This document shows, piece after piece, positions 1-64,000 of a DNA stretch of 64,000 nucleotides (its first letter is position 1; the number at the start of each line of letters is the position of its first letter). The notes beneath the pieces are model-generated. The model saw only the letters and a list, made by a program, of their open reading frames with translations. It did no database searches and was not told where the DNA came from. The stretch is from NCBI GenBank assembly GCA_964451435.1, contig CAYVHW010000001.1, positions 740-64,739 of the forward strand. The letters run 5' to 3'. The DNA comes from an uncultured Nitrososphaeria archaeon (lineage in GTDB: Archaea; Thermoproteota; Nitrososphaeria_A; Caldarchaeales; Wolframiiraptoraceae). A program made the position numbers and the translations under genes.

Positions 1-429
1 AAGCATAGGGGTAGTAGGACTTGCGGCTGGGGGCAGATAGGCCAGCATAGGAAGACTGGGGCGAAGGGAGGCCATGGGATGACGGGCAGGCATAAGCATA
101 AGTGGACTTGGGTTCTCAGATATGATCGAGACTACTTCGGGAAGCATGGATTCTATAGGCCGAATAGGAGGGAGGTCAGGGCGATAAACCTGATCCAGCT
201 CAAAACCCTAGTCGAGAACCTTGAGCGGGAGGGGAGGTTGAAGACCATGAAAGACAAGCCATTCATAAACTTGAAGGAGCTCGGCGTCGATAAGCTGATA
301 GCGCGTGGAAGAATTAATCGCCCAATCCTAGTGGCGGTCGAGAGCTGGACCGAGAAGGCGGAGAAGTTAATTAAGGATGCTGGAGGAGAATTGATTAGGC
401 CTGAGGAGCTTAAGGGTGTTGAGCCTTGA
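1..429 (+). CDS. rpl15: 50S ribosomal protein uL15 (L15), 5'-truncated by window start
   Basis: The frame of the 79..429 ORF stays open back to nt 1 (...RTCGWGQIGQHRKTGAKGGHGMTGRHKHKW...), which matches the archaeal L15 N-region, so the gene starts upstream of the window. It sits immediately 5' of secY as in the conserved archaeal cluster. Confidence 0.8.
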   Translation, partial: KHRGSRTCGWGQIGQHRKTGAKGGHGMTGRHKHKWTWVLRYDRDYFGKHGFYRPNRREVRAINLIQLKTLVENLEREGRLKTMKDKPFINLKELGVDKLIARGRINRPILVAVESWTEKAEKLIKDAGGELIRPEELKGVEP

Positions 430-1844
430 CCCTTAGAGAGGCTATTGAGGTCGTCGCCAGGCACATGCCCGAGGTGAGGAGACCCGCCAAGAAGCTTGGA
501 TTAGGCGAGAGATTGATCTGGACAGCCCTCGTCTTGGTGATCTACACTCTCATGGGCCACACATTCCTCTATGGAGTCCCACAGGCGGCGAGTATCGCGG
601 CGAGAAACCCATTGATCCTAAACATAATCTTCGCTCAAAGAGTAGGAACCCTAACGACGCTTGGAATAGGCCCGATAGTCACAGCTGGATTGATCCTCCA
701 GCTATTGGTTGGAGCCGAGCTGATAAAACTCGATCTCTCGAAGCCGGAGGATAGGGCTACCTTCACGGCTGCGAGCAAGGTCTTAACCCTAATCGTGATA
801 ATCTTCGAGGCGGCGGTCTTCACGGTCTCGGGAATGCTTGGCAGGCTTAGCCCAAACGTCCAAGTCTTGGTCTTCCTACAGCTCGTGGCCGCAACCATAT
901 TGATCATGTTCATGGATGAGCTCATCCAGAAGGGCTGGGGCCTTGGAAGCGGGGTGAGCCTATTCATAGCCGCTGGAGTGGCCGAGAACATCTTAACAAG
1001 CCTATTCTCCCCGATCATGCTCCCAGATGGATACTATCAAGGAATAATTCTGGCGATGATCCAAGCGGCGGCGAGCGGCGCCCCAATCCAAGACCTATTC
1101 TTTAGAGGCCAATACCCGGATCTACTGGGATTGACGAGCACATTAGCCCTCCTACTCCTGATAATCTACTTGGAGTCGGTTAGGATCGAGGTCCCGATCC
1201 AGTATGCGAGGGTCTCAGGGTATGTCGCAAAGTATCCGATAAAGTTCCTCTACGTCTCGAACATCCCAGTCATCTTCGCATCAACCCTATTCACGAACAT
1301 CTACTTCTTCTCAAACATAATCTGGAGCAGATTCAATCCGACCAACACAAACAATATGCTGAACGTGATCGGGATGTTCAACGCAACTGAGAGCGGAGTC
1401 TACCCAATAGGGGGCATCGCATACTATCTGACATCCCCATATACTCTGGCTGGGGCGATGAGAGATCCGATAAGAGCATTAATCTACGCCGCAATCATGA
1501 TAGTATTCTGCATAGTCTTCGCCAAATTCTGGGTCGAGGTCGGAGGATTATCGCCATCGCATGTTGCAGATCAATTGATTAAAGCCGGTATGCAAGTTCC
1601 CGGATTTAGAAGAGCTCCTGGAGTCATAGCTAAGATAATCGAGAGATATATTGGAGTCGTGACGATCCTCGGAGCGATCATAGTCGCCTTGATAGCGGTC
1701 TTCGGAGACTACTTCAACGCATACGGCGGAGGAATAGGAATACTCCTAATGACCGGAATCCTATACCAATACTATGAGCTATTAGTGAGAGAGAGGCTGA
1801 CCGAGATGTATCCTGGATTGGCCAAGCTCCTAGGAGAGGAGTAG
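426..1844 (+). CDS. secY: preprotein translocase subunit SecY
   Basis: 472 aa, 10-TM. The N-terminus (MPEVRRPAKKLGLGERLIWTALVLVIY...) is typical archaeal SecY. It starts on TTG overlapping the rpl15 stop. Confidence 0.9.
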   Translation: MTLREAIEVVARHMPEVRRPAKKLGLGERLIWTALVLVIYTLMGHTFLYGVPQAASIAARNPLILNIIFAQRVGTLTTLGIGPIVTAGLILQLLVGAELIKLDLSKPEDRATFTAASKVLTLIVIIFEAAVFTVSGMLGRLSPNVQVLVFLQLVAATILIMFMDELIQKGWGLGSGVSLFIAAGVAENILTSLFSPIMLPDGYYQGIILAMIQAAASGAPIQDLFFRGQYPDLLGLTSTLALLLLIIYLESVRIEVPIQYARVSGYVAKYPIKFLYVSNIPVIFASTLFTNIYFFSNIIWSRFNPTNTNNMLNVIGMFNATESGVYPIGGIAYYLTSPYTLAGAMRDPIRALIYAAIMIVFCIVFAKFWVEVGGLSPSHVADQLIKAGMQVPGFRRAPGVIAKIIERYIGVVTILGAIIVALIAVFGDYFNAYGGGIGILLMTGILYQYYELLVRERLTEMYPGLAKLLGEE

Positions 1845-1846
1845 AG

Positions 1847-2341
1847 ATGTTTGATCCATTGTTCGAGATACTTGGGATAGCCTTGGCTGTGAGTCTTCTG
1901 ACAAATTATCTGAGAAGGAGGCTTATAGGGCCGGAGGAGATGGCGAAGATGAAGGAGGCTCAAGAGTTTCAGAGAAAGCTCCTACAAGCTCAGAAGAAGG
2001 GCGACAAGAAGCTGATCCAAAAGTTGAAGAGGAGGCAGGAATATTATCAAAAGATAAGCGCTGAGGTCGGGAAGAAGAATATGATCTTGATGTTCATCAG
2101 CCTCGGAATATTCTACGCGGTCTTCATGGCCCTAACACCCCTCTATGGAAGCGTCGGGATAGTGGCATCCCTACCCTCAGACCTCATGATACCGCTCATC
2201 TCCCAGGGAAACAAGCTAACCTTCATAGGCTGGTATATCTTAGCATTATTGGCGGCCGGGATGCCTATGGGGAAGATATTTGAAGTAAAGGCTGAGGAGG
2301 TTGAGAGCTATGCCAAGAAGAGCGCTAAGGACGAGAAGTAG
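1847..2341 (+). CDS. DUF106 family membrane protein (archaeal Oxa1/YidC/EMC3-like insertase homologue)
   Basis: 164 aa with 3 TM helices and a charged coiled-coil loop (KMKEAQEFQRKLLQAQKKGDKK...). It lies in the conserved position downstream of secY. Confidence 0.6.
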   Translation: MFDPLFEILGIALAVSLLTNYLRRRLIGPEEMAKMKEAQEFQRKLLQAQKKGDKKLIQKLKRRQEYYQKISAEVGKKNMILMFISLGIFYAVFMALTPLYGSVGIVASLPSDLMIPLISQGNKLTFIGWYILALLAAGMPMGKIFEVKAEEVESYAKKSAKDEK

Positions 2342-2588
2342 GAAGAGGAAGTATGTCCGAACCCCCGGCGGGAGAGTGGTCATACACTATGAGGATGAGA
2401 AGCGAGGCTTCCATAGATGCGCTAGATGTGGGGCCATAATCCATGGAATACCTAGGGAGAAGGATTACAAGCTCGCGCATAGTGAGAGGACGGTTGAGAG
2501 ATATTATGGTGGGATGCTCTGCCAAAACTGCCTAGAAGAGCTGATCAGGATGAAGGTGGCGTCCGAGTGGAGTTCAAGCTCATCCTAG
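2310..2588 (+). CDS. rpl34e: 50S ribosomal protein L34e
   Basis: MPRRALRTRSRKRKYVRTPGGRVVIHYEDEK...CARCG zinc-ribbon, archaeal L34e. The ATG at 2310 is preferred over the TTG at 2301 given by the ORF track. Confidence 0.8.
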   Translation: MPRRALRTRSRKRKYVRTPGGRVVIHYEDEKRGFHRCARCGAIIHGIPREKDYKLAHSERTVERYYGGMLCQNCLEELIRMKVASEWSSSSS

Positions 2589-3164
2589 CCTAAAGAACTC
2601 CTTAACCGCTTGGAGCACGATCCTATAGACCGCGGATTCATCGAGATCGCTTGTGTCTAGGACTAGGTGGAATGGCTCAAAATCCCTCCCGACCTCGATC
2701 CCATAAAGCTTCTTGTAGAGTTCTATGCTCTCTGAATCCCTCTTCTCTAGAAGCCTCCTCGCCTCCTCCACGCTTATACCGCTCCTCCTCGCCATCCGCT
2801 CAGCCCTAACCTCGGTCTTGGCCTTAAGCCAGATATTGAACCCACCTCGATAAAGCCATGGTAGAATCCAGCTATCTATGACTACGTCTCCAGCCTTTGC
2901 GAGTTCTATGAGCTTTTGATCGACGAGCTTATCGAACTCAGGGTTCCTCAACCTCTCCTCAAGAAACCTCATACCATCCTCGGTCTCCCACCACTCCCTC
3001 CCCCCAGGCCTATAGCCCCTCTCAACCGCCAACATCTTCAACCCATCTCCACCCGAGACGTATCTTAGGTTAAGAGATTCTGCGAGCCTCTTCGCTAGGG
3101 TGCTCTTCCCCGTCGCCGCCAATCCGCTTATGCAGATAACGATTCTCTTGACCACCTCGCACAC
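2580..3164 (-). CDS. cmk: cytidylate kinase (archaeal type)
   Basis: 194 aa with a P-loop (ISGLAATGKSTLAKRLAE) and archaeal Cmk-like layout. Its 3' end overlaps rpl34e convergently. Confidence 0.75.
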   Translation of the reverse strand: MCEVVKRIVICISGLAATGKSTLAKRLAESLNLRYVSGGDGLKMLAVERGYRPGGREWWETEDGMRFLEERLRNPEFDKLVDQKLIELAKAGDVVIDSWILPWLYRGGFNIWLKAKTEVRAERMARRSGISVEEARRLLEKRDSESIELYKKLYGIEVGRDFEPFHLVLDTSDLDESAVYRIVLQAVKEFFRLG

Positions 3165-3182
3165 CTCCGGATAGTCACGATC

Positions 3183-4406
3183 TTATGGAACAAAGAATTT
3201 GGGCTCGGGATCGAATTTTTCGATTGAACGCAACTTCTTGAGGGTCTCTAGAACTCTCTCCCTAACCTTGATCGGCTTCTCAAACTCCCTCACGACCTCT
3301 CCATCGATTATTAGGGGTTTTAGGAGGGGCTTAACCGGCTTTCCGCAGACCGGGCAGCTCTCAAGCCTCGCATCGAACTTCGTGATCGTGTCGTGGAGAT
3401 TCTCACATCTATAGACCTGCTTCCTACCCGGAAGTTTCCCCCTCTTCGAGAAGCTCTCTCCATCCACCTCAACTATATCCATCGCGAGGTCTATGGATCT
3501 CGGGAAGGCTATCGATGTCCCAACCCCGAACCCATCCGCAACATCCACGAGCCTCCTAACATCCTCCTCGTCGAGTCCCCCGCTCACGAAGATCTTGACA
3601 TGCTTGTAGCCGGCCGAGTCCAACGCCCACCTAACCTCCAAGACTATCTTCCTCATATCTCCCCTCCTAGAGCTTGGGGTGTCGAGCCTCACTCCATAAA
3701 GCTTCTCTCCAAGGGCTTTTGCGGCGGCCAAGCTCTCGAACCTCTCATCCGATAACGTATCGCATAGCGCTATCCTTGGAACATCTCTAGAGATAATCTC
3801 ATCGAAAGCCCTCCAAGCCTTAACCTGATCGCCCATAGTCAATATCAGGGCATGAGGCATCGTTCCCGTGGGCTTGACTCCGGCGAGCTCGGCTCCGAGA
3901 ACTCCTGAGATTCCATCGCATCCACCGATGAACGCATATCTATCGGCCATGGGCGCTATGGCTGGATGAACCGCCCTAACCCCGAAGAAGAGGACGGGCT
4001 TACCCCACCCAGCGAGCTTAACCCTAGCCGCCTTAGTCGCTATGCTCGTTGCATGTCTCAGGATTCCGAGCAGTCCAGCCTCATGGACTCCGAAGTCCAC
4101 ATATCTCCCCTCGATCGCTAGAACTGGTTCAAAGGTTCTGAAGAGCTCCCCCTCATCCATCGAGTAGACGTTTACCGGCTTGCCCTCAAGCAGGTTCGCA
4201 ACCTCCTCCACTCCAGCTAGGATCGCCCAATCATATCCGGTTGGAAGACCATAGTTATGAACCTCCGCATAGACCTTGTGATGGGATTCACCCGACTTCT
4301 CTAAGATCTCCCTAGTCCTCATGAAATATATGTCCGTGATCCTCCCCTCAAGAATCTCCTCCTCGCTCGCGACGTAGAACTTTCTATTGTCGCCCAACTC
4401 CATCAC
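3183..4406 (-). CDS. pncB: nicotinate phosphoribosyltransferase with C-terminal Zn-ribbon extension
   Basis: 407 aa with a type II PRTase fold (NAPRTase family). The C-terminus carries CxxC...CPVCG. Its start overlaps the pncA stop (shared 4403-4406). Confidence 0.75.
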   Translation of the reverse strand: MMELGDNRKFYVASEEEILEGRITDIYFMRTREILEKSGESHHKVYAEVHNYGLPTGYDWAILAGVEEVANLLEGKPVNVYSMDEGELFRTFEPVLAIEGRYVDFGVHEAGLLGILRHATSIATKAARVKLAGWGKPVLFFGVRAVHPAIAPMADRYAFIGGCDGISGVLGAELAGVKPTGTMPHALILTMGDQVKAWRAFDEIISRDVPRIALCDTLSDERFESLAAAKALGEKLYGVRLDTPSSRRGDMRKIVLEVRWALDSAGYKHVKIFVSGGLDEEDVRRLVDVADGFGVGTSIAFPRSIDLAMDIVEVDGESFSKRGKLPGRKQVYRCENLHDTITKFDARLESCPVCGKPVKPLLKPLIIDGEVVREFEKPIKVRERVLETLKKLRSIEKFDPEPKFFVP

Positions 4407-5050
4407 CCAAATCTCATCATGTCAGATCTGGTTAGCTTAGCCTTATAGATGAAGCTCAGCTGCCTAAGCGATAGAGCGTAGTCGAAGTCATTTAAGGCGA
4501 GGATGCAGTCTATCGGGACTATCAGCTTATATCCCCTCATGGCCGCGCTCCCAGCCGTGTGTAGCACGCAGATATTCGCTAAAACTCCTGTCAAGATCAA
4601 GCTCTCCAAGCCCCTATATCTCAAGATGTGTTCCAGCGGGGTTCCATAGAAGGCGTCATAGCTCGGCTTCCTCACAATGAATTCGCCCTTCTTGGGTTTA
4701 AGCTCCCCGACTATCTCCGCGCCCCAGCTACCAGCTAATGCATGCTCTCCCCAAACCTCGAACTCAGGATCATTTTCATGATGCCAGTCTTGAGTATAGA
4801 TTATGGTCGCGCCAGCCTCGCGAGCCTTGTCCAAGATCGATTTAATCGGTTTTATCAAGTTCTCGGATCTTGGAACATATAGCTTGCCCTTCTCCTCGAT
4901 GAAGTCGTTCTGCATATCGATGACCATGACCGCGGTTTTACGCGGATCTGCCGACACCTCGACGACTCTTAACTCCTCTGGGAACTCAAGCGTCTTAGGC
5001 AGGCTTATCTCCGATATTTCCCCCACCCTCCATGAGTTCCATGAATCCAT
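4403..5050 (-). CDS. pncA: nicotinamidase/pyrazinamidase (isochorismatase fold)
   Basis: 215 aa. Contains VIDMQNDF...YTQDWH...C (catalytic Cys in TGVLANICVLHTA), the classic PncA triad context. Co-directional with pncB. Confidence 0.7.
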   Translation of the reverse strand: MDSWNSWRVGEISEISLPKTLEFPEELRVVEVSADPRKTAVMVIDMQNDFIEEKGKLYVPRSENLIKPIKSILDKAREAGATIIYTQDWHHENDPEFEVWGEHALAGSWGAEIVGELKPKKGEFIVRKPSYDAFYGTPLEHILRYRGLESLILTGVLANICVLHTAGSAAMRGYKLIVPIDCILALNDFDYALSLRQLSFIYKAKLTRSDMMRFG

Positions 5051-5059
5051 AATATTAGC

Positions 5060-6211
5060 TTATCCCGATAGGAGGGGCTTAGCCAACTTCACGGCCAATC
5101 TAGGATGCCTTAGAAGTTTCCTTGCAACTCTCAAGATTTCAAGCCCATTCGCTAGGTCGATGATATCCCTCTCCTCTAATACCTCCGCTAATAGGTTTAG
5201 GTCCTCATCGCTCAAGTTCTCCAAGACTCTGAGAACCTTCAAGCTTCTCCTAATCCTAGTCAGCCATGGCCTATACTTCTCAACGAACTCCATCAACCTA
5301 TTCTTCGATACATCTCCCTCAAGGGCGGCCTTCCCAGAGACCTCGCCCGCCGCCAAGCCGGAGGATATCGATGAGTGTATCCCCCCACCCGTCAATGGGA
5401 TCACCATTCCAGCCGCGTCTCCTATCAGGATCGCATTATCTTGGATGAACTCGCTTATCACCCCTCCAACTGGAACCGGGGCACCCCTATAATCTATTAC
5501 TTGAGCACGTCCAAGCTCGTCCTCAAACATCTTGATGAACTTGTCGAGGTATGGTTTTATCGGAGCGCCTCTAACACCTATCCCAACCTCGGCGACCTTC
5601 TCATTCCATGGAAAGATCCAAGCATACCCCTTGGGCGCTATCTCATTTCCAAGATAAAATCTAACCGCGTGTGGATCCTTGATCCTGCATCCAGCCATTA
5701 CGCACTGAATTGTTGGAATCGGCTCAGACCTCTCCTTAATTCCAAGACATCTCGCAACCGTCGAGTTATATCCATCGGCACCTATCACGACCATTGCCTC
5801 ATAAACTCCCCTATTCGTCTCAACCTTCATCAATCCATCCACACGCCTAACCGATAAGACCCGCTCACCGACGTGGATCTCAGCTCCCCTCTCAGCCGCT
5901 TGACATGCTATCTCCTGTAAGAGCATGGTCTTGTTTATGAGATATCCGGTTCCATGAAGCCTTATGGACTTCATGTTCGGGGCACAGACGATCGCATAAG
6001 CCTCGTTGTGAATCAGGCTCGGGCTCGCCTCGACCCCAGCCGTCTCTAGAGTCGCCTTACTCACGGCCATTCCACACGGCTTCATCGCCATAATCCTCGG
6101 ATTCATCTCAAGCAAGAGAGTCTTCGCGCCAACTCCAGCGGCGGACTTGGCGGCTGAGACCCCAGCGGGCCCGGCGCCAACAACAATCACATCAAACCTC
6201 TTAACGGACAT
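5060..6211 (-). CDS. geranylgeranyl reductase family FAD-dependent oxidoreductase (digeranylgeranylglycerophospholipid reductase-like)
   Basis: 383 aa with an N-terminal GxGxxG FAD motif (DVIVVGAGPAG), a KPCG motif, and a C-terminal helical domain typical of archaeal GGR. Confidence 0.8.
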   Translation of the reverse strand: MSVKRFDVIVVGAGPAGVSAAKSAAGVGAKTLLLEMNPRIMAMKPCGMAVSKATLETAGVEASPSLIHNEAYAIVCAPNMKSIRLHGTGYLINKTMLLQEIACQAAERGAEIHVGERVLSVRRVDGLMKVETNRGVYEAMVVIGADGYNSTVARCLGIKERSEPIPTIQCVMAGCRIKDPHAVRFYLGNEIAPKGYAWIFPWNEKVAEVGIGVRGAPIKPYLDKFIKMFEDELGRAQVIDYRGAPVPVGGVISEFIQDNAILIGDAAGMVIPLTGGGIHSSISSGLAAGEVSGKAALEGDVSKNRLMEFVEKYRPWLTRIRRSLKVLRVLENLSDEDLNLLAEVLEERDIIDLANGLEILRVARKLLRHPRLAVKLAKPLLSG

Positions 6212-6374
6212 TCACTCGATCAGATCTTAAGGTGATTATAAACTTTCTCAGATGATTAACCCTTGGCGGGAATGGGAAAGTTTGTCCCGAATCTTTTACA
6301 ATCTTTTGATCCTTCTCAAGATCCTTGACAAAGGCTTAATTATTAGGGGTTTTCACAGGATTTCGGTGTCAAGG

Positions 6375-8561
6375 ATGCTTAGACGGATGGCCATGAAAGT
6401 GTTGGTGATGATCTCGGTAGTCTCGATGGGTTTGGCTATGATCGGCTCGATACATGCGATGGATGAGCACGCGATAATCTATGATAAGAGGCTCCTCGAT
6501 CCGGTGGCTGAGCTCCTCTCAGGCCCTGTCTGGCTTAGAATAAGGGGATATGATATCTATGAGAGCTTCACGAGATCTGAGAGCCTAGCTTCAGCGCCGG
6601 CCCAAGCTCCAGGCTTACCGATCAGGATACCGTATAGGGAACCTTCTCCAAAGTTTAGCAGAAATCTCTTAATATCGATCGATGTGGGCAGAATACCATA
6701 TCAAGCAGAGACATGCTTAGCCGTGAACCCGAGGGATCCAGACAACCTAGTCATAGGATTAAATGATTATGGGTTCTACGCTCCATCGGCTTACGTCAGC
6801 ATGGATGGTGGAGAGACTTGGAGCGGTCCGCATCCCATGGTCCCGCTCCAAAAAGATGATTTTGGATCCGATGTTTCCCTAGCGTTTGATAGGAATGGAA
6901 CGGTTTACTTTGCCTATATGTCGATTGGATGGAAGTGGGTTAGAACCTTAAACGTCGTCGTAGGGGATGAGAAGGCGAGCATAGTAGTCTCGAAGTCGGT
7001 TGATGGTGGGGAGACTTGGAGCGCTCCAAGGGTGGTCGCCGTAGGAGACATCTATGCTAAAGAGGATGAGGTGGTCGTGATCTTCTTGGATAGACCTAGG
7101 ATAGCCGTAGGCCCGGATCCATTCGATAAAGGTAAGGATAGAATCTACGTCACATATACTGAGTTCGTCTTACGCTATCCCCTAATTCCGGAGTATCCAT
7201 ATATCATGGCTCCGCTGATAAGCACGACGATAAAGCTCGTATATTCAACCGATGGCGGGAAGACTTGGAGTGCGCCCAAGCAAGTCAGCCCAACCTTCTC
7301 CTACTGGGCTGGAGAGGAGAGGAGGAGAGTGGTTCAAGGATCGAATCCCAAGGTCGCCGAGGATGGTAGATTATACGTGGCATACTATGATTCCTTGAAT
7401 GATGGGCCATGGGATGGGCTATTCGCTCCAACGATAGTCTGGTCGGATGATGGAGGAGAGACCTTCTCGAAGCCCATCCATGTAGACCATCTCCTCGAAC
7501 TCGACTATGAGCTTCCACCGACCCTCTTCAGAGCATGGGTCTCGATGATGCCCCAAATAGATGTTGGACCCAATGGAGAGGTTTACTTAGTAGTCGCTGC
7601 CAGACCAGGGATGTTAAGCCCGGATGACTCAGACATATTCTTCTATCGATCACTCGATCGGGGGAAGACTTGGAGCTCCGCTAAGAGGATTAATGACGAT
7701 GAGACAACAAGGGATCAATTCATACCGGCAATAGCCGTTAGCCCAAATGGAACCATCCACGTGGCTTGGGGAGATAGGAGGCACGATCCAAAGGATGTAG
7801 AATACCATATCTATTACACGAAGTCATCCGATAGGGGTGAGACGTGGATAAGGAATGTGAGGGTGACGGACTCTCCATCGAACCCCAACTTCGGCCTCTA
7901 CCTATACATCGGAGATTATTGGAGCATAGAGGCGACTGACGAGGACGTCTATATAGCTTGGACGGATACTAGGCTTGGGAGACCCGAATCACCCAACATG
8001 AAAATAGGGTTCGCTAGATCGGGGCATATCCCGCTGCCCACCATCTTGATCTCGCCTCCGGCGGGTGCGGCTGGGCAGAAGGTCACGATAATTGGGGAGA
8101 ACTTCATCCCAGATAAGGAGGTCTATATCCAAGTCGGGGACGCATACGTATCGGTCGCCAGAACAGATTATGAGGGAAAGTTTAAGGTCGATATATTCAT
8201 GCCCATGCTTGGGGAGGGACCGTACAGGGTTAGAGCAATAGATGTTTCAGGAAACCGAGCTGAGGGATACTTCTATGCGGAGTTCGGGATGGACACTATT
8301 AAGAAGACCTTGAGAAAGCATGAGGAAAGCTATCAAGAGATGTTGGATGAGATTTTAAAGCTCAAGAAGGGGGTCGAGGAGGTCGCTAAGAAGATCGAGG
8401 CTAACTCGAGTTCTAGGCAGGAGCTCATAAGCAGAATCGAAGCTCTAAGATCGGAGGTCGAATCGCTAACCCAACTAACCCACATACTAGCAGTGCTCCT
8501 AATAATCTCGGCGGCGATAATCGCGTTGATTATGATTAAGGTCTGGAGGATGAGGAAATGA
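6375..8561 (+). CDS. secreted BNR/Asp-box repeat protein with C-terminal coiled-coil and TM anchor
   Basis: Six S-x-D-x-G-x-T-W/F Asp-boxes (SMDGGETWSG, SVDGGETWSA, STDGGKTWSA, SDDGGETFSK, SLDRGKTWSS, SSDRGETWIR). The signal peptide begins at MLRRMAMKVLVMISVV, so the ATG at 6375 is preferred over the TTG at 6252. A C-terminal heptad region is followed by a TM helix. Its stop overlaps the start of the next gene. Confidence 0.7.
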   Translation: MLRRMAMKVLVMISVVSMGLAMIGSIHAMDEHAIIYDKRLLDPVAELLSGPVWLRIRGYDIYESFTRSESLASAPAQAPGLPIRIPYREPSPKFSRNLLISIDVGRIPYQAETCLAVNPRDPDNLVIGLNDYGFYAPSAYVSMDGGETWSGPHPMVPLQKDDFGSDVSLAFDRNGTVYFAYMSIGWKWVRTLNVVVGDEKASIVVSKSVDGGETWSAPRVVAVGDIYAKEDEVVVIFLDRPRIAVGPDPFDKGKDRIYVTYTEFVLRYPLIPEYPYIMAPLISTTIKLVYSTDGGKTWSAPKQVSPTFSYWAGEERRRVVQGSNPKVAEDGRLYVAYYDSLNDGPWDGLFAPTIVWSDDGGETFSKPIHVDHLLELDYELPPTLFRAWVSMMPQIDVGPNGEVYLVVAARPGMLSPDDSDIFFYRSLDRGKTWSSAKRINDDETTRDQFIPAIAVSPNGTIHVAWGDRRHDPKDVEYHIYYTKSSDRGETWIRNVRVTDSPSNPNFGLYLYIGDYWSIEATDEDVYIAWTDTRLGRPESPNMKIGFARSGHIPLPTILISPPAGAAGQKVTIIGENFIPDKEVYIQVGDAYVSVARTDYEGKFKVDIFMPMLGEGPYRVRAIDVSGNRAEGYFYAEFGMDTIKKTLRKHEESYQEMLDEILKLKKGVEEVAKKIEANSSSRQELISRIEALRSEVESLTQLTHILAVLLIISAAIIALIMIKVWRMRK

Positions 8562-11098
8562 GGCGCGTATTAACGCTCATAATCATAGTGCTTTTAATGG
8601 CGACCATAGCGCCGATGATGGCTGAGGAGAAATACGTTCCTCCCCACGATCAGCCCGGACCCGCTGTCGATAGGCTCATCTTTAAGAAGGTCGACCAGGA
8701 TCTAGCGCCGAAGCTCATTGAGAGGGGAGATATAGACATCTATCTCTATAACTTGAAGATCTCGACGGCGTATGAGTATCTTAAGAGTAGGAAGGTTAGG
8801 ATCTATGAAGCCCCATCATCCATGATATCGATCTTGATGAATCCCGCGCCTGCTCCTAAGGGATCCCTAAACCCATTATCGATTAAGAGGATTAGGTGGG
8901 CGATCCAATTCTTGATCGATAGGGATTCCATCGCTAATTCGATCTATCGAGGCTTCGCCCTCCCAATGTACTCCCATGTATCCCCACTCGACTACGATTA
9001 CTTGGTCGTTGCCGGGGCGTTGAAGGAGCTGGGGATAACCTATGATCCAGACTATGCCAAGGAGACCATCTTTGAAGAGATGAGGAAGGCTGGGGCGGAG
9101 CTGGTTAATGGTAAGTGGATCTATGAGGGGAAGCCTGTTGAGCTAAAGTTCATCATAAGGATCGAGGACGAGAGGAGGGAGATAGGTAACATGCTCGCCG
9201 AAGAGCTCGAAAAGCTGGGATTCACGGTCAAGAGACTATACAAGGACTTCGCCCAAGCCCTCTCAATAGTCTATAGAACCGATCCAGCCGCATTTGAATG
9301 GCATCTATATACAGAGGGCTGGGGGAGGGGGGCTGTCGAGAGATATGACTATGCGACGATAAACCAGATGTGTGCCCCTTGGCTCGGATATATGCCAGGA
9401 TGGCTCGAATACGGGTTCTGGCAATACAGGAACAAGCGATTGGATGAGCTTGGGAAGAGGCTCTTCAAGGGAGAGTATAAGGACTTAGCCGAAAGGAACG
9501 AATTCTATGTCGAGGCGACGAAGCTCTGCCTACAAGAATCGATTAGAGCTTGGGTGGTGATAGTAATGAACGCCCTACCCGCCAGAGCCGATCTAAAAGG
9601 GGTCTCAACCGACGCGGTCTCAGGTCTAAGATCACTCTGGACACTCAGGTCGGCTTACGTAGAGGGCGGAGAACTCAAGGTAGGCCATCTTTGGGTGAGG
9701 CCATACATGGGATCGGCTTGGAACCCTATCGCGGGCTTCACCGATGTTTATAGTGTGGATATTTGGAGACAGCTCCACGACCCACCGATCTGGAGAGATC
9801 CCTCGACCGGGATCCCGATGCCATTCAGGGCCAACTACACGGTTGAGACCGCTGGGCCTGAAAGATGGATCGATGTGCCGGAAGACGCCTTCATCTGGGA
9901 CTCTAAGAGTAATTCATGGGTTAGGGTTGGTGAGGGAGTTAAGGCTAGGAGCAAGGTCGTCATAGACTATAGCCTATACTTCAAGTCTAGGTGGCATCAC
10001 GGGATAGGGATGGATTGGAGCGATGTCCTATACTCAATATACCAGACATTCGACATGGCATATAATCCAGAGAAGTCTAAGATCGAGGTGGCTCTAGCGG
10101 CCACAAGCAAGCCGATACTCGAGACATTCAAGGGATTCAGAATCCTAGACGAGTATAGGTTGGAGGTTTACGTCGATTACTGGCATCCAATTAAGGACTA
10201 CATAGCCGAGTATGCTCAGCCATGGGGGGCGAGCATGCCATGGGAGATATTATATGCGATGGATATACTGGTCTTCGAGGAGAAGAAGGCGGCTTATAGC
10301 GATACCGCCGCCGCTAGGATGCAGGTCGATTGGCTGAACTTGATAGAGCCTAAACAAGCCAGAAGGCTTGTAGGTATCCTTAGAAGGTTGATCGAGGCTG
10401 GAGAATATCCTAGAAACATCTTTGAGATCCCAGCATCTAAGGAATGCTTTGAGAGCGTCGATGATGCTTTAAAGAGATACTCAGCCTCGATTAAGTGGTT
10501 TAAAGGTCATGGCCACTTGGTGATAAGCAACGGCCCATTCTATCTAGAGAAGATAGGGACTGTGGCAGAGCAATACGCTGAGCTTAGAGCTTTCAGGGAT
10601 CCAAGCTATCCATTCAAGCCCTCAGCCCTCTATGTCGGCCGGCCCAAGAGGATAGAGCTCGATGTCCCCAGAATAGTGAACGCTATTAAGGGGGAGCCTC
10701 TAAAATTGGATGTTCACGTGGAGGGGCCTGGAAAGCTCGGCCTAAAGCTCATTCTACTCGACCCATATTCTGGGAAGATAGTCTATGAGGCGCATGCAGA
10801 GAAGGGCTTGATCGAGATACCCGCCGAGGTCTTCAAAGACTTAAGGGAGGGGATCTATAAGCTATCCATAATAGCTTACAGCGACTCCATCTCAATAGTC
10901 TCCGAGAGGGTCGTCGAGATAAGCTTGAGTGAGAAGCCTCCTGTAAAGCCTACGATAACCCGGACAATCACCACGACCAAGACCGAGGAGCTTAAGCCGC
11001 CCGAGAGACCGTCGATAATCACCCCAACCCTAATCATGGTAATCGTGGTAGTGATCATAGCCGTCTCGATCATCGCCTTAAAGTTCAAGAAGAAGTAA
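8558..11098 (+). CDS. ABC transporter substrate-binding protein, family 5 (oligopeptide/dipeptide-type), C-terminal Thr-rich linker + TM anchor
   Basis: 846 aa with a signal peptide and an SBP_bac_5-like body. The C-terminus (TITRTITTTKTEELKPPERP followed by a hydrophobic helix and KKK) is the archaeal membrane-anchor style. Confidence 0.8.
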   Translation: MRRVLTLIIIVLLMATIAPMMAEEKYVPPHDQPGPAVDRLIFKKVDQDLAPKLIERGDIDIYLYNLKISTAYEYLKSRKVRIYEAPSSMISILMNPAPAPKGSLNPLSIKRIRWAIQFLIDRDSIANSIYRGFALPMYSHVSPLDYDYLVVAGALKELGITYDPDYAKETIFEEMRKAGAELVNGKWIYEGKPVELKFIIRIEDERREIGNMLAEELEKLGFTVKRLYKDFAQALSIVYRTDPAAFEWHLYTEGWGRGAVERYDYATINQMCAPWLGYMPGWLEYGFWQYRNKRLDELGKRLFKGEYKDLAERNEFYVEATKLCLQESIRAWVVIVMNALPARADLKGVSTDAVSGLRSLWTLRSAYVEGGELKVGHLWVRPYMGSAWNPIAGFTDVYSVDIWRQLHDPPIWRDPSTGIPMPFRANYTVETAGPERWIDVPEDAFIWDSKSNSWVRVGEGVKARSKVVIDYSLYFKSRWHHGIGMDWSDVLYSIYQTFDMAYNPEKSKIEVALAATSKPILETFKGFRILDEYRLEVYVDYWHPIKDYIAEYAQPWGASMPWEILYAMDILVFEEKKAAYSDTAAARMQVDWLNLIEPKQARRLVGILRRLIEAGEYPRNIFEIPASKECFESVDDALKRYSASIKWFKGHGHLVISNGPFYLEKIGTVAEQYAELRAFRDPSYPFKPSALYVGRPKRIELDVPRIVNAIKGEPLKLDVHVEGPGKLGLKLILLDPYSGKIVYEAHAEKGLIEIPAEVFKDLREGIYKLSIIAYSDSISIVSERVVEISLSEKPPVKPTITRTITTTKTEELKPPERPSIITPTLIMVIVVVIIAVSIIALKFKKK

Positions 11099-11118
11099 AC
11101 GGTTATATCCAACCGTTT
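11097..11118 (+). terminator. perfect 8-bp inverted repeat hairpin (AAACGGTT-ATATCC-AACCGTTT) followed by TTTTA directly after the SBP stop codon
   Basis: Read directly from the sequence. It overlaps the TAA stop at 11096-11098 and is followed by a T-tract. Archaeal termination is oligo-T dependent, so it could instead be an mRNA stabiliser or processing hairpin. Confidence 0.4.
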
Positions 11119-11127
11119 TAAGACTTC

Positions 11128-11877
11128 ATGCGAGAAGCCTTGAGATATCTCAGGGAAATTACATACGTTGTTTTGGTTGTCGCGGCCATAACTTGCTTCA
11201 TCCTCGGATATCATCTCGGTCAAGCATATATGGCTCAAGAAGTAGAGGCACGTCGGGTGAAGATCGATCATCTGAAGAAGGAGATCCTAGGTTTAGAGGA
11301 TAGGGTTAAGGAGCTCGAGGATGAGCTTATGGAGCTTAAGTCAAAGAATTCAGAGCTGTTGAAGGTAAGAGAGACCCTTAAGTCAAGGATTAATGAGCTG
11401 ACCTCAAAGCTGGAGAAGGTGACTGAGGAGCTTAAGGAGGCTAAGAGGGTGGCTGAAGAGGAGAAGGCTCACGGCGCAGAGCTCGAAGCTAAGCTATCCA
11501 AGCTGTCGAGGGCGGTTGAGGTGCTTAAAGCTGACAAGGAGCTTCTAGTGGCCTTAAAGGCTGAAGTCCCTGAAACTAGGGAGGACGCTGAGAGATTTTG
11601 GAATGACACGAGGGAGTTGATCGAGAGAATAGATCCGAATATGGCCCCGATGATAGACAAGATACTCTACTATCTTGATAGTTACTTTGACTGGATTGAG
11701 GCGGCTCCCCCGGAGAACGCGACGAGAGAAGAGGTCTGCGAATGGCTCCTAAACTATACGACGAACTTTGAGGCTCAGCAGTATGGAAGAGCTATACAGG
11801 ATTTCAGAAGCGCGGCATACAACCTAATAATCTCCCATCTAAATGAGGTCTTGATAGCCTTGGAGGAGGTAAGATGA
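11128..11877 (+). CDS. membrane-anchored coiled-coil protein (hypothetical)
   Basis: An N-terminal TM helix is followed by a long heptad-repeat region (LEDRVKELEDELMELKSKNSELLKVRETLKSRINELTSKLEKVTEELKEAKR...). No recognisable catalytic motif. Confidence 0.4.
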   Translation: MREALRYLREITYVVLVVAAITCFILGYHLGQAYMAQEVEARRVKIDHLKKEILGLEDRVKELEDELMELKSKNSELLKVRETLKSRINELTSKLEKVTEELKEAKRVAEEEKAHGAELEAKLSKLSRAVEVLKADKELLVALKAEVPETREDAERFWNDTRELIERIDPNMAPMIDKILYYLDSYFDWIEAAPPENATREEVCEWLLNYTTNFEAQQYGRAIQDFRSAAYNLIISHLNEVLIALEEVR

Positions 11878-12515
11878 GGAGAGCATACATATTCCTACTG
11901 ATAATGATCCTTCTAGCATCGATCCATTCAATCCATGCTGAGGCTCCGGAGCCCGGAACGGGTTTCGCGACAGCCCCCCTCCTTAAGGATGGAGTTTACG
12001 ATTATCATTTAGCGGTTGGTGAGGTCCACTTCTTTAAGGTTTGGCTTGAGACCGGCCAATCACTCCATGTAATGATGAGAGTCCCGGTAGGCCAAGACTT
12101 TGACCTCTATCTCCTAAGCCCTGAGAGAGATCTGCTAGAGCGGAGCACTAGGCCGAGAGGTGAGGTCGAGACGGTATCCTGCCAAGCATCGTATCCAGGA
12201 TTCTATTACGTCCTCATCTCCAGCTATGGTGAGTCGAGCGGCCTCTACACCTTGAGGATAAGGATAATCGATCAGCCGACTAAGACCATTACGGTGACAT
12301 GGACCGAGACCGTCTATCTTACCGAGACTGTTAGTTCGCCGATCCTAAAGCTTGAAACCGTGACGAGGACTATCCATGTGACCAGAACCGAGGTGGAGAC
12401 GATATATGTTGAGAGGTTTCCATGGATCTTCATCAGCACGGTGACCTTAGGCGTCTTGATAATGTCTGGATTGATCGTGATGGCGATCATCATCAAGCGG
12501 GAGAAGGGCGGCTAA
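11874..12515 (+). CDS. secreted PPC (pre-peptidase C-terminal)-like domain protein with Thr-rich linker and C-terminal TM anchor
   Basis: Signal peptide, then a PPC-like pattern (...YDYHLAVGEVHFFKVWLETGQSLHV...GQDFDLYLLSPE...GFYYVLISSYGESSGLYTLRI). It ends with TKTITVTWTETVYLTETV plus a TM helix. Its start overlaps the upstream gene. Confidence 0.5.
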   Translation: MRRAYIFLLIMILLASIHSIHAEAPEPGTGFATAPLLKDGVYDYHLAVGEVHFFKVWLETGQSLHVMMRVPVGQDFDLYLLSPERDLLERSTRPRGEVETVSCQASYPGFYYVLISSYGESSGLYTLRIRIIDQPTKTITVTWTETVYLTETVSSPILKLETVTRTIHVTRTEVETIYVERFPWIFISTVTLGVLIMSGLIVMAIIIKREKGG

Positions 12516-12578
12516 ACCTCTCAGGGATCTATGAGCCCAGCTCAGATCTTTAAACACATATCTTAACCCGAACCCCTC

Positions 12579-13580
12579 TTAAAGAATCGATCCATTATCC
12601 CCGGCTAATAGGTGGCAGGCCACCGAGTGCCCCTTCTTCACCTCTAAAAGTACGGGTTCAACCCTCTTGCAGATGGCCTTGGCATAAGGGCATCTTGGAT
12701 GAAACCTACAGCCTGTTGGAGGGTTTATCGGACTCGGAGGCTCGCCTCTTAGGGTCTTCCTATCTCTAAACCTATTCCTCGGGTCAGGTTCTGGAACCGC
12801 CTCGATCAAGGCTTGAGTGTATGGGTGGAGTGGGTTGTCTAGGAGTTCCCTCGGATCAGCTCTCTCAACTATCTTGCCCAGATACATGACCGCTACCTCA
12901 TCGCTGAAGTGCTTGGCAGTCGCTATATCATGGGTTATGTACATGAAGGTTATTCGATATTTTTCCTGTAAGCTTCTCAGGAGATAGAGGATCTCAGCTC
13001 TGCTGGAAGCGTCTATCATCGAGACAGGCTCATCCGCAACTACGTAATCGGGTCTGAGTATCAAGGCCCTAGCTATCGAGACCCTCTGCCTCTGGCCTCC
13101 GCTGAGCATATGAGGATACTTGAGGAGAAATTCGTCGACCGGCGTCAGCCTAACATCCTCCAAAGCCTTTGAAACCCTCTCAAGCCTATCCCTCTCGTCC
13201 ATCTTTTCATGGAGGATTAGAGGCTCCTCAACTATCTGCTTAACGGTCATGAATGGATCTATGCTGGAGTATGGGTCTTGGAAGATCATGGCCGTCCTCC
13301 TCCTAAACCATCTCAAATCAATCTCCGGAGAATCCGTGATATCTACTCCATCGAAGATTATTCTACCTGACGTGGGCTTGAGAAGCCTCAAGGATAGTCT
13401 CCCCAACGTCGTCTTACCGCATCCAGACTCTCCAACCAATGCCAAGGTCCTACCCCGCTCAATGCTCAGATCCACTCCATCCACGGCCTTAGCATAAAGC
13501 CTCTTGAAGATCCCAGCCCTAACCTCAAAATACATCTTAACATCCTCTAGCCTAGCAAGCTCCCCCAACTCGATCACCAT
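12579..13580 (-). CDS. oligopeptide/dipeptide ABC transporter ATP-binding protein (DppF/OppF-like)
   Basis: Walker A (GESGCGKTT), signature LSGGQRQR and a C-terminal oligopeptide-type extension. The internal ATG at 13580 is preferred over 13610. Confidence 0.85.
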   Translation of the reverse strand: MVIELGELARLEDVKMYFEVRAGIFKRLYAKAVDGVDLSIERGRTLALVGESGCGKTTLGRLSLRLLKPTSGRIIFDGVDITDSPEIDLRWFRRRTAMIFQDPYSSIDPFMTVKQIVEEPLILHEKMDERDRLERVSKALEDVRLTPVDEFLLKYPHMLSGGQRQRVSIARALILRPDYVVADEPVSMIDASSRAEILYLLRSLQEKYRITFMYITHDIATAKHFSDEVAVMYLGKIVERADPRELLDNPLHPYTQALIEAVPEPDPRNRFRDRKTLRGEPPSPINPPTGCRFHPRCPYAKAICKRVEPVLLEVKKGHSVACHLLAGDNGSIL

Positions 13581-14526
13581 AGATCCAGCACTTAATGAAG
13601 CGGCCATCATCTAGTCTAAGATCCGGAGGATCTTCAGCGAAGCATCGCGCCTTAGCATGGAGACATCTTGGATGAAACCTGCAGCCGGCTGGAGGGCTTA
13701 CTAGATCTGGCGGAGCTCCTGGGATGAACTCGGGAGGCTTGTCGGATCTAAGCCTTGGTATCGATGCCAATAGTTTCTGAGTATATGGATGTTTTGGATC
13801 TAGTAGGATCTGCTCAGCCGTTCCGAGCTCAATTATCTGACCAGCATACATAACCGCTATCCTATCGCAGAGGTCGCTCGCCAAGGCTATATCATGGGTT
13901 ATGAAGATCATGGATAGACCAAGCTCCCTCTTCAACCTCTTCAATAGGTTCATTATCTGGGCTTGAACGCTGACATCTAGAGCTGAGGTCGGCTCATCAA
14001 GTATCACGAGCTTCGGGTTCATGACCAAAGCGGTTGCGATGACCACCCTTTGCTTCATCCCCCCACTAAGCTCATGGGGATACCTGTCGAATACGTCTTC
14101 TGGGAGACCTACGAGTCTCAGCTTATCGACTGCTACCTTGTATGCCTCATCCCTACTCATCCCAGCATTGATCATTAAGGGCTCGGCCACCTGAAACCCA
14201 ACCTTCAGAACCGGGTTTAGGGTGTTCATCGCTCCTTGAAAGACCATCGAGATGAGCTTCCACCTAACCCTCCTCCTAACCTCATCCTCATCCAGCTCAA
14301 CGACATTCAACCCATCTATGACCACCTCACCCTCATATCTCCCAGTATTCGCTGGCAACGCCTTGATGATCGCGATAGCCATGCTCGTCTTACCGCATCC
14401 AGACTCTCCGACGACCCCTAACGCCTCCCCATACTCGACATCGAATGAGATGCCGTCGACCGCCTTAACCAGCCCTCGCTCAACCCTATAGTAGAGCCTT
14501 AGATCTCGAACCGATAGGAGCGGCAT
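13552..14526 (-). CDS. oligopeptide/dipeptide ABC transporter ATP-binding protein (DppD/OppD-like)
   Basis: GESGCGKTS, LSGGMKQR, and C-terminal Cys motifs (CRFHPRC) typical of OppD. Confidence 0.85.
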   Translation of the reverse strand: MPLLSVRDLRLYYRVERGLVKAVDGISFDVEYGEALGVVGESGCGKTSMAIAIIKALPANTGRYEGEVVIDGLNVVELDEDEVRRRVRWKLISMVFQGAMNTLNPVLKVGFQVAEPLMINAGMSRDEAYKVAVDKLRLVGLPEDVFDRYPHELSGGMKQRVVIATALVMNPKLVILDEPTSALDVSVQAQIMNLLKRLKRELGLSMIFITHDIALASDLCDRIAVMYAGQIIELGTAEQILLDPKHPYTQKLLASIPRLRSDKPPEFIPGAPPDLVSPPAGCRFHPRCLHAKARCFAEDPPDLRLDDGRFIKCWIYGDRVGGAC

Positions 14527-14554
14527 CCTAAGGGCTTGGAGCTTGACCCGATAT

Positions 14555-16000
14555 TTATCGCATTCTCCTAAGCCTTGGATTCACGACGGGTTCAAGCCCC
14601 AAGGCTATCAAGACGAAGGTTATCGCGGCGAAGACTATGAGGAGTCCTGGAGGTAAGGTCCACCACCAATATCCTAGGTAGACGGCCCCGCTCCTGAAGC
14701 CATATTCGAGTATCTGGCCCCAAGTCGGTATGGTTGGGTCTCCTAGACCTAGAAAGCTTAGAGATGCTTCTGCCAGGATCGCTGAGGGTGTGAAGAAGAT
14801 CATCTGGGCGAAGATGAATGGGGCTATCTGGGGGAAGATGTGCCTCAGCATGATCCACCATCTAGGAGCGCCTATCGAGACCGCTGCCTCGATGAATTGA
14901 CTCGACTTAATCTGAAGTATCATGGGTCTAACGATTATCGCCAGCCCCGGCCAGCTAAATGCTATCAAGATCGCGAAAATTATGACTAGCCTCGGCATCA
15001 CGGCTCCCAGAATGAAGGTGAAGAAGATGAGGATTGGGAGGAGGGGTATGTTCAGGAGTATATCACATATCCTTTGAATGCATGTATCAACCCTTCCTCC
15101 AAGATATCCGCTTATGATCCCGATGATCGCCCCTATCGCCGTGGTTATCGTCGAGGTTACAACTCCTATCAAGAGGGCTATGGGAAACCCGAATAAGAGG
15201 CCTACCGCGAGATCTCTTCCAAGAGTATCTGTTCCAAGAGCGCCATAGGTTCTGCCGCCGAGGACGAGTCTCACCAAGCCTATCGAGTCTCTCGGATCAT
15301 AGGTCAATGCCTTGATTATGAAGCGATACCTTCCTTTCAAGACATCGAACCTCGGCTTCCTCTGATCGATTAGCTCCCCGAATAAGATCCTCTCGATGCC
15401 TATTTTAGCTATATTCTCCCTCTCAAGCTCGACTCCATAGACTCTCTTAATCATCCTAGCTAAAGCCGAGATTACAGCTGGATCTCCTGAGAGGCTCAGC
15501 CTCTTAGGGGCTTCGACGTATCTCCTGTAGGGTGGTGATTCTCCAGCTCTAGGGCTTGAGACGGAGATCGACGTGAGATCGACGGAAACCGCATCAGGTC
15601 TCTCCAAGGTCACTAGGATTAGAGGAGGCTTCCTTGAGTGATAGACCACATCTCTAATCGATATCGAGATCATGGATGGGGTCTGATCATAATCGTATCT
15701 GAGATCGATGATGTATGTCAAGATCCTCGCGGCCCCCGCCTCCACGACCCTAGACGGCTCCCTCAGCTCCCAAACCATGTGGGGAGGGGGATTCTTGTCC
15801 GTGAATAGCCTACTCCAATCGGGTGGGACGGCCTTAGGGTTATCCGCCCAATAGGATGGATTGTTCCAAACCCTTAAGCCGAAGTCCCATGGATAGGTGA
15901 GCGCCACGTAGATCGAGATGGAGATCATGAAGGCTAAGAAGCATATGCCGATCCTCGAGTTCCAGCTCCTCCAAAACTCCCTCCAAGACTTCTCATACAT
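14555..16000 (-). CDS. oligopeptide/dipeptide ABC permease (DppC/OppC-like) with long extracytoplasmic N-domain
   Basis: 481 aa with an N-terminal TM helix, a large loop, then a BPD_transp_1 core. Confidence 0.8.
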   Translation of the reverse strand: MYEKSWREFWRSWNSRIGICFLAFMISISIYVALTYPWDFGLRVWNNPSYWADNPKAVPPDWSRLFTDKNPPPHMVWELREPSRVVEAGAARILTYIIDLRYDYDQTPSMISISIRDVVYHSRKPPLILVTLERPDAVSVDLTSISVSSPRAGESPPYRRYVEAPKRLSLSGDPAVISALARMIKRVYGVELERENIAKIGIERILFGELIDQRKPRFDVLKGRYRFIIKALTYDPRDSIGLVRLVLGGRTYGALGTDTLGRDLAVGLLFGFPIALLIGVVTSTITTAIGAIIGIISGYLGGRVDTCIQRICDILLNIPLLPILIFFTFILGAVMPRLVIIFAILIAFSWPGLAIIVRPMILQIKSSQFIEAAVSIGAPRWWIMLRHIFPQIAPFIFAQMIFFTPSAILAEASLSFLGLGDPTIPTWGQILEYGFRSGAVYLGYWWWTLPPGLLIVFAAITFVLIALGLEPVVNPRLRRMR

Positions 16001-16152
16001 CAGCCGAGCCTCCTCCTAGGGTAAGGGGTCCAGCCCTCATCCATAAAGCTTAACATCGAGGCTGGTTGTTAAGTCTTGGAGAAGACTTTAGGCTTAAACC
16101 CTTCACATGTTTCACCTCTTTAAGTCACAGATCATTATGATATGATAGGAGA

Positions 16153-17202
16153 TTAAATCCTGATCCTTGGGTCTAAGGCTATGTAGAGGATTTCGAGGAT
16201 GAATCTAGCCACCACGTAGATCAGGGTGTAGATATAGGTCAGTGCGGCGATTAACCCCTCCTCCATGGAGGTTATAGCCTGATAGTATAGGCTTCCCATC
16301 CCGGGCCATCCAAAGACCGTCTCGATCATTATGGATCCCCCGAGGGATCCGGCGAGCCCTAAGATTAGGTTCGTTATTATCGGCGGAGCAGCTACTCTGA
16401 GAATGTATCTCCTCCTAACGATCCTCTCCGGAAGACCCCTCATCCTAGCAGCGGCGACGAAGTCCTCCTGAGCGGTCGTCAAGACTATGGTCCTCGTCCC
16501 ATAGATCCATCCACCGACCGAGACTAGGACTAGGGTTAGGATCGGTAGGACAGAGTGCCAGAGAAGGTCTAGAAGCATTTGAATGGGATCTTCAGGCGGA
16601 GGGGTGCTATACATTCCGCCTAGTGGGAAGATCCTTAGATAGAAGCCGAAGACTAGGATGAACATTATCCCGGTCCACCATGATGGTAGAGCGTAGGAGA
16701 TCGCTGAGAGATATGATGTAATTCTATCAAGCCACGTCCCAGGCTTTGAAGCCACCTTCACCCCCATCCAGATCCCTAGAATCGCTGAGATGGCCACGGC
16801 CGTCGTTATGAGGAGGATCGTGTTCGGAAGCCTCTCGAGAATTATCTCAGAGATCAGCTGGCTTCCAGTGAATCCCTTGATAACCCTAGTTCTCCCAAGA
16901 TCGAAGAAGGCTATCCTAAGCATCATTTGAGGCATCCTAACATACCATGGCTTATCCAATCCATATGCCCTATAGATCTCCTCTCGCTGAGCCTCAATAG
17001 CCTCCCTCAAAGCCTCAGGATCCTTGATCTTCATCGCTAAGGATCTTCTAACCTCTTGGAGGGTCTGCTCAGCCATCGATGTCAAGATCCTATCTGATAT
17101 GCCTGTCAGCCCTAGAACTATGGTCAATAGGGCTAGTACGGCCACCACGACTAAGGCCAAGGATAGGAACCTGAGCAGGATCGTCCTTAATGCCCTCCTC
17201 AA
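16153..17202 (-). CDS. oligopeptide/dipeptide ABC permease (DppB/OppB-like)
   Basis: 349 aa with a 6-TM BPD_transp_1 pattern. First permease of the minus-strand operon. Confidence 0.8.
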   Translation of the reverse strand: MRRALRTILLRFLSLALVVVAVLALLTIVLGLTGISDRILTSMAEQTLQEVRRSLAMKIKDPEALREAIEAQREEIYRAYGLDKPWYVRMPQMMLRIAFFDLGRTRVIKGFTGSQLISEIILERLPNTILLITTAVAISAILGIWMGVKVASKPGTWLDRITSYLSAISYALPSWWTGIMFILVFGFYLRIFPLGGMYSTPPPEDPIQMLLDLLWHSVLPILTLVLVSVGGWIYGTRTIVLTTAQEDFVAAARMRGLPERIVRRRYILRVAAPPIITNLILGLAGSLGGSIMIETVFGWPGMGSLYYQAITSMEEGLIAALTYIYTLIYVVARFILEILYIALDPRIRI

Positions 17203-17219
17203 TCATTAACCCCCCTCCA

Positions 17220-18092
17220 TCACTCCTCGACAACCTCATTCCTGATGAGCCCTATCCTCTCGATCCAAACCTCTATTATATCTCCAGCTTTCAGAAATTT
17301 TGGCTCGGGTTTCATCGCGTATCCGACTCCGGCTGGGGTTCCGGTCGCGATTATATCGCCTGGCTCTAGGGTCATGTTCATGCTGAGCTGGGAGACTATC
17401 GAGGATACTCCATGAATCATCTTTGAGGTGCTTGACTTCTGCCTAACCTCCTTATTCACCCTCGTCACGATCTTCAAGTCATTTGGATCCCCAACCTCGT
17501 CCGCCGAGACCAGATATGGCCCCATGGGGGCGAAGCTATCGAAGCCCTTACCCCTCGTCCACTGCCCGTCTCCGAATTGAATATCCCTCGCCGATACATC
17601 GTTTAAGACTATGTATCCGAAGACGTAGCTCAATGCCTCATCCTCACCAATGTTCTTACATCTCCTACCGATGACGACTGCTAACTCGCCCTCATAATCG
17701 AGTTGCTGAACTATTTTCGGCTTAACTATCGGGTCAAATGGCCCGGTCACGGCCGTGTTGGGCTTAAGGGTTATCGGGAGGCCGCTAGGAGGTTCGACTC
17801 CAAGCTCATCGGCTAGATCCACATAATTCAATCCAAGGCAGATTATCTTTCCGGGATTGGGTATTGGCGGATCTAGATGAACTGAGTAAATGGAGATTCT
17901 CTCCACATTAACCCCAGCTATGGCGGCATCTATAAACCCTTTAAGCTCATCATCGGGCAACAAGATCTTGACATCCCTCGGTATGCTCAGCCCTATCACC
18001 CCCTCGACGAACGATCTTGGGACAAACTCCGTCTTTGAGACCATGAATCCATAATCCCTCTCATCATCGACGCTATAGCTGACTATCCTCAT
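17220..18092 (-). CDS. fumarylacetoacetate hydrolase (FAH) family protein (2-keto-4-pentenoate hydratase/HpaG-like)
   Basis: 290 aa with a FAH-fold metal-site pattern (...DYEGELAVVIG...GTPAGVG...). It lies immediately upstream of, and co-directional with, the ABC operon (17-nt gap). Confidence 0.75.
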   Translation of the reverse strand: MRIVSYSVDDERDYGFMVSKTEFVPRSFVEGVIGLSIPRDVKILLPDDELKGFIDAAIAGVNVERISIYSVHLDPPIPNPGKIICLGLNYVDLADELGVEPPSGLPITLKPNTAVTGPFDPIVKPKIVQQLDYEGELAVVIGRRCKNIGEDEALSYVFGYIVLNDVSARDIQFGDGQWTRGKGFDSFAPMGPYLVSADEVGDPNDLKIVTRVNKEVRQKSSTSKMIHGVSSIVSQLSMNMTLEPGDIIATGTPAGVGYAMKPEPKFLKAGDIIEVWIERIGLIRNEVVEE

Positions 18093-18150
18093 CTAAGAGA
18101 TCTCCACGAAACCGGATATATAAGTTCAATATTCGTGAAAGGGGATCAGC

Positions 18151-19158
18151 TTAAGGCTTCTCCATGAGAATTATGCTCTCCCTCGCCTCACCGATCTTAA
18201 TCACCCTCCTAGTCGTCGCAACCCTCTTATTAACCGCCACGATCTTCTCGACCTTAAACCCAACTCTCTCGGCGAGATCCGCGATAAGAATATCCGAGTC
18301 GACGACCCTATCTGGAAAGACTCCGCCGGCAACTACCATCGCCACCTTACCACCATTTCGTAAAACCCTAAACATCTCCTCCAAGCATAGCTTGAGGTCG
18401 TGGAAATATGCCTTGGCAACTTCTGGAAGGTTTAGCTCGGGGAATTGGTCAGAGATGTTTTTGGGATTCAACCCGATGAACGATCTAATTGGATCGACGT
18501 GAACGTCTCCGAAGAACAATTCATACTCGATGCGATAAACTTTGGTGTATTCGATCTTGTTTAGGTATGGCGGTGACGTTATTATTGCGTCAAATGAATC
18601 GTCTTCGAGGAACTTAAGCCTCCTCGCATCCCCCAGATAGACCTCGATCTCACATGGCCTAAACCTTATCCTCTTAAGATCCTTGATCATGTTCTTCACA
18701 ACTCTTCTAAAGAATTTTCTAAATGGTGGAACAGGCTTCTTCACAACCCTCAACACCGCCCCATCCTTGTAGGCAAAAGAGACCTTCATCGCGGCATTCA
18801 TCAACGCGAGGGTGAAAAAGTTTCTGATATTGGGATCGTCTATTCTCCTAATCTCCTCCCTGAAGAAGATTATGTCCTCTAGGGAAGGCTTGAGGAAAAA
18901 TCTCTTAACGAATCCGCTAACATCTGAGAGATCATATTTCCTGAACGGACGGGATAGAAGCCAATCCCTAACCCTAATGAGCTCATCTAAATCATAATTA
19001 GCCGTCTTAACTTGAGAGACGAAGACGGCGAGGGGGGCTGCGTCAACACCAACCGCGTCTACTCCGTATTCCTTCGCGGCGAGCAGGGTCGTCCCCGACC
19101 CCACGAATGGATCTAAAATTCTCCACCCATCATCGACTCCGAACTCCTCGAAAGTCAT
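18151..19158 (-). CDS. SAM-dependent N-methyltransferase (N6-adenine/N4-cytosine-type amino-MTase or UPF0020 RNA m2G-like), orphan
   Basis: Motif I (DPFVGSGTT) sits at the N-terminus and motif IV (TSPPY) about 175 aa later, which is the gamma-class order. There is no THUMP domain and no restriction-enzyme gene nearby. Confidence 0.6.
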   Translation of the reverse strand: MTFEEFGVDDGWRILDPFVGSGTTLLAAKEYGVDAVGVDAAPLAVFVSQVKTANYDLDELIRVRDWLLSRPFRKYDLSDVSGFVKRFFLKPSLEDIIFFREEIRRIDDPNIRNFFTLALMNAAMKVSFAYKDGAVLRVVKKPVPPFRKFFRRVVKNMIKDLKRIRFRPCEIEVYLGDARRLKFLEDDSFDAIITSPPYLNKIEYTKVYRIEYELFFGDVHVDPIRSFIGLNPKNISDQFPELNLPEVAKAYFHDLKLCLEEMFRVLRNGGKVAMVVAGGVFPDRVVDSDILIADLAERVGFKVEKIVAVNKRVATTRRVIKIGEARESIILMEKP

Positions 19159-19344
19159 TAAGACGAAGTCTCTTGAGAACCCCTCCTTAAAGAAAAAACC
19201 ATCGATAGACTGGATACTGTTTATTTGGGACGAATGTGACCAATTTTCCCAGATCCCATCTCTCCTCGATCACCATTCCCTAATATCTCATCCATCGCGC
19301 CTCCTAATATCCATCACTATCGACGTTGAGGACATCATAGGCCA

Positions 19345-19800
19345 CTATGGCTCAGCTTTATGCTCAACGATCCTCAAGATTACGGCGGTCTCCGTATGCT
19401 TAACTCCCCGAACCCTCCTAATCTTATCGATGCACTCGTTTAGGCTCGACACGCCTCCGGCGGAGATCATCACCATCGCATCGAATCTGCCCGTGAGTTC
19501 GTAGACGGACTCAACCTCCGGGATCCTAGATATTCTCTCGATCACCTCCTCTGCGAGATCTCCTCGATCAAGGGTTAGGAATGTCACGGCGTTTATCACG
19601 TAATCCTTGCTGAGCTCTATCGTGAACCTCTTAATGACGCCTCTCTCGACCAAGAGCCTGACCCTCCTCCTAACAGCTCCCTCCGAGAGCCCTATCCGCT
19701 TACCAATCTCTATGAAAGACATCCTAGAGTTCCGCTTCAAGAGATCGATTATCCTCAGATCCACATCATCAAGCGCTCTCCGATAGGTTTCCATGGCCAA
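19345..19800 (-). CDS. Lrp/AsnC family transcriptional regulator
   Basis: 151 aa with an N-terminal HTH (LDDVDLRIIDLLKRNSRMSFIEIGKRIGLSEGAVRRRV) and a C-terminal RAM domain. Confidence 0.85.
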   Translation of the reverse strand: MAMETYRRALDDVDLRIIDLLKRNSRMSFIEIGKRIGLSEGAVRRRVRLLVERGVIKRFTIELSKDYVINAVTFLTLDRGDLAEEVIERISRIPEVESVYELTGRFDAMVMISAGGVSSLNECIDKIRRVRGVKHTETAVILRIVEHKAEP

Positions 19801-19976
19801 AACAGATCCATTAATCCCATAAAAACATAGCGTCCATAATCAAGATCTTAGAAGATTCCTCCAGCATTTTCTCTGGAGCTGAAAACCGTGTTTCTCGTCA
19901 ATAGATTAGATGGCTCGCCATAGATCTCAATAAATTATGTACGGATAGTATTTATCCTGCATACCGTGACCTCGAT

Positions 19977-21020
19977 GTGGAATTGGATCTAACCAACATG
20001 GTGATCGTCATAGGATACCTGTTATCCTTCTTGATGGCCATAGCGCTGGGAGGAAACGATGCGGCCACTCCCTGCGACACCTCGGTCGGCGCGAGGGTTA
20101 TATCGGTTAGGAGGGCGGTATTGCTCTTCGCGGTCTTCACGAGCGTCGGAGCATTGACTCAAGGATATATGGTGATGAAGACCATTGGGAGGGGAATAGT
20201 TCCAGCGATAGATCTTCTAGGGGTTTTGGTGACGATCTCCGTCGCCTTCAGCTGGATAATGTTCTGCAACTACTTTGGGCTTGAGATATCTGTGACCCAC
20301 TCAATAATAGGAGCTGTCATCGGATATGGTTTTGCATCGTATGGGTTGAGTGGGATTAATTGGGGACTCGTGGAGAAGGTGATCATAAGCTGGATCTCAT
20401 CACCCTTCCTCGCCATGATCCTAGCATACCTGTTCTACAAGCTGATAATTCACGCATTTAAGGAGAATAATTCTATAGCGTCAAGGGTTATGCCAACCCT
20501 GCTGATAATGTCGCTATGCTACTCAGCATACGCATTCGGGACAAACGATATAGCAAATTCCACAGGGGTCTACGTGACGGTCAGCGAGATAATCTTCGGC
20601 GGAGCTCCAGAATCCAACGTCATGTTCATCCTAGCGATAATTGGATGCGTCGGGGTGGCCATCGGAGGACTCGTCCTAGGAGCTAGGGTGATCGGAACCG
20701 TCGCCTTCAAGATAACCAAACTCGACCCGATATCAGGCTTCGCCGCAGAGCTCTCAAATGCTCTCGTAGTCCACATGTTCACGACGATACCATACTTTTT
20801 ATTCGGATATGGGATACCGGTCTCCACATCATTGGCCGGCGTGGGATCGGTGATAGGAGTCGGCCTCGCCATGTATAGATCTGCTGGAATAAATAAGAGA
20901 ACTATAATGAGGCTGTTTACGGCGTGGGTTGCCTCCGTAGTCGCGACGGCGTTAGCGAGCTATATCCTCTACTCAATAATCTTCCCGATAACTGGGCCAA
21001 TACTTAAACCAAAACCTTAA
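19977..21020 (+). CDS. inorganic phosphate (or sulfate) transporter, PiT family
   Basis: Duplicated GGNDAAT / GTNDIANS PiT signature motifs in a multi-TM protein. Confidence 0.85.
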   Translation: MELDLTNMVIVIGYLLSFLMAIALGGNDAATPCDTSVGARVISVRRAVLLFAVFTSVGALTQGYMVMKTIGRGIVPAIDLLGVLVTISVAFSWIMFCNYFGLEISVTHSIIGAVIGYGFASYGLSGINWGLVEKVIISWISSPFLAMILAYLFYKLIIHAFKENNSIASRVMPTLLIMSLCYSAYAFGTNDIANSTGVYVTVSEIIFGGAPESNVMFILAIIGCVGVAIGGLVLGARVIGTVAFKITKLDPISGFAAELSNALVVHMFTTIPYFLFGYGIPVSTSLAGVGSVIGVGLAMYRSAGINKRTIMRLFTAWVASVVATALASYILYSIIFPITGPILKPKP

Positions 21021-21074
21021 TTATGTCTCACAATATGTCACAGCTGGGTGGTTTAGCTGTTTAAGGGGCATCCT

Positions 21075-21737
21075 ATGATTTGGATAGGGAGAAGGAAAGA
21101 GCGTGAGGTCTTAAAACTCTCAAAGAGACATTTTGAGAAGGTGTTGGAGCTCGCAAAGTCATTTAGACAATATGTGACCTTATATGCTGATTGTAGGATG
21201 GATGAGGCATCACGACTATATGAGAACTCGATATTCCAGCTAGAGAGGCAGGCTGACGACCAGAAAGAGAAGATCCTCTTAGAGGTCTCTAAGGGACCCT
21301 TCCACCCAATCGATAGGGAAGACGTTATCCGACTGGTCTTAACGATGGATGATATAGCGGCGAATCTGAAGTCGGCTGCGAGAAAACTGCTCTACACAGA
21401 TCCATGCGATGCTCCCAACGATATTAGAAACGACCTCCTCAGGCTCACAGACCTTTTAGTCGAGCTCGTCTTAAAGCTTGGAGAAGCCTTAGACGCCCTG
21501 ATAAGCGGTTCAAAGGAGGTGTTAAGGCTCGCCGACGCGGTTGAGCGCAAGGAGGAGGAGATAGATGAATTTAGACATGGCCTGATAGCTAGGATCTTGA
21601 CCTGGGGAGACTTCGCCAAAAAGCTCAGCAATGTGCTCATGTTGAAAGAGGTCGCCGAGAACATCGAGAATGCATCGGATAAGGGTGAAGATGTCGCAGA
21701 CCTCATCAGGACTATAGCGATAGCAGGCTCCCTATAG
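21075..21737 (+). CDS. PhoU-like/DUF47 (TIGR00153) accessory protein of PiT transporters
   Basis: 220 aa, all-helical, and paired with the PiT gene in the conserved arrangement. Confidence 0.6.
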   Translation: MIWIGRRKEREVLKLSKRHFEKVLELAKSFRQYVTLYADCRMDEASRLYENSIFQLERQADDQKEKILLEVSKGPFHPIDREDVIRLVLTMDDIAANLKSAARKLLYTDPCDAPNDIRNDLLRLTDLLVELVLKLGEALDALISGSKEVLRLADAVERKEEEIDEFRHGLIARILTWGDFAKKLSNVLMLKEVAENIENASDKGEDVADLIRTIAIAGSL

Positions 21738-21775
21738 CGAGCTCGCCCAAAGCACGTCAATATAGGTTAAATGAG

Positions 21776-21860
21776 CGCGGCGGGAGGGATTTGAACCCTC
21801 GAGGCCCAATGGGCCACAGGCTCTCCAGGCCTGCCCCCTACCAGGCTAGGGTACCGCCGC
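21776..21860 (-). tRNA. tRNA-Ser (anticodon GGA), class II with long variable arm
   Basis: Folded by hand from the minus strand, GCGGCGG-TA-CCCT-AGCCTGGT-AGGG-G-G-CAGGC-CTGGAGA-GCCTG-T-GGCCCATTGGGCC-TC-GAGGG-TTCAAAT-CCCTC-CCGCCGC-G. It has a 7-bp acceptor stem, a T-loop TTCAAAT, and the anticodon loop CU-GGA-GA. No intron is evident. Confidence 0.85.
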
Positions 21861-21979
21861 TCACTGCATTGACTTCATGAGAGTTTTCTGTGTTCCCTCA
21901 ATTAAAGATTATCTGGAGATGGGGCCGTGGCTGATGTTTAGTTAAGGTTTAAGAAATTGACCATGGACATTATCTAGGT

Positions 21980-22819
21980 ATGTCCGCAAGGGAGCCCAAA
22001 TCTGGAGAGGAGTTCTATCATGTTAGGGTTAAGCCCGGAGATATATCCGGATACGTCCTATTGCCGGGAGATCCTGGAAGGGTTCCGATAATAGCTGAAC
22101 TCTGGGATGAGGGATGGGAGGTCTCCTTCCACCGAGAGTTTAGGGTCTGGTCTGGGAAGATAGATGAAAAGCCTATCTCAGCCTGCTCAACCGGAATCGG
22201 CTGTCCCTCAACCGCGATAGCGATCGAGGAACTCGCTAGGGCGGGAGCGCATACGTTTATTAGGGTTGGGAGCACGGGCGCGATACAGCCTGAGATAGAG
22301 CTGGGGGATCTGATAATCTCCGTTGCGGCGATGAAGCTTGAGGGAACCAGCCTCCAATATGCTCCATCAACCTATCCAGCACACGCGGATTACGAGGTAG
22401 TCTTGGCCTTAATCGAGGCGGCAGAATCCCTAAACCTAAGATATCATCTGGGCGTGACCGCCTCAACCGATAGCTTCTACCTAGGTCAAAGTAGGCCGGG
22501 CTTCAGGGGATATGAATGGAGTTATTCAAAGCATCTGTTGGATGATTTGAGGGCTATGGGAATCCTAAACTTCGAGATGGAGACATCCACCCTCTTCACC
22601 CTCGCATCCATCTACAAGCTTAGAGCAGGCTCAGTCTGCGCAGTCTTCGCGAACCGAGTCAAGGACACCTTCAAGGTGGTTGGGGAGAGAGAGGCCGCGA
22701 AGACCGCGGTTGAGGCCGTGAAGATTCTTCAAGAGTGGGATGAGCTCAAGGAGAGAAGGAGGAAGAAGAGAATCTACCCAACCCTTCTCAAGGAGTGGTT
22801 GCAGAGCAGGAGAAAATAA
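21980..22819 (+). CDS. nucleoside phosphorylase, PNP/UDP family 1 (uridine/purine nucleoside phosphorylase-like)
   Basis: 279 aa with a PNP_UDP_1-like core (GDPGRV...STGIGCPS...EMETS). Confidence 0.7.
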   Translation: MSAREPKSGEEFYHVRVKPGDISGYVLLPGDPGRVPIIAELWDEGWEVSFHREFRVWSGKIDEKPISACSTGIGCPSTAIAIEELARAGAHTFIRVGSTGAIQPEIELGDLIISVAAMKLEGTSLQYAPSTYPAHADYEVVLALIEAAESLNLRYHLGVTASTDSFYLGQSRPGFRGYEWSYSKHLLDDLRAMGILNFEMETSTLFTLASIYKLRAGSVCAVFANRVKDTFKVVGEREAAKTAVEAVKILQEWDELKERRRKKRIYPTLLKEWLQSRRK

Positions 22820-22888
22820 GCTTAATTAGTAAGGTTCATTAGACTAGATCCGTGAGGAGTTGATGAAGTCGATCGGAGGTAGGCTTGA

Positions 22889-24523
22889 ATGAGCGTTGTG
22901 AAGAATGCGCTTAAAGTATTTGGTGGGAAGAGTGATGAGAAGGAGTTCAGAGGGTTTAGGAAGATGAGAGGACCTCCACCCAAGAAGGGGGAGATCTTGG
23001 TCAAGGCGGAGAACGTCGTCAAGGGATTCCCGGGTATCTGGGAGCATCTAATACTCGATCACATAAACTTCGATGTTAGGGCTGGAGAGGTTCACGCGCT
23101 TCTAGGAGAGAATGGGGCTGGGAAGACCGTCCTCGCAAACATCCTCTCAGGCTTCTACGTCATAACATCCGGTCAAATCTATGTTAGGGGCAAGCCCGTC
23201 AAGTTCAGCTCTCCTAGAGACGCGTTGGAACATGGGATAGCCATGGTCCACCAAGAATTCACCCTAGTCCCAACCCTAACCGTGGCTGAAAACATCGCAT
23301 TAGGTCTAAAGGAATATGGTTCACTGAGCTTCCCACTCAAGGAGATTGAGAGAAGGCTTGCGGAGCTCTCAGAGCGCTATGGTCTCAAGGTCGATCCAAA
23401 GGCCAGGGTTGAGGACCTATCCGCTGGAGAAAAGCAGAGAGCCGAGATTATGAAGGTATTGTATTGGGAGCCAGATGTATTGATCTTGGACGAGCCGACA
23501 TCCATGCTAACCCCACATGAGGTCGATGAGTTATTCAAGGTCTTGAGGGGTATGGCGGCTGAGAATAAGGGAGTAGTCTTCATAACCCATAGGATCGAGG
23601 AGGTGATGAAGGTCGCAGATCGAGTAACCGTCCTAAGGCTTGGAAAGTTCATGGGAACAAAGCCCATCCAAGAGACGACCAAGGAGGAGCTGCTGAGATT
23701 AATGATAGGAGAGGTTGAGCCTTTCAGACCCGTTAGAAAACCCGTGAAAAGCGAGAGACCTGTGCTGGAGGTGAGAGATCTTCACGTAATTGGGAGGGAG
23801 GGAGTCGAGGCCGTTAGAGGCGTAACATTCACGGTCAGGGAGGGAGAGATATTCGGGATAGCGGGGGTTGCTGGGAACGGACAGAGAGAGCTCGTCGAGG
23901 CATTAACCGGATTGAGGAAGGTGAAGAGCGGTAAAATAATAGTCATGGGCAAGGATGTGACGAACAAGTCTCCGAGGGAGTTGGCCAAGCTCGGCGTCAG
24001 ACACATACCAGAGGATAGGAGGGGGGTTGGCGTGGCCGAACCCATGACATTTGGAGAGAATATAATGATGAGAGATTATTGTTCGCCGCCATTCTCAAAG
24101 AACGGCATAATAGACTACGATTTCGTTACGAGGCACGCGAAAGAACTCATCAAGAAGTTTGAGATACTCACCCCCGACATCTGGGATACAGAGGTGAGGA
24201 TATTATCAGGTGGAAACATCCAGAGACTCATACTCGCGAGAGAGCTATGGGTCGAGCCAAAGCTCTTGATAGCCTTCCACCCAACCTACGGATTAGACAT
24301 GAAGGCGTTGACCCACACACATAAACTCTTCATGAGGCTTAGGGAGAAGGGATCCGCCATCCTCTTAGTCTCCGAGGACCTAGAGGAGGTAATGTCCTTA
24401 AGCGATAGAATAGCCGTGATGTTCAGAGGCAAGTTCATGGGCGTGGTCGACGCATCTAAGGCGACCGTTGAGGAGATAGGGATGATGATGGCTGGAATGA
24501 AGCCTAAAGGAGTCTCAGCTTAA
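22889..24523 (+). CDS. nucleoside/sugar-type ABC transporter ATP-binding protein with two fused NBDs
   Basis: 544 aa. NBD1 has GENGAGKT / LSAGEKQR; NBD2 has a degenerate Walker A (GVAGNGQ), which is typical of BMP/ribose-type ABC ATPases. A GGAGG motif lies 8 nt upstream. Confidence 0.8.
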   Translation: MSVVKNALKVFGGKSDEKEFRGFRKMRGPPPKKGEILVKAENVVKGFPGIWEHLILDHINFDVRAGEVHALLGENGAGKTVLANILSGFYVITSGQIYVRGKPVKFSSPRDALEHGIAMVHQEFTLVPTLTVAENIALGLKEYGSLSFPLKEIERRLAELSERYGLKVDPKARVEDLSAGEKQRAEIMKVLYWEPDVLILDEPTSMLTPHEVDELFKVLRGMAAENKGVVFITHRIEEVMKVADRVTVLRLGKFMGTKPIQETTKEELLRLMIGEVEPFRPVRKPVKSERPVLEVRDLHVIGREGVEAVRGVTFTVREGEIFGIAGVAGNGQRELVEALTGLRKVKSGKIIVMGKDVTNKSPRELAKLGVRHIPEDRRGVGVAEPMTFGENIMMRDYCSPPFSKNGIIDYDFVTRHAKELIKKFEILTPDIWDTEVRILSGGNIQRLILARELWVEPKLLIAFHPTYGLDMKALTHTHKLFMRLREKGSAILLVSEDLEEVMSLSDRIAVMFRGKFMGVVDASKATVEEIGMMMAGMKPKGVSA

Positions 24524-24581
24524 TGCTCCTCATCCAAATATAGTCGCAAAGAATTTATATCAGAAGCATAATAGAATACCT

Positions 24582-26000
24582 GTGAATCGTATGAGGCGAA
24601 ATACTAGTGCAATCACCAAAACAGCAGCCATTATCATCGCCGTTATAATCATCGTGGCGGGAGTCGGCGGATTCCTATACTGGTGGACGAGGCTTGGTCC
24701 AGCCGCTCCAAGGAAGATTAAGATCGCCGTCGTATCGGACATAGGAGGCAGAGGAGATCTATCGTTCAACGATATGGCGTTTAAAGGCGGAGAAGAGGCT
24801 GAGAAAGACTTCGGCGTAGAGATGATTGAATTGATAAGCAAGACTGAAGCGGACTATGTTCCAAACCTCGAGACGGCTGCGAAAGATCCTGATGTAAAGT
24901 TAATCGTCGGAGTTGGATTCCTATTAAGCGATGCACTCGTTAAGGTTGCGATGAAGTATCCTGATAAGAACTTCGCTGGAATAGACACCTATTCCCAATC
25001 AATAGTTAAGGACAAGTATCCAGACAAGTATCCCTTGCCAAACCTGATGGACATAACCTTCGAGGAACATAAGGGAAGCGCATTGGTGGGCGCAATCGGA
25101 TGCCTTCTAGCAGCATACTATAACGAGAAGGGCGGAAACTATCCATATATTGGAGGAGTATTCGGGATAGAGATACCGGTTCTATGGAAATTCGAGATAG
25201 GATATAAGTGGGGATGCGACTGGGCGCTAAAGTGGTATGAGAAGAAATTTGGACATAAGGCTCCGATAATCGGAGAAGACTCAAGATATGGATCCGGACC
25301 GAATTGGAAGGATGGAATGTATTGTCCATCGGAGACCCCTGGAGAATGCTGGTATAAGGGTAGAGTCCTATGGACCTATACAGGAACCTTCAGCGACATA
25401 ACCAAGGGATATGAGGCCGCCAAGCCCATGTATGCTAAGGGAGCTATCGCCGTCTACAACATAGCTGGGCCACTGGGGCTTGGAATAAACCGCGCTGTTA
25501 AGGAGATCGCCGAGGCCAAGGGATTGAAGATGGGTCCACCGTTCTGGATTGGAGTAGACGCTGACCAAGACTGGATTAATCCTGGATTCGTCATTGTTAG
25601 CATGGTTAAGAGAGTTGATCGAGGAGTCTACTATGCGACGAAGCTGACCGTGGAAGGGAAGTTCAGGGAGGTCGTGAAGGAGTATAATGGAGTCATGACC
25701 TTAGGAATTGGAACGAAGATCCTCGGAACATTAATGGAAGGAATCTCCGCGAGCACCCTTAAGGACTTAGACGAGTTCGTTGAGATGGGAGTTAGAGCCG
25801 AGAAGCTAACCGGAAAGAAGGTCTTGCCGATGCCTCCGGATCAGATAAAGGAGACCGTTAAGAAGATGCGTGAATCGGTCGCGCCATGGATCTGGGAGGC
25901 CGCGAAGGAGCTTGAGGACAAGATAAGGAATGGTGAAGTAGAGGTTCCATGCGTCTTCACAAAGGAGAAGATAGATTATTGGAGGAACATCCTTGGCTAA
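24582..26000 (+). CDS. BMP family (PnrA/Med-like) nucleoside-binding lipoprotein/SBP, N-terminally TM-anchored
   Basis: 472 aa with an N-terminal TM helix and a BMP signature (IAVVSDIGGRGDLSFNDMAFKG). Confidence 0.75.
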   Translation: MNRMRRNTSAITKTAAIIIAVIIIVAGVGGFLYWWTRLGPAAPRKIKIAVVSDIGGRGDLSFNDMAFKGGEEAEKDFGVEMIELISKTEADYVPNLETAAKDPDVKLIVGVGFLLSDALVKVAMKYPDKNFAGIDTYSQSIVKDKYPDKYPLPNLMDITFEEHKGSALVGAIGCLLAAYYNEKGGNYPYIGGVFGIEIPVLWKFEIGYKWGCDWALKWYEKKFGHKAPIIGEDSRYGSGPNWKDGMYCPSETPGECWYKGRVLWTYTGTFSDITKGYEAAKPMYAKGAIAVYNIAGPLGLGINRAVKEIAEAKGLKMGPPFWIGVDADQDWINPGFVIVSMVKRVDRGVYYATKLTVEGKFREVVKEYNGVMTLGIGTKILGTLMEGISASTLKDLDEFVEMGVRAEKLTGKKVLPMPPDQIKETVKKMRESVAPWIWEAAKELEDKIRNGEVEVPCVFTKEKIDYWRNILG

Positions 26001-26065
26001 AAACATCCCTTTATCTTTTTTATCCAACCAATTCCAAATATACTTAAATTAACTGAGGTGAGAAG

Positions 26066-27118
26066 TTGGCCTCAGCCGCCATTCAAAAGTTTAAACGACC
26101 TTTACTCGAATCTCTACTCGCGATAATCGTGGGCTTCATCGTCGGCGCAATCGTGATGGCCATGTTCGGCTACGATCCAATCGCCGCATACTCGGCACTC
26201 CTCGTCGGATCAATTGGATCACTTGATGGGATATGTGAAAGCTTGGCTAACGCCACGCCACTGATGCTCACTGGATTAACCTTCGCCATCGGAATGAAGT
26301 CCGGATACTTTAACGTAGGCGCTGAAGGACAAGCGTATCTCGGCGCAATAGGAGCGATTATGATTGGAAGCGTAATACATCTGCCATATGGAATCCATCT
26401 AGCAGCAGCGACGCTCTTCGCCATGTTCATGGGGGCAATATGGTCTCTACCGGTTTCGGCGTTAAAGGCTTGGAGAGGAGTTCACGAAGTAGTATCGACG
26501 ATAATGTTGAACTGGATAGCATTATTCTTCGTCAGATACTTGATAGAATATCACTACTATGAGCCTGGAAGAGCTGAGAGAGCTATGCCCGTCTTGCCAA
26601 CCGCTCGCTACCAAGTTTTGGGAGCATCCCTAACGACCGTGATCTTCGTGGCAGTGGCTTTCATGTTCTTCGCATACTTCCTCTTATGGAGGACCACCCT
26701 AGGATATGAGCTTAGATTAACTGGAAGCAATCCGGAAGCCGCGAGATACATCGGAATAAACTCGACGAGAGTAATATTCCTAAACTTCTTCCTTGGAGGA
26801 TTGGCGGCGGGATTAGCTGGGGCAACACAGGTTTTAGGAAGACCTCCTTCATGGACCATTTACAAAACTCTTGGAAACGTCATAAATTTGGGATTCGATG
26901 GAATAGGAGCAGCTCTAATAGGTAGAAATCACCCCGTGGGAATAATATTTGCCTCGATATTCCTCGGAATGTTATCATATGGAGCGAGGTTCATGATGTA
27001 TCTCGGAGTGGATCCAGATCTAACTAGGGCGATAAACGGGGTCATAATCATAGCCCTATCCCTACCAGAACTCTATAGAATTATTAGGAGGTTCATAGTT
27101 GGGAGGGAAGCTGAATGA
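26066..27118 (+). CDS. ABC permease (BPD_transp_2, nucleoside/BMP-system)
   Basis: 350 aa, multi-TM, downstream of the BMP SBP. Confidence 0.75.
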   Translation: MASAAIQKFKRPLLESLLAIIVGFIVGAIVMAMFGYDPIAAYSALLVGSIGSLDGICESLANATPLMLTGLTFAIGMKSGYFNVGAEGQAYLGAIGAIMIGSVIHLPYGIHLAAATLFAMFMGAIWSLPVSALKAWRGVHEVVSTIMLNWIALFFVRYLIEYHYYEPGRAERAMPVLPTARYQVLGASLTTVIFVAVAFMFFAYFLLWRTTLGYELRLTGSNPEAARYIGINSTRVIFLNFFLGGLAAGLAGATQVLGRPPSWTIYKTLGNVINLGFDGIGAALIGRNHPVGIIFASIFLGMLSYGARFMMYLGVDPDLTRAINGVIIIALSLPELYRIIRRFIVGREAE

Positions 27119-28107
27119 AGATTCCGAAAAAGCTTAGCTGGTTCATAATAGGAGTCGCGGCCCTAATAGGAATCCTCTTCTCTCTAAGCATGGTTGGAAT
27201 AGAGCCGAAAGACTTACTCGAGACAACGTTCATGGCGATGACTCCCCTAATCCTAGCCGCCGTGGGTGAATGCCTGGATGAGAAGGCTGGAGTGGTTAAC
27301 ATAGGACTTGAGGGAATCTTCCTAATCACGGCGGTGACAGGCGTATATTGGGCGGAGATAATTGGAGACGGTGTAGGCGGATTGATAATCGGCGGAGCTA
27401 TCTTGGGAGGACTCATAGGATTATTATTCGGGATCATAAGCACCTATGGTAAAGCAGCTCAGGTAGTCGCGGGAATGGGTCTAAATGTCTTCGGCTTAGG
27501 ATTCGTCCCATTCCTTATGGTCGCTTTATGGGCATTTCCAGGAATCCATATGTTCGATCCAAAGCTCGTCATAAGAACCATAGACATACCGGTTGGAGGA
27601 GAGATCTTCAGGCTAAGCCCCATAACGGTCTTCGCGATAATAGTGGTGATAGTCGTCGATATAATCCTCTACCACACGCTTCTAGGTCTTAGGATCCAAG
27701 CAGCTGGAGAGAAGCCGGAGGCCATAGACGTGGCTGGCGTGAACGTTAATCACATCAGGATCTTGGCCAGTACCGTCTGCGGAGCTTTAACCGGTATTGG
27801 AGGAGCGTTCATGCCCTTAGGGTGGTTCGGCGGATTGGTCAAGGAGATAACGGCTGGAAGGGGATTCATAGCTTTGGCGGCGGTCGTCTTCTCAGGTCTA
27901 GACCCCATCCTGGCGGCAGTCTCATCATTCATCTTCGGATTCTCCGAGGGATTAGCCTTCACCGTCATGATAACCCCCGGGGTTAAGGAGGTCGTCCCAC
28001 ACTACTTCATCAAGATGATACCATATATCGCGACCATAGTCGCCCTAGCCATCGTAGGCTCCAAGAGATTTCCAAAGGCACTCGCCAAGCCATACATCCG
28101 AGAATAA
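27115..28107 (+). CDS. ABC permease (BPD_transp_2, second subunit)
   Basis: 330 aa, multi-TM, with a 4-nt overlap with the previous permease. Confidence 0.75.
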   Translation: MKIPKKLSWFIIGVAALIGILFSLSMVGIEPKDLLETTFMAMTPLILAAVGECLDEKAGVVNIGLEGIFLITAVTGVYWAEIIGDGVGGLIIGGAILGGLIGLLFGIISTYGKAAQVVAGMGLNVFGLGFVPFLMVALWAFPGIHMFDPKLVIRTIDIPVGGEIFRLSPITVFAIIVVIVVDIILYHTLLGLRIQAAGEKPEAIDVAGVNVNHIRILASTVCGALTGIGGAFMPLGWFGGLVKEITAGRGFIALAAVVFSGLDPILAAVSSFIFGFSEGLAFTVMITPGVKEVVPHYFIKMIPYIATIVALAIVGSKRFPKALAKPYIRE

Positions 28108-28175
28108 CCTCGATTTTTCCAAAACATCTCCTTCCATCGATTTAGAATCCTTCTACGAGTTTAGAACTTGGAAAA

Positions 28176-28185
28176 CCTTATAAGG
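28176..28185 (+). promoter_or_regulatory. candidate BRE/TATA element (GAAAACC-TTATAA-GG) about 70 nt upstream of glmS
   Basis: Read directly from the sequence. It lies in a 140-nt AT-richer intergenic region. Confidence 0.3.
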
Positions 28186-28249
28186 GCTTTAACTCTCTAG
28201 AAGAAAGTGAGATTAACATTAACCACCATCTCGGATTGGATGTGATAAA

Positions 28250-30019
28250 ATGTGTGGGATCATAGGCTATATTGGAAATAGGAGGGCCGCCCCAATCCTA
28301 TTGAAGGGTCTCAAACACCTAGAGTATAGGGGTTATGACTCCGCGGGCATGGCGACTCTGAGCTCAAGGGTCGAGGTCAGGAAGGATGTCGGGAAGATTG
28401 AGGATCTTGAGAAGAGGTTGAGGTTTGAGGAGATGGAGGGTGAGGTTGGCATAGGGCATACGAGGTGGGCGACCCATGGAAAAGTCACCAAGGAGAACGC
28501 TCACCCCCACTTCTCACAGAACAGGAAGATCTACGTAGTCCATAATGGGATAATCGAGAACTATCAAGAGCTGAGGGAGTTCTTAAAGGAGAATGGGTTC
28601 AATTTTTATAGCGAGACCGATACAGAGGTAATCCCAAACCTCATCCAATACGAGATGGAGAGGGGAAAGAACTTCGAAGAAGCGTGTAAGGCGGCGTTAA
28701 AGAGATTGGAGGGAAGCTTCGCCGTAGTCATAATGCATGAGGGCGAGGAGAAGCTTATAGCGGCGAGGAGAGGATCACCTCTAGTCATAGGGGTTGGGGA
28801 TGGAGAATACTTTGTGGCGAGCGATATACCGGCCTTCTTAGAATTCACGAAGAAGGTAATCTTCATGTACGACTGGGACTTCGCGGTCATAACCAAGAAC
28901 GGCGTAAAGTTCTACAATTTGAGAGAAGGTAAAGAGGTTGAGAGGAGCATAGATGTGATAGATTGGGATGCTGAGCAGGCCAAGAAGGGCGAGTTCAAAC
29001 ACTATATGATAAAGGAGATCTTAGAGCAGGTCGAGACCATTCAGAGGGCCGCAATGCAGGATGAGAGTATAGTGGCCGCTATCGTGGAGGAGATGAGGAA
29101 GGCGAGGGGGATATTCTTCGTTGGATGTGGATCAAGCTATCACGCATGCTTCGCCGGGAGCTATATCTTCTCAAAGGTCGCAAACCTCCACGTCAACGTG
29201 ATGCTGGCCTCCGAGTTCCCAAACTTCAAGCACTTCCTAAACGAGAATACATTGGTCTTCGCGGTGTCCCAGAGCGGTGAGACGGCTGATGTATTGGAGG
29301 CCGTGAGGGCGGCGAAGGAGAAGGGGAGTAAGGTCATCTCGATCACAAATGTTAGAGGGTCTTCGATAACTAGATACTCGGATAGATTCCTCCTACTGAA
29401 TGCTGGCCCCGAGATCTGCGTCCTCGCCACGAAGACCTATACATCTCAACTCGCTTTACTAACCCTTCTAGCCTACGCATATGCTGGGAGATATGAGGAG
29501 GGTAGGAAGAGGCTTAGATACCTCTGGAATGTGGTGTATAACTTGACCTCTAGGACCAGCCGGGAGATGATAAAGAAGCTCGCTGAGAGGTTGAAGGATG
29601 AGGAGCACATATTCGTCATCGGGAGGGGATTACAATATGCGACGGCGCTCGAGGCGGCTCTTAAGATAAAGGAGGTCTCATATATTCATGCCGAAGCCTT
29701 TGCGGGTGGAGAGCTTAAGCATGGAACCATAGCCTTGATAGAGGATGGGACGCCGTGCATAGTCTTCGTCTCGGAGGAGAATGAGAAGGAGATAATATCG
29801 AACGCGGTTGAGATTAAGTCTAGGGGAGGATACATAATAGGGGTCTCGCCGAAGAACAACGAGGTCTTCGACTTCTGGATAAAGGTGCCCGAATGCGACG
29901 TCGCAAACCCAATAGTCCAGATAATACCTATCCAGATCCTAGCCTATCAGCTCGCGGTTCTGAGAGGGTATGATCCGGATAAGCCCAGGAACTTGGCGAA
30001 GTCCGTGACGGTGAAATGA
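28250..30019 (+). CDS. glmS: glutamine--fructose-6-phosphate aminotransferase
   Basis: 589 aa. The N-terminal MCGIIGY Ntn-glutaminase motif is followed by two SIS domains and a C-terminal ...KSVTVK. Confidence 0.9.
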   Translation: MCGIIGYIGNRRAAPILLKGLKHLEYRGYDSAGMATLSSRVEVRKDVGKIEDLEKRLRFEEMEGEVGIGHTRWATHGKVTKENAHPHFSQNRKIYVVHNGIIENYQELREFLKENGFNFYSETDTEVIPNLIQYEMERGKNFEEACKAALKRLEGSFAVVIMHEGEEKLIAARRGSPLVIGVGDGEYFVASDIPAFLEFTKKVIFMYDWDFAVITKNGVKFYNLREGKEVERSIDVIDWDAEQAKKGEFKHYMIKEILEQVETIQRAAMQDESIVAAIVEEMRKARGIFFVGCGSSYHACFAGSYIFSKVANLHVNVMLASEFPNFKHFLNENTLVFAVSQSGETADVLEAVRAAKEKGSKVISITNVRGSSITRYSDRFLLLNAGPEICVLATKTYTSQLALLTLLAYAYAGRYEEGRKRLRYLWNVVYNLTSRTSREMIKKLAERLKDEEHIFVIGRGLQYATALEAALKIKEVSYIHAEAFAGGELKHGTIALIEDGTPCIVFVSEENEKEIISNAVEIKSRGGYIIGVSPKNNEVFDFWIKVPECDVANPIVQIIPIQILAYQLAVLRGYDPDKPRNLAKSVTVK

Positions 30020-30453
30020 TGGATATTAGAGTGGCGAGGGAGGAGGATCTACCACAGCTAATCTCCATCCTCAGCCAACTCAATCCACGGGCGGAGAGAT
30101 GCGATCTGGAGAAGGCGAGGCAGGTCTTCAGGGAGCTGTCAAGATCCAATCAGCAATTCATCATGGTCTGCGAGATCGATGGGAGGGTCGTTGGAACAGC
30201 GGAACTCGTCATAAAACACAACCTAACCCATGGATGTAAGCCCTATGGATTCATAGAGAACGTGGTCGTGGATCAGCGCTATCGTGGCAGGGGAATAGGG
30301 GTCAAGCTCATCGAGAATTGCATCAAGATGGCTAGGGAGAGGGGATGCTATAAGCTCATCTTAACATGCAAGGATGAGCTAGTGAAATGGTATGGAAGGT
30401 TTGGATTTAAGGAGTTCGGCGAAAAGGCCCTTAGACTAGATCTGGAAGAGTGA
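30016..30453 (+). CDS. GNAT family N-acetyltransferase (candidate glucosamine-6-P N-acetyltransferase)
   Basis: 145 aa with an acetyl-CoA motif (QRYRGRGIGVKLIE). Its ATGATG start overlaps the glmS stop (translational coupling). Confidence 0.7.
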   Translation: MMDIRVAREEDLPQLISILSQLNPRAERCDLEKARQVFRELSRSNQQFIMVCEIDGRVVGTAELVIKHNLTHGCKPYGFIENVVVDQRYRGRGIGVKLIENCIKMARERGCYKLILTCKDELVKWYGRFGFKEFGEKALRLDLEE

Positions 30454-30458
30454 TTTAG

Positions 30459-31253
30459 GTGAAGGTGATCAAGCAGAAAGCTAGGAGAGCCTTTTCTCCG
30501 ACGAAGATCCCTGGAGCGAGGTGGGTGATTAACCAATATATCGGCTGCCAACACGCCTGCAGATACTGTTATGCCAAGTTCATGTGTAAGTGGTATGATT
30601 ATGGGAGATGGGGTTCTTGGGTGGTTGTGAGGGAGAATATGCCGGAGCTTGTGAAGGGTAGATATGTCGCTGGAAAGGTGTATATGTCGAGCGTCTCCGA
30701 TCCCTATCAGCCGATCGAGAAGAGATTTGAACTCACAAGGAGGATTCTCGAAAACATGGGTAAGAGAGTGAAGATCTCGATCCTGACGAAATCCGACCTA
30801 GTTCTGAGGGATTTAGAGCTATTCAAGAGGTTTAGGAATATCGAAGTTGGGCTGACTGTGAATGGCTTCGAAGAATCCGTCAAGAATGATCTCGAACCAT
30901 ATTCGCCGAGCATCGGGAGGAGGATCGAGGCATTGAAGAGATTACATGAGAGCGGGGTCAAGAACTATGCCTTCATCTCCCCAATAATTCCAAAGCTGAC
31001 GGACATCGAGGAGATAATAAGCGATACCAGAGGCTTCGTCACATACTACCTCTTCGAGTTCCTAAACTTTAGAGCCGCTGGAGCGGAGTTTAGGAGGTTT
31101 CTGAGAGATAGGTATTGGGAGGCATATGAGGTTATGTCGAATAAGGATAGACTTGAGAGATATGCTAGAGATACTATTGAGACCATTAGAAGGAGCGGGG
31201 TTAAGATAGGAGGAATATACCTACACTACCCAGAACTCACCATGTTGAAGTAA
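30459..31253 (+). CDS. radical SAM protein, SPL/COG1533 (DNA repair photolyase-like) family
   Basis: 264 aa. The CQHACRYC motif has C-x3-C-x2-C spacing. GTG start 5 nt after the GNAT stop. Confidence 0.6.
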   Translation: MKVIKQKARRAFSPTKIPGARWVINQYIGCQHACRYCYAKFMCKWYDYGRWGSWVVVRENMPELVKGRYVAGKVYMSSVSDPYQPIEKRFELTRRILENMGKRVKISILTKSDLVLRDLELFKRFRNIEVGLTVNGFEESVKNDLEPYSPSIGRRIEALKRLHESGVKNYAFISPIIPKLTDIEEIISDTRGFVTYYLFEFLNFRAAGAEFRRFLRDRYWEAYEVMSNKDRLERYARDTIETIRRSGVKIGGIYLHYPELTMLK

Positions 31254-31260
31254 GCTATGC

Positions 31261-32292
31261 TTATCTCTTAACCTTCCTCTTCCCACCTCTCCAAATGGGG
31301 GGATACGTCCCTCTCTCCATGATCACTCTCTCCGTCTTCGCGGCGATTCCATGAGATGCTTCGAGAATCTCCTCTGCATTCATCTTGGCCTCGGCTAGGG
31401 CCACGAGCTCTCCCTTCAGGGTCATTAAGGCCACGGTCTCACCCCTCTTAACCGAGTCCTCAACCCTTGAGATTCCCGCAACCGCTAGATCCGCTCCATG
31501 GCATATCGCGTCGACAGCTGTGTCGAGGACATAGATCTTAGGGAGATGTTTAACTGCCTCCTCAACGGGCTTCACAACTGATCTCAGAGGCCCCTCTTCC
31601 CCATCCTCCCTAAACCTCTTCAAGGCATCATAAACGTCTAGGATCGTGACCGAGTCTTCCTCGGTGAACGGCCCAGCCCTAACTCTCCTAAGCTCCTGCA
31701 TATGCGCCCCGCATCCTAGGTAGAGTCCGAGGTCGTGGCAGTATTTTCTGATATAGGTTCCGCCCGAGCATGAGATCCTCAATAGAACATCTCTCCCATC
31801 CCTCTCGATCAGCTCAGCCCTATAGATCATCCTAGTCCTTATACTCCTTGAGACGCTAGATCGAATGGGTGGAACTTGGTAGATCTCTCCAGTGAATAAT
31901 CTTATGGCCTCGGCGAGCTCCTCGTCTGAAACGTCTCCATGAAGTCTGAGGACGCAGACATACTCCTTACCCCCGCGCATAACCGCCCCCGCGCATTTTG
32001 TCGCATCATTTATGAGGATCGGCAAGACCCCTGAGACCGCTGGATCAAGGGTTCCTCCATGGCCAGCCCTCCTAGCCTTGAATAAGGACTTTATCTTGGC
32101 AGATAGCTCATGGCTGGTTGGCCCCCTAGGCTTATCCAGATTAACCACGCCCAGTCTTAGAAGTTTCTCGACACTCCTCCTATATGGGTCCTCGCCATAG
32201 TCTGGATCGGTCTCGGCTTCAAGTCTAACTAGAACTCTATGTCTCTCCTCCCAAGGCGGGGTTGTGGCCTCGAAGATCATCCAACAATCCAT
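31261..32292 (-). CDS. cbf5: H/ACA RNP pseudouridine synthase Cbf5 (TruB family + PUA)
   Basis: Catalytic GHGGTLDPAVSGVLPI and a C-terminal PUA domain. The true start is probably a few codons internal to the ORF. Confidence 0.85.
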   Translation of the reverse strand: MDCWMIFEATTPPWEERHRVLVRLEAETDPDYGEDPYRRSVEKLLRLGVVNLDKPRGPTSHELSAKIKSLFKARRAGHGGTLDPAVSGVLPILINDATKCAGAVMRGGKEYVCVLRLHGDVSDEELAEAIRLFTGEIYQVPPIRSSVSRSIRTRMIYRAELIERDGRDVLLRISCSGGTYIRKYCHDLGLYLGCGAHMQELRRVRAGPFTEEDSVTILDVYDALKRFREDGEEGPLRSVVKPVEEAVKHLPKIYVLDTAVDAICHGADLAVAGISRVEDSVKRGETVALMTLKGELVALAEAKMNAEEILEASHGIAAKTERVIMERGTYPPIWRGGKRKVKR

Positions 32293-32313
32293 CGGGTTCT
32301 CTCATTATAAGGT

Positions 32314-32610
32314 CTACGATGGGAGGGCCGTGGGCTTAACCTCAACCCTCCTTCTCATATAGTCGATCAGCCCAGCCTCCTCCAAGGCCTTCAAGACCTC
32401 CTCATCGCTTGCGCCCTTGGAGATCTTGATCTTATGGGGGGTGAAGGCGAGGTGCGCGATATTCACCCTCCTCCTCTTAACACCCGTTAGGCTTTTGGGG
32501 CCTGTGACTAAGACGAAGTTCTTGCCTATGACATCGACGATCACGCATTTTCTAGAAGCCTCCCTCCCAGCCACCTTAACAGCTATCCTCCCAACCTCCT
32601 CGATCATCAC
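32314..32610 (-). CDS. rpl14e: 50S ribosomal protein L14e
   Basis: 98 aa with a KOW-like sequence ([20 protein letters not shown]). It pairs with cbf5 as in many archaea. Confidence 0.7.
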
Positions 32611-32712
32611 GTTTCCTAAGAGATAGCTCCTATTTGATCTTATGCTAACCTCTATCGATCGGGTTTTGAGATGGTGGATTGCCTCTCATGGGATCAAGTG
32701 AGTGTCAAGAAT

Positions 32713-33810
32713 CTAAATTATTAGTTTCCCGCTCTTCTTCTCGAAGATATGTGATTTATCGAAATTGAAGTAAACCCATACCTTATCGCCCATCTCCACC
32801 TTAAAGTCAGGTGATGCTAGGGCTTTAATCGATAAGCCATCCTTTACTAAGGTTAATACAATCCTATCTCCTAAAGGTTCTACTACATGAACGGTGAACT
32901 CTATACTCCCTTTCTCCTCTCTCTTAAAAACTCTCAAATCTTGAGGTCTAACGCCATATATCAGCTCTCCTGATCCTTGAATGAGGCTAGCCCAGCTATC
33001 GGGGATCTTGAGCTTGAAAGCCCCGAAGTCTAGGGCTCCCGCCGTGATTAACGAGCAGTTAAGGAGATTCATCGGCGGGCTACCTATAAAGCCAGCGACG
33101 AAGAGATTAGCTGGTTTATCGTAGAGGTCGCCGGGGGTACCAATCTGCTGTATCTTTCCTAAGTTCATTACGGCGATTCTATCCGCCATACTCATCGCCT
33201 CAACTTGGTCATGGGTGACGTAGATCGTTGTACATCTAAATTCTCTCTGAATTCTCTTAAGCTCAGCCCTCATATACACTCTCAGTTTAGCGTCTAAGTT
33301 TGCTAAGGGCTCATCTAACAAGAGGACAGCGGGCTCAATTATTAAAGCTCTAGCGAGAGCAACTCGTTGTTGCTGTCCGCCGCTAAGCTCGTGGGGCTTT
33401 CTATCCAGAAGATCTCTTATCCTAAGAAGGTCTGCCATGTCATATACTCTTCTCCTTATTTCCTCCTTTGGAAGTTTTCGGATATATGCGGGGAAGGCTA
33501 TGTTATCGAATACGTTCATATGTGGGAAGAGAGCGTAGCTCTGAAAGACCATCGATACGTTTCTCTTCTGCGGTAGCACATATATCGTCTCCCCATTATC
33601 AACCAATTCATCGCCGAAGTATACGCGACCTTTAGTAACTCTCTCCAAACCCGATATAATCCTAAGAGTCGTTGTCTTGCCACAACCACTTGGCCCTAAG
33701 AGCACCATAAATTCACCATCCTTTACTTTAAAAGTTAAGCCATCTACAGCAACTACTCTCCCGAACTTCTTTGTAACATCTTCAAGAGCTACTGCAACCA
33801 TGCCATGCAA
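32713..33810 (-). CDS. sugar/glycerol-3-P-type ABC transporter ATP-binding protein (MalK/UgpC-like)
   Basis: GPSGCGKTT, LSGGQQQRVALARAL, and a C-terminal TOBE-like domain. Confidence 0.85.
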   Translation of the reverse strand: MHGMVAVALEDVTKKFGRVVAVDGLTFKVKDGEFMVLLGPSGCGKTTTLRIISGLERVTKGRVYFGDELVDNGETIYVLPQKRNVSMVFQSYALFPHMNVFDNIAFPAYIRKLPKEEIRRRVYDMADLLRIRDLLDRKPHELSGGQQQRVALARALIIEPAVLLLDEPLANLDAKLRVYMRAELKRIQREFRCTTIYVTHDQVEAMSMADRIAVMNLGKIQQIGTPGDLYDKPANLFVAGFIGSPPMNLLNCSLITAGALDFGAFKLKIPDSWASLIQGSGELIYGVRPQDLRVFKREEKGSIEFTVHVVEPLGDRIVLTLVKDGLSIKALASPDFKVEMGDKVWVYFNFDKSHIFEKKSGKLII

Positions 33811-33817
33811 CCCCCAG

Positions 33818-34711
33818 CTATCTAACCTCTATTTTTCCGAGCTTTATCTTCATCAGATGCTCTCTAAATGCGAAATATATACATATTGGAGGGATGGTAT
33901 AGATCACAGACAGGGCACAAGCTGATCCATAGTCTATGGCAAGACCTATTTCGCCGGGATTATGTACGAATATGGACGCTAAGCCCAGCGATATGGGATA
34001 GAGGTCTTCAGAGTATATCATGATGAGCGGCACGATGAAGTTCCCCCACCCGCTTAAGAAGCTTAAGAATGCCACTATGGCTAGCCCCGGACCAGCCGCT
34101 GGCAAGACGACCTTAAACAAGGTCATTAAGTGGCCGCAGCCACATATCCACGCCTGCTCCTCTATCTCTCTAGGTATATGATCGAAGAATCCCTTTATGA
34201 TCCAGATTTGAGTTGGAATTGTTCCGGATGCTATGACGATCGCCGTTCCTAGGAGATTATCGATGAGCCCGAGAAGTTTACCAAGCCTGTATAGTGGAAG
34301 CATTTTAGCGGTCATGGGCATGAATCCTATTAGCAATATAGCGGTCATTAAGAGATCCTTCCCTCTAAAATCAAGTCTTGAGAGAGCATAGCCTGCCGGA
34401 GCACTAAGTACAATGGTGATGATCATTGTAGCAAATCCTATAAATAAGCTATTTGCTATCCATCTAGACATATAAATCGGGTGAGCTGCATATCCAGCGA
34501 TCCCCTTAGTGTGTTGTTCTGTGAAAATCCTGATAAAGTTATCTAATGTGACTTCTTTAGGAATTTCAAGATAAGGGCTTCCCGTAGCGCTAAAGGCTGT
34601 GACAAAGAGCCATGCTAGAGGGGTGAGCACATAGGCGAATAAGGTGAAGAGTATGACATAGCCTATAACTGTAAAGCTTGGCTCAGCAATCTTCTTTAGC
34701 ATCTTACTCAT
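33818..34711 (-). CDS. ABC permease (MalG/UgpE-like)
   Basis: 297 aa with 6 TM helices and an EAA-type loop. Confidence 0.8.
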   Translation of the reverse strand: MSKMLKKIAEPSFTVIGYVILFTLFAYVLTPLAWLFVTAFSATGSPYLEIPKEVTLDNFIRIFTEQHTKGIAGYAAHPIYMSRWIANSLFIGFATMIITIVLSAPAGYALSRLDFRGKDLLMTAILLIGFMPMTAKMLPLYRLGKLLGLIDNLLGTAIVIASGTIPTQIWIIKGFFDHIPREIEEQAWICGCGHLMTLFKVVLPAAGPGLAIVAFLSFLSGWGNFIVPLIMIYSEDLYPISLGLASIFVHNPGEIGLAIDYGSACALSVIYTIPPICIYFAFREHLMKIKLGKIEVR

Positions 34712-34715
34712 AACA

Positions 34716-35615
34716 TCACCCCCTGACCTCGCTCATCTTTAATTGGAGTAGCGTGAGCACGAATACTATAATCGCTATTATGAAGCCGACGGCGCATCCA
34801 AAACCTAGCTCAAAGTCGCTGAAAGCTTTATGGTAGGCGTAGAGAGAGATGAGTTCTGTTTTGTAATCTGGGTAGGGTGTCTCTCCTGTAAACATATAGG
34901 CATATGTGAAATCGTCTATGTCCTCTTTGAAGATGAGGATTAAAGTTAATATCAGAGGATATTTGATTAGGGGTAAGGTTATTTTTCTAAACTTAAACCA
35001 CCTAGATGCTCCATAAATGTCTGATATCTCATAATACTCCTTGGGTATGCTTGTTAAAGCCGATGCTAGGACTAGCATGGCCAAAGCATATCCGGCCCAA
35101 CAGTTAACCGCTATTATGCTCTCAGTTAATCTCTCATATGTCCAGCTTTGGGGAGGCAGGTTTAAAGCTCTTAAAACTCTATTGACCGTTCCGTAGTCAG
35201 GTTCGAGCATGCTTAACCATACATATGAATGTATAGCTCCAGGGATTATGTAAGGTAGAAGGAAAATGGCGGCCATTACCCCCTTGCCCTTGAAAGCCTT
35301 GGAGGTTATGTAAAAGGCTGCGGCGAGACCTAGGAGGAAGCGTAATGCTAGGGATGCGAGGCAATAGTAAAGAGTCACTTTCATCGAGATCCAGAAGTAA
35401 CTGTCGCTAAGAGCTTTTATGTAATTCTCTAAGCCTACGAAATTGTAATGTAAGAACTTTTTGCCTACAAGCGCCATATCCGTGAAGCCTATCCATATAG
35501 TCCATATCGTTGGGATTAGCTGAAATATCACTAAGATTATCAGAGCTGGAATTAAAAATAAAGTTAGGACCAAGATTTTGGCATTAACCTTTACTCGGTC
35601 TTTAATTTCCTTCAT
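34716..35615 (-). CDS. ABC permease (MalF/UgpA-like)
   Basis: 299 aa with 6 TM helices. Confidence 0.8.
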   Translation of the reverse strand: MKEIKDRVKVNAKILVLTLFLIPALIILVIFQLIPTIWTIWIGFTDMALVGKKFLHYNFVGLENYIKALSDSYFWISMKVTLYYCLASLALRFLLGLAAAFYITSKAFKGKGVMAAIFLLPYIIPGAIHSYVWLSMLEPDYGTVNRVLRALNLPPQSWTYERLTESIIAVNCWAGYALAMLVLASALTSIPKEYYEISDIYGASRWFKFRKITLPLIKYPLILTLILIFKEDIDDFTYAYMFTGETPYPDYKTELISLYAYHKAFSDFELGFGCAVGFIIAIIVFVLTLLQLKMSEVRG

Positions 35616-35644
35616 CCACCAATAAAAAATAAGGAGTATTGTAT

Positions 35645-36982
35645 TTAGAGTTTGCTCTTAACCCTGTCGGCCCCGAGTTCGGCGGTCACCGCTGCTGCAA
35701 AGGCCTCCATGCACTCCTCAGGAGTTTTACCTTCGGTTACTAACTCCTTTTTCACGGTATCCTGCAAAACTTTCAGATACTTCCTAATACCCAGGGCTAA
35801 AGGCTTCGCTACGCCATATTTCTCCATAGCCTCGGTATTCCATTTAAGGAATACGTCTTTAGCGTAATCTCCTATTACCGCATCGGCACGTGCAACTAGG
35901 TGACTGGTCTTGTAACCCCAACTAGACATAACTTCCGGTTTAACGAGCTCCTTTATTAGCTCGAAGGCCAATTCTGGGTGTTCCGATTTCGCGCCTATAG
36001 CCCACGCATAATCCCTCATAGTCACAACATACTTCGGAGCTCCAGCCGCTCCCGAACCAGGTAGATATGCGTAGCCGACAGTCTCCTCCCTATTAGGTAT
36101 CTCATAAGCCATTCCAGGACCCCATTTCTCGCTATAACACCAGGTTCCATCGACTAGTATGGCTAGCTTGCCCTCTTGGAAGAGCTTTCTCGTATCCCAC
36201 CTCTCCAATATCAGCTCTCTAGGGGTAACTTTATACGTGTAAAAGGCATCGTAGTATACTTTGAAGAGGAATAGTATCTCCTTGCTTTTTACGATGAACT
36301 TTCCATCAGTTGGATCATATATCTTGCCTCCAGCGGAGAATATAGGTGTTTGAATTTCACCCCCATAGTATGGACTTAGAGGAACTTTAACATCCGGGAC
36401 CTTCTCTTTGATAATTCTAGCGGCTTCAAAGACATCTTCCCAAGTTTTAGGTTGCCATGGTACCGGTAGACCAGCCTTTTTGAATATGTCTTTACGATAG
36501 TAGATTATTATTATGGCTGCATCGTTTGGGATGGCATATATCTTTCCTTTGCATCGGATCATGTCCTTGATCGTCTTGTAGAATTTGCCCCATTCATCCC
36601 ACTTCTCAACATACGGAGTTAAGTCTAGTACGTATCCAGATTCTACCATGTCTGGAATCATGACGAGACTTACCCAGAAGACGTCTGGGACCGTTCCTGC
36701 AGCGAGGGTTGCCACCAGTTTCTCACTATAGCCCCTATGAGGTGCTGTTAGGAGCTTAACCTCAACCTCTATGTTCTTCTCCTTAAGCATACGCTCCTTG
36801 AATCTCTCGATGGCGCCTGAACCTCTTACAAAGTCCGCCCATAGGCCAGCTTTAGTGAATAACGTTAACTCAACTTTTCTCGGAGGTTTTGTCAGTACAA
36901 AGGAGTAGTAGGTCACGGCACCCACAACAACGATCGCTATTACAATGATAATCGCGAGAACGCGCTTACTTAGTGGCGACAT
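35645..36982 (-). CDS. extracellular solute-binding protein family 1 (sugar/glycerophosphodiester-type), N-terminally anchored
   Basis: The SBP_bac_1-like body follows a TM/signal segment (MSPLSKRVLAIIIVIAIVVVGAV). The ATG at 36982 is preferred over the ORF-track start at 37081. Confidence 0.75.
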   Translation of the reverse strand: MSPLSKRVLAIIIVIAIVVVGAVTYYSFVLTKPPRKVELTLFTKAGLWADFVRGSGAIERFKERMLKEKNIEVEVKLLTAPHRGYSEKLVATLAAGTVPDVFWVSLVMIPDMVESGYVLDLTPYVEKWDEWGKFYKTIKDMIRCKGKIYAIPNDAAIIIIYYRKDIFKKAGLPVPWQPKTWEDVFEAARIIKEKVPDVKVPLSPYYGGEIQTPIFSAGGKIYDPTDGKFIVKSKEILFLFKVYYDAFYTYKVTPRELILERWDTRKLFQEGKLAILVDGTWCYSEKWGPGMAYEIPNREETVGYAYLPGSGAAGAPKYVVTMRDYAWAIGAKSEHPELAFELIKELVKPEVMSSWGYKTSHLVARADAVIGDYAKDVFLKWNTEAMEKYGVAKPLALGIRKYLKVLQDTVKKELVTEGKTPEECMEAFAAAVTAELGADRVKSKL

Positions 36983-37117
36983 TTTCCCACAGAAGAGGTG
37001 TTTATGATTCTTCCTAATAAATTTCACTCCATGAGATACGCCATGAAGGATATGCGGGAACTTTTGGCACGTCAAGAACATAAAAAATTTTTAGCTTGAT
37101 TAGGGTCGCAAATAACT

Positions 37118-37819
37118 TTAAGCTAGCTTCCTCAGGTAGGAGATTATCCTATCGGGATAGTCTGTGATCACCCCGTCGACTCCAAGCTTTTGAGCCTTAA
37201 CCAAGGTTTCAAGATCATTAATAGTCCATGCGAAAACTTCCATGCCTAGTTTATGAGCTTTTTCGACATAGGATCTCGTCAAGACAGATATATGGGGAGA
37301 TACCTCTACAACCTTCAACTCCCTAGCCATCTTCAATGGTTGAAGATATCCGGCTAGACCTAGCTCAAGGCGGCATTTCTCCTGCTTCATTACAGCTATG
37401 AAATTCCTCAGTATAGGTCTCCTACCTACAATCCTAACCTTTTTAGATAACCCTCTAGACACTATAGCATTAAGCACTCGGTTTTCATATCCTGGCTTCT
37501 TGACGTGAATTCTGAGCTTTGATTTAGAGTTTGCATATTCCTTTCTGAACAGCTCGAGCGCCTCTTCCAGCGTGGGGATTTTTTCACCATCGATCAAATC
37601 GAATTTTCTAATATTCTTAAAGTGCATCTTGCTAACATATCCGTTTCCGTTAGTCACCCTATCTATCTTCTTATCATGTATTAAGACTAAATGGCCATCA
37701 CCCGTCATCCTAACATCTACTTCCACGAAGTCGACTTTCATATCTAAGGCTAACTTGATAGCGCTTATGGAGTTTTCGGGTGCACGGCCTGAAGCTCCTC
37801 TATGAGCCACTACTTTCAT
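37118..37819 (-). CDS. glycerophosphodiester phosphodiesterase (GDPD/UgpQ family)
   Basis: MKVVAHRGASGRAPENS...EVDVRMTGDGHLVLIHD GDPD catalytic motifs. The start is probably the ATG at 37819 (the ORF track extends to 37846). Confidence 0.8.
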   Translation of the reverse strand: MKVVAHRGASGRAPENSISAIKLALDMKVDFVEVDVRMTGDGHLVLIHDKKIDRVTNGNGYVSKMHFKNIRKFDLIDGEKIPTLEEALELFRKEYANSKSKLRIHVKKPGYENRVLNAIVSRGLSKKVRIVGRRPILRNFIAVMKQEKCRLELGLAGYLQPLKMARELKVVEVSPHISVLTRSYVEKAHKLGMEVFAWTINDLETLVKAQKLGVDGVITDYPDRIISYLRKLA

Positions 37820-38002
37820 CCCGCCAAACGGCGAATCAAACACCATTACCGGTGTAATTGAAACGTCAAAGTGAATATTAACCTATCTTTTCCTCGAAAT
37901 TTATAAAGCCTCGCCTTGGCTAATAAGTATTCCTTCTTCCTGTAGATTATCACATTCTCATTGCATGGGCAAGGAGATTTATGCCGTATTCGATCTTCGC
38001 GA

Positions 38003-38536
38003 TCATCCCTCTCTCCTTTTAGTGCTCAGTATCTGATCGGGTTTCAGGACTGAGACTCCGGCGACTCCGCCTAAAACCTCGATCAAGACTATCCAGTCGG
38101 GGTTTTCGAGGTCTACTTTCCGATCGACCTTGCTTGCCGCGGCCTCGATAAGCTCTCTACTCGATAGGCTTGTATGCCTCTTCTCGACCGTCACCCTAAA
38201 CCTAGCGTCCTCTGGGATCTTGGATGAGAGCTTCTCGACCACTTCCGCGATCTTCTCAGGCTTGGCCTCCACGACATGCTCTATCGGGATGAATCTTAGG
38301 AGGCTGCTTATCCTCCAAGGCTCCTCGGCTAGAATCTTCTTAACCTCCTCGATGACCTTGAATGGATCTAGATTTGTGCGGGCGGTCAATAGTCCAGCGA
38401 TCTTCGTCATCATGATCTCGGGATTCTCGTCTCCAAGCGACCTCAAGAGATCTTCAAGCTCGATCGCCGCAACGTTCTCCTGACCCCTAAAGGTGGTCAC
38501 TATTAGATTGAACCTCTCCATCGAGTATAGTCTCAT
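38003..38536 (-). CDS. THUMP-domain RNA-binding protein (COG1818-like)
   Basis: 177 aa. The N-terminus (FNLIVTTFRGQENVAAIELEDLL) resembles archaeal THUMP-only proteins. No catalytic domain. Confidence 0.45.
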   Translation of the reverse strand: MRLYSMERFNLIVTTFRGQENVAAIELEDLLRSLGDENPEIMMTKIAGLLTARTNLDPFKVIEEVKKILAEEPWRISSLLRFIPIEHVVEAKPEKIAEVVEKLSSKIPEDARFRVTVEKRHTSLSSRELIEAAASKVDRKVDLENPDWIVLIEVLGGVAGVSVLKPDQILSTKRREG

Positions 38537-38595
38537 TTAGCCTAGTTAAAAAGAGTTTAAGCTCGCCGGAACCTAGACTCGATGAGGGTTTAGGA

Positions 38596-39864
38596 TTGAG
38601 GAGGATGAGGGGATTTAAGAGGCTCATCGGGGTCTCCGAGGCCTTGGAGAAGTTGAGGAAAGCCGTAGCCCATCGGATAAGGAAGGTCGAGGAGGTCGAG
38701 CTAATGGATTCCCTTGGGAGAGTATGCGCTGAAGATGTGAAGGCTAGGATGGATGTCCCACCCTATGATAGAAGCGCCGTGGACGGCTATGCGATTATAG
38801 CCGAGGATGTATTCGGGGCATCGCCGATGAATCCGGTAAAGCTCAAGCTCGTCGGCAGAATCTTGGCCGGATCGAATCCATTAACCATCCCAAGGGTTGA
38901 GAGGGGTGAGGCGGCCGAGATCATGACCGGAGCTCCGATGCCATCCAATGCAAACGCTGTTGTGATGGCAGAAGACGTGAAGGTCGTCGAGGATGGAATC
39001 GAGGTATTGAAACCCGTCCACCCATATCGAAACGTCTCCAGAAGGGGTGAAGACTTCGCCAGGGGAGAGACCGTGATCAGGAGAGGTGTTAGGGTTAAGC
39101 CATGGCACATCGGGGCCCTCGCATCCTTAAACGTGAAGAGGTTGAAGGTTTTCAGAAGGCCTAAGATATCCGTTCTATCGACTGGGGATGAGCTGATCGA
39201 GCTTGGAGGAGAGCTCAAGCCCGGAAAGATAGTGAACTCCACTAAGCCCATGCTCATGGCCCTCCTACTCGCTGAGGGCTGCATCCCACTGGATCTAGGA
39301 ATCGTGGGAGACGATGTGGACGAGATCCATTCAAGGATCTTAACGGGCCTGAGGAAATCTGATGGAGTGATAGTTACGGGCGGATCAAGCATAGGTGTGA
39401 GAGATCTCGTCCCAGAAGCCGTTAAGAGATTAGGAGAGATAATATTTCATGGATTGCGGATTAGGCCTGGGAAGCCGACGGGAGCAGCCGTTTCAGATGG
39501 AAAGCCTATCTTCATGCTCTCAGGATTCCCGGTTGCGGCGGCGGTGGGATTCGAGGCGTTGGTGAGGCCGATCTTAGCCCATATGCAGGGATGCGTGATC
39601 GAGCCTCGACCTAAAGTTGAAGGAATCCTTACGAGAAGGGTTGTTAATCCGCCGAACACCAGATCTTATGTGAGGGTTAGGGTCTTCGAATCCGATGGTA
39701 GGATCATGGTTGAGCCCTTGAGGTTGACTGGATCCGGGATATTGTCGTCGCTTACGAGGGGGAATGGATTATTGATAATCCCTGAAGAGCTTGAAGGATA
39801 TGATGAGGGAAGCTCCGTGGAGGTGGAGCTCCTCCAGCCAATAGAGAGAGGTGATGAGAGATGA
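38596..39864 (+). CDS. moeA: molybdopterin molybdo/tungsto-transferase MoeA (paralogue 1)
   Basis: 422 aa with the MoeA domain order (N, MoCF-binding GGSSIG, C-terminal). Its stop overlaps the start of paralogue 2. Confidence 0.8.
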   Translation: MRRMRGFKRLIGVSEALEKLRKAVAHRIRKVEEVELMDSLGRVCAEDVKARMDVPPYDRSAVDGYAIIAEDVFGASPMNPVKLKLVGRILAGSNPLTIPRVERGEAAEIMTGAPMPSNANAVVMAEDVKVVEDGIEVLKPVHPYRNVSRRGEDFARGETVIRRGVRVKPWHIGALASLNVKRLKVFRRPKISVLSTGDELIELGGELKPGKIVNSTKPMLMALLLAEGCIPLDLGIVGDDVDEIHSRILTGLRKSDGVIVTGGSSIGVRDLVPEAVKRLGEIIFHGLRIRPGKPTGAAVSDGKPIFMLSGFPVAAAVGFEALVRPILAHMQGCVIEPRPKVEGILTRRVVNPPNTRSYVRVRVFESDGRIMVEPLRLTGSGILSSLTRGNGLLIIPEELEGYDEGSSVEVELLQPIERGDER

Positions 39865-41807
39865 GGAGAATATTCCATAAACTTCTCTCACCTGAGGAGG
39901 CGTTGAAGATAATCGAGGAGAGGGCGGAGTCGGTGAAGAAGCCTGAGCCGGAGGTCGTGAAGTTATCCGATGCTCTTGGTAGGATATTGGCCGAGAACAT
40001 CTATGCTAGAGTTGATTCACCACCATTTGACAGAGCAGTAGTCGATGGATACGCGGTGAAGGCCGAGGATGTTTATCGAGCGGATGAGGCGAACCCGGTC
40101 GAGCTGAGGTTGATCGGAGGAGTTGAGGTTGGGGAGATTCCAAGGCTGGAGCTTAGATCCGGTGAATGCGTGGAGATCGCGACCGGAGCTCCCATACCTA
40201 GAGGAGCCGACGCCGTAGTGATGGTCGAACACACGAAGAGGATCGGAGACAAGATCTTGATCTATAGAGGCGTCCACCCCGGGGAGAATGTGGCGCAGAC
40301 GGGATCCGATATCACGGCTGGAGATCTGGTCTTGAGGATGGGTAGGAGGTTAAGGTCTAGAGATATTGCGATCCTAGCGGCGGTTGGATATGATCGGGTC
40401 AAGGTCTACAGGAGGCTTAGAGCCGCATTCTTCTCAACAGGAAACGAGCTAATATCTCCGCCGAATCCATTAAAGCCCGGTAAGATCTACGATGTGAATG
40501 GATACGTTATTCCAGCCATGTTAAGGGATCTCGGATTGGATGCGGACTTCTTGGGAATACTTCCAGACAGATATGACGCGATGTTAAACGCGATTAGAGA
40601 CGCATTAGATAAGTATGATCTCGTGATCACCTCTGGGAGCACGTCGGCGGGAGCTGGAGATGTGATCTACCGAGTCTTCGAGGAGCTTGGAGAGATAATA
40701 GTCCACGGCTTAAGGGTTAAGCCCGGGAAGCCCACGGTCATAGGATTATCTAGAAACGGGAAGCTCTTGATAGGGTTGCCCGGATTCCCCCTCTCATGCG
40801 CGATGGTCTTCATCCACCTAATCAAACCCCTACTCAATAAGCTGACCGGGGCTAGGGAAGAGCCCCGCTACTGGAAGGCCAAGGCCAAGCTACCTATCAA
40901 GATCGAGACGGGAGGTGGAAAAACCTGGTATATTCCAGTTCAGATAGTTGACTCGCCGAATGGGCTTATGGTCTACCCGATTCTCCGAGGATCTGGATCT
41001 GCTTCGACCCTAGCCGAGTCCGATGGATTCATAACGATACCCGAAGACGTGGTCTTCGTGGATGAGGGAGAGGAGGTCGAGGTAAATCTATTCGAGGAGC
41101 TTAGAATTCCAAGCATATCGATAATCGGAAGCCATTGCCCAGCCATAGACCTTATCCTGAACCTCGGAGGTATCTACGACGCGAAGGTGATTAACGTTGG
41201 ATCGCTTTCAGGCTGGAGGGCGTTGAAGCTCGGAACAGCCGACATCTCCGGAACCCACCTCCTAGACGAGAAGACCATGAGATACAATTTCCACATGCCC
41301 GAAGAGCTTGGACTTGGGGATGAGGTGGAGATTTATGGAGGATATATTAGGGAGATCGGATTCATGGTCGCAAAGGGAAACCCGAAGAATATTAACGGAT
41401 TCGAAGATCTCTTGAGAGAGGACGTCGTCTTCATCAACAGGGTTAAGGGATCGGGAATACGAACCCTAATAGACATAGAGCTTAAGAGAATGGGAATAAC
41501 GGATCCAGAGAAGAGGATTAAGGGATATGTCTATGAGGCCAAGACCCATACAGCCGTGGCCTCGGCGGTCAAGGATGGTAGGGCGGATGTCGGGGTGGGG
41601 ATAGGATATGTCGCGAAACTATACGGCCTCGACTTCATCCCGATAAGGGAGGAGAGATTCGACTTCGCCGTGAGGAGAGATAGACTGTATAAGCCTGCCG
41701 TGAGAAAGTTCTTAGAAACCTTGAGAAGTAAGAGGTTCGCTCAAGAACTCGGCAAGCTCCCACACTACAGGATTCACGAGCAGACCGGGAAGAGGATCTA
41801 TCCGTGA
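39861..41807 (+). CDS. moeA: MoeA (paralogue 2) fused to a C-terminal PBP-like molybdate/tungstate-binding domain
   Basis: 648 aa. Residues 1-400 form a MoeA core (SGSTSAG). A roughly 240-aa C-terminal domain (SISIIGSHCPAIDLI...GTADISGTHLLDEKT...) resembles the periplasmic-binding-protein-like oxoanion domain of ModA/WtpA/ModE-type proteins. Confidence 0.7.
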   Translation: MRRIFHKLLSPEEALKIIEERAESVKKPEPEVVKLSDALGRILAENIYARVDSPPFDRAVVDGYAVKAEDVYRADEANPVELRLIGGVEVGEIPRLELRSGECVEIATGAPIPRGADAVVMVEHTKRIGDKILIYRGVHPGENVAQTGSDITAGDLVLRMGRRLRSRDIAILAAVGYDRVKVYRRLRAAFFSTGNELISPPNPLKPGKIYDVNGYVIPAMLRDLGLDADFLGILPDRYDAMLNAIRDALDKYDLVITSGSTSAGAGDVIYRVFEELGEIIVHGLRVKPGKPTVIGLSRNGKLLIGLPGFPLSCAMVFIHLIKPLLNKLTGAREEPRYWKAKAKLPIKIETGGGKTWYIPVQIVDSPNGLMVYPILRGSGSASTLAESDGFITIPEDVVFVDEGEEVEVNLFEELRIPSISIIGSHCPAIDLILNLGGIYDAKVINVGSLSGWRALKLGTADISGTHLLDEKTMRYNFHMPEELGLGDEVEIYGGYIREIGFMVAKGNPKNINGFEDLLREDVVFINRVKGSGIRTLIDIELKRMGITDPEKRIKGYVYEAKTHTAVASAVKDGRADVGVGIGYVAKLYGLDFIPIREERFDFAVRRDRLYKPAVRKFLETLRSKRFAQELGKLPHYRIHEQTGKRIYP

Positions 41808-41870
41808 GAATCTCATTAAAGGGCGGGAGGTCGTAAACCCTTATAGAATCGCCCAGCCGAGATTAACCAC

Positions 41871-42416
41871 ATGGGTGGAAAAGCTGTATTCGTCGCCCAC
41901 TGCATCCTAAACCAGAACTCTAAGGCGTTGGGATTCGCGAGCCGCCCAGGTCTCGTTGAATGGCTCATAGACTTCCTCAAAAAGAGTGGATGCGTTGTCG
42001 AGCAACTTCCTTGCCCTGAGATGCTCTATCTCGGAGTTAATAGATGGTGGCATACAAGAGACCAGTATGATACGCCCGGATTTAGGAGGCATTGTAGGAG
42101 GCTCGCAAAGATGGTTGCAGACTTAATGGAATATTATCGGAGACGCGGCCTCGCCGTCGTCTTGATAGGAATCGATGGAAGTCCATCATGCGGCGTAAAC
42201 CTGACTGGGAGGAACCCGTATTGGGGTGGGGAGCCTAGGGCATCCGCCGAGCAGTATCAGGTGGTTGAGGGAATGGGTGTTTGGATGGAGGAGCTTCTCA
42301 AGGAGGTTGAGAGGAGGGGGATTAAGCGATTCAAGGTCATCGGATTAGCGATGGATCTACCCGGCTTCGATCTCAAGGAGACGCTTAAGATGCTTGAGGC
42401 CGAGCTGGAGGGATAG
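41871..42416 (+). CDS. DUF523 family Fe-S protein (2-thiouracil desulfidase TudS-like)
   Basis: 181 aa. Cys11 (VAHCILNQ), a CPE motif (LPCPEM) and SPSCG occur at the spacing recalled for DUF523 [4Fe-4S] ligands. Confidence 0.5.
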   Translation: MGGKAVFVAHCILNQNSKALGFASRPGLVEWLIDFLKKSGCVVEQLPCPEMLYLGVNRWWHTRDQYDTPGFRRHCRRLAKMVADLMEYYRRRGLAVVLIGIDGSPSCGVNLTGRNPYWGGEPRASAEQYQVVEGMGVWMEELLKEVERRGIKRFKVIGLAMDLPGFDLKETLKMLEAELEG

Positions 42417-42419
42417 ACT

Positions 42420-42818
42420 TTGTCGCTTAGAGATTCTAGAAGCTATAAGGTTGTCTTCACGCCAGATTACGTGATCAACCCCGAGAACTATCCAGATATA
42501 CCTAAAACCTTGAAGATCTATGATGGGATCAAGAATGCTGGATATGGTATTGTGAAGTTTCCAGCCATCGACCTACCCGAGGATCGGATCCAAGATTGGA
42601 TCGAGATTGTTGCGGATATGATAGAGGAGTATCAGAAGAGGGGATACGCCACAGCCTTAATAACGATAAATTGTCTGGAGGATGGGGGAGTATGGCTGAG
42701 CAGGCTTAGAGCCGAGCTGGAGTCTAGGGGGTTAAAGATTCCGAAGGTAGTCGAGTTTTCGAGAGGCGAGTTGGAGAAAGATGAGGAGCTGTTCTCAAAG
42801 ATTAAATCGATATTCTGA
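42420..42818 (+). CDS. hypothetical protein (TTG start), possibly co-transcribed with DUF523
   Basis: A 132-aa ORF with no recognisable motifs. The 3-nt gap after DUF523 suggests an operon. Confidence 0.3.
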   Translation: MSLRDSRSYKVVFTPDYVINPENYPDIPKTLKIYDGIKNAGYGIVKFPAIDLPEDRIQDWIEIVADMIEEYQKRGYATALITINCLEDGGVWLSRLRAELESRGLKIPKVVEFSRGELEKDEELFSKIKSIF

Positions 42819-43631
42819 TCACCTAACCTTCATCCACTCAACTCCAAGCTTGTCGAATATTTCCAACAACATCCTCCTATGATCAGACTTCAATCCCTTC
42901 CAGTCGAGGACTGCGAGCTTAGGCCTCTCGACGGTCTTCTCAAAGGCCTGCCTAACTATCTCCTCGTCTACTGGCATAGCATACTTTGGACACATATGAC
43001 CAAATCCCATGTCTTTCTCAAGTGATAGTCTCGTGAAGGTCGGGGCATAGTGTCCTCCCCCAAACCCTATTGCGACCAGCTCCGGATTCAACCTCTCTTC
43101 AGCAATCTTAAAGCAGGTCGATGCTACAGCCTCCAAAGCCTTTCTCTCCGGAATTTGATCAGGAGGCCCACCAGCTTCGACGAATATCAGCGGAACATCC
43201 GTTCTCGGGCCATGGTGGGTTACCTCCAACCCAACTCTCCAATCCGTTAACCTAAGCCTATCAGCCTCTTCCTTGAGGAAGTTTATGGATGTGTAGAGGG
43301 CTTTTGCGCTCGTCGCCGAGAGCGTTTTAGGACTTCCACCTAGCTCGGCTTTAGGCCCCCAGTTCCCGACTGGATGGGTTAGTAGGGCCTTGACTCCTGC
43401 CTCAGATCGATGGGATGAGGCGACTATGAGTAGATCCGCGCTCCAATCCTCTCCAAGCCCATCCGCATAGACATGCTTCTCCTCAATTATCCTAAGCTCC
43501 ACTCCATGAGATCTGTAAAGGTTTTCATCGACTTCCCTAAAGTCATAGCACTCCTTTAGGATCTCAGCCACCCTCATCGAGACCTCATCCATCCTCGACG
43601 CGACTATCACGCTCACCACGGCTATCTTCAA
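42819..43631 (-). CDS. dtdA: D-aminoacyl-tRNA deacylase, archaeal type (DtdA)
   Basis: 270 aa. The length and layout (N-terminal MKIAVVS..., ...THHGP..., GGGHYAP) match the archaeal DTD family. Confidence 0.7.
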   Translation of the reverse strand: MKIAVVSVIVASRMDEVSMRVAEILKECYDFREVDENLYRSHGVELRIIEEKHVYADGLGEDWSADLLIVASSHRSEAGVKALLTHPVGNWGPKAELGGSPKTLSATSAKALYTSINFLKEEADRLRLTDWRVGLEVTHHGPRTDVPLIFVEAGGPPDQIPERKALEAVASTCFKIAEERLNPELVAIGFGGGHYAPTFTRLSLEKDMGFGHMCPKYAMPVDEEIVRQAFEKTVERPKLAVLDWKGLKSDHRRMLLEIFDKLGVEWMKVR

Positions 43632-43666
43632 AAGGTGATGAGGCCAAACCTATTTAGGATTAGCTG

Positions 43667-44533
43667 ATGAGATTTAGGCCCGTTCTAAGGCCACTGCTCT
43701 GCAAACCCGTGATAGATAGGCTTCTAAGGGCCAGAGATCATGAAGAGGTTGTTAAGATCTCATTAGATCTCGGCAGAAGCCTCCATGAATGCTCTATTCG
43801 AGAGGAGGGAGTTATGATAGATGATCAGCTGATAAGGTGGGAGGAATTGGAGAGAGCGTCGAAGAGGGAGAGGGATATATTCACGGTAGCTGATGGTAGG
43901 CTTCTCTCGCTCTCGATCTCAGGCAGACACTTCTATAAACTGGTCTTCATAGGCTGGGGGCATCCACCAACCCTAGAGATAGATGGAATCCACATGCATA
44001 GGATCAAGGACATAACCCCGGATAGGGATGCTTGGATGAAGGTTAAGCTATGCGGAGACCTCAGATGTAAAAGAGTGTTGGATACATGCATGGGGCTTGG
44101 ATACACGGCGATAGTAGCCTTAAAGATGGGGGCGTGCAAGATCATCACGGTCGAGGTAGATGAGAATGTCGTTGAGCTAGCGAGGCTGAACCCTTGGTCT
44201 AAGGAGCTCTCAGATGAGAGGATAGACTTCAGGCTTGGAGATATAAGAGAGTTGATAGATGGATTCCGTGGGGAATTCGATGCAATAGTACATGATCCTC
44301 CGAGATTCTCCCTAGCCGGAGAACTCTATAGCCTCGAATTCTATAGAAAGCTGAATAAGGCGTTGAGGTTGGGTGGGAGGCTCGTCCACTATGTCGGCCA
44401 GCCTGGGATCGTTAAGGGTAGGGCGATCTGGAGGGGCGTTATGAGGAGGTTGAGGGAAGCCGGATTCGATGTGAAATATGATTCGAGGTCTCGATGCGTC
44501 TATGGGGTTAAGCTAAGAGATCTCAGCCCATAA
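43667..44533 (+). CDS. class I SAM-dependent methyltransferase (COG2521-like, DPPxF motif)
   Basis: 288 aa with a Rossmann MTase core (VLDTCMGLGYTAI ... EVDEN ... IVHDPPRFS). The target is unknown. Confidence 0.5.
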   Translation: MRFRPVLRPLLCKPVIDRLLRARDHEEVVKISLDLGRSLHECSIREEGVMIDDQLIRWEELERASKRERDIFTVADGRLLSLSISGRHFYKLVFIGWGHPPTLEIDGIHMHRIKDITPDRDAWMKVKLCGDLRCKRVLDTCMGLGYTAIVALKMGACKIITVEVDENVVELARLNPWSKELSDERIDFRLGDIRELIDGFRGEFDAIVHDPPRFSLAGELYSLEFYRKLNKALRLGGRLVHYVGQPGIVKGRAIWRGVMRRLREAGFDVKYDSRSRCVYGVKLRDLSP

Positions 44534-45581
44534 TCATCGACATTATAGCCTTCTGGACGTGGAGCCTATTCTCGGCCTGATCGAATACCACCGAGTGGGG
44601 GCCATCGATCACCTCATCCGTCACCTCATATCCCCTATCGGCTGGGAGGCAGTGCATGTAGATCACATCCCTCTTCGCGACCTCAAGCTTCTCCGAGTCG
44701 CAGATCCAGTCCCTATTCTTCTCGAATAGCTCCTTCATCCCATCGAAGTCGGGCTTCGAGGCCTTCGGAGGAATATAGTTTAGGCTCAGCCAAGACTTTG
44801 GATAAACTACATCAGCGCCCTCGAAGGCCGCCTTCATATCATGGACTATCTCGAATGACCCGCCGAACTCATCAGCATACTTCTTACATTGTTCGATCAC
44901 CTTTGGATCTAGGTCGAATCCCTTTGGGTGAGCTAGGACGACGTCCATCCCAAACTTTGTCGCGACTAAGACGGCGCTTTGGGGGACGGCTAGGGGCTTC
45001 TCGACGCTTGGGGTGTATGCCCAGCTCATCACAAACTTCTTTCCCTCGACCTTCCCCAACTTCTCCTTAATCGTCATTATATCTGCCATGGCTTGGCATG
45101 GATGATACATGTCGCACTCCATGTTTATCACGGGGACATCGGCCCACCTCGCAAACTCTCTAATGATCCTATTCCCTCGGCCATAGATCCACTTAGCATG
45201 CTTCCCATAAATCCTAATGGCTATGCCATCACCATACCTTGAGAGAACCCTCGCGACATCGGCGATCCTCTCAGTCGTGTAAGCTATCTCATCTCCTGGG
45301 AGGGCTGGGGTGTAGATGGCGTCATGTGGGTCCAGAAAGTGGGCGTGGCCTCCGAGCTGCGTCATCCCAGCCTCAAAGCTATTCCTAGTCCTGAGAGATC
45401 TATTATAGAAGATCAGGAATAGAGTCTTCCCCTTGAGATATGGGTGCTCGACCTTCCTAAACTTCCTCTTCAAGTCCATGGCGGCGTCGAGGATTTGGTC
45501 AAGCTCCTCCCTAGTCCACTCAATCGTCGTTATCCAATCCCTACCACGATACATTCCAACATACTTGGGTAGCTCGGACAT
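44523..45581 (-). CDS. transcarbamylase-fold protein, non-canonical (YgeW-like/unknown specificity), paralogue A
   Basis: 352 aa. Carbamoyl-P motifs are present (SLRTR, HPCQ, HCLP), but the OTCase D..SMG motif is replaced by VYPKSW and no ATCase R-x-Q-x-ER is present. It is about 40 aa longer than OTC/ATC. Confidence 0.7.
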   Translation of the reverse strand: MSELPKYVGMYRGRDWITTIEWTREELDQILDAAMDLKRKFRKVEHPYLKGKTLFLIFYNRSLRTRNSFEAGMTQLGGHAHFLDPHDAIYTPALPGDEIAYTTERIADVARVLSRYGDGIAIRIYGKHAKWIYGRGNRIIREFARWADVPVINMECDMYHPCQAMADIMTIKEKLGKVEGKKFVMSWAYTPSVEKPLAVPQSAVLVATKFGMDVVLAHPKGFDLDPKVIEQCKKYADEFGGSFEIVHDMKAAFEGADVVYPKSWLSLNYIPPKASKPDFDGMKELFEKNRDWICDSEKLEVAKRDVIYMHCLPADRGYEVTDEVIDGPHSVVFDQAENRLHVQKAIMSMIMG

Positions 45582-45616
45582 CTAGATCCACCGAGAGAAG
45601 GGTATCGATGAAGGGT

Positions 45617-47002
45617 TTAAGCTTTTCCACCTCCACGAATCGGGGATAATCTCTCTGGACGGCCTCTCTTAACATATTCTCCATATCCCTCGCGTCCAAG
45701 AACCTCTCCATCCCTATAGATTATCTCGCCTCTTAGGATGGTCATGTAGATCCTCCCCCTACACCTATACCCCTCATACGGCGTCCACCCAGATCTTTGA
45801 TGGAGTTCATCAGCCTTAATCATCCACTCACGGTTTAGATCGATCACGGTTAGATCCGCGTCCGAGCCTATCGCTATAACTCCCTTCTTGGGATAGAGCC
45901 CAAACCTCCTCGCGGGATTCTCGGAGAGTAGTCTAGCGAGATCCATGAGCGTGATCCTTCCCTGATTAACCCCCTCACTCAACATGAGTGGAAATAGGGT
46001 CTCGATCCCCGGCAGCCCGCTCCTTATCGGCCAAATATCACTCCATCCAGGCTCTCTATCTTCCTTGAATGTTGAGTAATGGTCTGTCGCAACCATATCT
46101 ATCAACCCACTTCTAAGACCCAGCCATAGAGCCTCCAAGTCCTCTCTCAATCTAAGGGGTGGGGTCATCTTGAGGTATGGGCCAAGCTTCTCAACATCAT
46201 CCCTCGTGAATATCAGGTAATGAGGGCATGTCTCACAGCTTATATTGACTCCACGATATTTCGCCTCCTCAATAAGCTTCAACCCCTCCATCGTCGTCAA
46301 GTGAACTATATGTATCCCGCATCCAGTCGCCCTCGAATAGGCTATAACCCTACCTATCCCCTCAACCTCCGCAAGCCTCGGCCTAGACTCATGGTATGCC
46401 ATCGGATCTCTCCTATCCATAGACTTTAGCCTCTCGGTGTAGAGGTCTACGAGGAATCCATTCTCAGCGTGGAACATGCATAGTCCCCGACCCTTAACCA
46501 TCTCCATAAGCCTCAAAATATCTCGATCGTCTATCATGTATGGCTTGCAGAGGAATAGCTTGAATGAATTGACTCCAAGATCTATCAAAGAGTTTGGATC
46601 GAATCCTTCTAAGCTCTGTATATTTCCCGCATGTAGGCCGAAGTCTATGCGAGACCATCTCTCGCCGGCCTCGATCTTTTCTCTCAAAGCATCGGTGGTG
46701 ATATACGGCGTATCGGTAGGCATCTCGATTATCGTCGTGACCCCTCCAGCGGAGGCCGCCAAGCTTATCGACCTAAAATCCTCTCTCGGCCCAAAGTGTT
46801 TTGGATCATAGGCGTGGACGTGGACATCTATCGCTCCTGGGAGCACGTATCTCCCATTCAGATCTATTTCAATGTCTCCCCTCGGTAGATGATTTATCGA
46901 CGCTATGGAGATAATCTGTCCTCGATCGATCGCAACCCCGGCCTCGAACACACCCTCTCTAAGGACGAGCCTACAGTTCTTCAATACTAGGTCGACGGTC
47001 AA
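45617..47002 (-). CDS. cyclic amidohydrolase (hydantoinase/dihydropyrimidinase/allantoinase family)
   Basis: 461 aa. Metal ligands DVHVH are present, and VNSFKLF is the NSFK carboxylated-Lys motif of DHPase/hydantoinases (absent in type I dihydroorotases). Confidence 0.7.
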   Translation of the reverse strand: MTVDLVLKNCRLVLREGVFEAGVAIDRGQIISIASINHLPRGDIEIDLNGRYVLPGAIDVHVHAYDPKHFGPREDFRSISLAASAGGVTTIIEMPTDTPYITTDALREKIEAGERWSRIDFGLHAGNIQSLEGFDPNSLIDLGVNSFKLFLCKPYMIDDRDILRLMEMVKGRGLCMFHAENGFLVDLYTERLKSMDRRDPMAYHESRPRLAEVEGIGRVIAYSRATGCGIHIVHLTTMEGLKLIEEAKYRGVNISCETCPHYLIFTRDDVEKLGPYLKMTPPLRLREDLEALWLGLRSGLIDMVATDHYSTFKEDREPGWSDIWPIRSGLPGIETLFPLMLSEGVNQGRITLMDLARLLSENPARRFGLYPKKGVIAIGSDADLTVIDLNREWMIKADELHQRSGWTPYEGYRCRGRIYMTILRGEIIYRDGEVLGREGYGEYVKRGRPERLSPIRGGGKA

Positions 47003-47060
47003 CTCAGCTCAACAAGTATCCTCGATCACATGATAAATCTCTTTCCAGAATCTCAGCCCA

Positions 47061-48095
47061 CTACTCATACAGTTTCTTACTCATGGTTAGGGCTAAGACC
47101 GCCATCTTGACGTATAATCCGTTCTCGGCCTGCTCGTAGATCACAGACCTCGGCCCATCCATAACCTCATCAGACGCCTCCTCACCCCTCAAGACTGGTA
47201 GGACGTGGGTGACTATCCCCTTCTTGTCCATTAGGTCGACGAGATCTTGGGTTAGACACCAATCCCTATATCTTCGATGGATCTCAAGCTCCCTCTCAAC
47301 CCCGAACCTAGACGCACCAATGCTCAATAGTTCCCAGCTCGCCCAGCTTCTCGGGAAGACTACATGAGCGCCTTCAATCGCTGGTTTAAGATCACTTGTT
47401 ATCTCAAGGCTTCCACCGCTCCTTTCCGCATTCTCCCTCGCCACCTTGACTATCTCTGGATCTAGGTTGAATCCGGGTGGATGAGCTACGACCACATCCA
47501 TCCCAAACCTCGTCATTATCAATAGCTCGGCCTGAATGCTGCATAGTCCTCTGAGCCTTGAGGCATAAGCCCACATAATCGTATACTTCTTCCCCTCAAT
47601 CTTTCCAAGCCTCTCCCTGACGGTCATAAGGTCTTGGATCGCTTGGGTTGGGTGATAGGTGCAGCATGCCATGTTTATCACAGGCTTCTCGGAGTGTCTC
47701 GCATACTCCATCACCGTCCACCTCCCAAGCCCATACCTGTAGTCTATGGCCTTGTCGAGGCATCGAACCCCTATCCCATCACCATATCTCTCATACATCT
47801 TCGCCACATCCTTCAACCTCTCCCCAAACCCTATCCTAAGCGTCGAGACATCGATATATGACATATGTCCTCCGAGCAAGTTCATCCCAGCCTCGAATGC
47901 TGCTCTAGTTCTGGTCGATGGGGCGTAGAAGATCGCGAAGAAGGTCTTATCCTTTAGAAACTTTGGGATCTTCTCCCCTCTCCTATGCATTTTCTTGAAT
48001 TCCGATGCGAGTCTTATCGCCTCCTCTATCTCCTCAACGCTCCAGTCTTGAGTCGTGATCAAGTCTCTACCATATAGATCCACACCTATCTTCAT
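47061..48095 (-). CDS. transcarbamylase-fold protein, non-canonical (YgeW-like/unknown specificity), paralogue B
   Basis: 344 aa with STRTR, HPTQ, HVLP and VFPRSW in place of the SMG motif. It shares the unusual features of paralogue A. Confidence 0.7.
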   Translation of the reverse strand: MKIGVDLYGRDLITTQDWSVEEIEEAIRLASEFKKMHRRGEKIPKFLKDKTFFAIFYAPSTRTRAAFEAGMNLLGGHMSYIDVSTLRIGFGERLKDVAKMYERYGDGIGVRCLDKAIDYRYGLGRWTVMEYARHSEKPVINMACCTYHPTQAIQDLMTVRERLGKIEGKKYTIMWAYASRLRGLCSIQAELLIMTRFGMDVVVAHPPGFNLDPEIVKVARENAERSGGSLEITSDLKPAIEGAHVVFPRSWASWELLSIGASRFGVERELEIHRRYRDWCLTQDLVDLMDKKGIVTHVLPVLRGEEASDEVMDGPRSVIYEQAENGLYVKMAVLALTMSKKLYE

Positions 48096-48164
48096 GGCGT
48101 TAACAATGTCTGTGTCAATTATTTTAATCTTTTAATAGGTTCTCAGGCGTGAGATTCCTTGTTC

Positions 48165-48177
48165 AAAATTTATATAA
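48165..48177 (+). promoter_or_regulatory. BRE/TATA-like element (CAAAA-TTTATATA) in the 117-nt divergent intergenic region
   Basis: Read directly from the sequence. It lies about 35-45 nt upstream of the TTG start at 48213 and may also serve the divergent transcarbamylase operon via the palindromic TATA. Confidence 0.35.
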
Positions 48178-48212
48178 TTGGTGAAGACATGGTTTAGTCT
48201 TGGGTCTTTGGC

Positions 48213-48701
48213 TTGAGGAGAACTCTCCTAATTGATGCGGAAAAGTGTACTGGTTGTAGACTCTGCGAACTGGTCTGCTCATTTCAACATTACAAGGTCT
48301 TTAATCCAAGGAGGTCTAGGATAACGGTGATAAGGGATGAGGAGAAGGGAGTATTCATTCCGATGACATGCTTTCAATGCGAAGATCCCCCATGCATGAA
48401 GACCTGTCCAACCCACGCGATCTATAGGGATGAGAATGGAGCGATTAGAATAGATTATGAGAAGTGTATAGGCTGTAAACTCTGCATAATGTATTGCCCA
48501 TTCGGCGGAATCTCGATAGATCCCGTCACCATGAAGGTGATAAAATGCGATCTATGCGGGGGAGATCCAGAGTGTGTGAAGTATTGTCCGAAGGGAGCCA
48601 TACAGTATGTTAGGGTGGATGAGGTTGGGGTCAAGAAGAGGATCGAGGGTGCCAAGAAGATTCATGAGAGGATTAAGGTGATCATGGGAGGTGAATCCTA
48701 G
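48213..48701 (+). CDS. 4x[4Fe-4S] polyferredoxin-like small subunit (AOR partner, WOR5/YdhY/AorA-like)
   Basis: 162 aa with four CxxCxxCxxxCP-type motifs (CTGCRLCELVC, CFQCEDPPCMKTCP, CIGCKLCIMYCP, CDLCGGDPECVKYCP). TTG start. Confidence 0.8.
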   Translation: MRRTLLIDAEKCTGCRLCELVCSFQHYKVFNPRRSRITVIRDEEKGVFIPMTCFQCEDPPCMKTCPTHAIYRDENGAIRIDYEKCIGCKLCIMYCPFGGISIDPVTMKVIKCDLCGGDPECVKYCPKGAIQYVRVDEVGVKKRIEGAKKIHERIKVIMGGES

Positions 48702-48703
48702 AG

Positions 48704-50638
48704 ATGTATAAGGGGTATGCGGGGAGAATACTCCGCGTAGACCTAACGTCTAGAAATGTCAAGGTGGAGCCGCTGCCGGATGGATTGGCGTTAAACTATC
48801 TGGGCGGGACGGGATTCGCCGCTAGAATCCTCTGGGATGAAGTGAACGCTGAAACAGATCCACTAAGCCCGGAGAACGTCTTGATAATAGCGACAGGGCC
48901 CGTGAATGGAACGGCCTTCCCACCATCCGGGAGATATATGATGGCCTCAAAGTCTCCCTTGACGGGTATCTGGAGCGAGTCCCACGTCGGAGGCCACCTT
49001 GGACCAGAGCTGAAGTACGCGGGCTACGATATGATACTCGTGAAAGGTAGAAGCTCTGAACCAGTATACCTGATGATCGATGATGATAGGGTTGAGGTTA
49101 GGGATGCCAAGAACATCTGGGGTAAGGATACGAGGGAGACCGTGAAGACCCTATGGGATGAGCTTGGAGATAGATCGTTTAAGATCGCATGTATAGGGCC
49201 TGCCGGCGAAAACATGGTCAAGATCTCCTCGGTTATCTCGGAGATGGGGAGGGCGGCTGCCAGAACAGGTATAGGAGCGGTCTGGGGTAGTAAAAGGCTT
49301 AAGGCCATAGCGGTCAGAGGGTCGAAGGACATCGAGGTGGCTGATCCCGATGGATTCATGCAGCTCGTTAAGGAGTCGATCCGAATGTGCACCGAGGAGT
49401 TCTTCGGGAAGGCGGCTCAAGACACGCTTGGAAAGTATGGGACTCCATGCTTGGTCGAGATGCTCAACTCGATTGGAAGGCTTCCGACAAAGAACCATTG
49501 GACAGGTGTCTTCGATAAGGCCAACCTAATTGGCGGAGAGGCCGTAAGGAGCAGGTATAGGTTTGCTCAAGTGCCATGCTTGGCCTGCGTGATCCAATGC
49601 GGATATATATCATATATTCGAGAGGGAAGATATGCTGGGACGATCACAAAGGGGCCTGAGTATGAGTCGATCTTTGCCCTCGGATCAAATTGTCTTGTCC
49701 CGGATATCGAGGCCATAATCCACATGAACATGCTCTGCAACCTCTATGGGCTCGACACGATCTCGACTGGGAAGACTCTTTCATGGGCGATGGAATGCTA
49801 TGAGCATGGACTCCTGACGAAGGATGATCTAGATGGGATGGAGCTTAGGTGGGGGGATCTAGAGGCCATGATAAAGCTGATAGAGAAGATCGCGAGGAGG
49901 GAGGGGGTTGGAGACATCTTGGCCGAGGGTGCTAAGAGGGCTTCGGAGAAGATTGGGAGGGGAACCGAGAAATACGTGATCCACATCAAGGGGATGGAGG
50001 TCTCAGGCCAAGATCCAAGAGCGCATAAATCCGCAGGCTTATCCCTCGCGATAGCGGTTAGAGGTGCAGATCATCTAAGAGCATTATCTTCAATAGAGGA
50101 GCTTGGATTCACCCAGATAGTCACCGATCGATATGGTGAGGATAAGGTCGAGGCGTTGAGCGATAGGCTTAGCGAGGAGTATAAGGGCTTCTTGATAAAG
50201 GATCTCGAAGACTTATACGCGATAACAGACTCCCTAATCGTGTGCAAGTATGGGACCATGTGGCCTCCAATCTACTACTTCGATCACTTCGCGAAGCTCA
50301 TACCACTCCTAACAGGGATGAAGGAGTACGGTGATGTGAGCTATGTTAGGCTCGTGGCCGAGAGGATATCGAATCTTAGGAGGTGTTTCAACGTGAGGGA
50401 GGGGATAACGAGAAGGGATGAGAACCTGCCCAAGAGATTTACCGAGGAGCCCATGCCCCATGGACCAGCGAAGGGCCATGTCTGCAACCTTGAACCAATG
50501 CTCCGAGAATACTATCAATATAGGAGGTGGGATTATGAGACGGGTCTACCATATAGGGAGACGTTGGAGGAACTCGGCCTGAAGGATGTCGCGGATGAGC
50601 TTGAGGCCATGGGGAGGATTAAGAGGAGGGAGGGCTAA
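48704..50638 (+). CDS. aldehyde:ferredoxin oxidoreductase family tungsto(molybdo)pterin enzyme, paralogue 1
   Basis: 644 aa. The N-terminus (MYKGYAGRILRVDLTS) and the CLACVIQC motif (C-x2-C-x3-C) match the AOR family, with AFOR_N/AFOR_C architecture. Confidence 0.85.
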   Translation: MYKGYAGRILRVDLTSRNVKVEPLPDGLALNYLGGTGFAARILWDEVNAETDPLSPENVLIIATGPVNGTAFPPSGRYMMASKSPLTGIWSESHVGGHLGPELKYAGYDMILVKGRSSEPVYLMIDDDRVEVRDAKNIWGKDTRETVKTLWDELGDRSFKIACIGPAGENMVKISSVISEMGRAAARTGIGAVWGSKRLKAIAVRGSKDIEVADPDGFMQLVKESIRMCTEEFFGKAAQDTLGKYGTPCLVEMLNSIGRLPTKNHWTGVFDKANLIGGEAVRSRYRFAQVPCLACVIQCGYISYIREGRYAGTITKGPEYESIFALGSNCLVPDIEAIIHMNMLCNLYGLDTISTGKTLSWAMECYEHGLLTKDDLDGMELRWGDLEAMIKLIEKIARREGVGDILAEGAKRASEKIGRGTEKYVIHIKGMEVSGQDPRAHKSAGLSLAIAVRGADHLRALSSIEELGFTQIVTDRYGEDKVEALSDRLSEEYKGFLIKDLEDLYAITDSLIVCKYGTMWPPIYYFDHFAKLIPLLTGMKEYGDVSYVRLVAERISNLRRCFNVREGITRRDENLPKRFTEEPMPHGPAKGHVCNLEPMLREYYQYRRWDYETGLPYRETLEELGLKDVADELEAMGRIKRREG

Positions 50639-51799
50639 ATGGTGGACATATCGGTTGAGATCGCCGGAATAAAGCTCAGAAACCCCGTCCTAACGGCGGC
50701 TGGCCCACCATCGAGGGATGCTGAGGCGTTGATCAAGGCGGCTGAGGGCGGTGCAGGTGGATTGGTCGCCAAGACTATAAGCTTGAAGCCCGCCGAAGTC
50801 CCCAGACCATGCCTATCGGTCGTGAATCGAGAATACTCGGTGAGAATCCCGGGATTCAAGACCTATACCACATGTGGGTTTCTGAACGTGGAGCTTTGGT
50901 CGGATATGCCATATCAGAGGTGGGTTGAGCGCGAGTATGCTCTTGTGAAGGAGAAGACGGGATTACCATTGATAGCCAGCATAGGATATACTCCGGAGGA
51001 GGTCTCGAAGCTTGGGAGGCTCGTTGAGAAGGCTGGGGTTGATGGGATAGAGTTCTCAACCCATTACATAGGATTCGATCCAAAGCCAATTAGAGAGGTC
51101 GCTAAAGCCCTTAGAGAATCCGTTGAGATCCCCATCTTCGCCAAGCTCAGCCCACATCTCCCAGACATAACCCCATTCGCAAAGGCGGTCGAGCCATACG
51201 TGGACGGCATAGTCGCGATAAACACCTATGGCCCAACCCTCCACATAGATATAGAGACTGGGAAACCGCTGCTCGGGGGGAAGAATGGATATGGATGGCT
51301 ATCGGGGCCGGCTCTAAAACCAATAGCCGTCAGATATATCGCCGATATAGCTAGAGCGGTTAAGGTTCCAGTCATAGGCGTCGGGGGGATAATGTCTGGA
51401 AAGGATGCAGTCGAGCACATAATGGCGGGAGCATCCGCGGTCGAGATATGTACTGGAGCGATCCTAGAGGGGCCGGGGATCTATGGGAGGGTTGCACATG
51501 AGATCGAGGAGTTCCTAAAGACCCATGGATACGACTCGATCGAGGACATAAAGGGTATGGCCTTGAAATGGCTCCCCGAGAAACCGTTAAGAACCACACC
51601 TCTACCGCCTAAGGTCGATCCAGAGAAATGCACGGGCTGTAGAATATGTGAGAGGGCATGCATCTATGAGGCGGTAGAGATGGTTAAGGATCCGAAGACT
51701 GGGAAGCTGATCGCGAGGACGATCGAGGAGAAATGCTATGGATGCGGGCTCTGCGTGAGTATATGCCCGACGAGGGCGAGATACTTCGAGGAGGAATGA
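50639..51799 (+). CDS. PreA-type dihydropyrimidine dehydrogenase homologue (DHODH/DPD FMN barrel + C-terminal 2x[4Fe-4S] ferredoxin domain)
   Basis: 386 aa with a PyrD-like TIM barrel (GFLNVEL...IGVGGI...). The C-terminus carries CTGCRICERAC...CYGCGLCVSICP. Its ATG overlaps the AOR1 stop (TAAATG). Confidence 0.7.
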   Translation: MVDISVEIAGIKLRNPVLTAAGPPSRDAEALIKAAEGGAGGLVAKTISLKPAEVPRPCLSVVNREYSVRIPGFKTYTTCGFLNVELWSDMPYQRWVEREYALVKEKTGLPLIASIGYTPEEVSKLGRLVEKAGVDGIEFSTHYIGFDPKPIREVAKALRESVEIPIFAKLSPHLPDITPFAKAVEPYVDGIVAINTYGPTLHIDIETGKPLLGGKNGYGWLSGPALKPIAVRYIADIARAVKVPVIGVGGIMSGKDAVEHIMAGASAVEICTGAILEGPGIYGRVAHEIEEFLKTHGYDSIEDIKGMALKWLPEKPLRTTPLPPKVDPEKCTGCRICERACIYEAVEMVKDPKTGKLIARTIEEKCYGCGLCVSICPTRARYFEEE

Positions 51800-51802
51800 G
51801 AT

Positions 51803-52324
51803 TTGAAGCTCCTCATAATAGACTATGATCTATGCTCCGGTTGCAGGGTCTGCGAGCTCATATGCTCCATGGAGCACGCGGGGGTCTTTAAGCCATCGAT
51901 CTCAAGGATAAGGGTCGTGAAGAACGATAAGCTGAGCATAGACGTGCCTCTAGTCTGCATCCAATGCGAGAGCCCGGCATGTGTGAATATCTGTCCAGCC
52001 AAGGCATTGAGCAGGGATGAGGAGACCGGGATAGTGAGGCTGAACCCAGATAAATGCATCGGCTGCAACCTCTGCATATTGAAGTGCCCATATCATGGAG
52101 TCTTCAAGACCCCCGATGGAGTCGTCGTGAAGTGCGATCTATGTGGAGGAGATCCGAGATGCGTCAAATACTGCCCAACCGGAGCCTTACAATATGTTGA
52201 AGAGTCGCCCGAGACTAAGGCCAAGAGGGAGAAATCCAGGGAAAAGCTCCTAAAACTTCTCAAAGAATATGAGTTGGAGAAGCCCGCCTTGAGGATCGCG
52301 AGGGTTGGAGGGAGTGGGGCTTGA
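51803..52324 (+). CDS. 4x[4Fe-4S] polyferredoxin-like small subunit, paralogue 2
   Basis: 173 aa with four Cys motifs collinear with the 48213 protein. TTG start 3 nt after the PreA stop. Confidence 0.8.
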   Translation: MKLLIIDYDLCSGCRVCELICSMEHAGVFKPSISRIRVVKNDKLSIDVPLVCIQCESPACVNICPAKALSRDEETGIVRLNPDKCIGCNLCILKCPYHGVFKTPDGVVVKCDLCGGDPRCVKYCPTGALQYVEESPETKAKREKSREKLLKLLKEYELEKPALRIARVGGSGA

Positions 52325-54234
52325 AGTATAAGGGATATGTCGGCAGATATGCTTTAATCGATCTGACGAGGCAGTCGATCCATATCGAGCCATTAGATGA
52401 GGGGCTTGCGAGAAACTATATCGGTGGAAGCGGTTTCGCCGCCAGAATCCTCTATGACATGCTCAGACCCGGGATAGATCCATTGAGCCCTGAAAATGTG
52501 GTGGTTATCGCGACAGGCCCATTGACCGGAACCCTATGGCCCACCACTGGGAGATATATGATGGCCTCGAAGTCCCCGTTGACTGGGATCTGGGGTGAGA
52601 GCCATGCTGGAGGACACTTCGGCCCAGAGCTCAAGTATGCTGGATTCGATTATCTCGTGATAACTGGTAGGAGTGAGAGGCCGACCTACATCTACATCGA
52701 TAATGGGAGGATCGAGCTTAGGAGGGCTGAACATCTATGGGGGTTAAACGTCCACGAGGCGACGGACGCCATTAAGGAGGAGACCGATCCAAACGCGCAC
52801 GTGGCATGCATAGGTCAGGCGGGAGAAAACCTAGTTAGGTTTGCCTCGGTGATAAGCGACTATCATAGAGCTCATGGGAGGACAGGTGTGGGAGCTGTTT
52901 GGGGCAGTAAGAGACTCAAGGCCATAGCCGTTAGAGGGGATGGGGAGGTTGAGGTCGCGGACCTGGAAAAGTTCATGGAGCTCGTCGAGGATGCTCATGA
53001 AAGGGTTCTAAAGCATCCACAAGCTAGAGACCTCGCAAAGTATGGAACACCGTTGCTGGTTGGGTATAAGCAGTCGATAGGAGAGTTCCCTACAAAGAAC
53101 CATTGGACGGGAGTCTTCGATGGTGCGAAGGAGCTCATGGCCGAGGTGTTGAAGGAGAGGTTTTGGGTGAGGGATAGAGCTTGCTTCTCATGCAGAGTTC
53201 AATGCAAGAAGGTATACACAGTTAAGGAGGGAAGATATGCTGGAATAGTATCCGAGGGGCCTGAATACGAGGGAATATACTCATTTGGATCAAATCTGGG
53301 AAACTCCGACTTCCCATCGATCTTCTACGCAAACTACCTCTGCAACAATTATGGATTAGACGCTATATCGACTGGATGCGTGATCGCCTTCCTAACCGAG
53401 TGCGTTGAGCGTGGGATAGTCGGTAGGGATGAGGTTGATGGCCTCGATCTCAAATGGGGAAATCATGAGGCGTTCATCGAGCTAATCCACAAGATAGCGA
53501 AACGTGAGGGTATAGGAGATCTCTTGGCCGAGGGGGTTAAGAGGGCGTCTGAGAAGATTGGGAGAGGCTCAGAATACTACGCGATCCACGTAAAGGGATT
53601 AGAGGTCTCAGGCCAAGATGGGAGAACCCATAGATCGATAGGATTGAGCCACGCAGTCGCCAGCAGGGGCGCAGACCATCTAAGAGGGCTCGTCACCGTC
53701 GACCAGCTTGGATATGAGGAGATAGCGGCGAAGAGGTGGGGTAGGGATAAGCTCCCAGACATATGCAACCCATATAGTGAGAAGTGGAAGGCCTTAGCGG
53801 TCAAGACGACCGAGGATGTCTACGCGGTGAGGGATCTATTGATAGTATGCTGGTATACGGTCTCATGGCCTCCGATCTACTGGATCGAGGACTTCGCCAA
53901 GATACTTCCAGCCGCGACCGGAGAGGAGGCATTTGGAAGGGTTGAGGAGCTCTTGAAGATAGGCGAGAGGGTCGTGAATCTTGAGAGATGCTTCAACGTT
54001 AGGGAGGGGATAACGAGGAAAGACGACAGGCTTCCGAGGAGATTCATCGAAGAACCCATGCCCGAGGGGCCTGGAAAAGGTCAAACCGTCAATCTCGACT
54101 TAATGCTGGATGAATACTATGATTTGAGGGGATGGGATAGGAAGACCGGGATACCGAGGAAGGAAACCCTTGAGAGGCTTGGGCTTATCGAGGAAATCGA
54201 GGACTTGAGGAGGATGGGAAGGCTTCCAGAGTAG
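52321..54234 (+). CDS. AOR family tungsto(molybdo)pterin oxidoreductase, paralogue 2
   Basis: 637 aa. MKYKGYVGRY..., CFSCRVQC. Closely paralogous to AOR1. TTG start with a 4-nt overlap. Confidence 0.85.
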   Translation: MKYKGYVGRYALIDLTRQSIHIEPLDEGLARNYIGGSGFAARILYDMLRPGIDPLSPENVVVIATGPLTGTLWPTTGRYMMASKSPLTGIWGESHAGGHFGPELKYAGFDYLVITGRSERPTYIYIDNGRIELRRAEHLWGLNVHEATDAIKEETDPNAHVACIGQAGENLVRFASVISDYHRAHGRTGVGAVWGSKRLKAIAVRGDGEVEVADLEKFMELVEDAHERVLKHPQARDLAKYGTPLLVGYKQSIGEFPTKNHWTGVFDGAKELMAEVLKERFWVRDRACFSCRVQCKKVYTVKEGRYAGIVSEGPEYEGIYSFGSNLGNSDFPSIFYANYLCNNYGLDAISTGCVIAFLTECVERGIVGRDEVDGLDLKWGNHEAFIELIHKIAKREGIGDLLAEGVKRASEKIGRGSEYYAIHVKGLEVSGQDGRTHRSIGLSHAVASRGADHLRGLVTVDQLGYEEIAAKRWGRDKLPDICNPYSEKWKALAVKTTEDVYAVRDLLIVCWYTVSWPPIYWIEDFAKILPAATGEEAFGRVEELLKIGERVVNLERCFNVREGITRKDDRLPRRFIEEPMPEGPGKGQTVNLDLMLDEYYDLRGWDRKTGIPRKETLERLGLIEEIEDLRRMGRLPE

Positions 54235-54242
54235 GGTGAGCC

Positions 54243-55586
54243 ATGGCCTCTAAGACCATCTTGATCAAGGGTGGAACCCTGGTCACCATGAATAGGGAGA
54301 GGAGGATAATCAAGGATGGAGCCATATTGGTCGAGGATGGAAGGATAACGTCTATCGGAAAGGCGGATGAGTTTGGGGGAGAGAAGGCTGATAGAGTAAT
54401 AGATGCATCGGGAAAATACATCTTTCCAGGATTCATAAACTGCCACACCCACATGTTCCAAGTCCTCCTAAGAGATGTGGCCATGGACATGGTCCTCCTA
54501 GACTGGCTCAAGACCTCGATCTGGCCGAGTATAAGACATCTGAGGGAGGAAGACATCTACATAGCTGCGAAGCTCGGGATAGTCGAGAACATCAGATCTG
54601 GGGTGACGTGCATAGTCGATAACCAATATCCTAGAAACTATGAGCCGTCGATAAGGGCTATGCACGAGTCTGGGATAAGAGGAGTTCTAGCATGTGGATA
54701 CTATGAGATCAACGTCCCAGAGGATTTGAGGATGGATGCGGATAAAGCCCTAAAGATGTGCGAGGAGATGATCAGGAGATGGCATGGGAGGGATGAGGGG
54801 AGGTTGAGGGTGTGTCCGGCTCCGATGCATCCATGCTTCGCCTCAAAGGAACTCCTACTGAAGTCCAAGGAGCTCGCGGACAAGTATCAGACATATCTAC
54901 ACGTGCATACGGCTGAGAGCGTGAAGGATGTCGAGCTACTTAAGCAGATGACCGGGAAGACCGATGTAGAATACCTCCATGAGCTTGGAATACTCGATGA
55001 GAGATTTCACGCGGTCCACGCGGTTCAGGTATCGCCGGAGGAGATGAGATTATTCGCATCGGCTCACGCGAACATAATCCACAACCCAATCAGCAACGCA
55101 TACACCGGAGCTGGAGTCGCCCCAATTCCAGAATATCTAAGACTTGGATGTAACGTCGCCCTCGGGACGGATGGCCCAGCCAGCGGAGGGAATCACGACT
55201 TCCTCCAATCCATGAAGTTCACGGCCTTAATCCATAAGGGGTTTAAGAGAGATCCAACTGTTATGAAGGTCTCGGAGATATTGGAGATGGCGACCATAAA
55301 CGGGGCCAAGGCTCTTGGAATGGATGGTGAGATAGGATCTCTTGAGGCTGGGAAGAGGGCGGACCTAATAATATTGGATCTCCATAAGCCTCACACCGTA
55401 TACGTCCATGACCCGATCGCAAATCTAGTATATGCTGCGACGAGCGAGAACATCGAGACCGTCATAGTCGATGGCGAGATCTTGATGGAGGATAGGAGGA
55501 TAACCTACATCGATGAGGAGGAGGTCATGGCTGAGGCCTCAAAGGTTGCGGAGAGGTTGATGGAAAAGTTTTCAAGGCGTGGCTAA
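54243..55586 (+). CDS. COG0402 amidohydrolase (SsnA/cytosine-guanine deaminase/MtaD-like), paralogue 1
   Basis: 447 aa with an Amidohydro_1 metal site (INCHTHMFQ ... HVHTAE ... HAVH ... GTDG). Confidence 0.7.
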   Translation: MASKTILIKGGTLVTMNRERRIIKDGAILVEDGRITSIGKADEFGGEKADRVIDASGKYIFPGFINCHTHMFQVLLRDVAMDMVLLDWLKTSIWPSIRHLREEDIYIAAKLGIVENIRSGVTCIVDNQYPRNYEPSIRAMHESGIRGVLACGYYEINVPEDLRMDADKALKMCEEMIRRWHGRDEGRLRVCPAPMHPCFASKELLLKSKELADKYQTYLHVHTAESVKDVELLKQMTGKTDVEYLHELGILDERFHAVHAVQVSPEEMRLFASAHANIIHNPISNAYTGAGVAPIPEYLRLGCNVALGTDGPASGGNHDFLQSMKFTALIHKGFKRDPTVMKVSEILEMATINGAKALGMDGEIGSLEAGKRADLIILDLHKPHTVYVHDPIANLVYAATSENIETVIVDGEILMEDRRITYIDEEEVMAEASKVAERLMEKFSRRG

Positions 55587-55605
55587 GGGAGATTGATCTG
55601 AGATA

Positions 55606-56865
55606 ATGGCGTATGTAACCCATCTAAGATGTTCGAGGTGCGGCTCCGAGTATAGGCTTGAGGATGGGAAGGTTATCTGCGATAGGGATGACCTCGGACG
55701 CCTAGACATCTACTACGACTATGAGGCGATCTCAAGAACCCTGACGAAAGAGACTCTTGAGGAGAGAAGGGGCGGAGTCTGGAGATACTTTGAACTATTA
55801 CCGGTGTCTAGGAGGTCTTCTATCGTGAGCCTCGGCGAGGGTGGGACGCCGATGATAAGATCCGAACGCCTCTCCAAGCATCTCGGCTTAAAGAACCTAT
55901 ACCTGAAGGATGAGACGAGGAATCCAACAGCCTCCTTCAAGGATAGATCTATGACCGTTGGGGTATCGAAGGCGGTGGAGCTTGGGGTTAAGAAGACCTG
56001 CACAGCTTCGAGTGGAAATGCGGCCGCAGCCCTCGCAGCATACTCGGCTAAGGCCGGGCTAGAGTGCTATGCATTCGTCTTAGAGGAGGCGTCGATCGGG
56101 AAGATCTCCCAGCTCCAACTCTATGGTGCGAAGGTGTTTAGAGTTAGGAGGGTTGAGGAGGAGGTCGATCCAACGGTCCAGCTACTCAGACTCGTAGTCA
56201 AGAATTATGGCTGGTATCCATGCCCAAGCTTCGGGCCATTCAATCCATATCAGGTTGAGGGGCCTAAGACAATATCATATGAGATCGTTGAGCAGCTTGG
56301 CTGGAGGATTCCAGACTGGATACTCATCCCAACGGGCTCTGCGTGTCTCCTAGCCGGGATCTGGAAGGGGCTTAAAGACTACTATGAATTTGGCTGGATA
56401 GATCATCTTCCAAGATTGGCGGCGATCCAGTCTACTGGAAACGCGCCGTTCGTGAGGGCGTTTAAGGAGAGGATGGATCCGATGAATATAGAGCCTTGGA
56501 GGAATCCGAGGACGGTCGCGAGCGGGTTGATGGACCCATATCCATGGGATGGAGACGCTGGCCTAATCGCCTTGAAGGAGACTGATGGTGTGGCCGAGGC
56601 CGTTCCAGACAATCTAATCCTAGAAGCTCAGAAGCTCTTAGCGTCGATGGAGGGCGTGTTTGCTGAGCCATCTGGAGCGGCTGGCTTAGCCGGGGCCATG
56701 AAGCTCTTAGAGGATGGGGTCATAGATCCGAGTGATGAGGTCGTGGTCCTCGTGACCGGCAGCGGCTTAAAGGATCCAGATATAGTTAAGAGTATGTTCG
56801 CGGAGCCTCCGACGATAGGTCCAAGCCTTGAGGAGTTTACGAGGATGCTGAGTCGATTGGGCTGA
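55606..56865 (+). CDS. threonine synthase-fold PLP enzyme (ThrC family; function in this context uncertain)
   Basis: 419 aa. The N-terminus has Cys pairs (CSRCGSEY...VICDRDD) as seen in short-form ThrC. The PLP-Lys motif is ASFKDRSM, within a fold-type II PALP domain. Confidence 0.65.
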   Translation: MAYVTHLRCSRCGSEYRLEDGKVICDRDDLGRLDIYYDYEAISRTLTKETLEERRGGVWRYFELLPVSRRSSIVSLGEGGTPMIRSERLSKHLGLKNLYLKDETRNPTASFKDRSMTVGVSKAVELGVKKTCTASSGNAAAALAAYSAKAGLECYAFVLEEASIGKISQLQLYGAKVFRVRRVEEEVDPTVQLLRLVVKNYGWYPCPSFGPFNPYQVEGPKTISYEIVEQLGWRIPDWILIPTGSACLLAGIWKGLKDYYEFGWIDHLPRLAAIQSTGNAPFVRAFKERMDPMNIEPWRNPRTVASGLMDPYPWDGDAGLIALKETDGVAEAVPDNLILEAQKLLASMEGVFAEPSGAAGLAGAMKLLEDGVIDPSDEVVVLVTGSGLKDPDIVKSMFAEPPTIGPSLEEFTRMLSRLG

Positions 56866-56867
56866 AC

Positions 56868-58232
56868 TCATCTTATCCTATCTAGCTCGGGCTTAACCTC
56901 CTTCAACCTATCCCAGAGCCTCTCCGCAGACCTCTGAGCGATCCTCTCAACTTCATCCTCATCTACGGTTAAGACCTTTCTATCCCTCATCAAGATCCTC
57001 CCATCAACTATAACCGTCTGGACATCATCTCCATCAACCGTGTTCACCAGATGCCCATAAACGGTCTCGGCGTTGAGCGGGGTTGGCAGAACATCGGGTT
57101 TTATGATGATTATATCCGCGAGCTTCCCAACCTCAAGTGAGCCAACCTCCCCGTCAACGCCATAGAGTTCGGCGCCCTTGATGGTCGCCATCTCCAAAAC
57201 CTGTAGCGGCGTCATCATCCTCGGATCTCGATAATGGACCTTGTGGAGTAGGTAGGCTGCACGTATATTCTCGAATCCATCGAAGATGTATCCATCGTTT
57301 CCCAGCCCGACCCTGATCCCCATATCGATCATCTTGGGGATGGCCGCGACCCCAACCGCATTCAACATGTTGCTCATCGGGTTATGCGCGACATTCGTCC
57401 CAGTCTCGGCCAAGATCTTCAACTCATCATCGTTTAGATGAACGCAGTGAGCCAAGACCACATCCCTCCCAAGAAATCCCACATCTCTAAGCCTCTCAAC
57501 CGTCCGCTTCCCATATCTCTCCAAGTTATGATAGACGTCGACCAAGCCCTCAGACGTATGCATGGTTATCGGGACCTTCAGCTCATTAGCCTTCTCCCTG
57601 ACGAGCTTGAGGAGGTCGTCGGATACGGTGAAGCTTGCGTGTAAGCATAGCATCCCTCTGACCCTCCCCTTATCCCCAACTTTCTCAATGTATCTGATGC
57701 ACTCCTTAATCCCCCTCTCGCCCTCCTCCCTACTATGCCTCTCCGTGGCCTCGAATGAGATGAAACCTCTAATCCTGATCCTCTCAACCGCTTCACCGAT
57801 CCTATCCAAGACGCCCTCAATGGAGTTTGGGCCGGAGTAGGTGTCGGCGAATAGGGTCGTCCCAGTCTTCAAGAACTCTAGGCATCCTACCAAGGCGCTC
57901 GCGTATGCGTCGTCGTGGGTTAACGCCTCATCGACAGGCCACCAAATCCATTGGAGGTTTTGCATGAAGTCTGTTGGAGGCTTGATCTTGGCGAAAAGTG
58001 GAGCCCCTCTAAGGAGCATTCCGTAGAGATGGGTGTGGGAGCAGATCAATCCGGGCATCACTATGCATCCTTTAGCATCTATCTCCTCATCCGCCCTCAC
58101 TCCCGAGAACTCGGACATCTTCCCGATCTTGCTTATCTTTCGATCCTCGACCAATATCCCCCCATCCTCGATTATCCTCCGCTCCCGATCCATCGTGACG
58201 AGCAAACCATTCTTGATTAGGATACTACCCAC
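56868..58232 (-). CDS. COG0402 amidohydrolase (SsnA-like), paralogue 2
   Basis: Metal site LICSHTHLYGMLLRG. The N-terminus (ILIKNGLLVTMDRERRIIEDGGILVED) is collinear with paralogue 1. The GTG at 58232 is preferred over the ORF-track start at 58283. Confidence 0.7.
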   Translation of the reverse strand: MGSILIKNGLLVTMDRERRIIEDGGILVEDRKISKIGKMSEFSGVRADEEIDAKGCIVMPGLICSHTHLYGMLLRGAPLFAKIKPPTDFMQNLQWIWWPVDEALTHDDAYASALVGCLEFLKTGTTLFADTYSGPNSIEGVLDRIGEAVERIRIRGFISFEATERHSREEGERGIKECIRYIEKVGDKGRVRGMLCLHASFTVSDDLLKLVREKANELKVPITMHTSEGLVDVYHNLERYGKRTVERLRDVGFLGRDVVLAHCVHLNDDELKILAETGTNVAHNPMSNMLNAVGVAAIPKMIDMGIRVGLGNDGYIFDGFENIRAAYLLHKVHYRDPRMMTPLQVLEMATIKGAELYGVDGEVGSLEVGKLADIIIIKPDVLPTPLNAETVYGHLVNTVDGDDVQTVIVDGRILMRDRKVLTVDEDEVERIAQRSAERLWDRLKEVKPELDRIR

Positions 58233-58340
58233 ATTAAGCACCTCAATAACCAAAATGATCTTGATGATAGATAAGTGATTCATCTTAACATGGAAAAATC
58301 TTAAATCGGAGATAGGTCGAGATCATGAGGGTGTCGTCGA

Positions 58341-58811
58341 ATGCCATACATCTACGCCGATCCATCGAGGTGCACTGGATGCGAGATATGCGTCTTAACA
58401 TGTTCATTCACATACTTCAAGGTCCTAAATCCGAAAAAGGCTAGGTTGAGGGTCGTGAGGATGGAGCCCGCAATAGATCTAGTGATCGCTTGCAGGAATT
58501 GTGAGAAGGCGCCGTGTATGGAGGCGTGTCCAAACGAAGCCATCAAAAGAACATCTAAGGGGATAATCGTGATAGATGAAGGGAGATGCGATGGATGTGG
58601 AAGATGCATCGAGGCATGTCCCTTAGACGCCATCCACATACCCCCCAATGGGAGAGCCCCGATAAAGTGCGTGGCCTGCGGAGCATGTGTTCAAGCATGC
58701 CCCGTGGGATGTCTCAAGATAGCTTATAGCTTTGAGGAGGCGTTTGAGAAGCGAAGGAACTATGCTGAGAGACTTAAGGAAATAGTCTTGAACTTGAGGA
58801 GTGGTGGATAG
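58341..58811 (+). CDS. 4x[4Fe-4S] polyferredoxin-like small subunit, paralogue 3
   Basis: 156 aa. MPYIYADPSRCTGCEICVLTC..., four Cys clusters. Confidence 0.8.
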   Translation: MPYIYADPSRCTGCEICVLTCSFTYFKVLNPKKARLRVVRMEPAIDLVIACRNCEKAPCMEACPNEAIKRTSKGIIVIDEGRCDGCGRCIEACPLDAIHIPPNGRAPIKCVACGACVQACPVGCLKIAYSFEEAFEKRRNYAERLKEIVLNLRSGG

Positions 58812-58898
58812 CTAGGATCCATTAGCTCGGTCAAAATCTTCGATTCAAGTTGGAGATTGGATAGATTTTATATGGGGCGATTCACCGACTTATTCGGC

Positions 58899-60812
58899 AT
58901 GCGGTATAAGGGGTATGCTGGTAGAATTCTCTGGATAAATCTAACCCATGAGAAGGTTAGGGTCGAGGATTTCCCGGAGAAACTCGCGGAAAGATATCTC
59001 GGAGGATCTGGAATATGCGCGAGAATACTCTACGACCTAATCAAGCCCGGAATAGATCCACTCAGCCCAGAGAACGTCTTGATGTTCGCGACCGGGCCAT
59101 TAACCGGAACCCTCTTCCCCCAAGCATGTAGGTATACGGTCGCGGCGAAGTCTCCATTAACGGGTATTTGGGGAGAGTCTCATGCAGCTGGACACTGGGC
59201 TCCAGAGCTGAAGTTCGCGGGCTATGATGCGATAATATTTCTCGGGAGGGCGTCTAAGCCCGTCTATCTCTGGATAGATGACGATGAGGTTGAGATCAAG
59301 GATGCTGGAGAGATTTGGGGGAGAACGGTCCTAGAGACCGACGACATCCTAAGAGAAGAGCATGGAAATGATGTTAAGGTTGCTTGCATAGGTCCCGCTG
59401 GAGAGAACTTGGTCAGATATGCGGCGATAATGAATGATAGGTATAGGGCTGCTGCTAGATCTGGGATTGGGGCGGTTATGGGGAGCAAGAACCTAAAGGC
59501 CATAGCGGTGAGAGGCTCAAGGGACATCGAGGTCGCGGATCCAGAAGCATATATGGAGCATGTTAGGAGATGGCATCGAAAGATGCTCAGCCACCCATTC
59601 ATGCCCGATAGGGCGAAGTATGGGACAACTAACTTGATCGAGCTTATGCAGAAGATCGGGAGGTTGCCAACCTATAATCTCCGTCAAGGGGTCTTCGACG
59701 AATACTATAAGATCGGCGGGGAGATCATTTACAGGAAATATCTCATTAAGCCCGTAGCTGACTTCGCGTGCCTCCAGAGATGTGGGAGATACACGGCGGT
59801 CTATAATGAGCCCTATAGGTGCATGGGCGGCGGCCCCGAGTATGAGACCCTCTGCTCCCTAGGATCGAGGTGCGGGATATCGAATATCGAGGCGATCCTA
59901 TACGGGAATTGGCTCTGCAACAATCTGGGACTCGACTCTGTCTCCGCCGGCGGAACGATCTCATGGGCGATGGAATGCTATGAGCTTGGCCTGATATCGA
60001 GGGATGAGCTGGATGGACTCGACCTAAGATTCGGTAATGAGGAGGCGATGATCGAGCTACTCATAAAGATCGCTTATAGGAAGGGGGTTGGAGACCTATT
60101 GGCGGAGGGGAGCTGGAGGGTTGCGAAGAAGATCGGCAGGGGAACCGAAAGATACGTGATGCACGTCAAGGGCCAGGAGATAGCATCTCAGGAGCCTAGA
60201 GCCCAGAAGTCCATGGGTCTGGCCATAGCCACGGCCGCGAGGGGGGCGGATCACCTCTATGGGTTCCCGGTCTTGGATGAGGTCGGTTTCGAGAAGGAGA
60301 TTAGGGAGAGGTTTGGGGAGGAGTATCTGCCCGAGATCGCCGATAGGCTGAATCCGAAGTATAAGGGGTTCATGGTTAAGGAGTGCGAGGACTATATGGC
60401 CGTGGTGGAGGCGGTTGGGGTATGCAAGTATGGAACCCAGATCCCCCCAGTCTTCTACTATCAAGACATAGTGGATGCATTGAGGGTCACATGTGGAATG
60501 GATGTAGATGTCAGAAAGCTCAAATTGATTGGGGAGAGGATAGTGAACCTGAATCGAGCATTCAACATCAGAGAAGGAGTAAGTAGGAGGGATGACACCC
60601 TACCCGAGAGGTTAACGAAGGTTCCAGCCCCCCTAGGGCCGGCCAAGGGCCACGTCGTCGAACTAGATCAGATGCTTGACGAATACTATCGATGTAGGGG
60701 ATGGGATCTAGAGACCGGTAAGCCGACCTATGAGAAATTAGTCTCACTAGGATTGGAGGATGTCGCAGAGGATCTATTGAGGAAAGGATTGATAAGGAAG
60801 GCTGAGACCTAA
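58899..60812 (+). CDS. AOR family tungsto(molybdo)pterin oxidoreductase, paralogue 3 (divergent Fe-S motif)
   Basis: The start is reassigned to the ATG at 58899 (MRYKGYAGRILWINL), collinear with the other AORs. The TTG at 58857 in the ORF track would add 14 unconserved residues. The cluster motif is ACLQRCGRY...PYRC, i.e. C-x3-C instead of C-x2-C-x3-C. Confidence 0.8.
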   Translation: MRYKGYAGRILWINLTHEKVRVEDFPEKLAERYLGGSGICARILYDLIKPGIDPLSPENVLMFATGPLTGTLFPQACRYTVAAKSPLTGIWGESHAAGHWAPELKFAGYDAIIFLGRASKPVYLWIDDDEVEIKDAGEIWGRTVLETDDILREEHGNDVKVACIGPAGENLVRYAAIMNDRYRAAARSGIGAVMGSKNLKAIAVRGSRDIEVADPEAYMEHVRRWHRKMLSHPFMPDRAKYGTTNLIELMQKIGRLPTYNLRQGVFDEYYKIGGEIIYRKYLIKPVADFACLQRCGRYTAVYNEPYRCMGGGPEYETLCSLGSRCGISNIEAILYGNWLCNNLGLDSVSAGGTISWAMECYELGLISRDELDGLDLRFGNEEAMIELLIKIAYRKGVGDLLAEGSWRVAKKIGRGTERYVMHVKGQEIASQEPRAQKSMGLAIATAARGADHLYGFPVLDEVGFEKEIRERFGEEYLPEIADRLNPKYKGFMVKECEDYMAVVEAVGVCKYGTQIPPVFYYQDIVDALRVTCGMDVDVRKLKLIGERIVNLNRAFNIREGVSRRDDTLPERLTKVPAPLGPAKGHVVELDQMLDEYYRCRGWDLETGKPTYEKLVSLGLEDVAEDLLRKGLIRKAET

Positions 60813-60829
60813 TGCATGCAATATGCTGA

Positions 60830-61783
60830 TCATGTCTTTAATATGATCTTCAGGGTTTCTCGGTTCATCGCCTTCTCAAATGCCTCCTCCCACCTCTCAA
60901 TTGGATAGACTCCATCTATCATGTAGTCGACCTTCACGAGCTTCTCCTTCAAAGCCCTTAGAGCTGGTTTAAATGGCCCACATCTAGACCCGATCAACCT
61001 TATCTCATTCACCACGATCTCCGATAAGGGTATCCTCGAAGGCTTGGCGGTCGTGGTCTTTAGCACCAAGAAGCCCATGGGCTTAACGAGCTTAACCGCC
61101 TCCATTATCGCGTCAGGATTTCCAGTAGCATCTACAACGACATCAAACTTCACGCTTTGATCAAGCTCATCTATGGTTGAGGCGTTTATCCCAAGCCTCC
61201 TCAAAAGCTCCAACTTCCTCTGATGTCTTCCAACCACAATTAAATCCACATAATATCTCAAGACCTGAGCTATCAGTTGCCCCAATCTACCGTCTCCAAG
61301 GAGCAAAGCCTTCCATGAAGGCTTTAGGGGAATTTGGTTCGGGATCTCGTATGCGGCTGCCAACGGCTCGGTGAAGACAGCTTCAAGGTCTGATACCTCA
61401 TCTGGAACTATGTGGAGATTCTTTTCAGGTAGGGTTAGGTATTCTGCGAATGCTCCATCCTTACCCCTGATCCCAAGAGCCAGCCTATTAGTGCAATGCT
61501 TCTCTAGTCCCTTTTTGCAGAACTCGCATTCACCGCATCCAATGTTTATCTCGCCTACGACTCTCTTGCCGATAAGCTCTTTATTATCGGAGTCCTCGAC
61601 CACCCCGACGAACTCATGGCCTAAAACCCCCTTAAACCCGGTATATCCTCTCAAGATCTCTAGATCGGTTCCACAGATCCCAGCATATCGAACCCTTATC
61701 AAAGCTTCACCCGATCTCCTCTTAGGTTTTGGATAATCGGCATGGAGCTCGATCCTCTCACCGTTAAAGTATAGGGCTTTCAT
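60830..61783 (-). CDS. Zn-dependent alcohol dehydrogenase, MDR family (threonine/sorbitol dehydrogenase-like)
   Basis: 317 aa with GICGTDLE and GHEFVGVV catalytic-Zn motifs, structural-Zn cysteines (CGECEFCKKGLEKHC), and a Rossmann GLGxxG. Confidence 0.8.
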   Translation of the reverse strand: MKALYFNGERIELHADYPKPKRRSGEALIRVRYAGICGTDLEILRGYTGFKGVLGHEFVGVVEDSDNKELIGKRVVGEINIGCGECEFCKKGLEKHCTNRLALGIRGKDGAFAEYLTLPEKNLHIVPDEVSDLEAVFTEPLAAAYEIPNQIPLKPSWKALLLGDGRLGQLIAQVLRYYVDLIVVGRHQRKLELLRRLGINASTIDELDQSVKFDVVVDATGNPDAIMEAVKLVKPMGFLVLKTTTAKPSRIPLSEIVVNEIRLIGSRCGPFKPALRALKEKLVKVDYMIDGVYPIERWEEAFEKAMNRETLKIILKT

Positions 61784-61840
61784 CGGATACGGAATCGTTT
61801 CCGGATTTATAAGATTAGTTCTGGAATCGATCTAACTCCT

Positions 61841-62689
61841 TCATCCATGAGATCCATGGCCTCCCCTCAAGATGTCTAAGAACTCCTCCACGAACTCCAT
61901 CGTCCTAATCGTATTTGTTGGGATGCCATAATCCTTTAGATCCTCAGACAATAGCGTTACCTGAAGGGGCGATAGGCCGGCGTCGATCAATAACCTCTTA
62001 TCAGAGATTATCTCCTTCGCCGAGCCATCCGCAAACTTCTTGCCATCCTTCAAGATTATTATCCTCTCGGCGAACTCGGCTGCGAGGTATAGGTCATGGG
62101 TTATTACCATGACAGTCTTACCGCGGTCCCTAAACCTTTGAAGCAACCTCATTATCTGAAGGCTTCTCCCAAAGTCTATTCCAGTCGTAGGCTCATCGAG
62201 TATCAGGAACTCGGGCTCCATGGCTAGGACCGAAGCTATCGCAACCCTATGCTTCTCGCCGACGCTTAGGAGGTGGGGGAACGCGTTTAGAGGCTTCTTC
62301 AAGTCGACGAACTTTAAGGATTCCTCAACCCTCCGCTTAACATCCTCTTCAGGTATCCCTAGGTTTCTGGGCCCGAAGGCTATCTCCTCGAATATGGTTG
62401 AGGCGAAGATCTGATGCTCTGGATTCTGGAAAACGTATCCAACTATCCTCGCGCACTCCGCGACGGTCATCTTCTTAGTATCCTTCCCCTTGATGAGAAC
62501 CGTTCCCTCAGTCGGCTTAAGCAATCCATTCATGAGCTTCGCGAGAGTGGTCTTTCCAGACCCGTTCTGACCCAATAACGCTATGAACTCCCCCGGCTTA
62601 ATGCTCAAGCTCACACCATCTATCGCCTTAACCCCTCCTGGATAGACGTAGCTCACATCCCTAACCTCAACTATGGCCTGCTCCTTCAT
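61841..62689 (-). CDS. ecfA: ECF transporter ATPase component (EcfA2/A')
   Basis: 282 aa. GQNGSGKTT, LSVGEKHRVAIASVLA, and a C-terminal ECF-type helical tail. Confidence 0.75.
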   Translation of the reverse strand: MKEQAIVEVRDVSYVYPGGVKAIDGVSLSIKPGEFIALLGQNGSGKTTLAKLMNGLLKPTEGTVLIKGKDTKKMTVAECARIVGYVFQNPEHQIFASTIFEEIAFGPRNLGIPEEDVKRRVEESLKFVDLKKPLNAFPHLLSVGEKHRVAIASVLAMEPEFLILDEPTTGIDFGRSLQIMRLLQRFRDRGKTVMVITHDLYLAAEFAERIIILKDGKKFADGSAKEIISDKRLLIDAGLSPLQVTLLSEDLKDYGIPTNTIRTMEFVEEFLDILRGGHGSHG

Positions 62690-63533
62690 CCAAAACCCCC
62701 CTTAAGATGCTTGATGCCTCCCTCAAGGATATTGGGATTGTTGGGAGATTTACCCCAGATCTCATGAGATTATATGCTATCTCGGAGACTTGAGGCGGTC
62801 TGAAGCCCGCCCTCTCAGGTCTAATCTCCCTTGAGAAGACCTCCTTAGGATCTCCCTCCAAGACTATTCTCCCCTCATTCATGACAACTATCCTATCTAC
62901 ATACTCGACGGCCCACTCAATCCTATGCTCAACGGCTAAGATCGTCGTATCGAATTCCCTGCGGAGCTTGAGGATCAAGTCTGTCACACGCTTAGTCCCT
63001 TGCGGATCGAGCTGGGACGTAGGCTCATCCAAGATTATGACTCTAGGTCTAAGGGCTAGAACCGATGCTATCGCCAAGGCTTGCTTCTGGCCGCCGGATA
63101 GGCTTGCGGGGGACCTATTCTCTAGACCGCTCAACCCAACGACCTCCAACACCTCCTTAACTCTCCTCTCGATCTCATCTTTTGGAAGCCCAAAGTTCTC
63201 CAAGGGGAAAGCGACCTCCTCATAAACAGATGTCGTGACGAGCTGCATCTCCGGATTCTGGAAGACTATCGTGACATACTTCGCTAGATCGGTTGGAGAG
63301 GCGGTTAGGGGATCTAGATCGAAGACCTTTACGCTCCCCTTAACCTCAGCCTTAATCACCCTAGGGATTATCCCCATTATCGTATAGCATAGGGTTGTCT
63401 TCCCACACCCACTAGGTCCCATCAAGATCACAAACTCTCCCTCATTTATCCTCAGCGATAATCCCTTCACCGCATAATCTTCCTCCTCTCTATATCGAAC
63501 CCATAGATCATCTATCCTTATCGCCGTGCCCAC
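62667..63533 (-). CDS. ecfA: ECF transporter ATPase component (EcfA1)
   Basis: 288 aa. GPSGCGKTT, LSGGQKQALAIASVLA. Overlaps ecfA2 by 23 nt. Confidence 0.75.
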   Translation of the reverse strand: MGTAIRIDDLWVRYREEEDYAVKGLSLRINEGEFVILMGPSGCGKTTLCYTIMGIIPRVIKAEVKGSVKVFDLDPLTASPTDLAKYVTIVFQNPEMQLVTTSVYEEVAFPLENFGLPKDEIERRVKEVLEVVGLSGLENRSPASLSGGQKQALAIASVLALRPRVIILDEPTSQLDPQGTKRVTDLILKLRREFDTTILAVEHRIEWAVEYVDRIVVMNEGRIVLEGDPKEVFSREIRPERAGFRPPQVSEIAYNLMRSGVNLPTIPISLREASSILRGVLDEGAGHS

Positions 63534-63539
63534 CCCGTC

Positions 63540-64000
63540 TCACCACCAGATTGGGATCCTGGTTAATATGATGAGTGAGATTATGTAAACGGCGATGAGC
63601 ATGCATAGCATGAATGTGTCGTAGAGCCTCCACCTCAACTCCCTAGAGAACGTCCTAGTCTTCATCACCCCAAAGCCCTTACTATCTAAGGCGACTCCAA
63701 GCTCCAATGCGCTCCTCATCATCCTTATCATTAGGGGCACGAAGATCGCTATATACTTCCTTATCCTGCTCGGGATGCTCCCCTTCTCAAGCTCAAGCGC
63801 CCTAGACTTCTGCGCATCCGTTATCGTCCTTATCTCGACTATGACTGTTGGAAGGAATCTAAAGGCGAGGATCGGAATATATGCGAGCCTATATGGGAGC
63901 TTCCATCTAACGAGAGCTTGAAAGAGGTCTCCAGGTCTAGATGTTATGAATATCACCGCTATGGCAATTATGGGGCTTAAGACGAGAAATGCCTTGCTGA
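63540..64000 (-). CDS. ecfT: ECF transporter transmembrane T component (EcfT/CbiQ family), 5' end beyond window
   Basis: C-terminal TM helices and the conserved Arg-rich coupling-helix region (SRALELEKGS...MMRSALELGVALDSKG). The ORF runs off the window end. Confidence 0.55.
   Translation of the reverse strand, partial: SKAFLVLSPIIAIAVIFITSRPGDLFQALVRWKLPYRLAYIPILAFRFLPTVIVEIRTITDAQKSRALELEKGSIPSRIRKYIAIFVPLMIRMMRSALELGVALDSKGFGVMKTRTFSRELRWRLYDTFMLCMLIAVYIISLIILTRIPIWW

Follow-up and report, generated by a model that had tools for sequence, protein, structure and literature searches.

On balance, the gene island described here would encode an archaeal form of reductive purine breakdown (2,8-dioxopurine type) that is linked to ferredoxin, with every step of the pathway inferred from homology and gene context. 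The original prediction for this DNA had laid out a stepwise pathway for cytosine or uracil. Purine degradation fits the island better, since the pyrimidine scheme needs only one ring-opening enzyme, one transcarbamylase, and an aminotransferase that is absent.

Gene Content and Conservation

The host is an uncultured sediment archaeon. ORF calling with Pfam and NCBIfam scans recovered all genes of the original prediction, each in its place in the 64-kb stretch of DNA analyzed here (the window). Positions 48213-56865 form a single, tightly packed plus-strand operon, in which ORF calling put neighboring genes 0-20 nt apart or overlapping by 4 nt. It encodes, in order, polyferredoxin 1, AOR1, a DHO_dh reductase with 2x[4Fe-4S], polyferredoxin 2, AOR2, a COG0402 amidohydrolase, and a ThrC-fold PALP protein. 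The parallel drawn earlier with the Escherichia coli ygeW-hyuA-ssnA-ygeX cluster was right, as five components of that cluster have archaeal counterparts in the window: the reductase, SsnA, HyuA, YgeW (twice), and a fold-type-II PLP enzyme. The gaps pointed out at that time are also real. The E. coli YqeA, YgeY, YgeX, and XdhA/B/C/D sequences gave no tblastn matches in the 64 kb, carbamate kinase and Xdh-type enzyme both being absent from the window, and the Pfam annotation of the remaining window sequence shows no aminotransferase.

Gene order is identical in loci from independently assembled genomes of this species (L001, L002, L010, and L059-L062), and distant lineages carry overlapping subsets of the island genes. 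Conservation of these genes among related archaea shows that the island is not a chance juxtaposition. Its description as a conserved unit for anaerobic N-heterocycle catabolism is supported. Further parts occur in sister clusters of Bathyarchaeia, Hadarchaeia, and Ca. Hecatella: carbamate kinase (CK), XdhD-like Mo-hydroxylases, XdhC/MocA, a YgeY-like peptidase, and a hydantoin racemase. Thus, L079 reads AH-TC1-ThrC-like-YgeY-like-TC2-CK-SsnA-like-CysK-like-DHO_dh-XdhBCA; L065-67 read HYD-Fd-SsnA-like-TC2-CK-XdhB/C/D-DHO_dh, and their XdhD-like protein shares 39% identity with E. coli XdhD; and L056 of Ca. Hecatella reads ThrC-like-PreT-PreA-CK-HYD-TC-TC-SsnA-like-Fd-AOR. In raw loci, not de-replicated and with phylogeny ignored, a HYD/SsnA-like/reductase triad is conserved: HYD lies divergently upstream of the SsnA-like gene in 40, and the gene directly downstream of the latter is DHO_dh in 21 and TrxR-like in 22. 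XdhD-like, XdhC, and MocA genes also adjoin the SsnA-like gene in related clusters. XdhC/MocA occur in 23/80 loci and ADP-forming acetyl-CoA synthetase in 20/80, counted in the same way.

The island might instead be a mosaic of several small pathways that run independently and have no substrate in common, for example hydantoin/allantoin-type ureide use (HYD, transcarbamylase, and CK), nucleoside deamination, and oxidation of peptide-derived aldehydes (AOR/ADH). Its modules do occur separately. Most soil Bathyarchaeia have TC1-CK-TC2-ThrC-like-CysK-like-deaminase without HYD, SsnA-like, and DHO_dh genes, many Hadarchaeia have HYD/SsnA-like/reductase without transcarbamylases, and L140 and the Thorarchaeal L141 combine Fd-AOR-DHO_dh with HYD but have no SsnA-like gene or transcarbamylase within 8 kb. 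HYD also has allantoinases as its second-best matches. Many contigs are short, however, so that a gene missing within 10 kb says little, and independent lineages (the window, L056, L065, L068, L079, L092, and L103) repeatedly combine the modules in a single operon or locus, which makes a mosaic improbable.

Transcarbamylases, Amidohydrolases, and the PLP Enzyme

TC1 (44523..45581, minus strand; OTCace_N and OTCace domains) and the more divergent TC2 (47061..48095, minus strand; STRTR, HPTQ, and HVLP motifs) are knotted-type transcarbamylases with 43% identity to each other. TC1 is YgeW-like, being 35% identical to E. coli YgeW and having the WAYxPSxxKPLxVPQ and MHCLPAD motifs in common with it. 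It has neither the OTCase DxxxSMG nor the ATCase RxQxER motif and carries T/P/E at the AOTCase specificity positions E92/N185/K302. TC1 exceeds the NF003384 AOTCase cut-off (322 vs. 288) and TC2 falls under all NCBIfam cut-offs; the YgeW equivalog scores 188 against a cut-off of 453, and ATCase scores of the two proteins are only 117-147 (cut-off 237-263). Judged by sequence, both belong to the knotted AOTC/SOTC/YgeW group without OTC, ATC, or AOTC specificity motifs, and identities as PyrB, ArgF, or AOTCase were rejected for the lack of these motifs. Their prediction as orphan, catabolic-type enzymes is supported by the carbamate kinase gene adjoining TC2 in 33/46 related loci (not de-replicated). 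The one such kinase tested, from L011, scores 428 with TIGR00746 (cut-off 358).

Between them lies HYD (45617..47002, minus strand), the HyuA counterpart, which PDB and E. coli HyuA comparison places among the hydantoinase/allantoinase-type cyclic amidohydrolases with a binuclear metal center. Its top PDB match is L-hydantoinase 1GKR (320 bits), dihydroorotases reaching about 182 bits, and in its alignment with E. coli HyuA (33% identity) the HxH, carbamylated Lys, His, His, and Asp ligands coincide. HYD scores under the D-hydantoinase NCBIfam cut-off (325 vs. 393) and over the TIGR00857 pyrC_multi domain cut-off (288.5 vs. 279). These comparisons place it as hydantoinase-like rather than dihydroorotase-like. 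The putative second ring-opener is an SsnA-like COG0402 amidohydrolase (56868..58283, minus strand), which probably begins 15-20 codons after the first ATG. SsnA is its top NCBIfam family (395.6, cut-off 444), and it is 31% identical to E. coli SsnA, with SsnA-type motifs in common. A deaminase-type COG0402 aminohydrolase, AH1 (54243..55586, plus strand), is a candidate purine or nucleoside deaminase: its top NCBIfam match is 5'-deoxyadenosine deaminase (410.6, under the cut-off of 522), and its PDB matches include atrazine chlorohydrolase (281 bits), MTA/SAH deaminase (228), and 8-oxoguanine deaminase (193).

The ThrC-fold PLP enzyme (PALP; 55606..56865, plus strand) passes the NF006050 "threonine synthase" cut-off. 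Positions T85, T88, N154, S155, R160, and N188 of the Thermus thermophilus enzyme, which we take to form the threonine synthase phosphate pocket, are S, A, G, P, Q, and S in the island protein, and the S, A, and Q of this pattern recur in 31/33 cluster-linked ThrC-like homologs. Threonine synthase identity was rejected on these differences despite the cut-off. As a candidate lyase, the enzyme would act on diaminopropionate or a ureido-amino acid. Together, the features of the transcarbamylases, HYD, and the ThrC-like protein, with the hydantoin racemase gene beside HYD in L008/L009, point to new subtypes with catabolic functions.

That HYD, TC1, and the PALP enzyme each pass the cut-off of a biosynthetic or related family (TIGR00857, NF003384, and NF006050) could be read as biosynthetic genes lying together by chance, i.e., PyrB/ArgF for the transcarbamylases, PyrC for HYD, PyrD for the DHO_dh protein, and ThrC. 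We consider this very improbable given the residue and score evidence above for the transcarbamylases, HYD, and the ThrC-like protein. In addition, the DHO_dh protein, with its ferredoxin domain, is without the catalytic Cys/Ser loop, and pyrI or arg neighbors are absent; the genes that recur as neighbors are those for carbamate kinase, SsnA-like, Xdh, and AOR proteins.

Redox Enzymes

The reductase (50639..51799, plus strand) has DHO_dh and Fer4 domains and is a PreA/UacX-like FMN enzyme with a C-terminal 2x[4Fe-4S] region. Its top PDB match is pig dihydropyrimidine dehydrogenase (DPD), and it keeps equivalents of DPD K574, N609, K709, N736, and T737. In place of the DPD Cys671 loop it has a short ST-HY motif, so that the catalytic-Cys loop of DPD/DHODH is missing, and no PreT partner or NAD(P)H subunit was found in the window. 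This missing loop and the canonical AOR1 active site count against the purine reading, as does the Hadarchaeal L038, where Xdh and AOR genes occur together.

In the pyrimidine scheme, cytosine or uracil would yield dihydrouracil through the PreA-like enzyme, HYD would form N-carbamoyl-beta-alanine, and transcarbamylase phosphorolysis would give beta-alanine; transamination would then produce malonate semialdehyde for oxidation by AOR, with electrons returning to the reductase via the polyferredoxins. Such a redox-neutral loop would account for the AOR-reductase operon. The retained uracil-binding equivalents of Asn609, Asn736, and Thr737, the hydantoinase/dihydropyrimidinase superfamily membership of HYD, and the TudS-related gene upstream are in keeping with it, as is the L140 and L141 core, which would suit a substrate with one ring (a pyrimidine or hydantoin) and counts against the purine reading. 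A class-III aminotransferase does adjoin a DHO_dh-like gene in L039, but this is the only related locus with one among those whose unlabelled ORFs were annotated. The scheme leaves the SsnA-like hydrolase and the second transcarbamylase unexplained, as well as the conserved fold-type-II PLP enzymes (ThrC-like and CysK-like), which act on alpha-amino acids. Nor does it explain the hydantoin racemase adjoining HYD in L008/L009; dihydrouracil is achiral. In sister clusters, the reductase directly follows the SsnA-like gene beside XdhD-like, XdhC, and MocA genes. Pyrimidine catabolism is therefore unlikely.

Three polyferredoxin-AOR pairs, all on the plus strand, were identified by domain scans. 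Polyferredoxin 1 (48213..48701; multiple 4Fe-4S motifs, Fer4 family matches), 33% identical to E. coli YgfS and the YgfT N-terminus, precedes AOR1 (48704..50638; AFOR_N and AFOR_C domains) of the aldehyde:ferredoxin oxidoreductase family. Polyferredoxin 2 (51803..52324) overlaps by 4 nt the start of AOR2 (52321..54234), downstream of the DHO_dh gene, and polyferredoxin 3 (58341..58811), divergent from the SsnA-like gene, precedes AOR3 (58857..60812). Placement in an NJ tree gave three orthogroups. Orthogroup 1 (AOR1) is always upstream of the DHO_dh gene, orthogroup 2 (AOR2) lies downstream of it, and orthogroup 3 (AOR3) in other lineages adjoins either the SsnA-like gene or HYD; the positions of all three are fixed in the window, L019, L092, and L140, and L141 has AOR1 and AOR3. 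Bathyarchaeia-like archaea, Ca. Hecatella, and Thorarchaeota repeat the arrangements Fd-AOR-DHO_dh and HYD-Fd-AOR, which supports assigning the AOR/polyferredoxin genes to the island.

What the AORs do within a purine pathway can be stated only tentatively. They may replace the Xdh-type enzyme, performing two-electron chemistry at ring carbons; we know of no AOR-family enzyme acting on purines. With the same tentative weight, and provided that the pathway is one for purines, they may be ordinary aldehyde oxidoreductases that merely pass electrons from amino-acid- or sugar-derived aldehydes through polyferredoxin to the PreA-like reductase, an Xdh-type entry enzyme being encoded elsewhere in the genome. 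AOR1 has canonical aldehyde-oxidizing residues and is close to Pyrococcus furiosus AOR (474 bits, about 45% identity, Glu313 and His448 kept). The window-type reductase with its Fe-S domain and no PreT, the tight translational coupling across Fd1-AOR1-DHO_dh-Fd2-AOR2, the Fd-AOR-flavoprotein gene order, which presumably parallels AorABC of Aromatoleum, and the Hadarchaeal locus L038, which holds both Xdh and AOR, all agree with electron feeding. A lower-potential donor would also help, because 2,8-dioxopurine reduction is reportedly thermodynamically unfavourable with NAD(P)H. Against electron feeding, the Ca. Hecatella reductase has its own PreT and yet Fd-AOR3 follows the SsnA-like gene, and the compact operon TC1-CysK-like-SsnA-like-HYD-Fd-AOR3 of L068 has AOR3/Fd as its sole redox enzyme, with no other redox gene and no reductase to feed within 19 kb. 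Three orthogroups fixed beside hydrolases are unexpected for a generic feeder. AOR and Xdh genes also nearly exclude each other: AOR occurs together with Xdh/XdhC/MocA in 1/24 AOR-bearing loci (Fisher p = 0.004, relatedness ignored). Some other role is slightly less probable than either of these.

Flanking Genes and Proposed Pathway

Nucleoside/purine uptake genes flanking the clusters count for the purine reading. A nucleoside phosphorylase (PNP_UDP_1; 21980..22819, plus strand; Pfam match on an identical contig) is likely an upstream feeder step converting nucleosides to base and ribose-1-P, and its homolog (43% identity) shares an operon with Fd-AOR3-SsnA-like in L103. Pfam matches identify a Bmp/PnrA-type nucleoside ABC importer next to it (22889..28107, plus strand; ATPase, Bmp binding protein, and two BPD_transp_2 permeases), and Bmp-type transporters also flank L011, L068, and L140. 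Two MoeA paralogs (38596..41807, plus strand; MoeA domains in both), MoeA at 38596-39864 and a fusion to a periplasmic-binding-protein-like oxoanion domain at 39861-41807 (NF011068, 785.6, cut-off 534), are predicted to insert Mo or W into molybdopterin. The connection to the island of the TudS-related (DUF523) putative desulfidase (41871..42416, plus strand; NF045597, 137.7 vs. 130) is uncertain. On the other side, domain scans identify a Zn-dependent alcohol dehydrogenase (60830..61783, minus strand), found beside AOR3 only in the host's own species group, and an ECF-type importer (61841..64000, minus strand; the two ABC ATPases EcfA and EcfA', and CbiQ/EcfT running into the window end). In contig L062 (97% identical), the next gene after the ECF genes encodes a QueT-family S component (7-deazapurine-type substrates).

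In the proposed purine pathway, nucleosides would be imported by the Bmp system and split by the PNP-family phosphorylase, and purine-like bases could also come in via the ECF/QueT system. AH1 would remove an exocyclic amino group, and the PreA-like FMN/[4Fe-4S] enzyme, translationally coupled to two polyferredoxin-AOR pairs, would reduce and dearomatize the ring, the three AOR/polyferredoxin units serving as a low-potential redox module. The SsnA-like hydrolase would open the six-membered ring, drawing the unfavourable reduction forward, and HYD the five-membered ring to give a diureido acid. The two YgeW-like transcarbamylases would phosphorolyze its ureido groups to carbamoyl phosphate, with ATP formed by a carbamate kinase necessarily encoded outside the window in this species. 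From the diamino or ureido amino acid that is left, the remodelled ThrC-fold PLP enzyme would form pyruvate and ammonia. Two ring-openers, two transcarbamylases, and fold-type-II PLP enzymes fit the degradation of a bicyclic substrate via 2,3-diureidopropionate and diaminopropionate to pyruvate. If so, the two transcarbamylases could give extra ATP. They do not cleanly replace YgeY, because L079 has both two transcarbamylases and a YgeY-like peptidase.

Comparison With the Bacterial Pathway

The E. coli/Clostridium ygeW-hyuA-ssnA-ygeX cluster was shown in 2025 to carry out reductive urate degradation via 2,8-dioxopurine in gut bacteria, using XdhD, YgfK or the ferredoxin-type UacX (PF01180), SsnA, HyuA, YgeW with YqeA, YgeY, and YgeX. 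The archaeal core matches this logic, so the island's pathway is only partly "undescribed", as it had been called. Like the bacterial pathway, the island has a PF01180 reductase with Fe-S clusters (likened by family and type to Clostridium difficile UacX, Q181U4), an SsnA-like and a HyuA-like hydrolase, two YgeW-like transcarbamylases, and a PALP enzyme. None of these counterparts exceeds 35% identity to its E. coli enzyme, and they score under the NCBIfam equivalog cut-offs (SsnA, D-hydantoinase, and YgeW); the window is also without the Xdh-type enzyme, carbamate kinase, YgeY, and YgeX of the bacterial pathway. Both points count against the purine reading. Where that pathway uses a molybdenum enzyme, the archaeal island has tungsten-type aldehyde oxidoreductases and polyferredoxins instead, and it would in this respect be a new variant of a pathway known from bacteria.

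Gene content of the island

ORF calling with Pfam and NCBIfam scans recovered every gene that the original prediction had placed in the island. On the minus strand lie the transcarbamylase TC1 (44523-45581), the hydantoinase-type cyclic amidohydrolase HYD (45617-47002) and the paralogous transcarbamylase TC2 (47061-48095). A plus-strand operon of seven genes runs divergently from TC2, with intergenic gaps of 0-20 nt or a 4-nt overlap, in the order polyferredoxin, AOR1, DHO_dh protein with a C-terminal 2x[4Fe-4S] region, polyferredoxin, AOR2, AH1 and ThrC-fold PLP enzyme. The DHO_dh protein, a PreA-like reductase identified with Pfam, occupies 50639-51799, AH1 is a deaminase-type COG0402 enzyme by family scans and PDB matches, and the ThrC-fold enzyme spans 55606-56865. 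The second COG0402 protein, which is SsnA-like (56868-58283, minus strand), is divergent from the third polyferredoxin-AOR pair, that of AOR3; a Zn-ADH and an ECF-type importer come next. In the divergent intergenic regions at 48096-48212 and 58284-58340 no common operator or promoter motif was seen, only paralogy-derived repeats.

Two MoeA genes, one with a fused binding-protein domain, and a TudS-related gene precede the island. A nucleoside phosphorylase of the PNP family is encoded further upstream (21980-28107), together with a nucleoside ABC importer of the Bmp/PnrA type. These are directly preceded by a PHO4 phosphate transporter and PhoU (the whole group at 19977-28107), and this phosphate supply could serve phosphorolytic steps such as those of the nucleoside phosphorylase and the transcarbamylases. 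On L062, a contig 97% identical to the window, the ECF module at the window end continues just past the right end with a QueT-family S component (3048-3902 of L062), followed by a class I lysyl-tRNA synthetase gene. The QueT family is associated with uptake of 7-deazapurine, a queuosine precursor. The rest of the window also carries unrelated housekeeping genes. Grouped at 2580-5050 are cytidylate-kinase-like, nicotinate/quinolinate phosphoribosyltransferase-family and isochorismatase (nicotinamidase-type) genes, which may represent a pyridine-nucleotide salvage pair, and the sugar ABC transporter/GDPD region at 34000-38000 has a G+C content of about 0.43, against about 0.50 elsewhere.

Enzyme subtypes encoded in the island

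The two transcarbamylases are 43% identical to each other. In both, the 120s loop is extended, (K/R)SW stands where OTCase has DxxxSMG, and the RxQxER of ATCase is lacking. Under the published criteria, which are DxxxSMG for OTC, RxQxER for ATC and E92/N185/K302 for AOTC, this pattern places them in the knotted AOTCase/SOTCase/YgeW group (PMC4581275). TC1 passes the NCBIfam AOTCase cut-off but carries T/P/E at E92/N185/K302, and was rejected as an N-acetylornithine transcarbamylase. The segments WAYxPSxxKPLxVPQ and MHCLPAD are common to TC1 and YgeW; the YgeW equivalog models nevertheless score the two proteins at 188 and 156, far under their cut-off of 453, and PDB scores revealed no closely related characterised enzyme.

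HYD keeps all metal ligands and scores best in the PDB with L-hydantoinase (320 bits), followed by allantoinase and D-hydantoinase (about 265), while dihydroorotases reach only about 182; TIGR02033 gives 325 for a cut-off of 393. For the SsnA-like protein, SsnA is the top NCBIfam family, again under cut-off (TIGR03314, 395.6 vs 444; NF005540, 368.9 vs 455.5). Its first ATG adds an N-terminal extension of 15-20 residues seen in no homologue, and alignments begin near residue 18-21. The real start codon probably lies downstream.

The best PDB match of the DHO_dh protein is pig DPD, and equivalents of K574, N609, K709, N736 and T737 are kept. The loop with the catalytic cysteine (pig DPD C671, NLSCP) is deleted, and all window-type homologues have E(F/L)ST-HY instead. 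The protein scores 213.7 with the PreA model NF006183 (cut-off 335), and the window has no PreT (NAD(P)H/FAD) partner. Across the loci two PreA-like subfamilies were seen (window 50639-51799; L056, L070, L074, L076, L078, L093): the window type lacks the catalytic-Cys loop, has the ST-HY motif and is partnered by an AOR or SsnA-like gene, whereas the canonical type keeps SCPQG and is paired with a PreT-like subunit (L056 and L070 included).

The ThrC-fold enzyme passes the NF006050 'threonine synthase' model and aligns to Aquifex threonine synthase with 259 bits. At the positions of T85, T88, N154, S155, R160 and N188 of the Thermus thermophilus enzyme, which we take to be the phosphate pocket for O-phosphohomoserine, it has S, A, G, P, Q and S, whereas the same positions read T, T, N, S, R and N in two true threonine synthases. 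The S-A..Q pattern, which covers three of the six positions, recurs in 31 of 33 cluster-linked homologues. Because the residues differ at these presumed phosphate-pocket positions, the protein is not read as a threonine synthase, and the subfamily (33 loci) is likely mis-annotated as such in many archaeal genomes.

These motif and score comparisons, made enzyme by enzyme, ruled out a biosynthetic PyrB/PyrC/PyrD/ArgF/ThrC reading of the island. Identities to characterised enzymes are all low and fall under the equivalog cut-offs, and by sequence the island enzymes are predicted to be new subtypes.

Conservation in related archaea

The gene set recurs in related archaea. Contig L010, from the MAG of isolate AUK039, is 98% identical with gene order unchanged, and near-identical contigs were found in several metagenomes. 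Homologues of the marker proteins carry the names Bathyarchaeia, Nitrososphaerota, Hadarchaeota and Ca. Hecatella, so that Bathyarchaeia count among the nearest named relatives of this archaeon. A scan with a TC2 alignment, taking one genome per species, returned 46 loci (Bathyarchaeia, Hadarchaeales, Desulfurococcales); an SsnA-like family alignment, run against metagenomes, gave 80. Neighbours were labelled by BLAST best hit against a small reference set made up of proteins from the window, from E. coli and from neighbouring genes. Many of the contigs are short, and the loci include duplicates such as L056 with L077, or L065-67.

Within 10 kb of TC2, carbamate kinase was found in 33 of the 46 loci, the ThrC-like enzyme in 27, TC1 in 24, a COG0402 deaminase in 20, a CysK-like PLP enzyme in 13, a Bmp transporter in nine, and Xdh genes and AOR genes in six each. 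The kinase that was tested, from L011, passes TIGR00746 (428 vs cut-off 358). The original prediction was right that the window has no carbamate kinase: E. coli protein queries for carbamate kinase, YgeY, YgeX and Xdh (XdhA/B/C/D included) gave zero tblastn matches in the 64 kb. In some bacteria with the urate pathway, carbamate kinase is encoded elsewhere on the chromosome (PMC12507026; bioRxiv 10.1101/2025.04.24.650524).

The two nearest non-conspecific relatives (L008, L009) are arranged as TC2-ECF transporter-HYD-hydantoin racemase-ThrC-like-CysK-like-TC1-carbamate kinase. Their Asp/Glu/hydantoin racemase gene, between HYD and the ThrC-like gene (L009 15873-16619; L008 15858-16595), turned up neither in the window nor in any of the other loci retrieved.

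Among the 80 SsnA-centred loci, HYD is divergent and upstream of the SsnA-like gene in 40, and the gene directly after the SsnA-like one is a window-type DHO_dh in 21 and a TrxR-like flavoprotein in 22; in the window itself 5 kb separate the SsnA-like gene from that of the PF01180 plus 2x[4Fe-4S] protein. XdhC/MocA occurs in 23 of these loci, ADP-forming acetyl-CoA synthetase in 20, AOR in 14 and Xdh subunits in 10. In many Bathyarchaeia contigs (L058, L083-L086, L090, L091, L099-L101, L105-L108 and others) the position of DHO_dh is occupied by the TrxR-like flavoprotein (Pyr_redox_2, about 312 aa), and XdhC/MocA-like genes lie upstream of HYD.

Some loci reproduce the bacterial gene set almost in full (L079, L065-67, L056). 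L079 reads deaminase-TC1-ThrC-like-YgeY-like-TC2-carbamate kinase-SsnA-like-CysK-like-DHO_dh-XdhB-XdhC-XdhA, and L065-67 read HYD-polyferredoxin-SsnA-like-TC2-carbamate kinase-XdhB-XdhC-XdhD-like-DHO_dh-deaminase, where the XdhD-like protein is 39% identical to E. coli XdhD. In L056, from Ca. Hecatella orcuttiae, the order is ThrC-like-PreT-PreA-ParB-carbamate kinase-HYD-TC-TC-SsnA-like-polyferredoxin-AOR. Xdh-family enzymes are present in the sister clusters L065-67, L079, L111, L114 and L122, and YgeY-like M20 peptidases in L079, L016 and L140. Beside their purine-type clusters, Ca. Hecatella and a related lineage also have genes of the MtmB family (monomethylamine methyltransferase-like) and one for a corrinoid-binding protein (L056 1-171 and 17331-18716; L068 17896-19011).

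In Hadarchaeia-like contigs (L070, L074, L076, L078, L080, L093, L119, L120) two SsnA-type/reductase pairs stand side by side: the SsnA-like gene with a window-type DHO_dh, and a second SsnA paralogue (33-35% identical to E. coli SsnA) with a YgfK-like gene or a PreT/PreA pair. This arrangement suggests two different heterocycle substrates.

Purine or pyrimidine as substrate

The parallel with the E. coli ygeW-hyuA-ssnA-ygeX group, drawn in the original prediction, was well chosen, and the function of that cluster was solved in 2025 (PMC12507026; bioRxiv 10.1101/2025.04.24.650524). In BLASTP against the E. coli K-12 locus, TC1 and TC2 are 35% and 29% identical to YgeW, HYD is 33% identical to HyuA, the SsnA-like protein is 31% identical to SsnA, with SsnA-type motifs in both, and the polyferredoxins are 33-36% identical to YgfS and the YgfT N-terminus; YgfK, YgeX and YgeY had no match among the window proteins. 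At this level of similarity the resemblance serves as a lead and does not prove orthology.

In the bacterial pathway (PMC12507026; bioRxiv 10.1101/2025.04.24.650524), urate is dehydroxylated to 2,8-dioxopurine by XdhD/DOPDH (E. coli, C. difficile, C. sporogenes). YgfK then dearomatises 2,8-dioxopurine; in C. difficile this step falls to UacX (Q181U4), a PF01180 enzyme without FAD domain for which ferredoxin is the presumed donor. SsnA opens the six-membered ring and HyuA the five-membered one, giving 2,3-diureidopropionate. One ureido group is then taken by YgeW as carbamoyl phosphate, yielding ATP via YqeA, and the other by YgeY (the gene set has YgeW plus YqeA, or UacY, at the carbamoyl step), and YgeX converts diaminopropionate to pyruvate and ammonia. 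The same work explains reductase-SsnA adjacency by thermodynamic coupling.

We regard a purine-type pathway of this kind as slightly more likely than not to be the island's main function. A bicyclic purine accounts better than uracil for two ring-opening hydrolases and two ureido-cleaving transcarbamylases, for the conserved fold-type-II PLP enzymes, whose substrates are alpha-amino acids carrying a leaving group at the beta or gamma position, and for the hydantoin racemase beside HYD in L008 and L009. The SsnA-like/reductase pairing and the XdhD-like, XdhC and MocA neighbours point the same way, as do the nucleoside uptake genes, the QueT-type (7-deazapurine) ECF S component on L062 and the acetyl-CoA synthetase neighbours, which are consistent with a pyruvate-to-acetate end. 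Set against this evidence, the pyrimidine scheme of the original prediction, in which cytosine or uracil would be degraded, is distinctly unlikely, even though the reductase keeps uracil-type Asn/Thr residues and Fd-AOR-DHO_dh together with HYD occurs in L140 and the Thorarchaeal L141 with neither an SsnA-like gene nor a transcarbamylase within 8 kb. The two functions are not mutually exclusive. What stands of the original interpretation is a real and conserved island with a real AOR/ferredoxin link; its pyrimidine route gives way to a purine route that fits better.

Role of the AOR-family enzymes

All three AORs contain AFOR_N and AFOR_C (Pfam E-values 1e-82 to 1e-132). AOR1 scores 474 bits with P. 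furiosus AOR and 247 with BamB (4Z3W), and Glu313 and His448 are aligned and conserved; it is by sequence a classical AOR, an assignment that does not separate W from Mo or one substrate from another. In a neighbour-joining tree the three orthogroups are older than the divergence of these lineages, and each has a fixed position: AOR1 is upstream of DHO_dh, AOR2 is downstream, and AOR3 adjoins HYD or the SsnA-like gene. A separate sampling, built on AOR3 homologues and not on the other markers, returned Fd-AOR1-DHO_dh-Fd-AOR2-HYD-AOR3 plus a Bmp gene (L140) and, from a Thorarchaeote, Fd-AOR-DHO_dh ... HYD-Fd-AOR (L141). Small ThiS/MoaD-like genes beside Fd-AOR pairs (L139 1347-1646; L141 5820-6101) are probably for pterin cofactor synthesis.

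AOR and Xdh/XdhC/MocA genes occur together in only one of 24 AOR-bearing loci (Fisher p = 0.004, a value that ignores duplicates and phylogeny) and in none of 16 loci of at least 12 kb. Strict mutual exclusivity was rejected on the one counter-example, L038. The AORs might tentatively be seen as replacing the Xdh step, through a lactam-to-imine reaction or an acid-to-aldehyde reaction on a ring-opened carboxylate; in formal terms both resemble the known acid/aldehyde couple. Against such a direct role, the AOR active site is canonical for aldehydes, L038 carries both Xdh and AOR, and AOR-family enzymes are not known to us to act on N-heterocycles. Alternatively, the AORs may supply the reductase, which lacks an NAD(P)H subunit, with low-potential electrons by way of the polyferredoxins. 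A pure electron feeder fits poorly with Ca. Hecatella, where the reductase has its own PreT partner and yet Fd-AOR3 still follows the SsnA-like gene, and with the L068 operon TC1-CysK-like-SsnA-like-HYD-Fd-AOR3, which has no further redox gene within 19 kb. Since observations stand against both roles, we give each the same minority chance.

A bolder proposal, which we consider rather doubtful, is that the three orthogroups act on the purine skeleton itself, at ring carbons or the ring-opened carboxylate, in place of the Mo/Se Xdh-family enzymes. The AORs would then carry out C2/C8 hydroxylation and C6 deoxygenation, and the polyferredoxins would wire them to the Cys-less PreA-like reductase in an internally redox-balanced machine: hypoxanthine would give four electrons in two hydroxylations and take four in deoxygenation and dearomatisation. 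The two transcarbamylases would then yield two ATP per purine. If true, it would show an AOR-family enzyme working on an N-heterocycle for the first time and give archaea their first defined purine catabolic pathway.

Significance for archaeal metabolism

Subsurface archaeal communities count Bathyarchaeia and Hadarchaeia among their most abundant members. Archaea use the ribose of nucleosides, which leaves the bases, and metagenomic surveys predict DNA degradation by Bathyarchaeia in general terms only. The island offers a concrete, testable gene set for a predicted ATP-yielding purine fermentation in these lineages. It also draws attention to four enzyme subfamilies to which current pipelines give a wrong name or none: the two orphan knotted transcarbamylases, the ThrC-fold enzyme without the presumed phosphate pocket, the PreA-like reductase that lacks the Cys loop, and a clade of archaeal SsnA proteins. 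Three AOR orthogroups are tightly and anciently linked to heterocycle hydrolases, which suggests a physiological role for some of the many unassigned archaeal AOR paralogues, and the island may represent a tungsten/ferredoxin solution to chemistry that bacteria perform with Mo/Se hydroxylases.

Comparison with known systems

The original prediction had put the island forward as a candidate undescribed system. Its core, judged from homology and gene order, is best classed as an archaeal variant of the bacterial pathway published in 2025; several of its enzyme subfamilies are unnamed, and the role of the AOR family is possibly novel. Archaea, tungsten and AOR are not mentioned in either account of that pathway (PMC12507026; bioRxiv 10.1101/2025.04.24.650524), and a literature search for AOR with dihydropyrimidine dehydrogenase in archaea, or for 2,8-dioxopurine in archaea, returned nothing relevant. 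Shared with the urate pathway, at the level of enzyme folds gathered in one cluster, are a PF01180/Fe-S reductase (UacX being compared by description), SsnA-type and hydantoinase-type hydrolases, a fold-type-II PLP enzyme and a knotted transcarbamylase with a link to carbamate kinase, together with the reductase-SsnA adjacency and, in sister archaeal clusters, XdhD-like/XdhC/MocA genes. The differences are that the system is archaeal, that the window lacks Xdh and has three AOR-polyferredoxin pairs inside its operons, that two transcarbamylases stand where bacteria have YgeW and YgeY, that a ThrC-fold enzyme (in relatives also a CysK-fold one) stands where bacteria have YgeX, that the reductase lacks the DPD-type Cys loop, and that identities to the E. 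coli proteins are just 29-35%.

With the Pyd pathway, as far as its ferredoxin-dependent clostridial PydAc is described (PMC12507026 ref. 35), the island shares a PreA-like FMN/Fe-S reductase without NAD(P)H subunit and dihydropyrimidinase-type ring opening after it. Pyd, however, ends in beta-ureidopropionase and an aminotransferase, and has no SsnA, transcarbamylase/carbamate kinase pair or AOR. Carbamoyl-phosphate fermentations by arginine deiminase (cOTC plus carbamate kinase), agmatine deiminase (PTC plus carbamate kinase) and oxalurate/oxamate transcarbamylase likewise rely on transcarbamylase phosphorolysis of a ureido group and ATP from carbamate kinase, whereas the window transcarbamylases are of the knotted subtype, occur as two paralogues per cluster and would draw their ureido donor from heterocycle ring opening.

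Like P. furiosus AOR (1AOR), the window AORs have the AFOR_N/AFOR_C fold, with Glu313 and His448 conserved in AOR1, and like other AOR-family tungstoenzymes they have a small multi-cluster ferredoxin gene immediately upstream; the embedding of three paralogues among ureide hydrolases sets them apart. In the AorABC complex of Aromatoleum aromaticum, which we take to be 8C0Z, the gene for the flavoprotein AorC presumably follows the AOR gene, as in the window, but in the window the flavoprotein is PreA-like, with FMN and a site for binding heterocycles, and not a NAD-linked FAD subunit. The class II benzoyl-CoA reductase BamB has the AOR fold and reduces an aromatic ring, a precedent for AOR chemistry beyond aldehydes, although the window AORs are much nearer to classical AOR (474 against 247 bits).

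Follow-up and report, generated by a model that had tools for sequence, protein, structure and literature searches.

Twin carbamoyltransferase genes in a candidate reductive purine-degradation cluster of an uncultured Nitrososphaeria archaeon

In the stretch of 64,000 nucleotides analyzed here (the window), two carbamoyltransferase genes, TC-A and TC-B, flank a gene for a hydantoinase-type amidohydrolase. There is good support for a catabolic role in the breakdown of purines. We give about even chances to the more specific proposal that the cluster degrades purines reductively and anaerobically, with TC-A and TC-B as distinct catabolic carbamoyltransferases that cleave the two ureido groups of 2,3-diureidopropionate. 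This compound has exactly two such groups, and the invariant differences between the enzymes at second-substrate positions fit a second, chemically different ureido substrate. The twin-gene module is widespread in anaerobic archaea and bacteria and was previously uncharacterized.

Two sister carbamoyltransferase families

The three genes lie on the minus strand in the order TC-B (47061-48095; 344 aa), cyclic amidohydrolase (45617-47002; 461 aa; a HyuA analogue), and TC-A (44523-45581; 352 aa), separated by gaps of 58 bp and 35 bp, respectively; a check of the open reading frames returned exactly the coordinates that a sequence-only reading of this DNA had claimed. Both carbamoyltransferases match Pfam OTCace_N and OTCace (E values of 1e-35 to 1e-42). 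Regular expressions recovered every motif listed in that reading, with SLRTR, HPCQ, YPKSW, and HCLP at residues 62, 160, 260, and 310 of TC-A and STRTR, HPTQ, FPRSW, and HVLP at residues 60, 148, 247, and 297 of TC-B, while D...SMG and R.Q.ER are absent from both. The absence of those motifs and the failure to reach any NCBIfam cutoff for ornithine (OTCase) or aspartate (ATCase) carbamoyltransferases bear out the earlier suggestion that the two are neither OTCases nor ATCases; TC-B falls under every NCBIfam cutoff. In the (Y/F)P(K/R)SW segment, the Lys or Arg falls on the Asp of the OTCase DxxxSMG, as in YTDVWASMG of Pyrococcus furiosus OTCase against FPRSWASWE of TC-B.

The earlier proposal that this segment is a new shared derived character, marking one family with one specificity, does not survive comparison. 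The Lys of YPKSW in TC-A is the already-known second-substrate Lys of the knotted transcarbamylases (Lys252 in AOTCase, Lys236 in SOTCase, and Lys270 in YgeW), and TC-A and TC-B, 43% identical, form two sister families with invariantly different second-substrate positions: Glu in TC-A versus Ala in TC-B, Lys versus Arg, and a Pro-rich loop confined to TC-A. In a neighbor-joining tree, both cluster with YgeW and AOTCase apart from the OTCases. An excess length of about 40 residues holds approximately against Escherichia coli PyrB (311 aa; 41 residues for TC-A and 33 for TC-B) and P. furiosus OTCase (315 aa; 37 and 29) but not against E. coli ArgI (334 aa), which TC-A exceeds by only 18 residues and TC-B by only 10. 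The additional residues sit in the 120's and 240's loops, and in TC-A also in the 80's loop, and these insertions match those of AOTCase.

TC-A is a type-A catabolic carbamoyltransferase with an AOTCase-like fold and a YgeW-like pocket. Its best PDB match is Xanthomonas campestris AOTCase (1e-70), to which its AF2 model (pLDDT, 95.6) compares with TM scores of 0.89/0.94 and a root mean square deviation (RMSD) of 1.7 to 1.9 Å. Invariant across 104 family members are SLRTR, Y90, E155, K195-P196, K262, D315, E319, and R339, which reproduce YgeW K203-P204, K270, D334, and E344; an equivalent of YgeW S200 is present in 78 of the 104. K203, S200, K270, D334, and E344 have been listed around the putative second-substrate site of YgeW.

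TC-B is of an Arg type. Its family (n = 92) keeps R87, A143, R182, R249, W251, and E306 invariant, and A143 and R249 align with AOTCase E144 and K252, giving a pocket with Ala and Arg at two key positions and two further invariant Arg residues; TC-B has no Pro-rich loop. P. furiosus OTCase is the closest structural match to the AF2 model (pLDDT, 93.7; RMSD, 2.2 Å). Because all carbamoyl-phosphate-binding residues (S, R, T, R, R111, H, and Q) are invariant in the 92 sequences, TC-B is probably catalytically active. Archaeal members lack the Arg322 equivalent, and bacterial members have HPMP in place of HVLP.

Gene content of the window

The amidohydrolase between the two genes belongs to Pfam Amidohydro_1, and both the HVH metal site (residue 61) and the NSFK carboxylated-Lys motif (residue 145) attributed to it were located, along with DHY at residue 307; NSFK aligns with the carboxylated-Lys segment of Arthrobacter aurescens L-hydantoinase 1GKR. 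That enzyme is also its best PDB match (2.6e-94), followed by allantoinase and D-hydantoinase, and the window protein is closest to a hydrolase of 5-substituted hydantoins. Its full-length identity to E. coli HyuA, however, is only 32.5%, a point against the purine reading. The protein misses all NCBIfam equivalog cutoffs (allantoinase, 350 bits; ErtD, 340 bits; D-hydantoinase/dihydropyrimidinase, 325 bits); the single model it passes is pyrC_multi, a broad subfamily-domain model.

A divergent intergenic region of 117 bp (48096-48212) separates the TC-B operon from plus-strand redox and hydrolase genes. Three polyferredoxin-like subunits, each paired with an oxidoreductase of the tungsten AOR family, are encoded on that strand at 48213-50638 (Pfam Fer4 families, AFOR_N/AFOR_C; best PDB match P. 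furiosus AOR, 7.7e-141), 51803-54234 (54% identical to the first AOR), and 58341-60812 (49 to 52% identical to the other two), and such a pair also adjoins TC-B in five other loci (L017, L025, L028, L031, and L035). The window has no XDH or XdhD homologue, which counts against the purine reading; the tungsten AOR-type enzymes stand in for XDH here. Two plus-strand MoeA genes (38596-41807; MoeA_N, MoCF_biosynth, MoeA_C), for metal insertion into the pterin cofactor, are arranged syntenically in another locus (L007), and the second is fused to a PBP-like (oxyanion-binding) domain.

Between the AOR pairs, a PreA/PydA/UacX-like reductase (50639-51799, plus strand) combines DHO_dh and Fer4 domains, with two C-terminal [4Fe-4S] clusters, in the architecture described for Clostridioides difficile UacX. 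Its top NCBIfam match is PreA, under the cutoff at 214 bits, and it shares 32% identity with its PreA-like counterpart in a bacterial purine operon, L064. An SsnA-like amidohydrolase (AH471; 56868-58283, minus strand) has SsnA as its top NCBIfam family, but its score of 395.6 bits lies below the cutoff of 444, again a point against the purine reading; it shares 31% identity with E. coli SsnA (6e-57) and 38% with the SsnA-like protein encoded in L064, itself 35.5% identical to the E. coli protein. In L031, an SsnA-like gene adjoins a PydA-like gene. A TRZ/ATZ-type amidohydrolase (AH447; 54243-55586, plus strand; Amidohydro_1) is nearer to guanine deaminase than to SsnA (E. coli GuaD, 25% and 132 bits; SsnA, 24% and 109 bits); its relatives lie near TC-B in 18 of 35 loci and immediately upstream of TC-A in four (L063, L066, L068, and L077). 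The ThrC-like fold-type-II pyridoxal phosphate (PLP) enzyme PALP419 (55606-56865, plus strand; Pfam PALP) passes the NCBIfam PRK08197 "threonine synthase" cutoff (368 against 303), best matches Aquifex ThrC in the PDB (8e-76), and has orthologues near TC-B in 22/35 loci and within L064. Upstream, a nucleoside phosphorylase and a Bmp-type nucleoside ABC transporter (21980-28107, plus strand; PNP_UDP_1, ABC_tran twice, Bmp, BPD_transp_2 twice) are a possible feeder module, and 11 of the 35 TC-B loci have Bmp-type ABC genes nearby.

The window, then, carries the functional set of the bacterial operons in an archaeal version (PreA/UacX-like reductase, SsnA-like hydrolase, hydantoinase, and ThrC-like PLP enzyme), together with the deaminase-like amidohydrolase and the nucleoside genes. 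Pfam searches found no carbamate kinase gene in the 64 kb, a further point against the purine reading, so the catabolic direction rests on relatives rather than on this locus.

Conserved linkage, a proposed pathway, and its alternatives

Of 34 well-flanked metagenome loci with TC-A, 29 have a TC-B-type gene next to it, and of 35 well-flanked genome loci with TC-B, 23 have TC-A nearby. The pairing is more than chance, a conserved unit across independent loci. Carbamate kinase accompanies 23/34 of the TC-A and 27/35 of the TC-B loci, and the linked kinase passes the arcC cutoff. Gene content, family signatures, and this linkage to carbamate kinase and purine genes are direct observations, and the presence of the kinase beside orthologues in most loci agrees with the suggestion, made from the sequence alone, of a phosphorolytic role on a ring-opened N-carbamoyl compound.

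Bacterial versions of the module are single operons with XDH, PreT/PreA, SsnA, HyuA, and xanthine/uracil permease, genes of the reductive uric acid (2,8-dioxopurine) pathway. The L064/L083 operon is one same-strand run of HyuA-like, XDH-Mo, PreT-like, PreA-like, SsnA-like, CysK-like, TC-A, TC-B-type, carbamate kinase, ThrC-like, Fer2, xanthine/uracil permease, MocA, and XDH-FAD genes; its HyuA-like protein is 43% identical to E. coli HyuA, and its TC-A shows 65% identity. With homologues assigned to each of the upstream steps known from the literature, the steps still to be filled are the two ureido cleavages and the deamination of 2,3-diaminopropionate, and the genes still without a step are those of the two carbamoyltransferases, the kinase, and two PLP enzymes. 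No YgeY-like or YgeX-like gene was found in this locus or in the window. Locus L124 has a YgeY-like M20 gene alongside both carbamoyltransferase types, so TC-B is not a simple YgeY replacement, another point against the purine reading. Four other loci (L107, L111, L120, and L134) combine TC-A, TC-B-type, and carbamate kinase genes with purine-specific ones (SsnA-like, XDH subunits, MocA, adenine deaminase, and nucleoside ABC). Further points against the purine reading are that the module comes with two PLP enzymes where the scheme calls for one and that many Bathyarchaeia loci carry TC-A, carbamate kinase, TC-B, PLP enzymes, and a deaminase-like hydrolase with hydantoinase, SsnA-like, and PreA-like genes absent within 10 kb.

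In the pathway we propose, a ferredoxin-linked PreA/UacX-like enzyme would reduce the purine, the SsnA-like hydrolase would open the six-membered ring, and the hydantoinase between the carbamoyltransferase genes would open the five-membered ring to yield 2,3-diureidopropionate. TC-A, with its YgeW-like pocket, and TC-B, with its Arg-rich one, would each remove one ureido group with phosphate, releasing carbamoyl phosphate, which carbamate kinase, adjacent in relatives and outside the window, would convert to ATP. The predicted amine product of the pair acting in sequence, 2,3-diaminopropionate, was among the candidate amines listed earlier, and a fold-type-II PLP enzyme, probably the ThrC-like one, would deaminate it to pyruvate. 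What we infer here is the reaction direction, the identity of the substrates, and the assignment of each ureido group to one of the two enzymes.

Close to the earlier reading is reductive pyrimidine catabolism with a phosphorolytic last step, in which the PreA-like enzyme reduces uracil or thymine, the amidohydrolase is a dihydropyrimidinase, and the carbamoyltransferases turn N-carbamoyl-beta-alanine or beta-ureidoisobutyrate into the beta-amino acid and carbamoyl phosphate. The classic Pyd enzymes are of these PreA-like and dihydropyrimidinase types, the amidohydrolase does reach 325 bits with the D-hydantoinase/dihydropyrimidinase model, and the permease family does not tell purines from pyrimidines; moreover, three loci with carbamate kinase, PreT, PreA, and TC-A but neither TC-B nor SsnA could mean a pyrimidine substrate for TC-A. 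We nevertheless judge this unlikely, as the genes linked to the module include purine-specific ones (XDH subunits, MocA, adenine deaminase, and SsnA-like), and an SsnA-like gene accompanies the PreA-like gene in the window and L031; the near-identical beta-ureido acids need no two divergent enzymes with different pockets, and threonine synthase- and cysteine synthase-type PLP enzymes have no role on beta-alanine. Slightly less likely still, the two enzymes serve two other hydantoin or ureido compounds: allantoin via allantoate and oxalurate (UGTCase/OXTCase-like), hydantoin-5-propionate via N-carbamoylglutamate, or citrulline-type compounds from a deiminase-like amidohydrolase. The amidohydrolase's nearly equal subcutoff scores for allantoinase, ErtD, and hydantoinase would suit this, as would the Rubrobacter cyclic amidohydrolase, carbamoyltransferase, and carbamate kinase shown to act on allantoate, also a diureido acid, the ECF transporter and the Asp/Glu/hydantoin-racemase-family gene beside the hydantoinase of L061, and the Ord-like and class-III aminotransferase genes nearby in Bathyarchaeia loci. 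Yet uricase and allantoin-pathway genes occur in none of the loci inspected, both enzymes cluster with YgeW and AOTCase, and the PreA-like and SsnA-like pair points to the reductive purine route.

Only one paralogue might work, the other, most likely TC-B, being noncatalytic or regulatory, or both might form a mixed oligomer on a single ureido substrate. The near-obligate linkage of the two genes and TC-B's lack of its sister's Glu, Lys, and Pro-rich loop, and in archaea of the Arg322 equivalent, lend this some appeal, but we hold it somewhat less probable again: the core binding residues of TC-B are invariant, three additional invariant Arg residues in its specificity loops follow the pattern of a working active site, and several lineages, Hadarchaea and some Bathyarchaeia among them, have TC-B and carbamate kinase but no TC-A. 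Very improbable is the database reading, which makes TC-A an anabolic enzyme of arginine biosynthesis, carbamoylating N-acetyl- or N-succinyl-ornithine, and TC-B an OTCase. Sources do call homologues of TC-A AOTCase and those of TC-B OTCase, and TC-A passes the AOTCase equivalog NF003384 (322 bits; cutoff, 288) and has AOTCase as its best solved relative by sequence and fold. However, the AOTCase specificity triad Glu92/Asn185/Lys302 is replaced by Thr, Pro or Lys, and Glu in 104/104 TC-A sequences, TC-B offers neither the DxxxSMG motif nor an OTCase-level score, and no arg genes adjoin either family in the loci inspected, where carbamate kinase and purine-catabolic genes take that position. 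The label of TC-A as N-acetylornithine carbamoyltransferase is probably wrong.

Comparison with known systems

The purine-degradation reading has its nearest counterpart in E. coli YgeW (YTCase) of the reductive uric acid/2,8-dioxopurine pathway, which has been demonstrated to cleave 2,3-diureidopropionate phosphorolytically and, with its partner carbamate kinase YqeA, to drive ATP formation; hydrolase YgeY and then YgeX follow. YgeW shares the superfamily branch of TC-A and TC-B, neighbors of the same kinds (hydantoinase, SsnA-like, PreA/YgfK-like, and carbamate kinase), and, with TC-A, YPKSW, HCLPAD, Glu344, and the Pro-rich loop (WAYTPSVEKPLAVPQ in TC-A, WAYSPSYGKPLSVPQ in YgeW). It differs in that identity is only 35% to TC-A and 28.5% to TC-B, which miss the YgeW model cutoffs of 453 to 500 widely at 150 to 188 bits; YgeW (396 aa) has extra terminal helices and a long 240's-loop insertion that are absent from TC-A and TC-B, and in place of its Gln160 TC-A has Glu and TC-B has Ala. 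Unlike YgeW, the carbamoyltransferase described here comes as a conserved pair, and both ureido groups would be saved as carbamoyl phosphate.

X. campestris AOTCase (ArgF') shares its fold, loop insertions, Glu144, and Lys252 with TC-A but not its specificity triad, and its biosynthetic setting contrasts with the catabolic context of TC-A; Glu144, Lys252, and the Pro-rich loop are all missing from TC-B. Ureidoglycine carbamoyltransferase (UGTCase), allantoinase, and carbamate kinase of Rubrobacter xylanophilus follow the logic of the proposed module, as a cyclic amidohydrolase converts a purine-derived ring to a diureido acid, a carbamoyltransferase phosphorolyses a ureido group, and the kinase makes ATP, although the oxidative allantoin route requires uricase, absent here. 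Adjoining, different carbamoyltransferase genes in a purine cluster have already been noticed in Nocardioides sp. JS614, where a pseudo-ATCase and a ygeW homologue accompany xdhABC and hyuA (Barba et al. 2013). Both UGTCase and the pseudo-ATCases fall within the ATCase branch, with HPLA or H[ST]LP, whereas TC-B, with HVLP (HPMP in bacteria), groups with TC-A, YgeW, and AOTCase. The arginine and agmatine deiminase pathways likewise couple ureido phosphorolysis by catabolic OTCase or PTCase to substrate-level phosphorylation via carbamate kinase. Their upstream chemistry is different, TC-A and TC-B lack DxxxSMG and score 191 to 218 bits against the PTCase cutoff of 500, and the two carbamoyltransferases described here would act serially on one molecule.

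The three-gene locus and its two carbamoyltransferase families

Three genes on the minus strand, in order of transcription TC-B (47061-48095, 344 aa), a hydantoinase-type amidohydrolase (45617-47002, 461 aa), and TC-A (44523-45581, 352 aa), form a run with gaps of 58 and 35 bp, and their positions and shared orientation agree with the sequence-only reading of the window. A regex scan bore out its observation that both carbamoyltransferases keep the carbamoyl-phosphate motifs and lack those of OTCase and ATCase: TC-A has SLRTR at 62, HPCQ at 160, YPKSW at 260, and HCLP at 310, TC-B has STRTR at 60, HPTQ at 148, FPRSW at 247, and HVLP at 297, and neither D...SMG nor R.Q.ER was found in either protein. 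These motifs, Pfam matches to OTCace_N and OTCace, and the conserved beta4 Arg (R123 in TC-A, R111 in TC-B) place both in the transcarbamylase superfamily. The amidohydrolase between them carries HVH at 61, NSFK at 145, and DHY at 307, as expected of a cyclic amidohydrolase; L-hydantoinase 1GKR aligns with it end to end (2.6e-94), and E. coli HyuA is 32.5% identical to it.

The same reading had taken (Y/F)P(K/R)SW for a shared derived motif that suggests one family for the two carbamoyltransferases, and neither part of this idea survives comparison with known enzymes. The N-acetylornithine carbamoyltransferase (AOTCase) of Xanthomonas campestris aligns with full-length TC-A (1e-70), with YPKSW falling on its YAKSW. 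Knotted transcarbamylases have a conserved second-substrate Lys (K252 in AOTCase, K236 in SOTCase, K270 in YgeW), which works with Glu144 in AOTCase, Glu142 in SOTCase, or Gln160 in YgeW (Shi et al., PMC4581275). The Lys of YPKSW is this known residue, so the motif cannot count as newly derived. TC-A and TC-B are 43% identical to each other. From 55 genome loci and 80 metagenome loci we gathered orthologues, whose nonidentical sequences, 104 of TC-A type and 92 of TC-B type, we then aligned; every core carbamoyl-phosphate ligand is kept in both families, and in a neighbor-joining tree (no bootstraps) the two are sister clades, with different invariant pocket residues, in a group with YgeW and AOTCase, outside which OTCases and ATCase fall. 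The extra length that had been noticed in both proteins is real and sits in the 120's loop and the 240's loop, joined in TC-A by the 80's loop; these are the loops lengthened in the knotted group.

All 104 TC-A-type sequences share SLRTR, Tyr90, Glu155 (at the position of AOTCase Glu144), Lys195-Pro196 in a Pro-rich loop, Lys262, Asp315 in HC(L/G)P(A/C)D, Glu319, and Arg339. TC-A has this Pro-rich loop along with the extended 120's loop, and its AF2 model (pLDDT 95.6) is AOTCase-like, with an rmsd of 1.7 to 1.9 Å to AOTCase versus more than 3 Å to most OTCases. Invariant among the 92 TC-B-type sequences are Arg87, Ala143 (the Glu144 position), Arg182 in a proline-free loop, Arg249 (the Lys252 position), Trp251, and Glu306. 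TC-B has the extended 120's loop without the Pro-rich loop, and its model (pLDDT 93.7) lies closest to the unknotted OTCase of P. furiosus (rmsd 2.2 Å, compared to 3.0 Å for AOTCase). Equating Arg249 and Arg182 of TC-B with ATCase Arg229 and Arg167 was considered and dropped, as the multiple alignment sets them one and three residues off.

TC-A passes the NCBIfam AOTCase equivalog NF003384 (322.3 bits, cut-off 288; TC-B fails with 214.5), and AOTCase is also its close structural match. Despite this pass, two features speak against AOTCase as its identity. The Glu92, Asn185, and Lys302 triad tells AOTCase apart (Shi et al. 2015, PMC4581275), and the corresponding positions in the TC-A family are invariantly Thr, then Pro or Lys (an alignment uncertainty of one residue), then Glu; in TC-B they are Gly, Gly, and Glu. 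Neighbors for arginine biosynthesis occur in none of the loci examined, with no arg genes in the window or in the ~140 related loci inspected, where carbamate kinase (CK) and purine genes are found instead. The TC-A triad does resemble, except at its first position, the pattern of SOTCase (A/S/P/V/Q, Pro, and V/I/E, with succinyl-binding His176, Arg178, and Arg278; PMC4581275); the PDB match to SOTCase (4e-35) is far weaker than that to AOTCase, and the gene context, again, is not that of arginine biosynthesis. Both proteins lack the DxxxSMG that OTCase has in its 240's loop and fall short of the NCBIfam OTCase models (best scores of 274 versus a cut-off of 306 for TC-A and 215 versus 281 for TC-B), and the ATCase models are likewise missed by both (117 to 147 bits versus cut-offs of 237 to 263), with RxQxER missing and no pyrI near the TC genes. 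Pyrimidine biosynthesis, with the locus seen as a set of pyrB, pyrC, and pyrD look-alikes, was rejected: no cut-off for ATCase or DHODH is reached, the architecture of the reductase is that of PreA, and hydantoinases are the nearest match to the amidohydrolase.

Homologues of TC-A number more than 8000, and many, bacterial ones included, carry the name "N-acetylornithine carbamoyltransferase" at NCBI or JGI. Those inspected have carbamate kinase and purine genes as neighbors and do not show the specificity triad of AOTCase, and the naming is probably a systematic misannotation that stems from the permissive NF003384 cut-off.

Neither TC-A nor TC-B reaches the NCBIfam YgeW equivalogs (177 to 188 bits for TC-A and 150 to 156 for TC-B, cut-offs 453 and 500), and YgeW, at 396 aa versus 344 to 352 aa, has additional helices at its N and C termini as well as a longer 240's loop that are missing in both. 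The residues around the putative second-substrate site of YgeW are Gln160, Ser200, Lys203, Lys270, Asp334, and Glu344 (PMC4581275). Judging from the alignment, the last five would correspond to Ser192, Lys195, Lys262, Asp315, and Glu319 of TC-A, with Gln160 replaced by Glu; the YgeW loop WAYSPSYGKPLSVPQ is matched by the TC-A loop WAYTPSVEKPLAVPQ, and HCLPAD is identical in the two. TC-B appears to keep only Glu306 of this set.

Other genes of the window

The divergent genes on the plus strand begin with a polyferredoxin-like gene followed by a gene of the aldehyde:ferredoxin oxidoreductase (AOR) family, a pair present three times (48213-50638, 51803-54234, and 58341-60812, all plus strand). 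The AORs are 49 to 54% identical to one another and have the fold of tungsten aldehyde:ferredoxin oxidoreductase, with the ordinary P. furiosus AOR as best PDB match (7.7e-141). Bacterial clusters carry xanthine dehydrogenase (XDH) genes where that of the window has AOR genes; among all loci with a TC gene, XDH genes occur in 12, AOR genes in 11, and both in none. The AOR-family proteins could serve in purine (de)hydroxylation or in the supply of reduced ferredoxin, or their presence could be coincidence. Immediately upstream of the cluster are tandem MoeA genes (38596-41807, plus strand), the second fused to a PBP-like oxyanion-binding domain, which fits a supply of tungsten or molybdenum cofactor for the AOR enzymes.

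The window also encodes two TRZ/ATZ-type amidohydrolases, which differ in subtype. The guanine-deaminase-like AH447 (54243-55586, plus strand) belongs to the subtype that is commonest next to TC genes in other lineages and lies directly upstream of TC-A in four related loci (L063, L066, L068, and L077), and AH471 (56868-58283, minus strand) has SsnA as its top NCBIfam family (395.6 bits versus a cut-off of 444) and is 31% identical to E. coli SsnA. Between them is a ThrC-like PLP enzyme (55606-56865, plus strand), which passes the "threonine synthase" equivalog, has a Cys-rich N-terminal segment, and has homologues in the related loci L001 (11042-12292) and L064 (11044-12282); it may be an enzyme that processes 2,3-diaminopropionate rather than a threonine synthase. 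The PreA-like reductase of the window has the architecture of UacX.

At the cluster edge, ECF-type transporter genes (61841-63956, minus strand; two ABC ATPases and a CbiQ-family T component) may import the pathway substrate. A similar ECF module is seen in L061, a related locus, at 11292-14509, between TC-B and a hydantoinase. A nucleoside phosphorylase followed by a Bmp-type nucleoside ABC transporter (21980-28107, plus strand) lies 17 kb from the cluster, and many Bathyarchaeia loci have this transporter type next to their TC module. A 181-aa protein (41871-42416, plus strand) has a weak Pfam match to DUF523/TudS, the 2-thiouracil desulfurase (E value of 6.5e-4, below the gathering score); its gene is syntenic in L007 and would be a further nucleobase-related gene beside the cluster. 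That L007 contig, from the MAG "Thaumarchaeota archaeon AUK039" (JAGGTD01), is 94 to 99% identical to the window in protein, gene for gene. The window is archaeal and also encodes SecY, Cbf5, and an archaeal-type D-aminoacyl-tRNA deacylase, and Rfam and tRNA scans of it returned a single match, a tRNA-Ser (21775-21860), with no riboswitch or other RNA near the cluster.

Gene neighborhoods in relatives

We compared neighborhoods centered on each family. Around TC-B, in 35 loci of species-representative genomes that have 3 kb or more of flank to each side, CK is found in 27, TC-A in 23, the ThrC-like gene in 22, an AH447-type amidohydrolase in 18, nucleoside ABC genes in 11, and a CysK-like PLP gene likewise in 11. 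The ThrC-like gene is among the most conserved neighbors of TC-B and CK, and it recurs inside a bacterial purine operon, often with the CysK-like gene. The carbamate kinase of these relatives passes the arcC cut-off. Around TC-A, in 34 well-flanked metagenome loci, an adjacent TC-B-type gene is present in 29, CK in 23, the ThrC-like gene in 13, XDH subunits in 9, adenine deaminase and MocA in 7 each, and an SsnA-like gene in 6.

The most informative locus is the bacterial purine operon L064/L083, a single same-strand run of genes for HyuA-like, XDH Mo subunit, PreT-like, PreA-like, SsnA-like, CysK-like, TC-A, TC-B-type, CK, ThrC-like, Fer2, xanthine/uracil permease, MocA, and XDH FAD subunit proteins. 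Its HyuA-like protein is 43% identical to E. coli HyuA, its SsnA-like protein 35.5% identical to E. coli SsnA, its PreT-like protein 32% identical to the N-terminal part of YgfK, and its TC-A 65% identical; no YgeY-like or YgeX-like gene was found in it. Bacterial operons with twin TCs hold clearer homologues of the reductive uric acid genes than the window does. Adenine deaminase and a nucleoside ABC transporter come in addition in four further loci (L107, L111, L120, and L134). In L061, TC-B is separated from the ThrC-like, CysK-like, TC-A, and CK genes by an ECF transporter, the hydantoinase, and a gene of a racemase family.

Two loci from Peptococcaceae/Clostridia MAGs (L055 and L056) encode a more distant TC, which shares 41% identity with TC-A and groups beside YgeW in the tree; around it lie an M20 peptidase, a gene of the AOR family, and an amidohydrolase of AH447 type, and the association of AOR, amidohydrolase, and TC is therefore found in Bacteria as well. 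The TrxR, RDD, beta-CASP nuclease, and Ord-like genes beside TC-A in Bathyarchaeia were rejected as parts of the pathway and treated as lineage-specific neighbors; the TrxR passes the thioredoxin reductase equivalog, and the beta-CASP nuclease is unrelated.

Proposed ureido phosphorolysis and the reductive purine pathway

Elucidation of the anaerobic reductive uric acid pathway dates only from 2025 and is confined to gut bacteria. According to two studies and a commentary (PMC12507026; bioRxiv 10.1101/2025.04.24.650524; PMC12990295), urate is reduced to 2,8-dioxopurine by XdhD or XdhAC, which is reduced further by YgfK or the PydA-like UacX, the pyrimidine ring is opened by SsnA to give 5-ureidomethylhydantoin, and the hydantoin is opened by HyuA to give 2,3-diureidopropionate. 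One ureido group is phosphorolysed by YgeW, with ATP formed by YqeA, the other is hydrolysed by YgeY, and YgeX turns 2,3-diaminopropionate into pyruvate. The order in which the two ureido groups are removed is disputed.

The gene content, motifs, and family signatures that we observe, with conserved linkage to carbamate kinase and purine genes, make catabolic phosphorolysis of ureido groups in nucleobase (purine) degradation a likely function for the pair. A more specific scheme would have 2,3-diureidopropionate, and then its mono-ureido product, as the substrates, in the phosphorolytic direction. On the evidence of its pocket residues, TC-A would perform the step equivalent to that of YgeW, TC-B would act on the other ureido group, and a PLP enzyme would complete the route. 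The purine operon L064/L083 argues for this by elimination, as all of the upstream enzymes have homologues there and two TCs, CK, and two PLP enzymes are left, so that the TCs would take both ureido groups. Against it stand several observations. Ring-opening genes are missing near many Bathyarchaeia loci, and two PLP enzymes are unexplained by the scheme. Three loci (L074, L112, and L129) are compact clusters of CK, PreT, PreA, and TC-A with no TC-B-type gene or amidohydrolase nearby, which may be a single-TC variant, perhaps for pyrimidines. Nor does it hold as a clean rule that TC-B simply stands in for the YgeY amidase, since L124 has a YgeY-like M20 gene (40% identity) together with both TC types. 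We therefore regard the full statement, in which TC-A and TC-B phosphorolyse the two ureido groups of 2,3-diureidopropionate and a PLP enzyme finishes, as evenly poised between right and wrong.

No carbamate kinase or other AA_kinase gene lies within the 64 kb of the window, nor does any gene for the molybdenum dehydroxylase XdhD/XdhAC, the YgeY amidase, the YgeX 2,3-diaminopropionate ammonia-lyase, or the YqeA kinase; in place of XdhD/XdhAC, YgeY, YgeX, and YqeA, its cluster has AOR-family genes, a second TC, and the ThrC-like PLP enzyme. Apart from the initial Mo enzyme, carbamate kinase, and YgeY and YgeX as such, the gene set supplies a putative counterpart for each step. A complete archaeal pathway, dependent on tungsten and ferredoxin, with the three AORs in the role of XDH-family purine (de)hydroxylation, twin TCases, and ThrC- or CysK-like enzymes in that of YgeX, is an unlikely reading of the window; were it true, both ureido groups would be harvested, yielding two ATP per purine through carbamate kinase.

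If the twin-carbamoyltransferase module functions as proposed, it would be a more energy-conserving variant of the reductive uric acid pathway, and the pathway would reach the Archaea (including Bathyarchaeia, Hadarchaeales, Desulfurococcales, and organisms related to that of the window) as well as sediment and hot-spring bacteria. Two large protein families would also gain a function each; members now labeled ornithine or N-acetylornithine carbamoyltransferase run to thousands of sequences, which metabolic reconstructions consequently score as arginine biosynthesis, and this systematic annotation is what lends the variant its practical weight. As TC-A and TC-B are each presumably specific for one ureido position, they could help to settle which group leaves 2,3-diureidopropionate first.

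Our literature search turned up no paper that describes the pairing of TC-A with TC-B, how it is distributed, or an archaeal form of the reductive pathway. Related arrangements have been described by Barba et al. (2013), who reported a "pseudo-ATCase" whose neighbors in Nocardioides are a ygeW homologue, xdhABC, and hyuA, and an allantoate-cleaving UGTCase that was demonstrated, with CK, in Rubrobacter. The logic of the proposed module, and even its two-TC arrangement, therefore has precedents.
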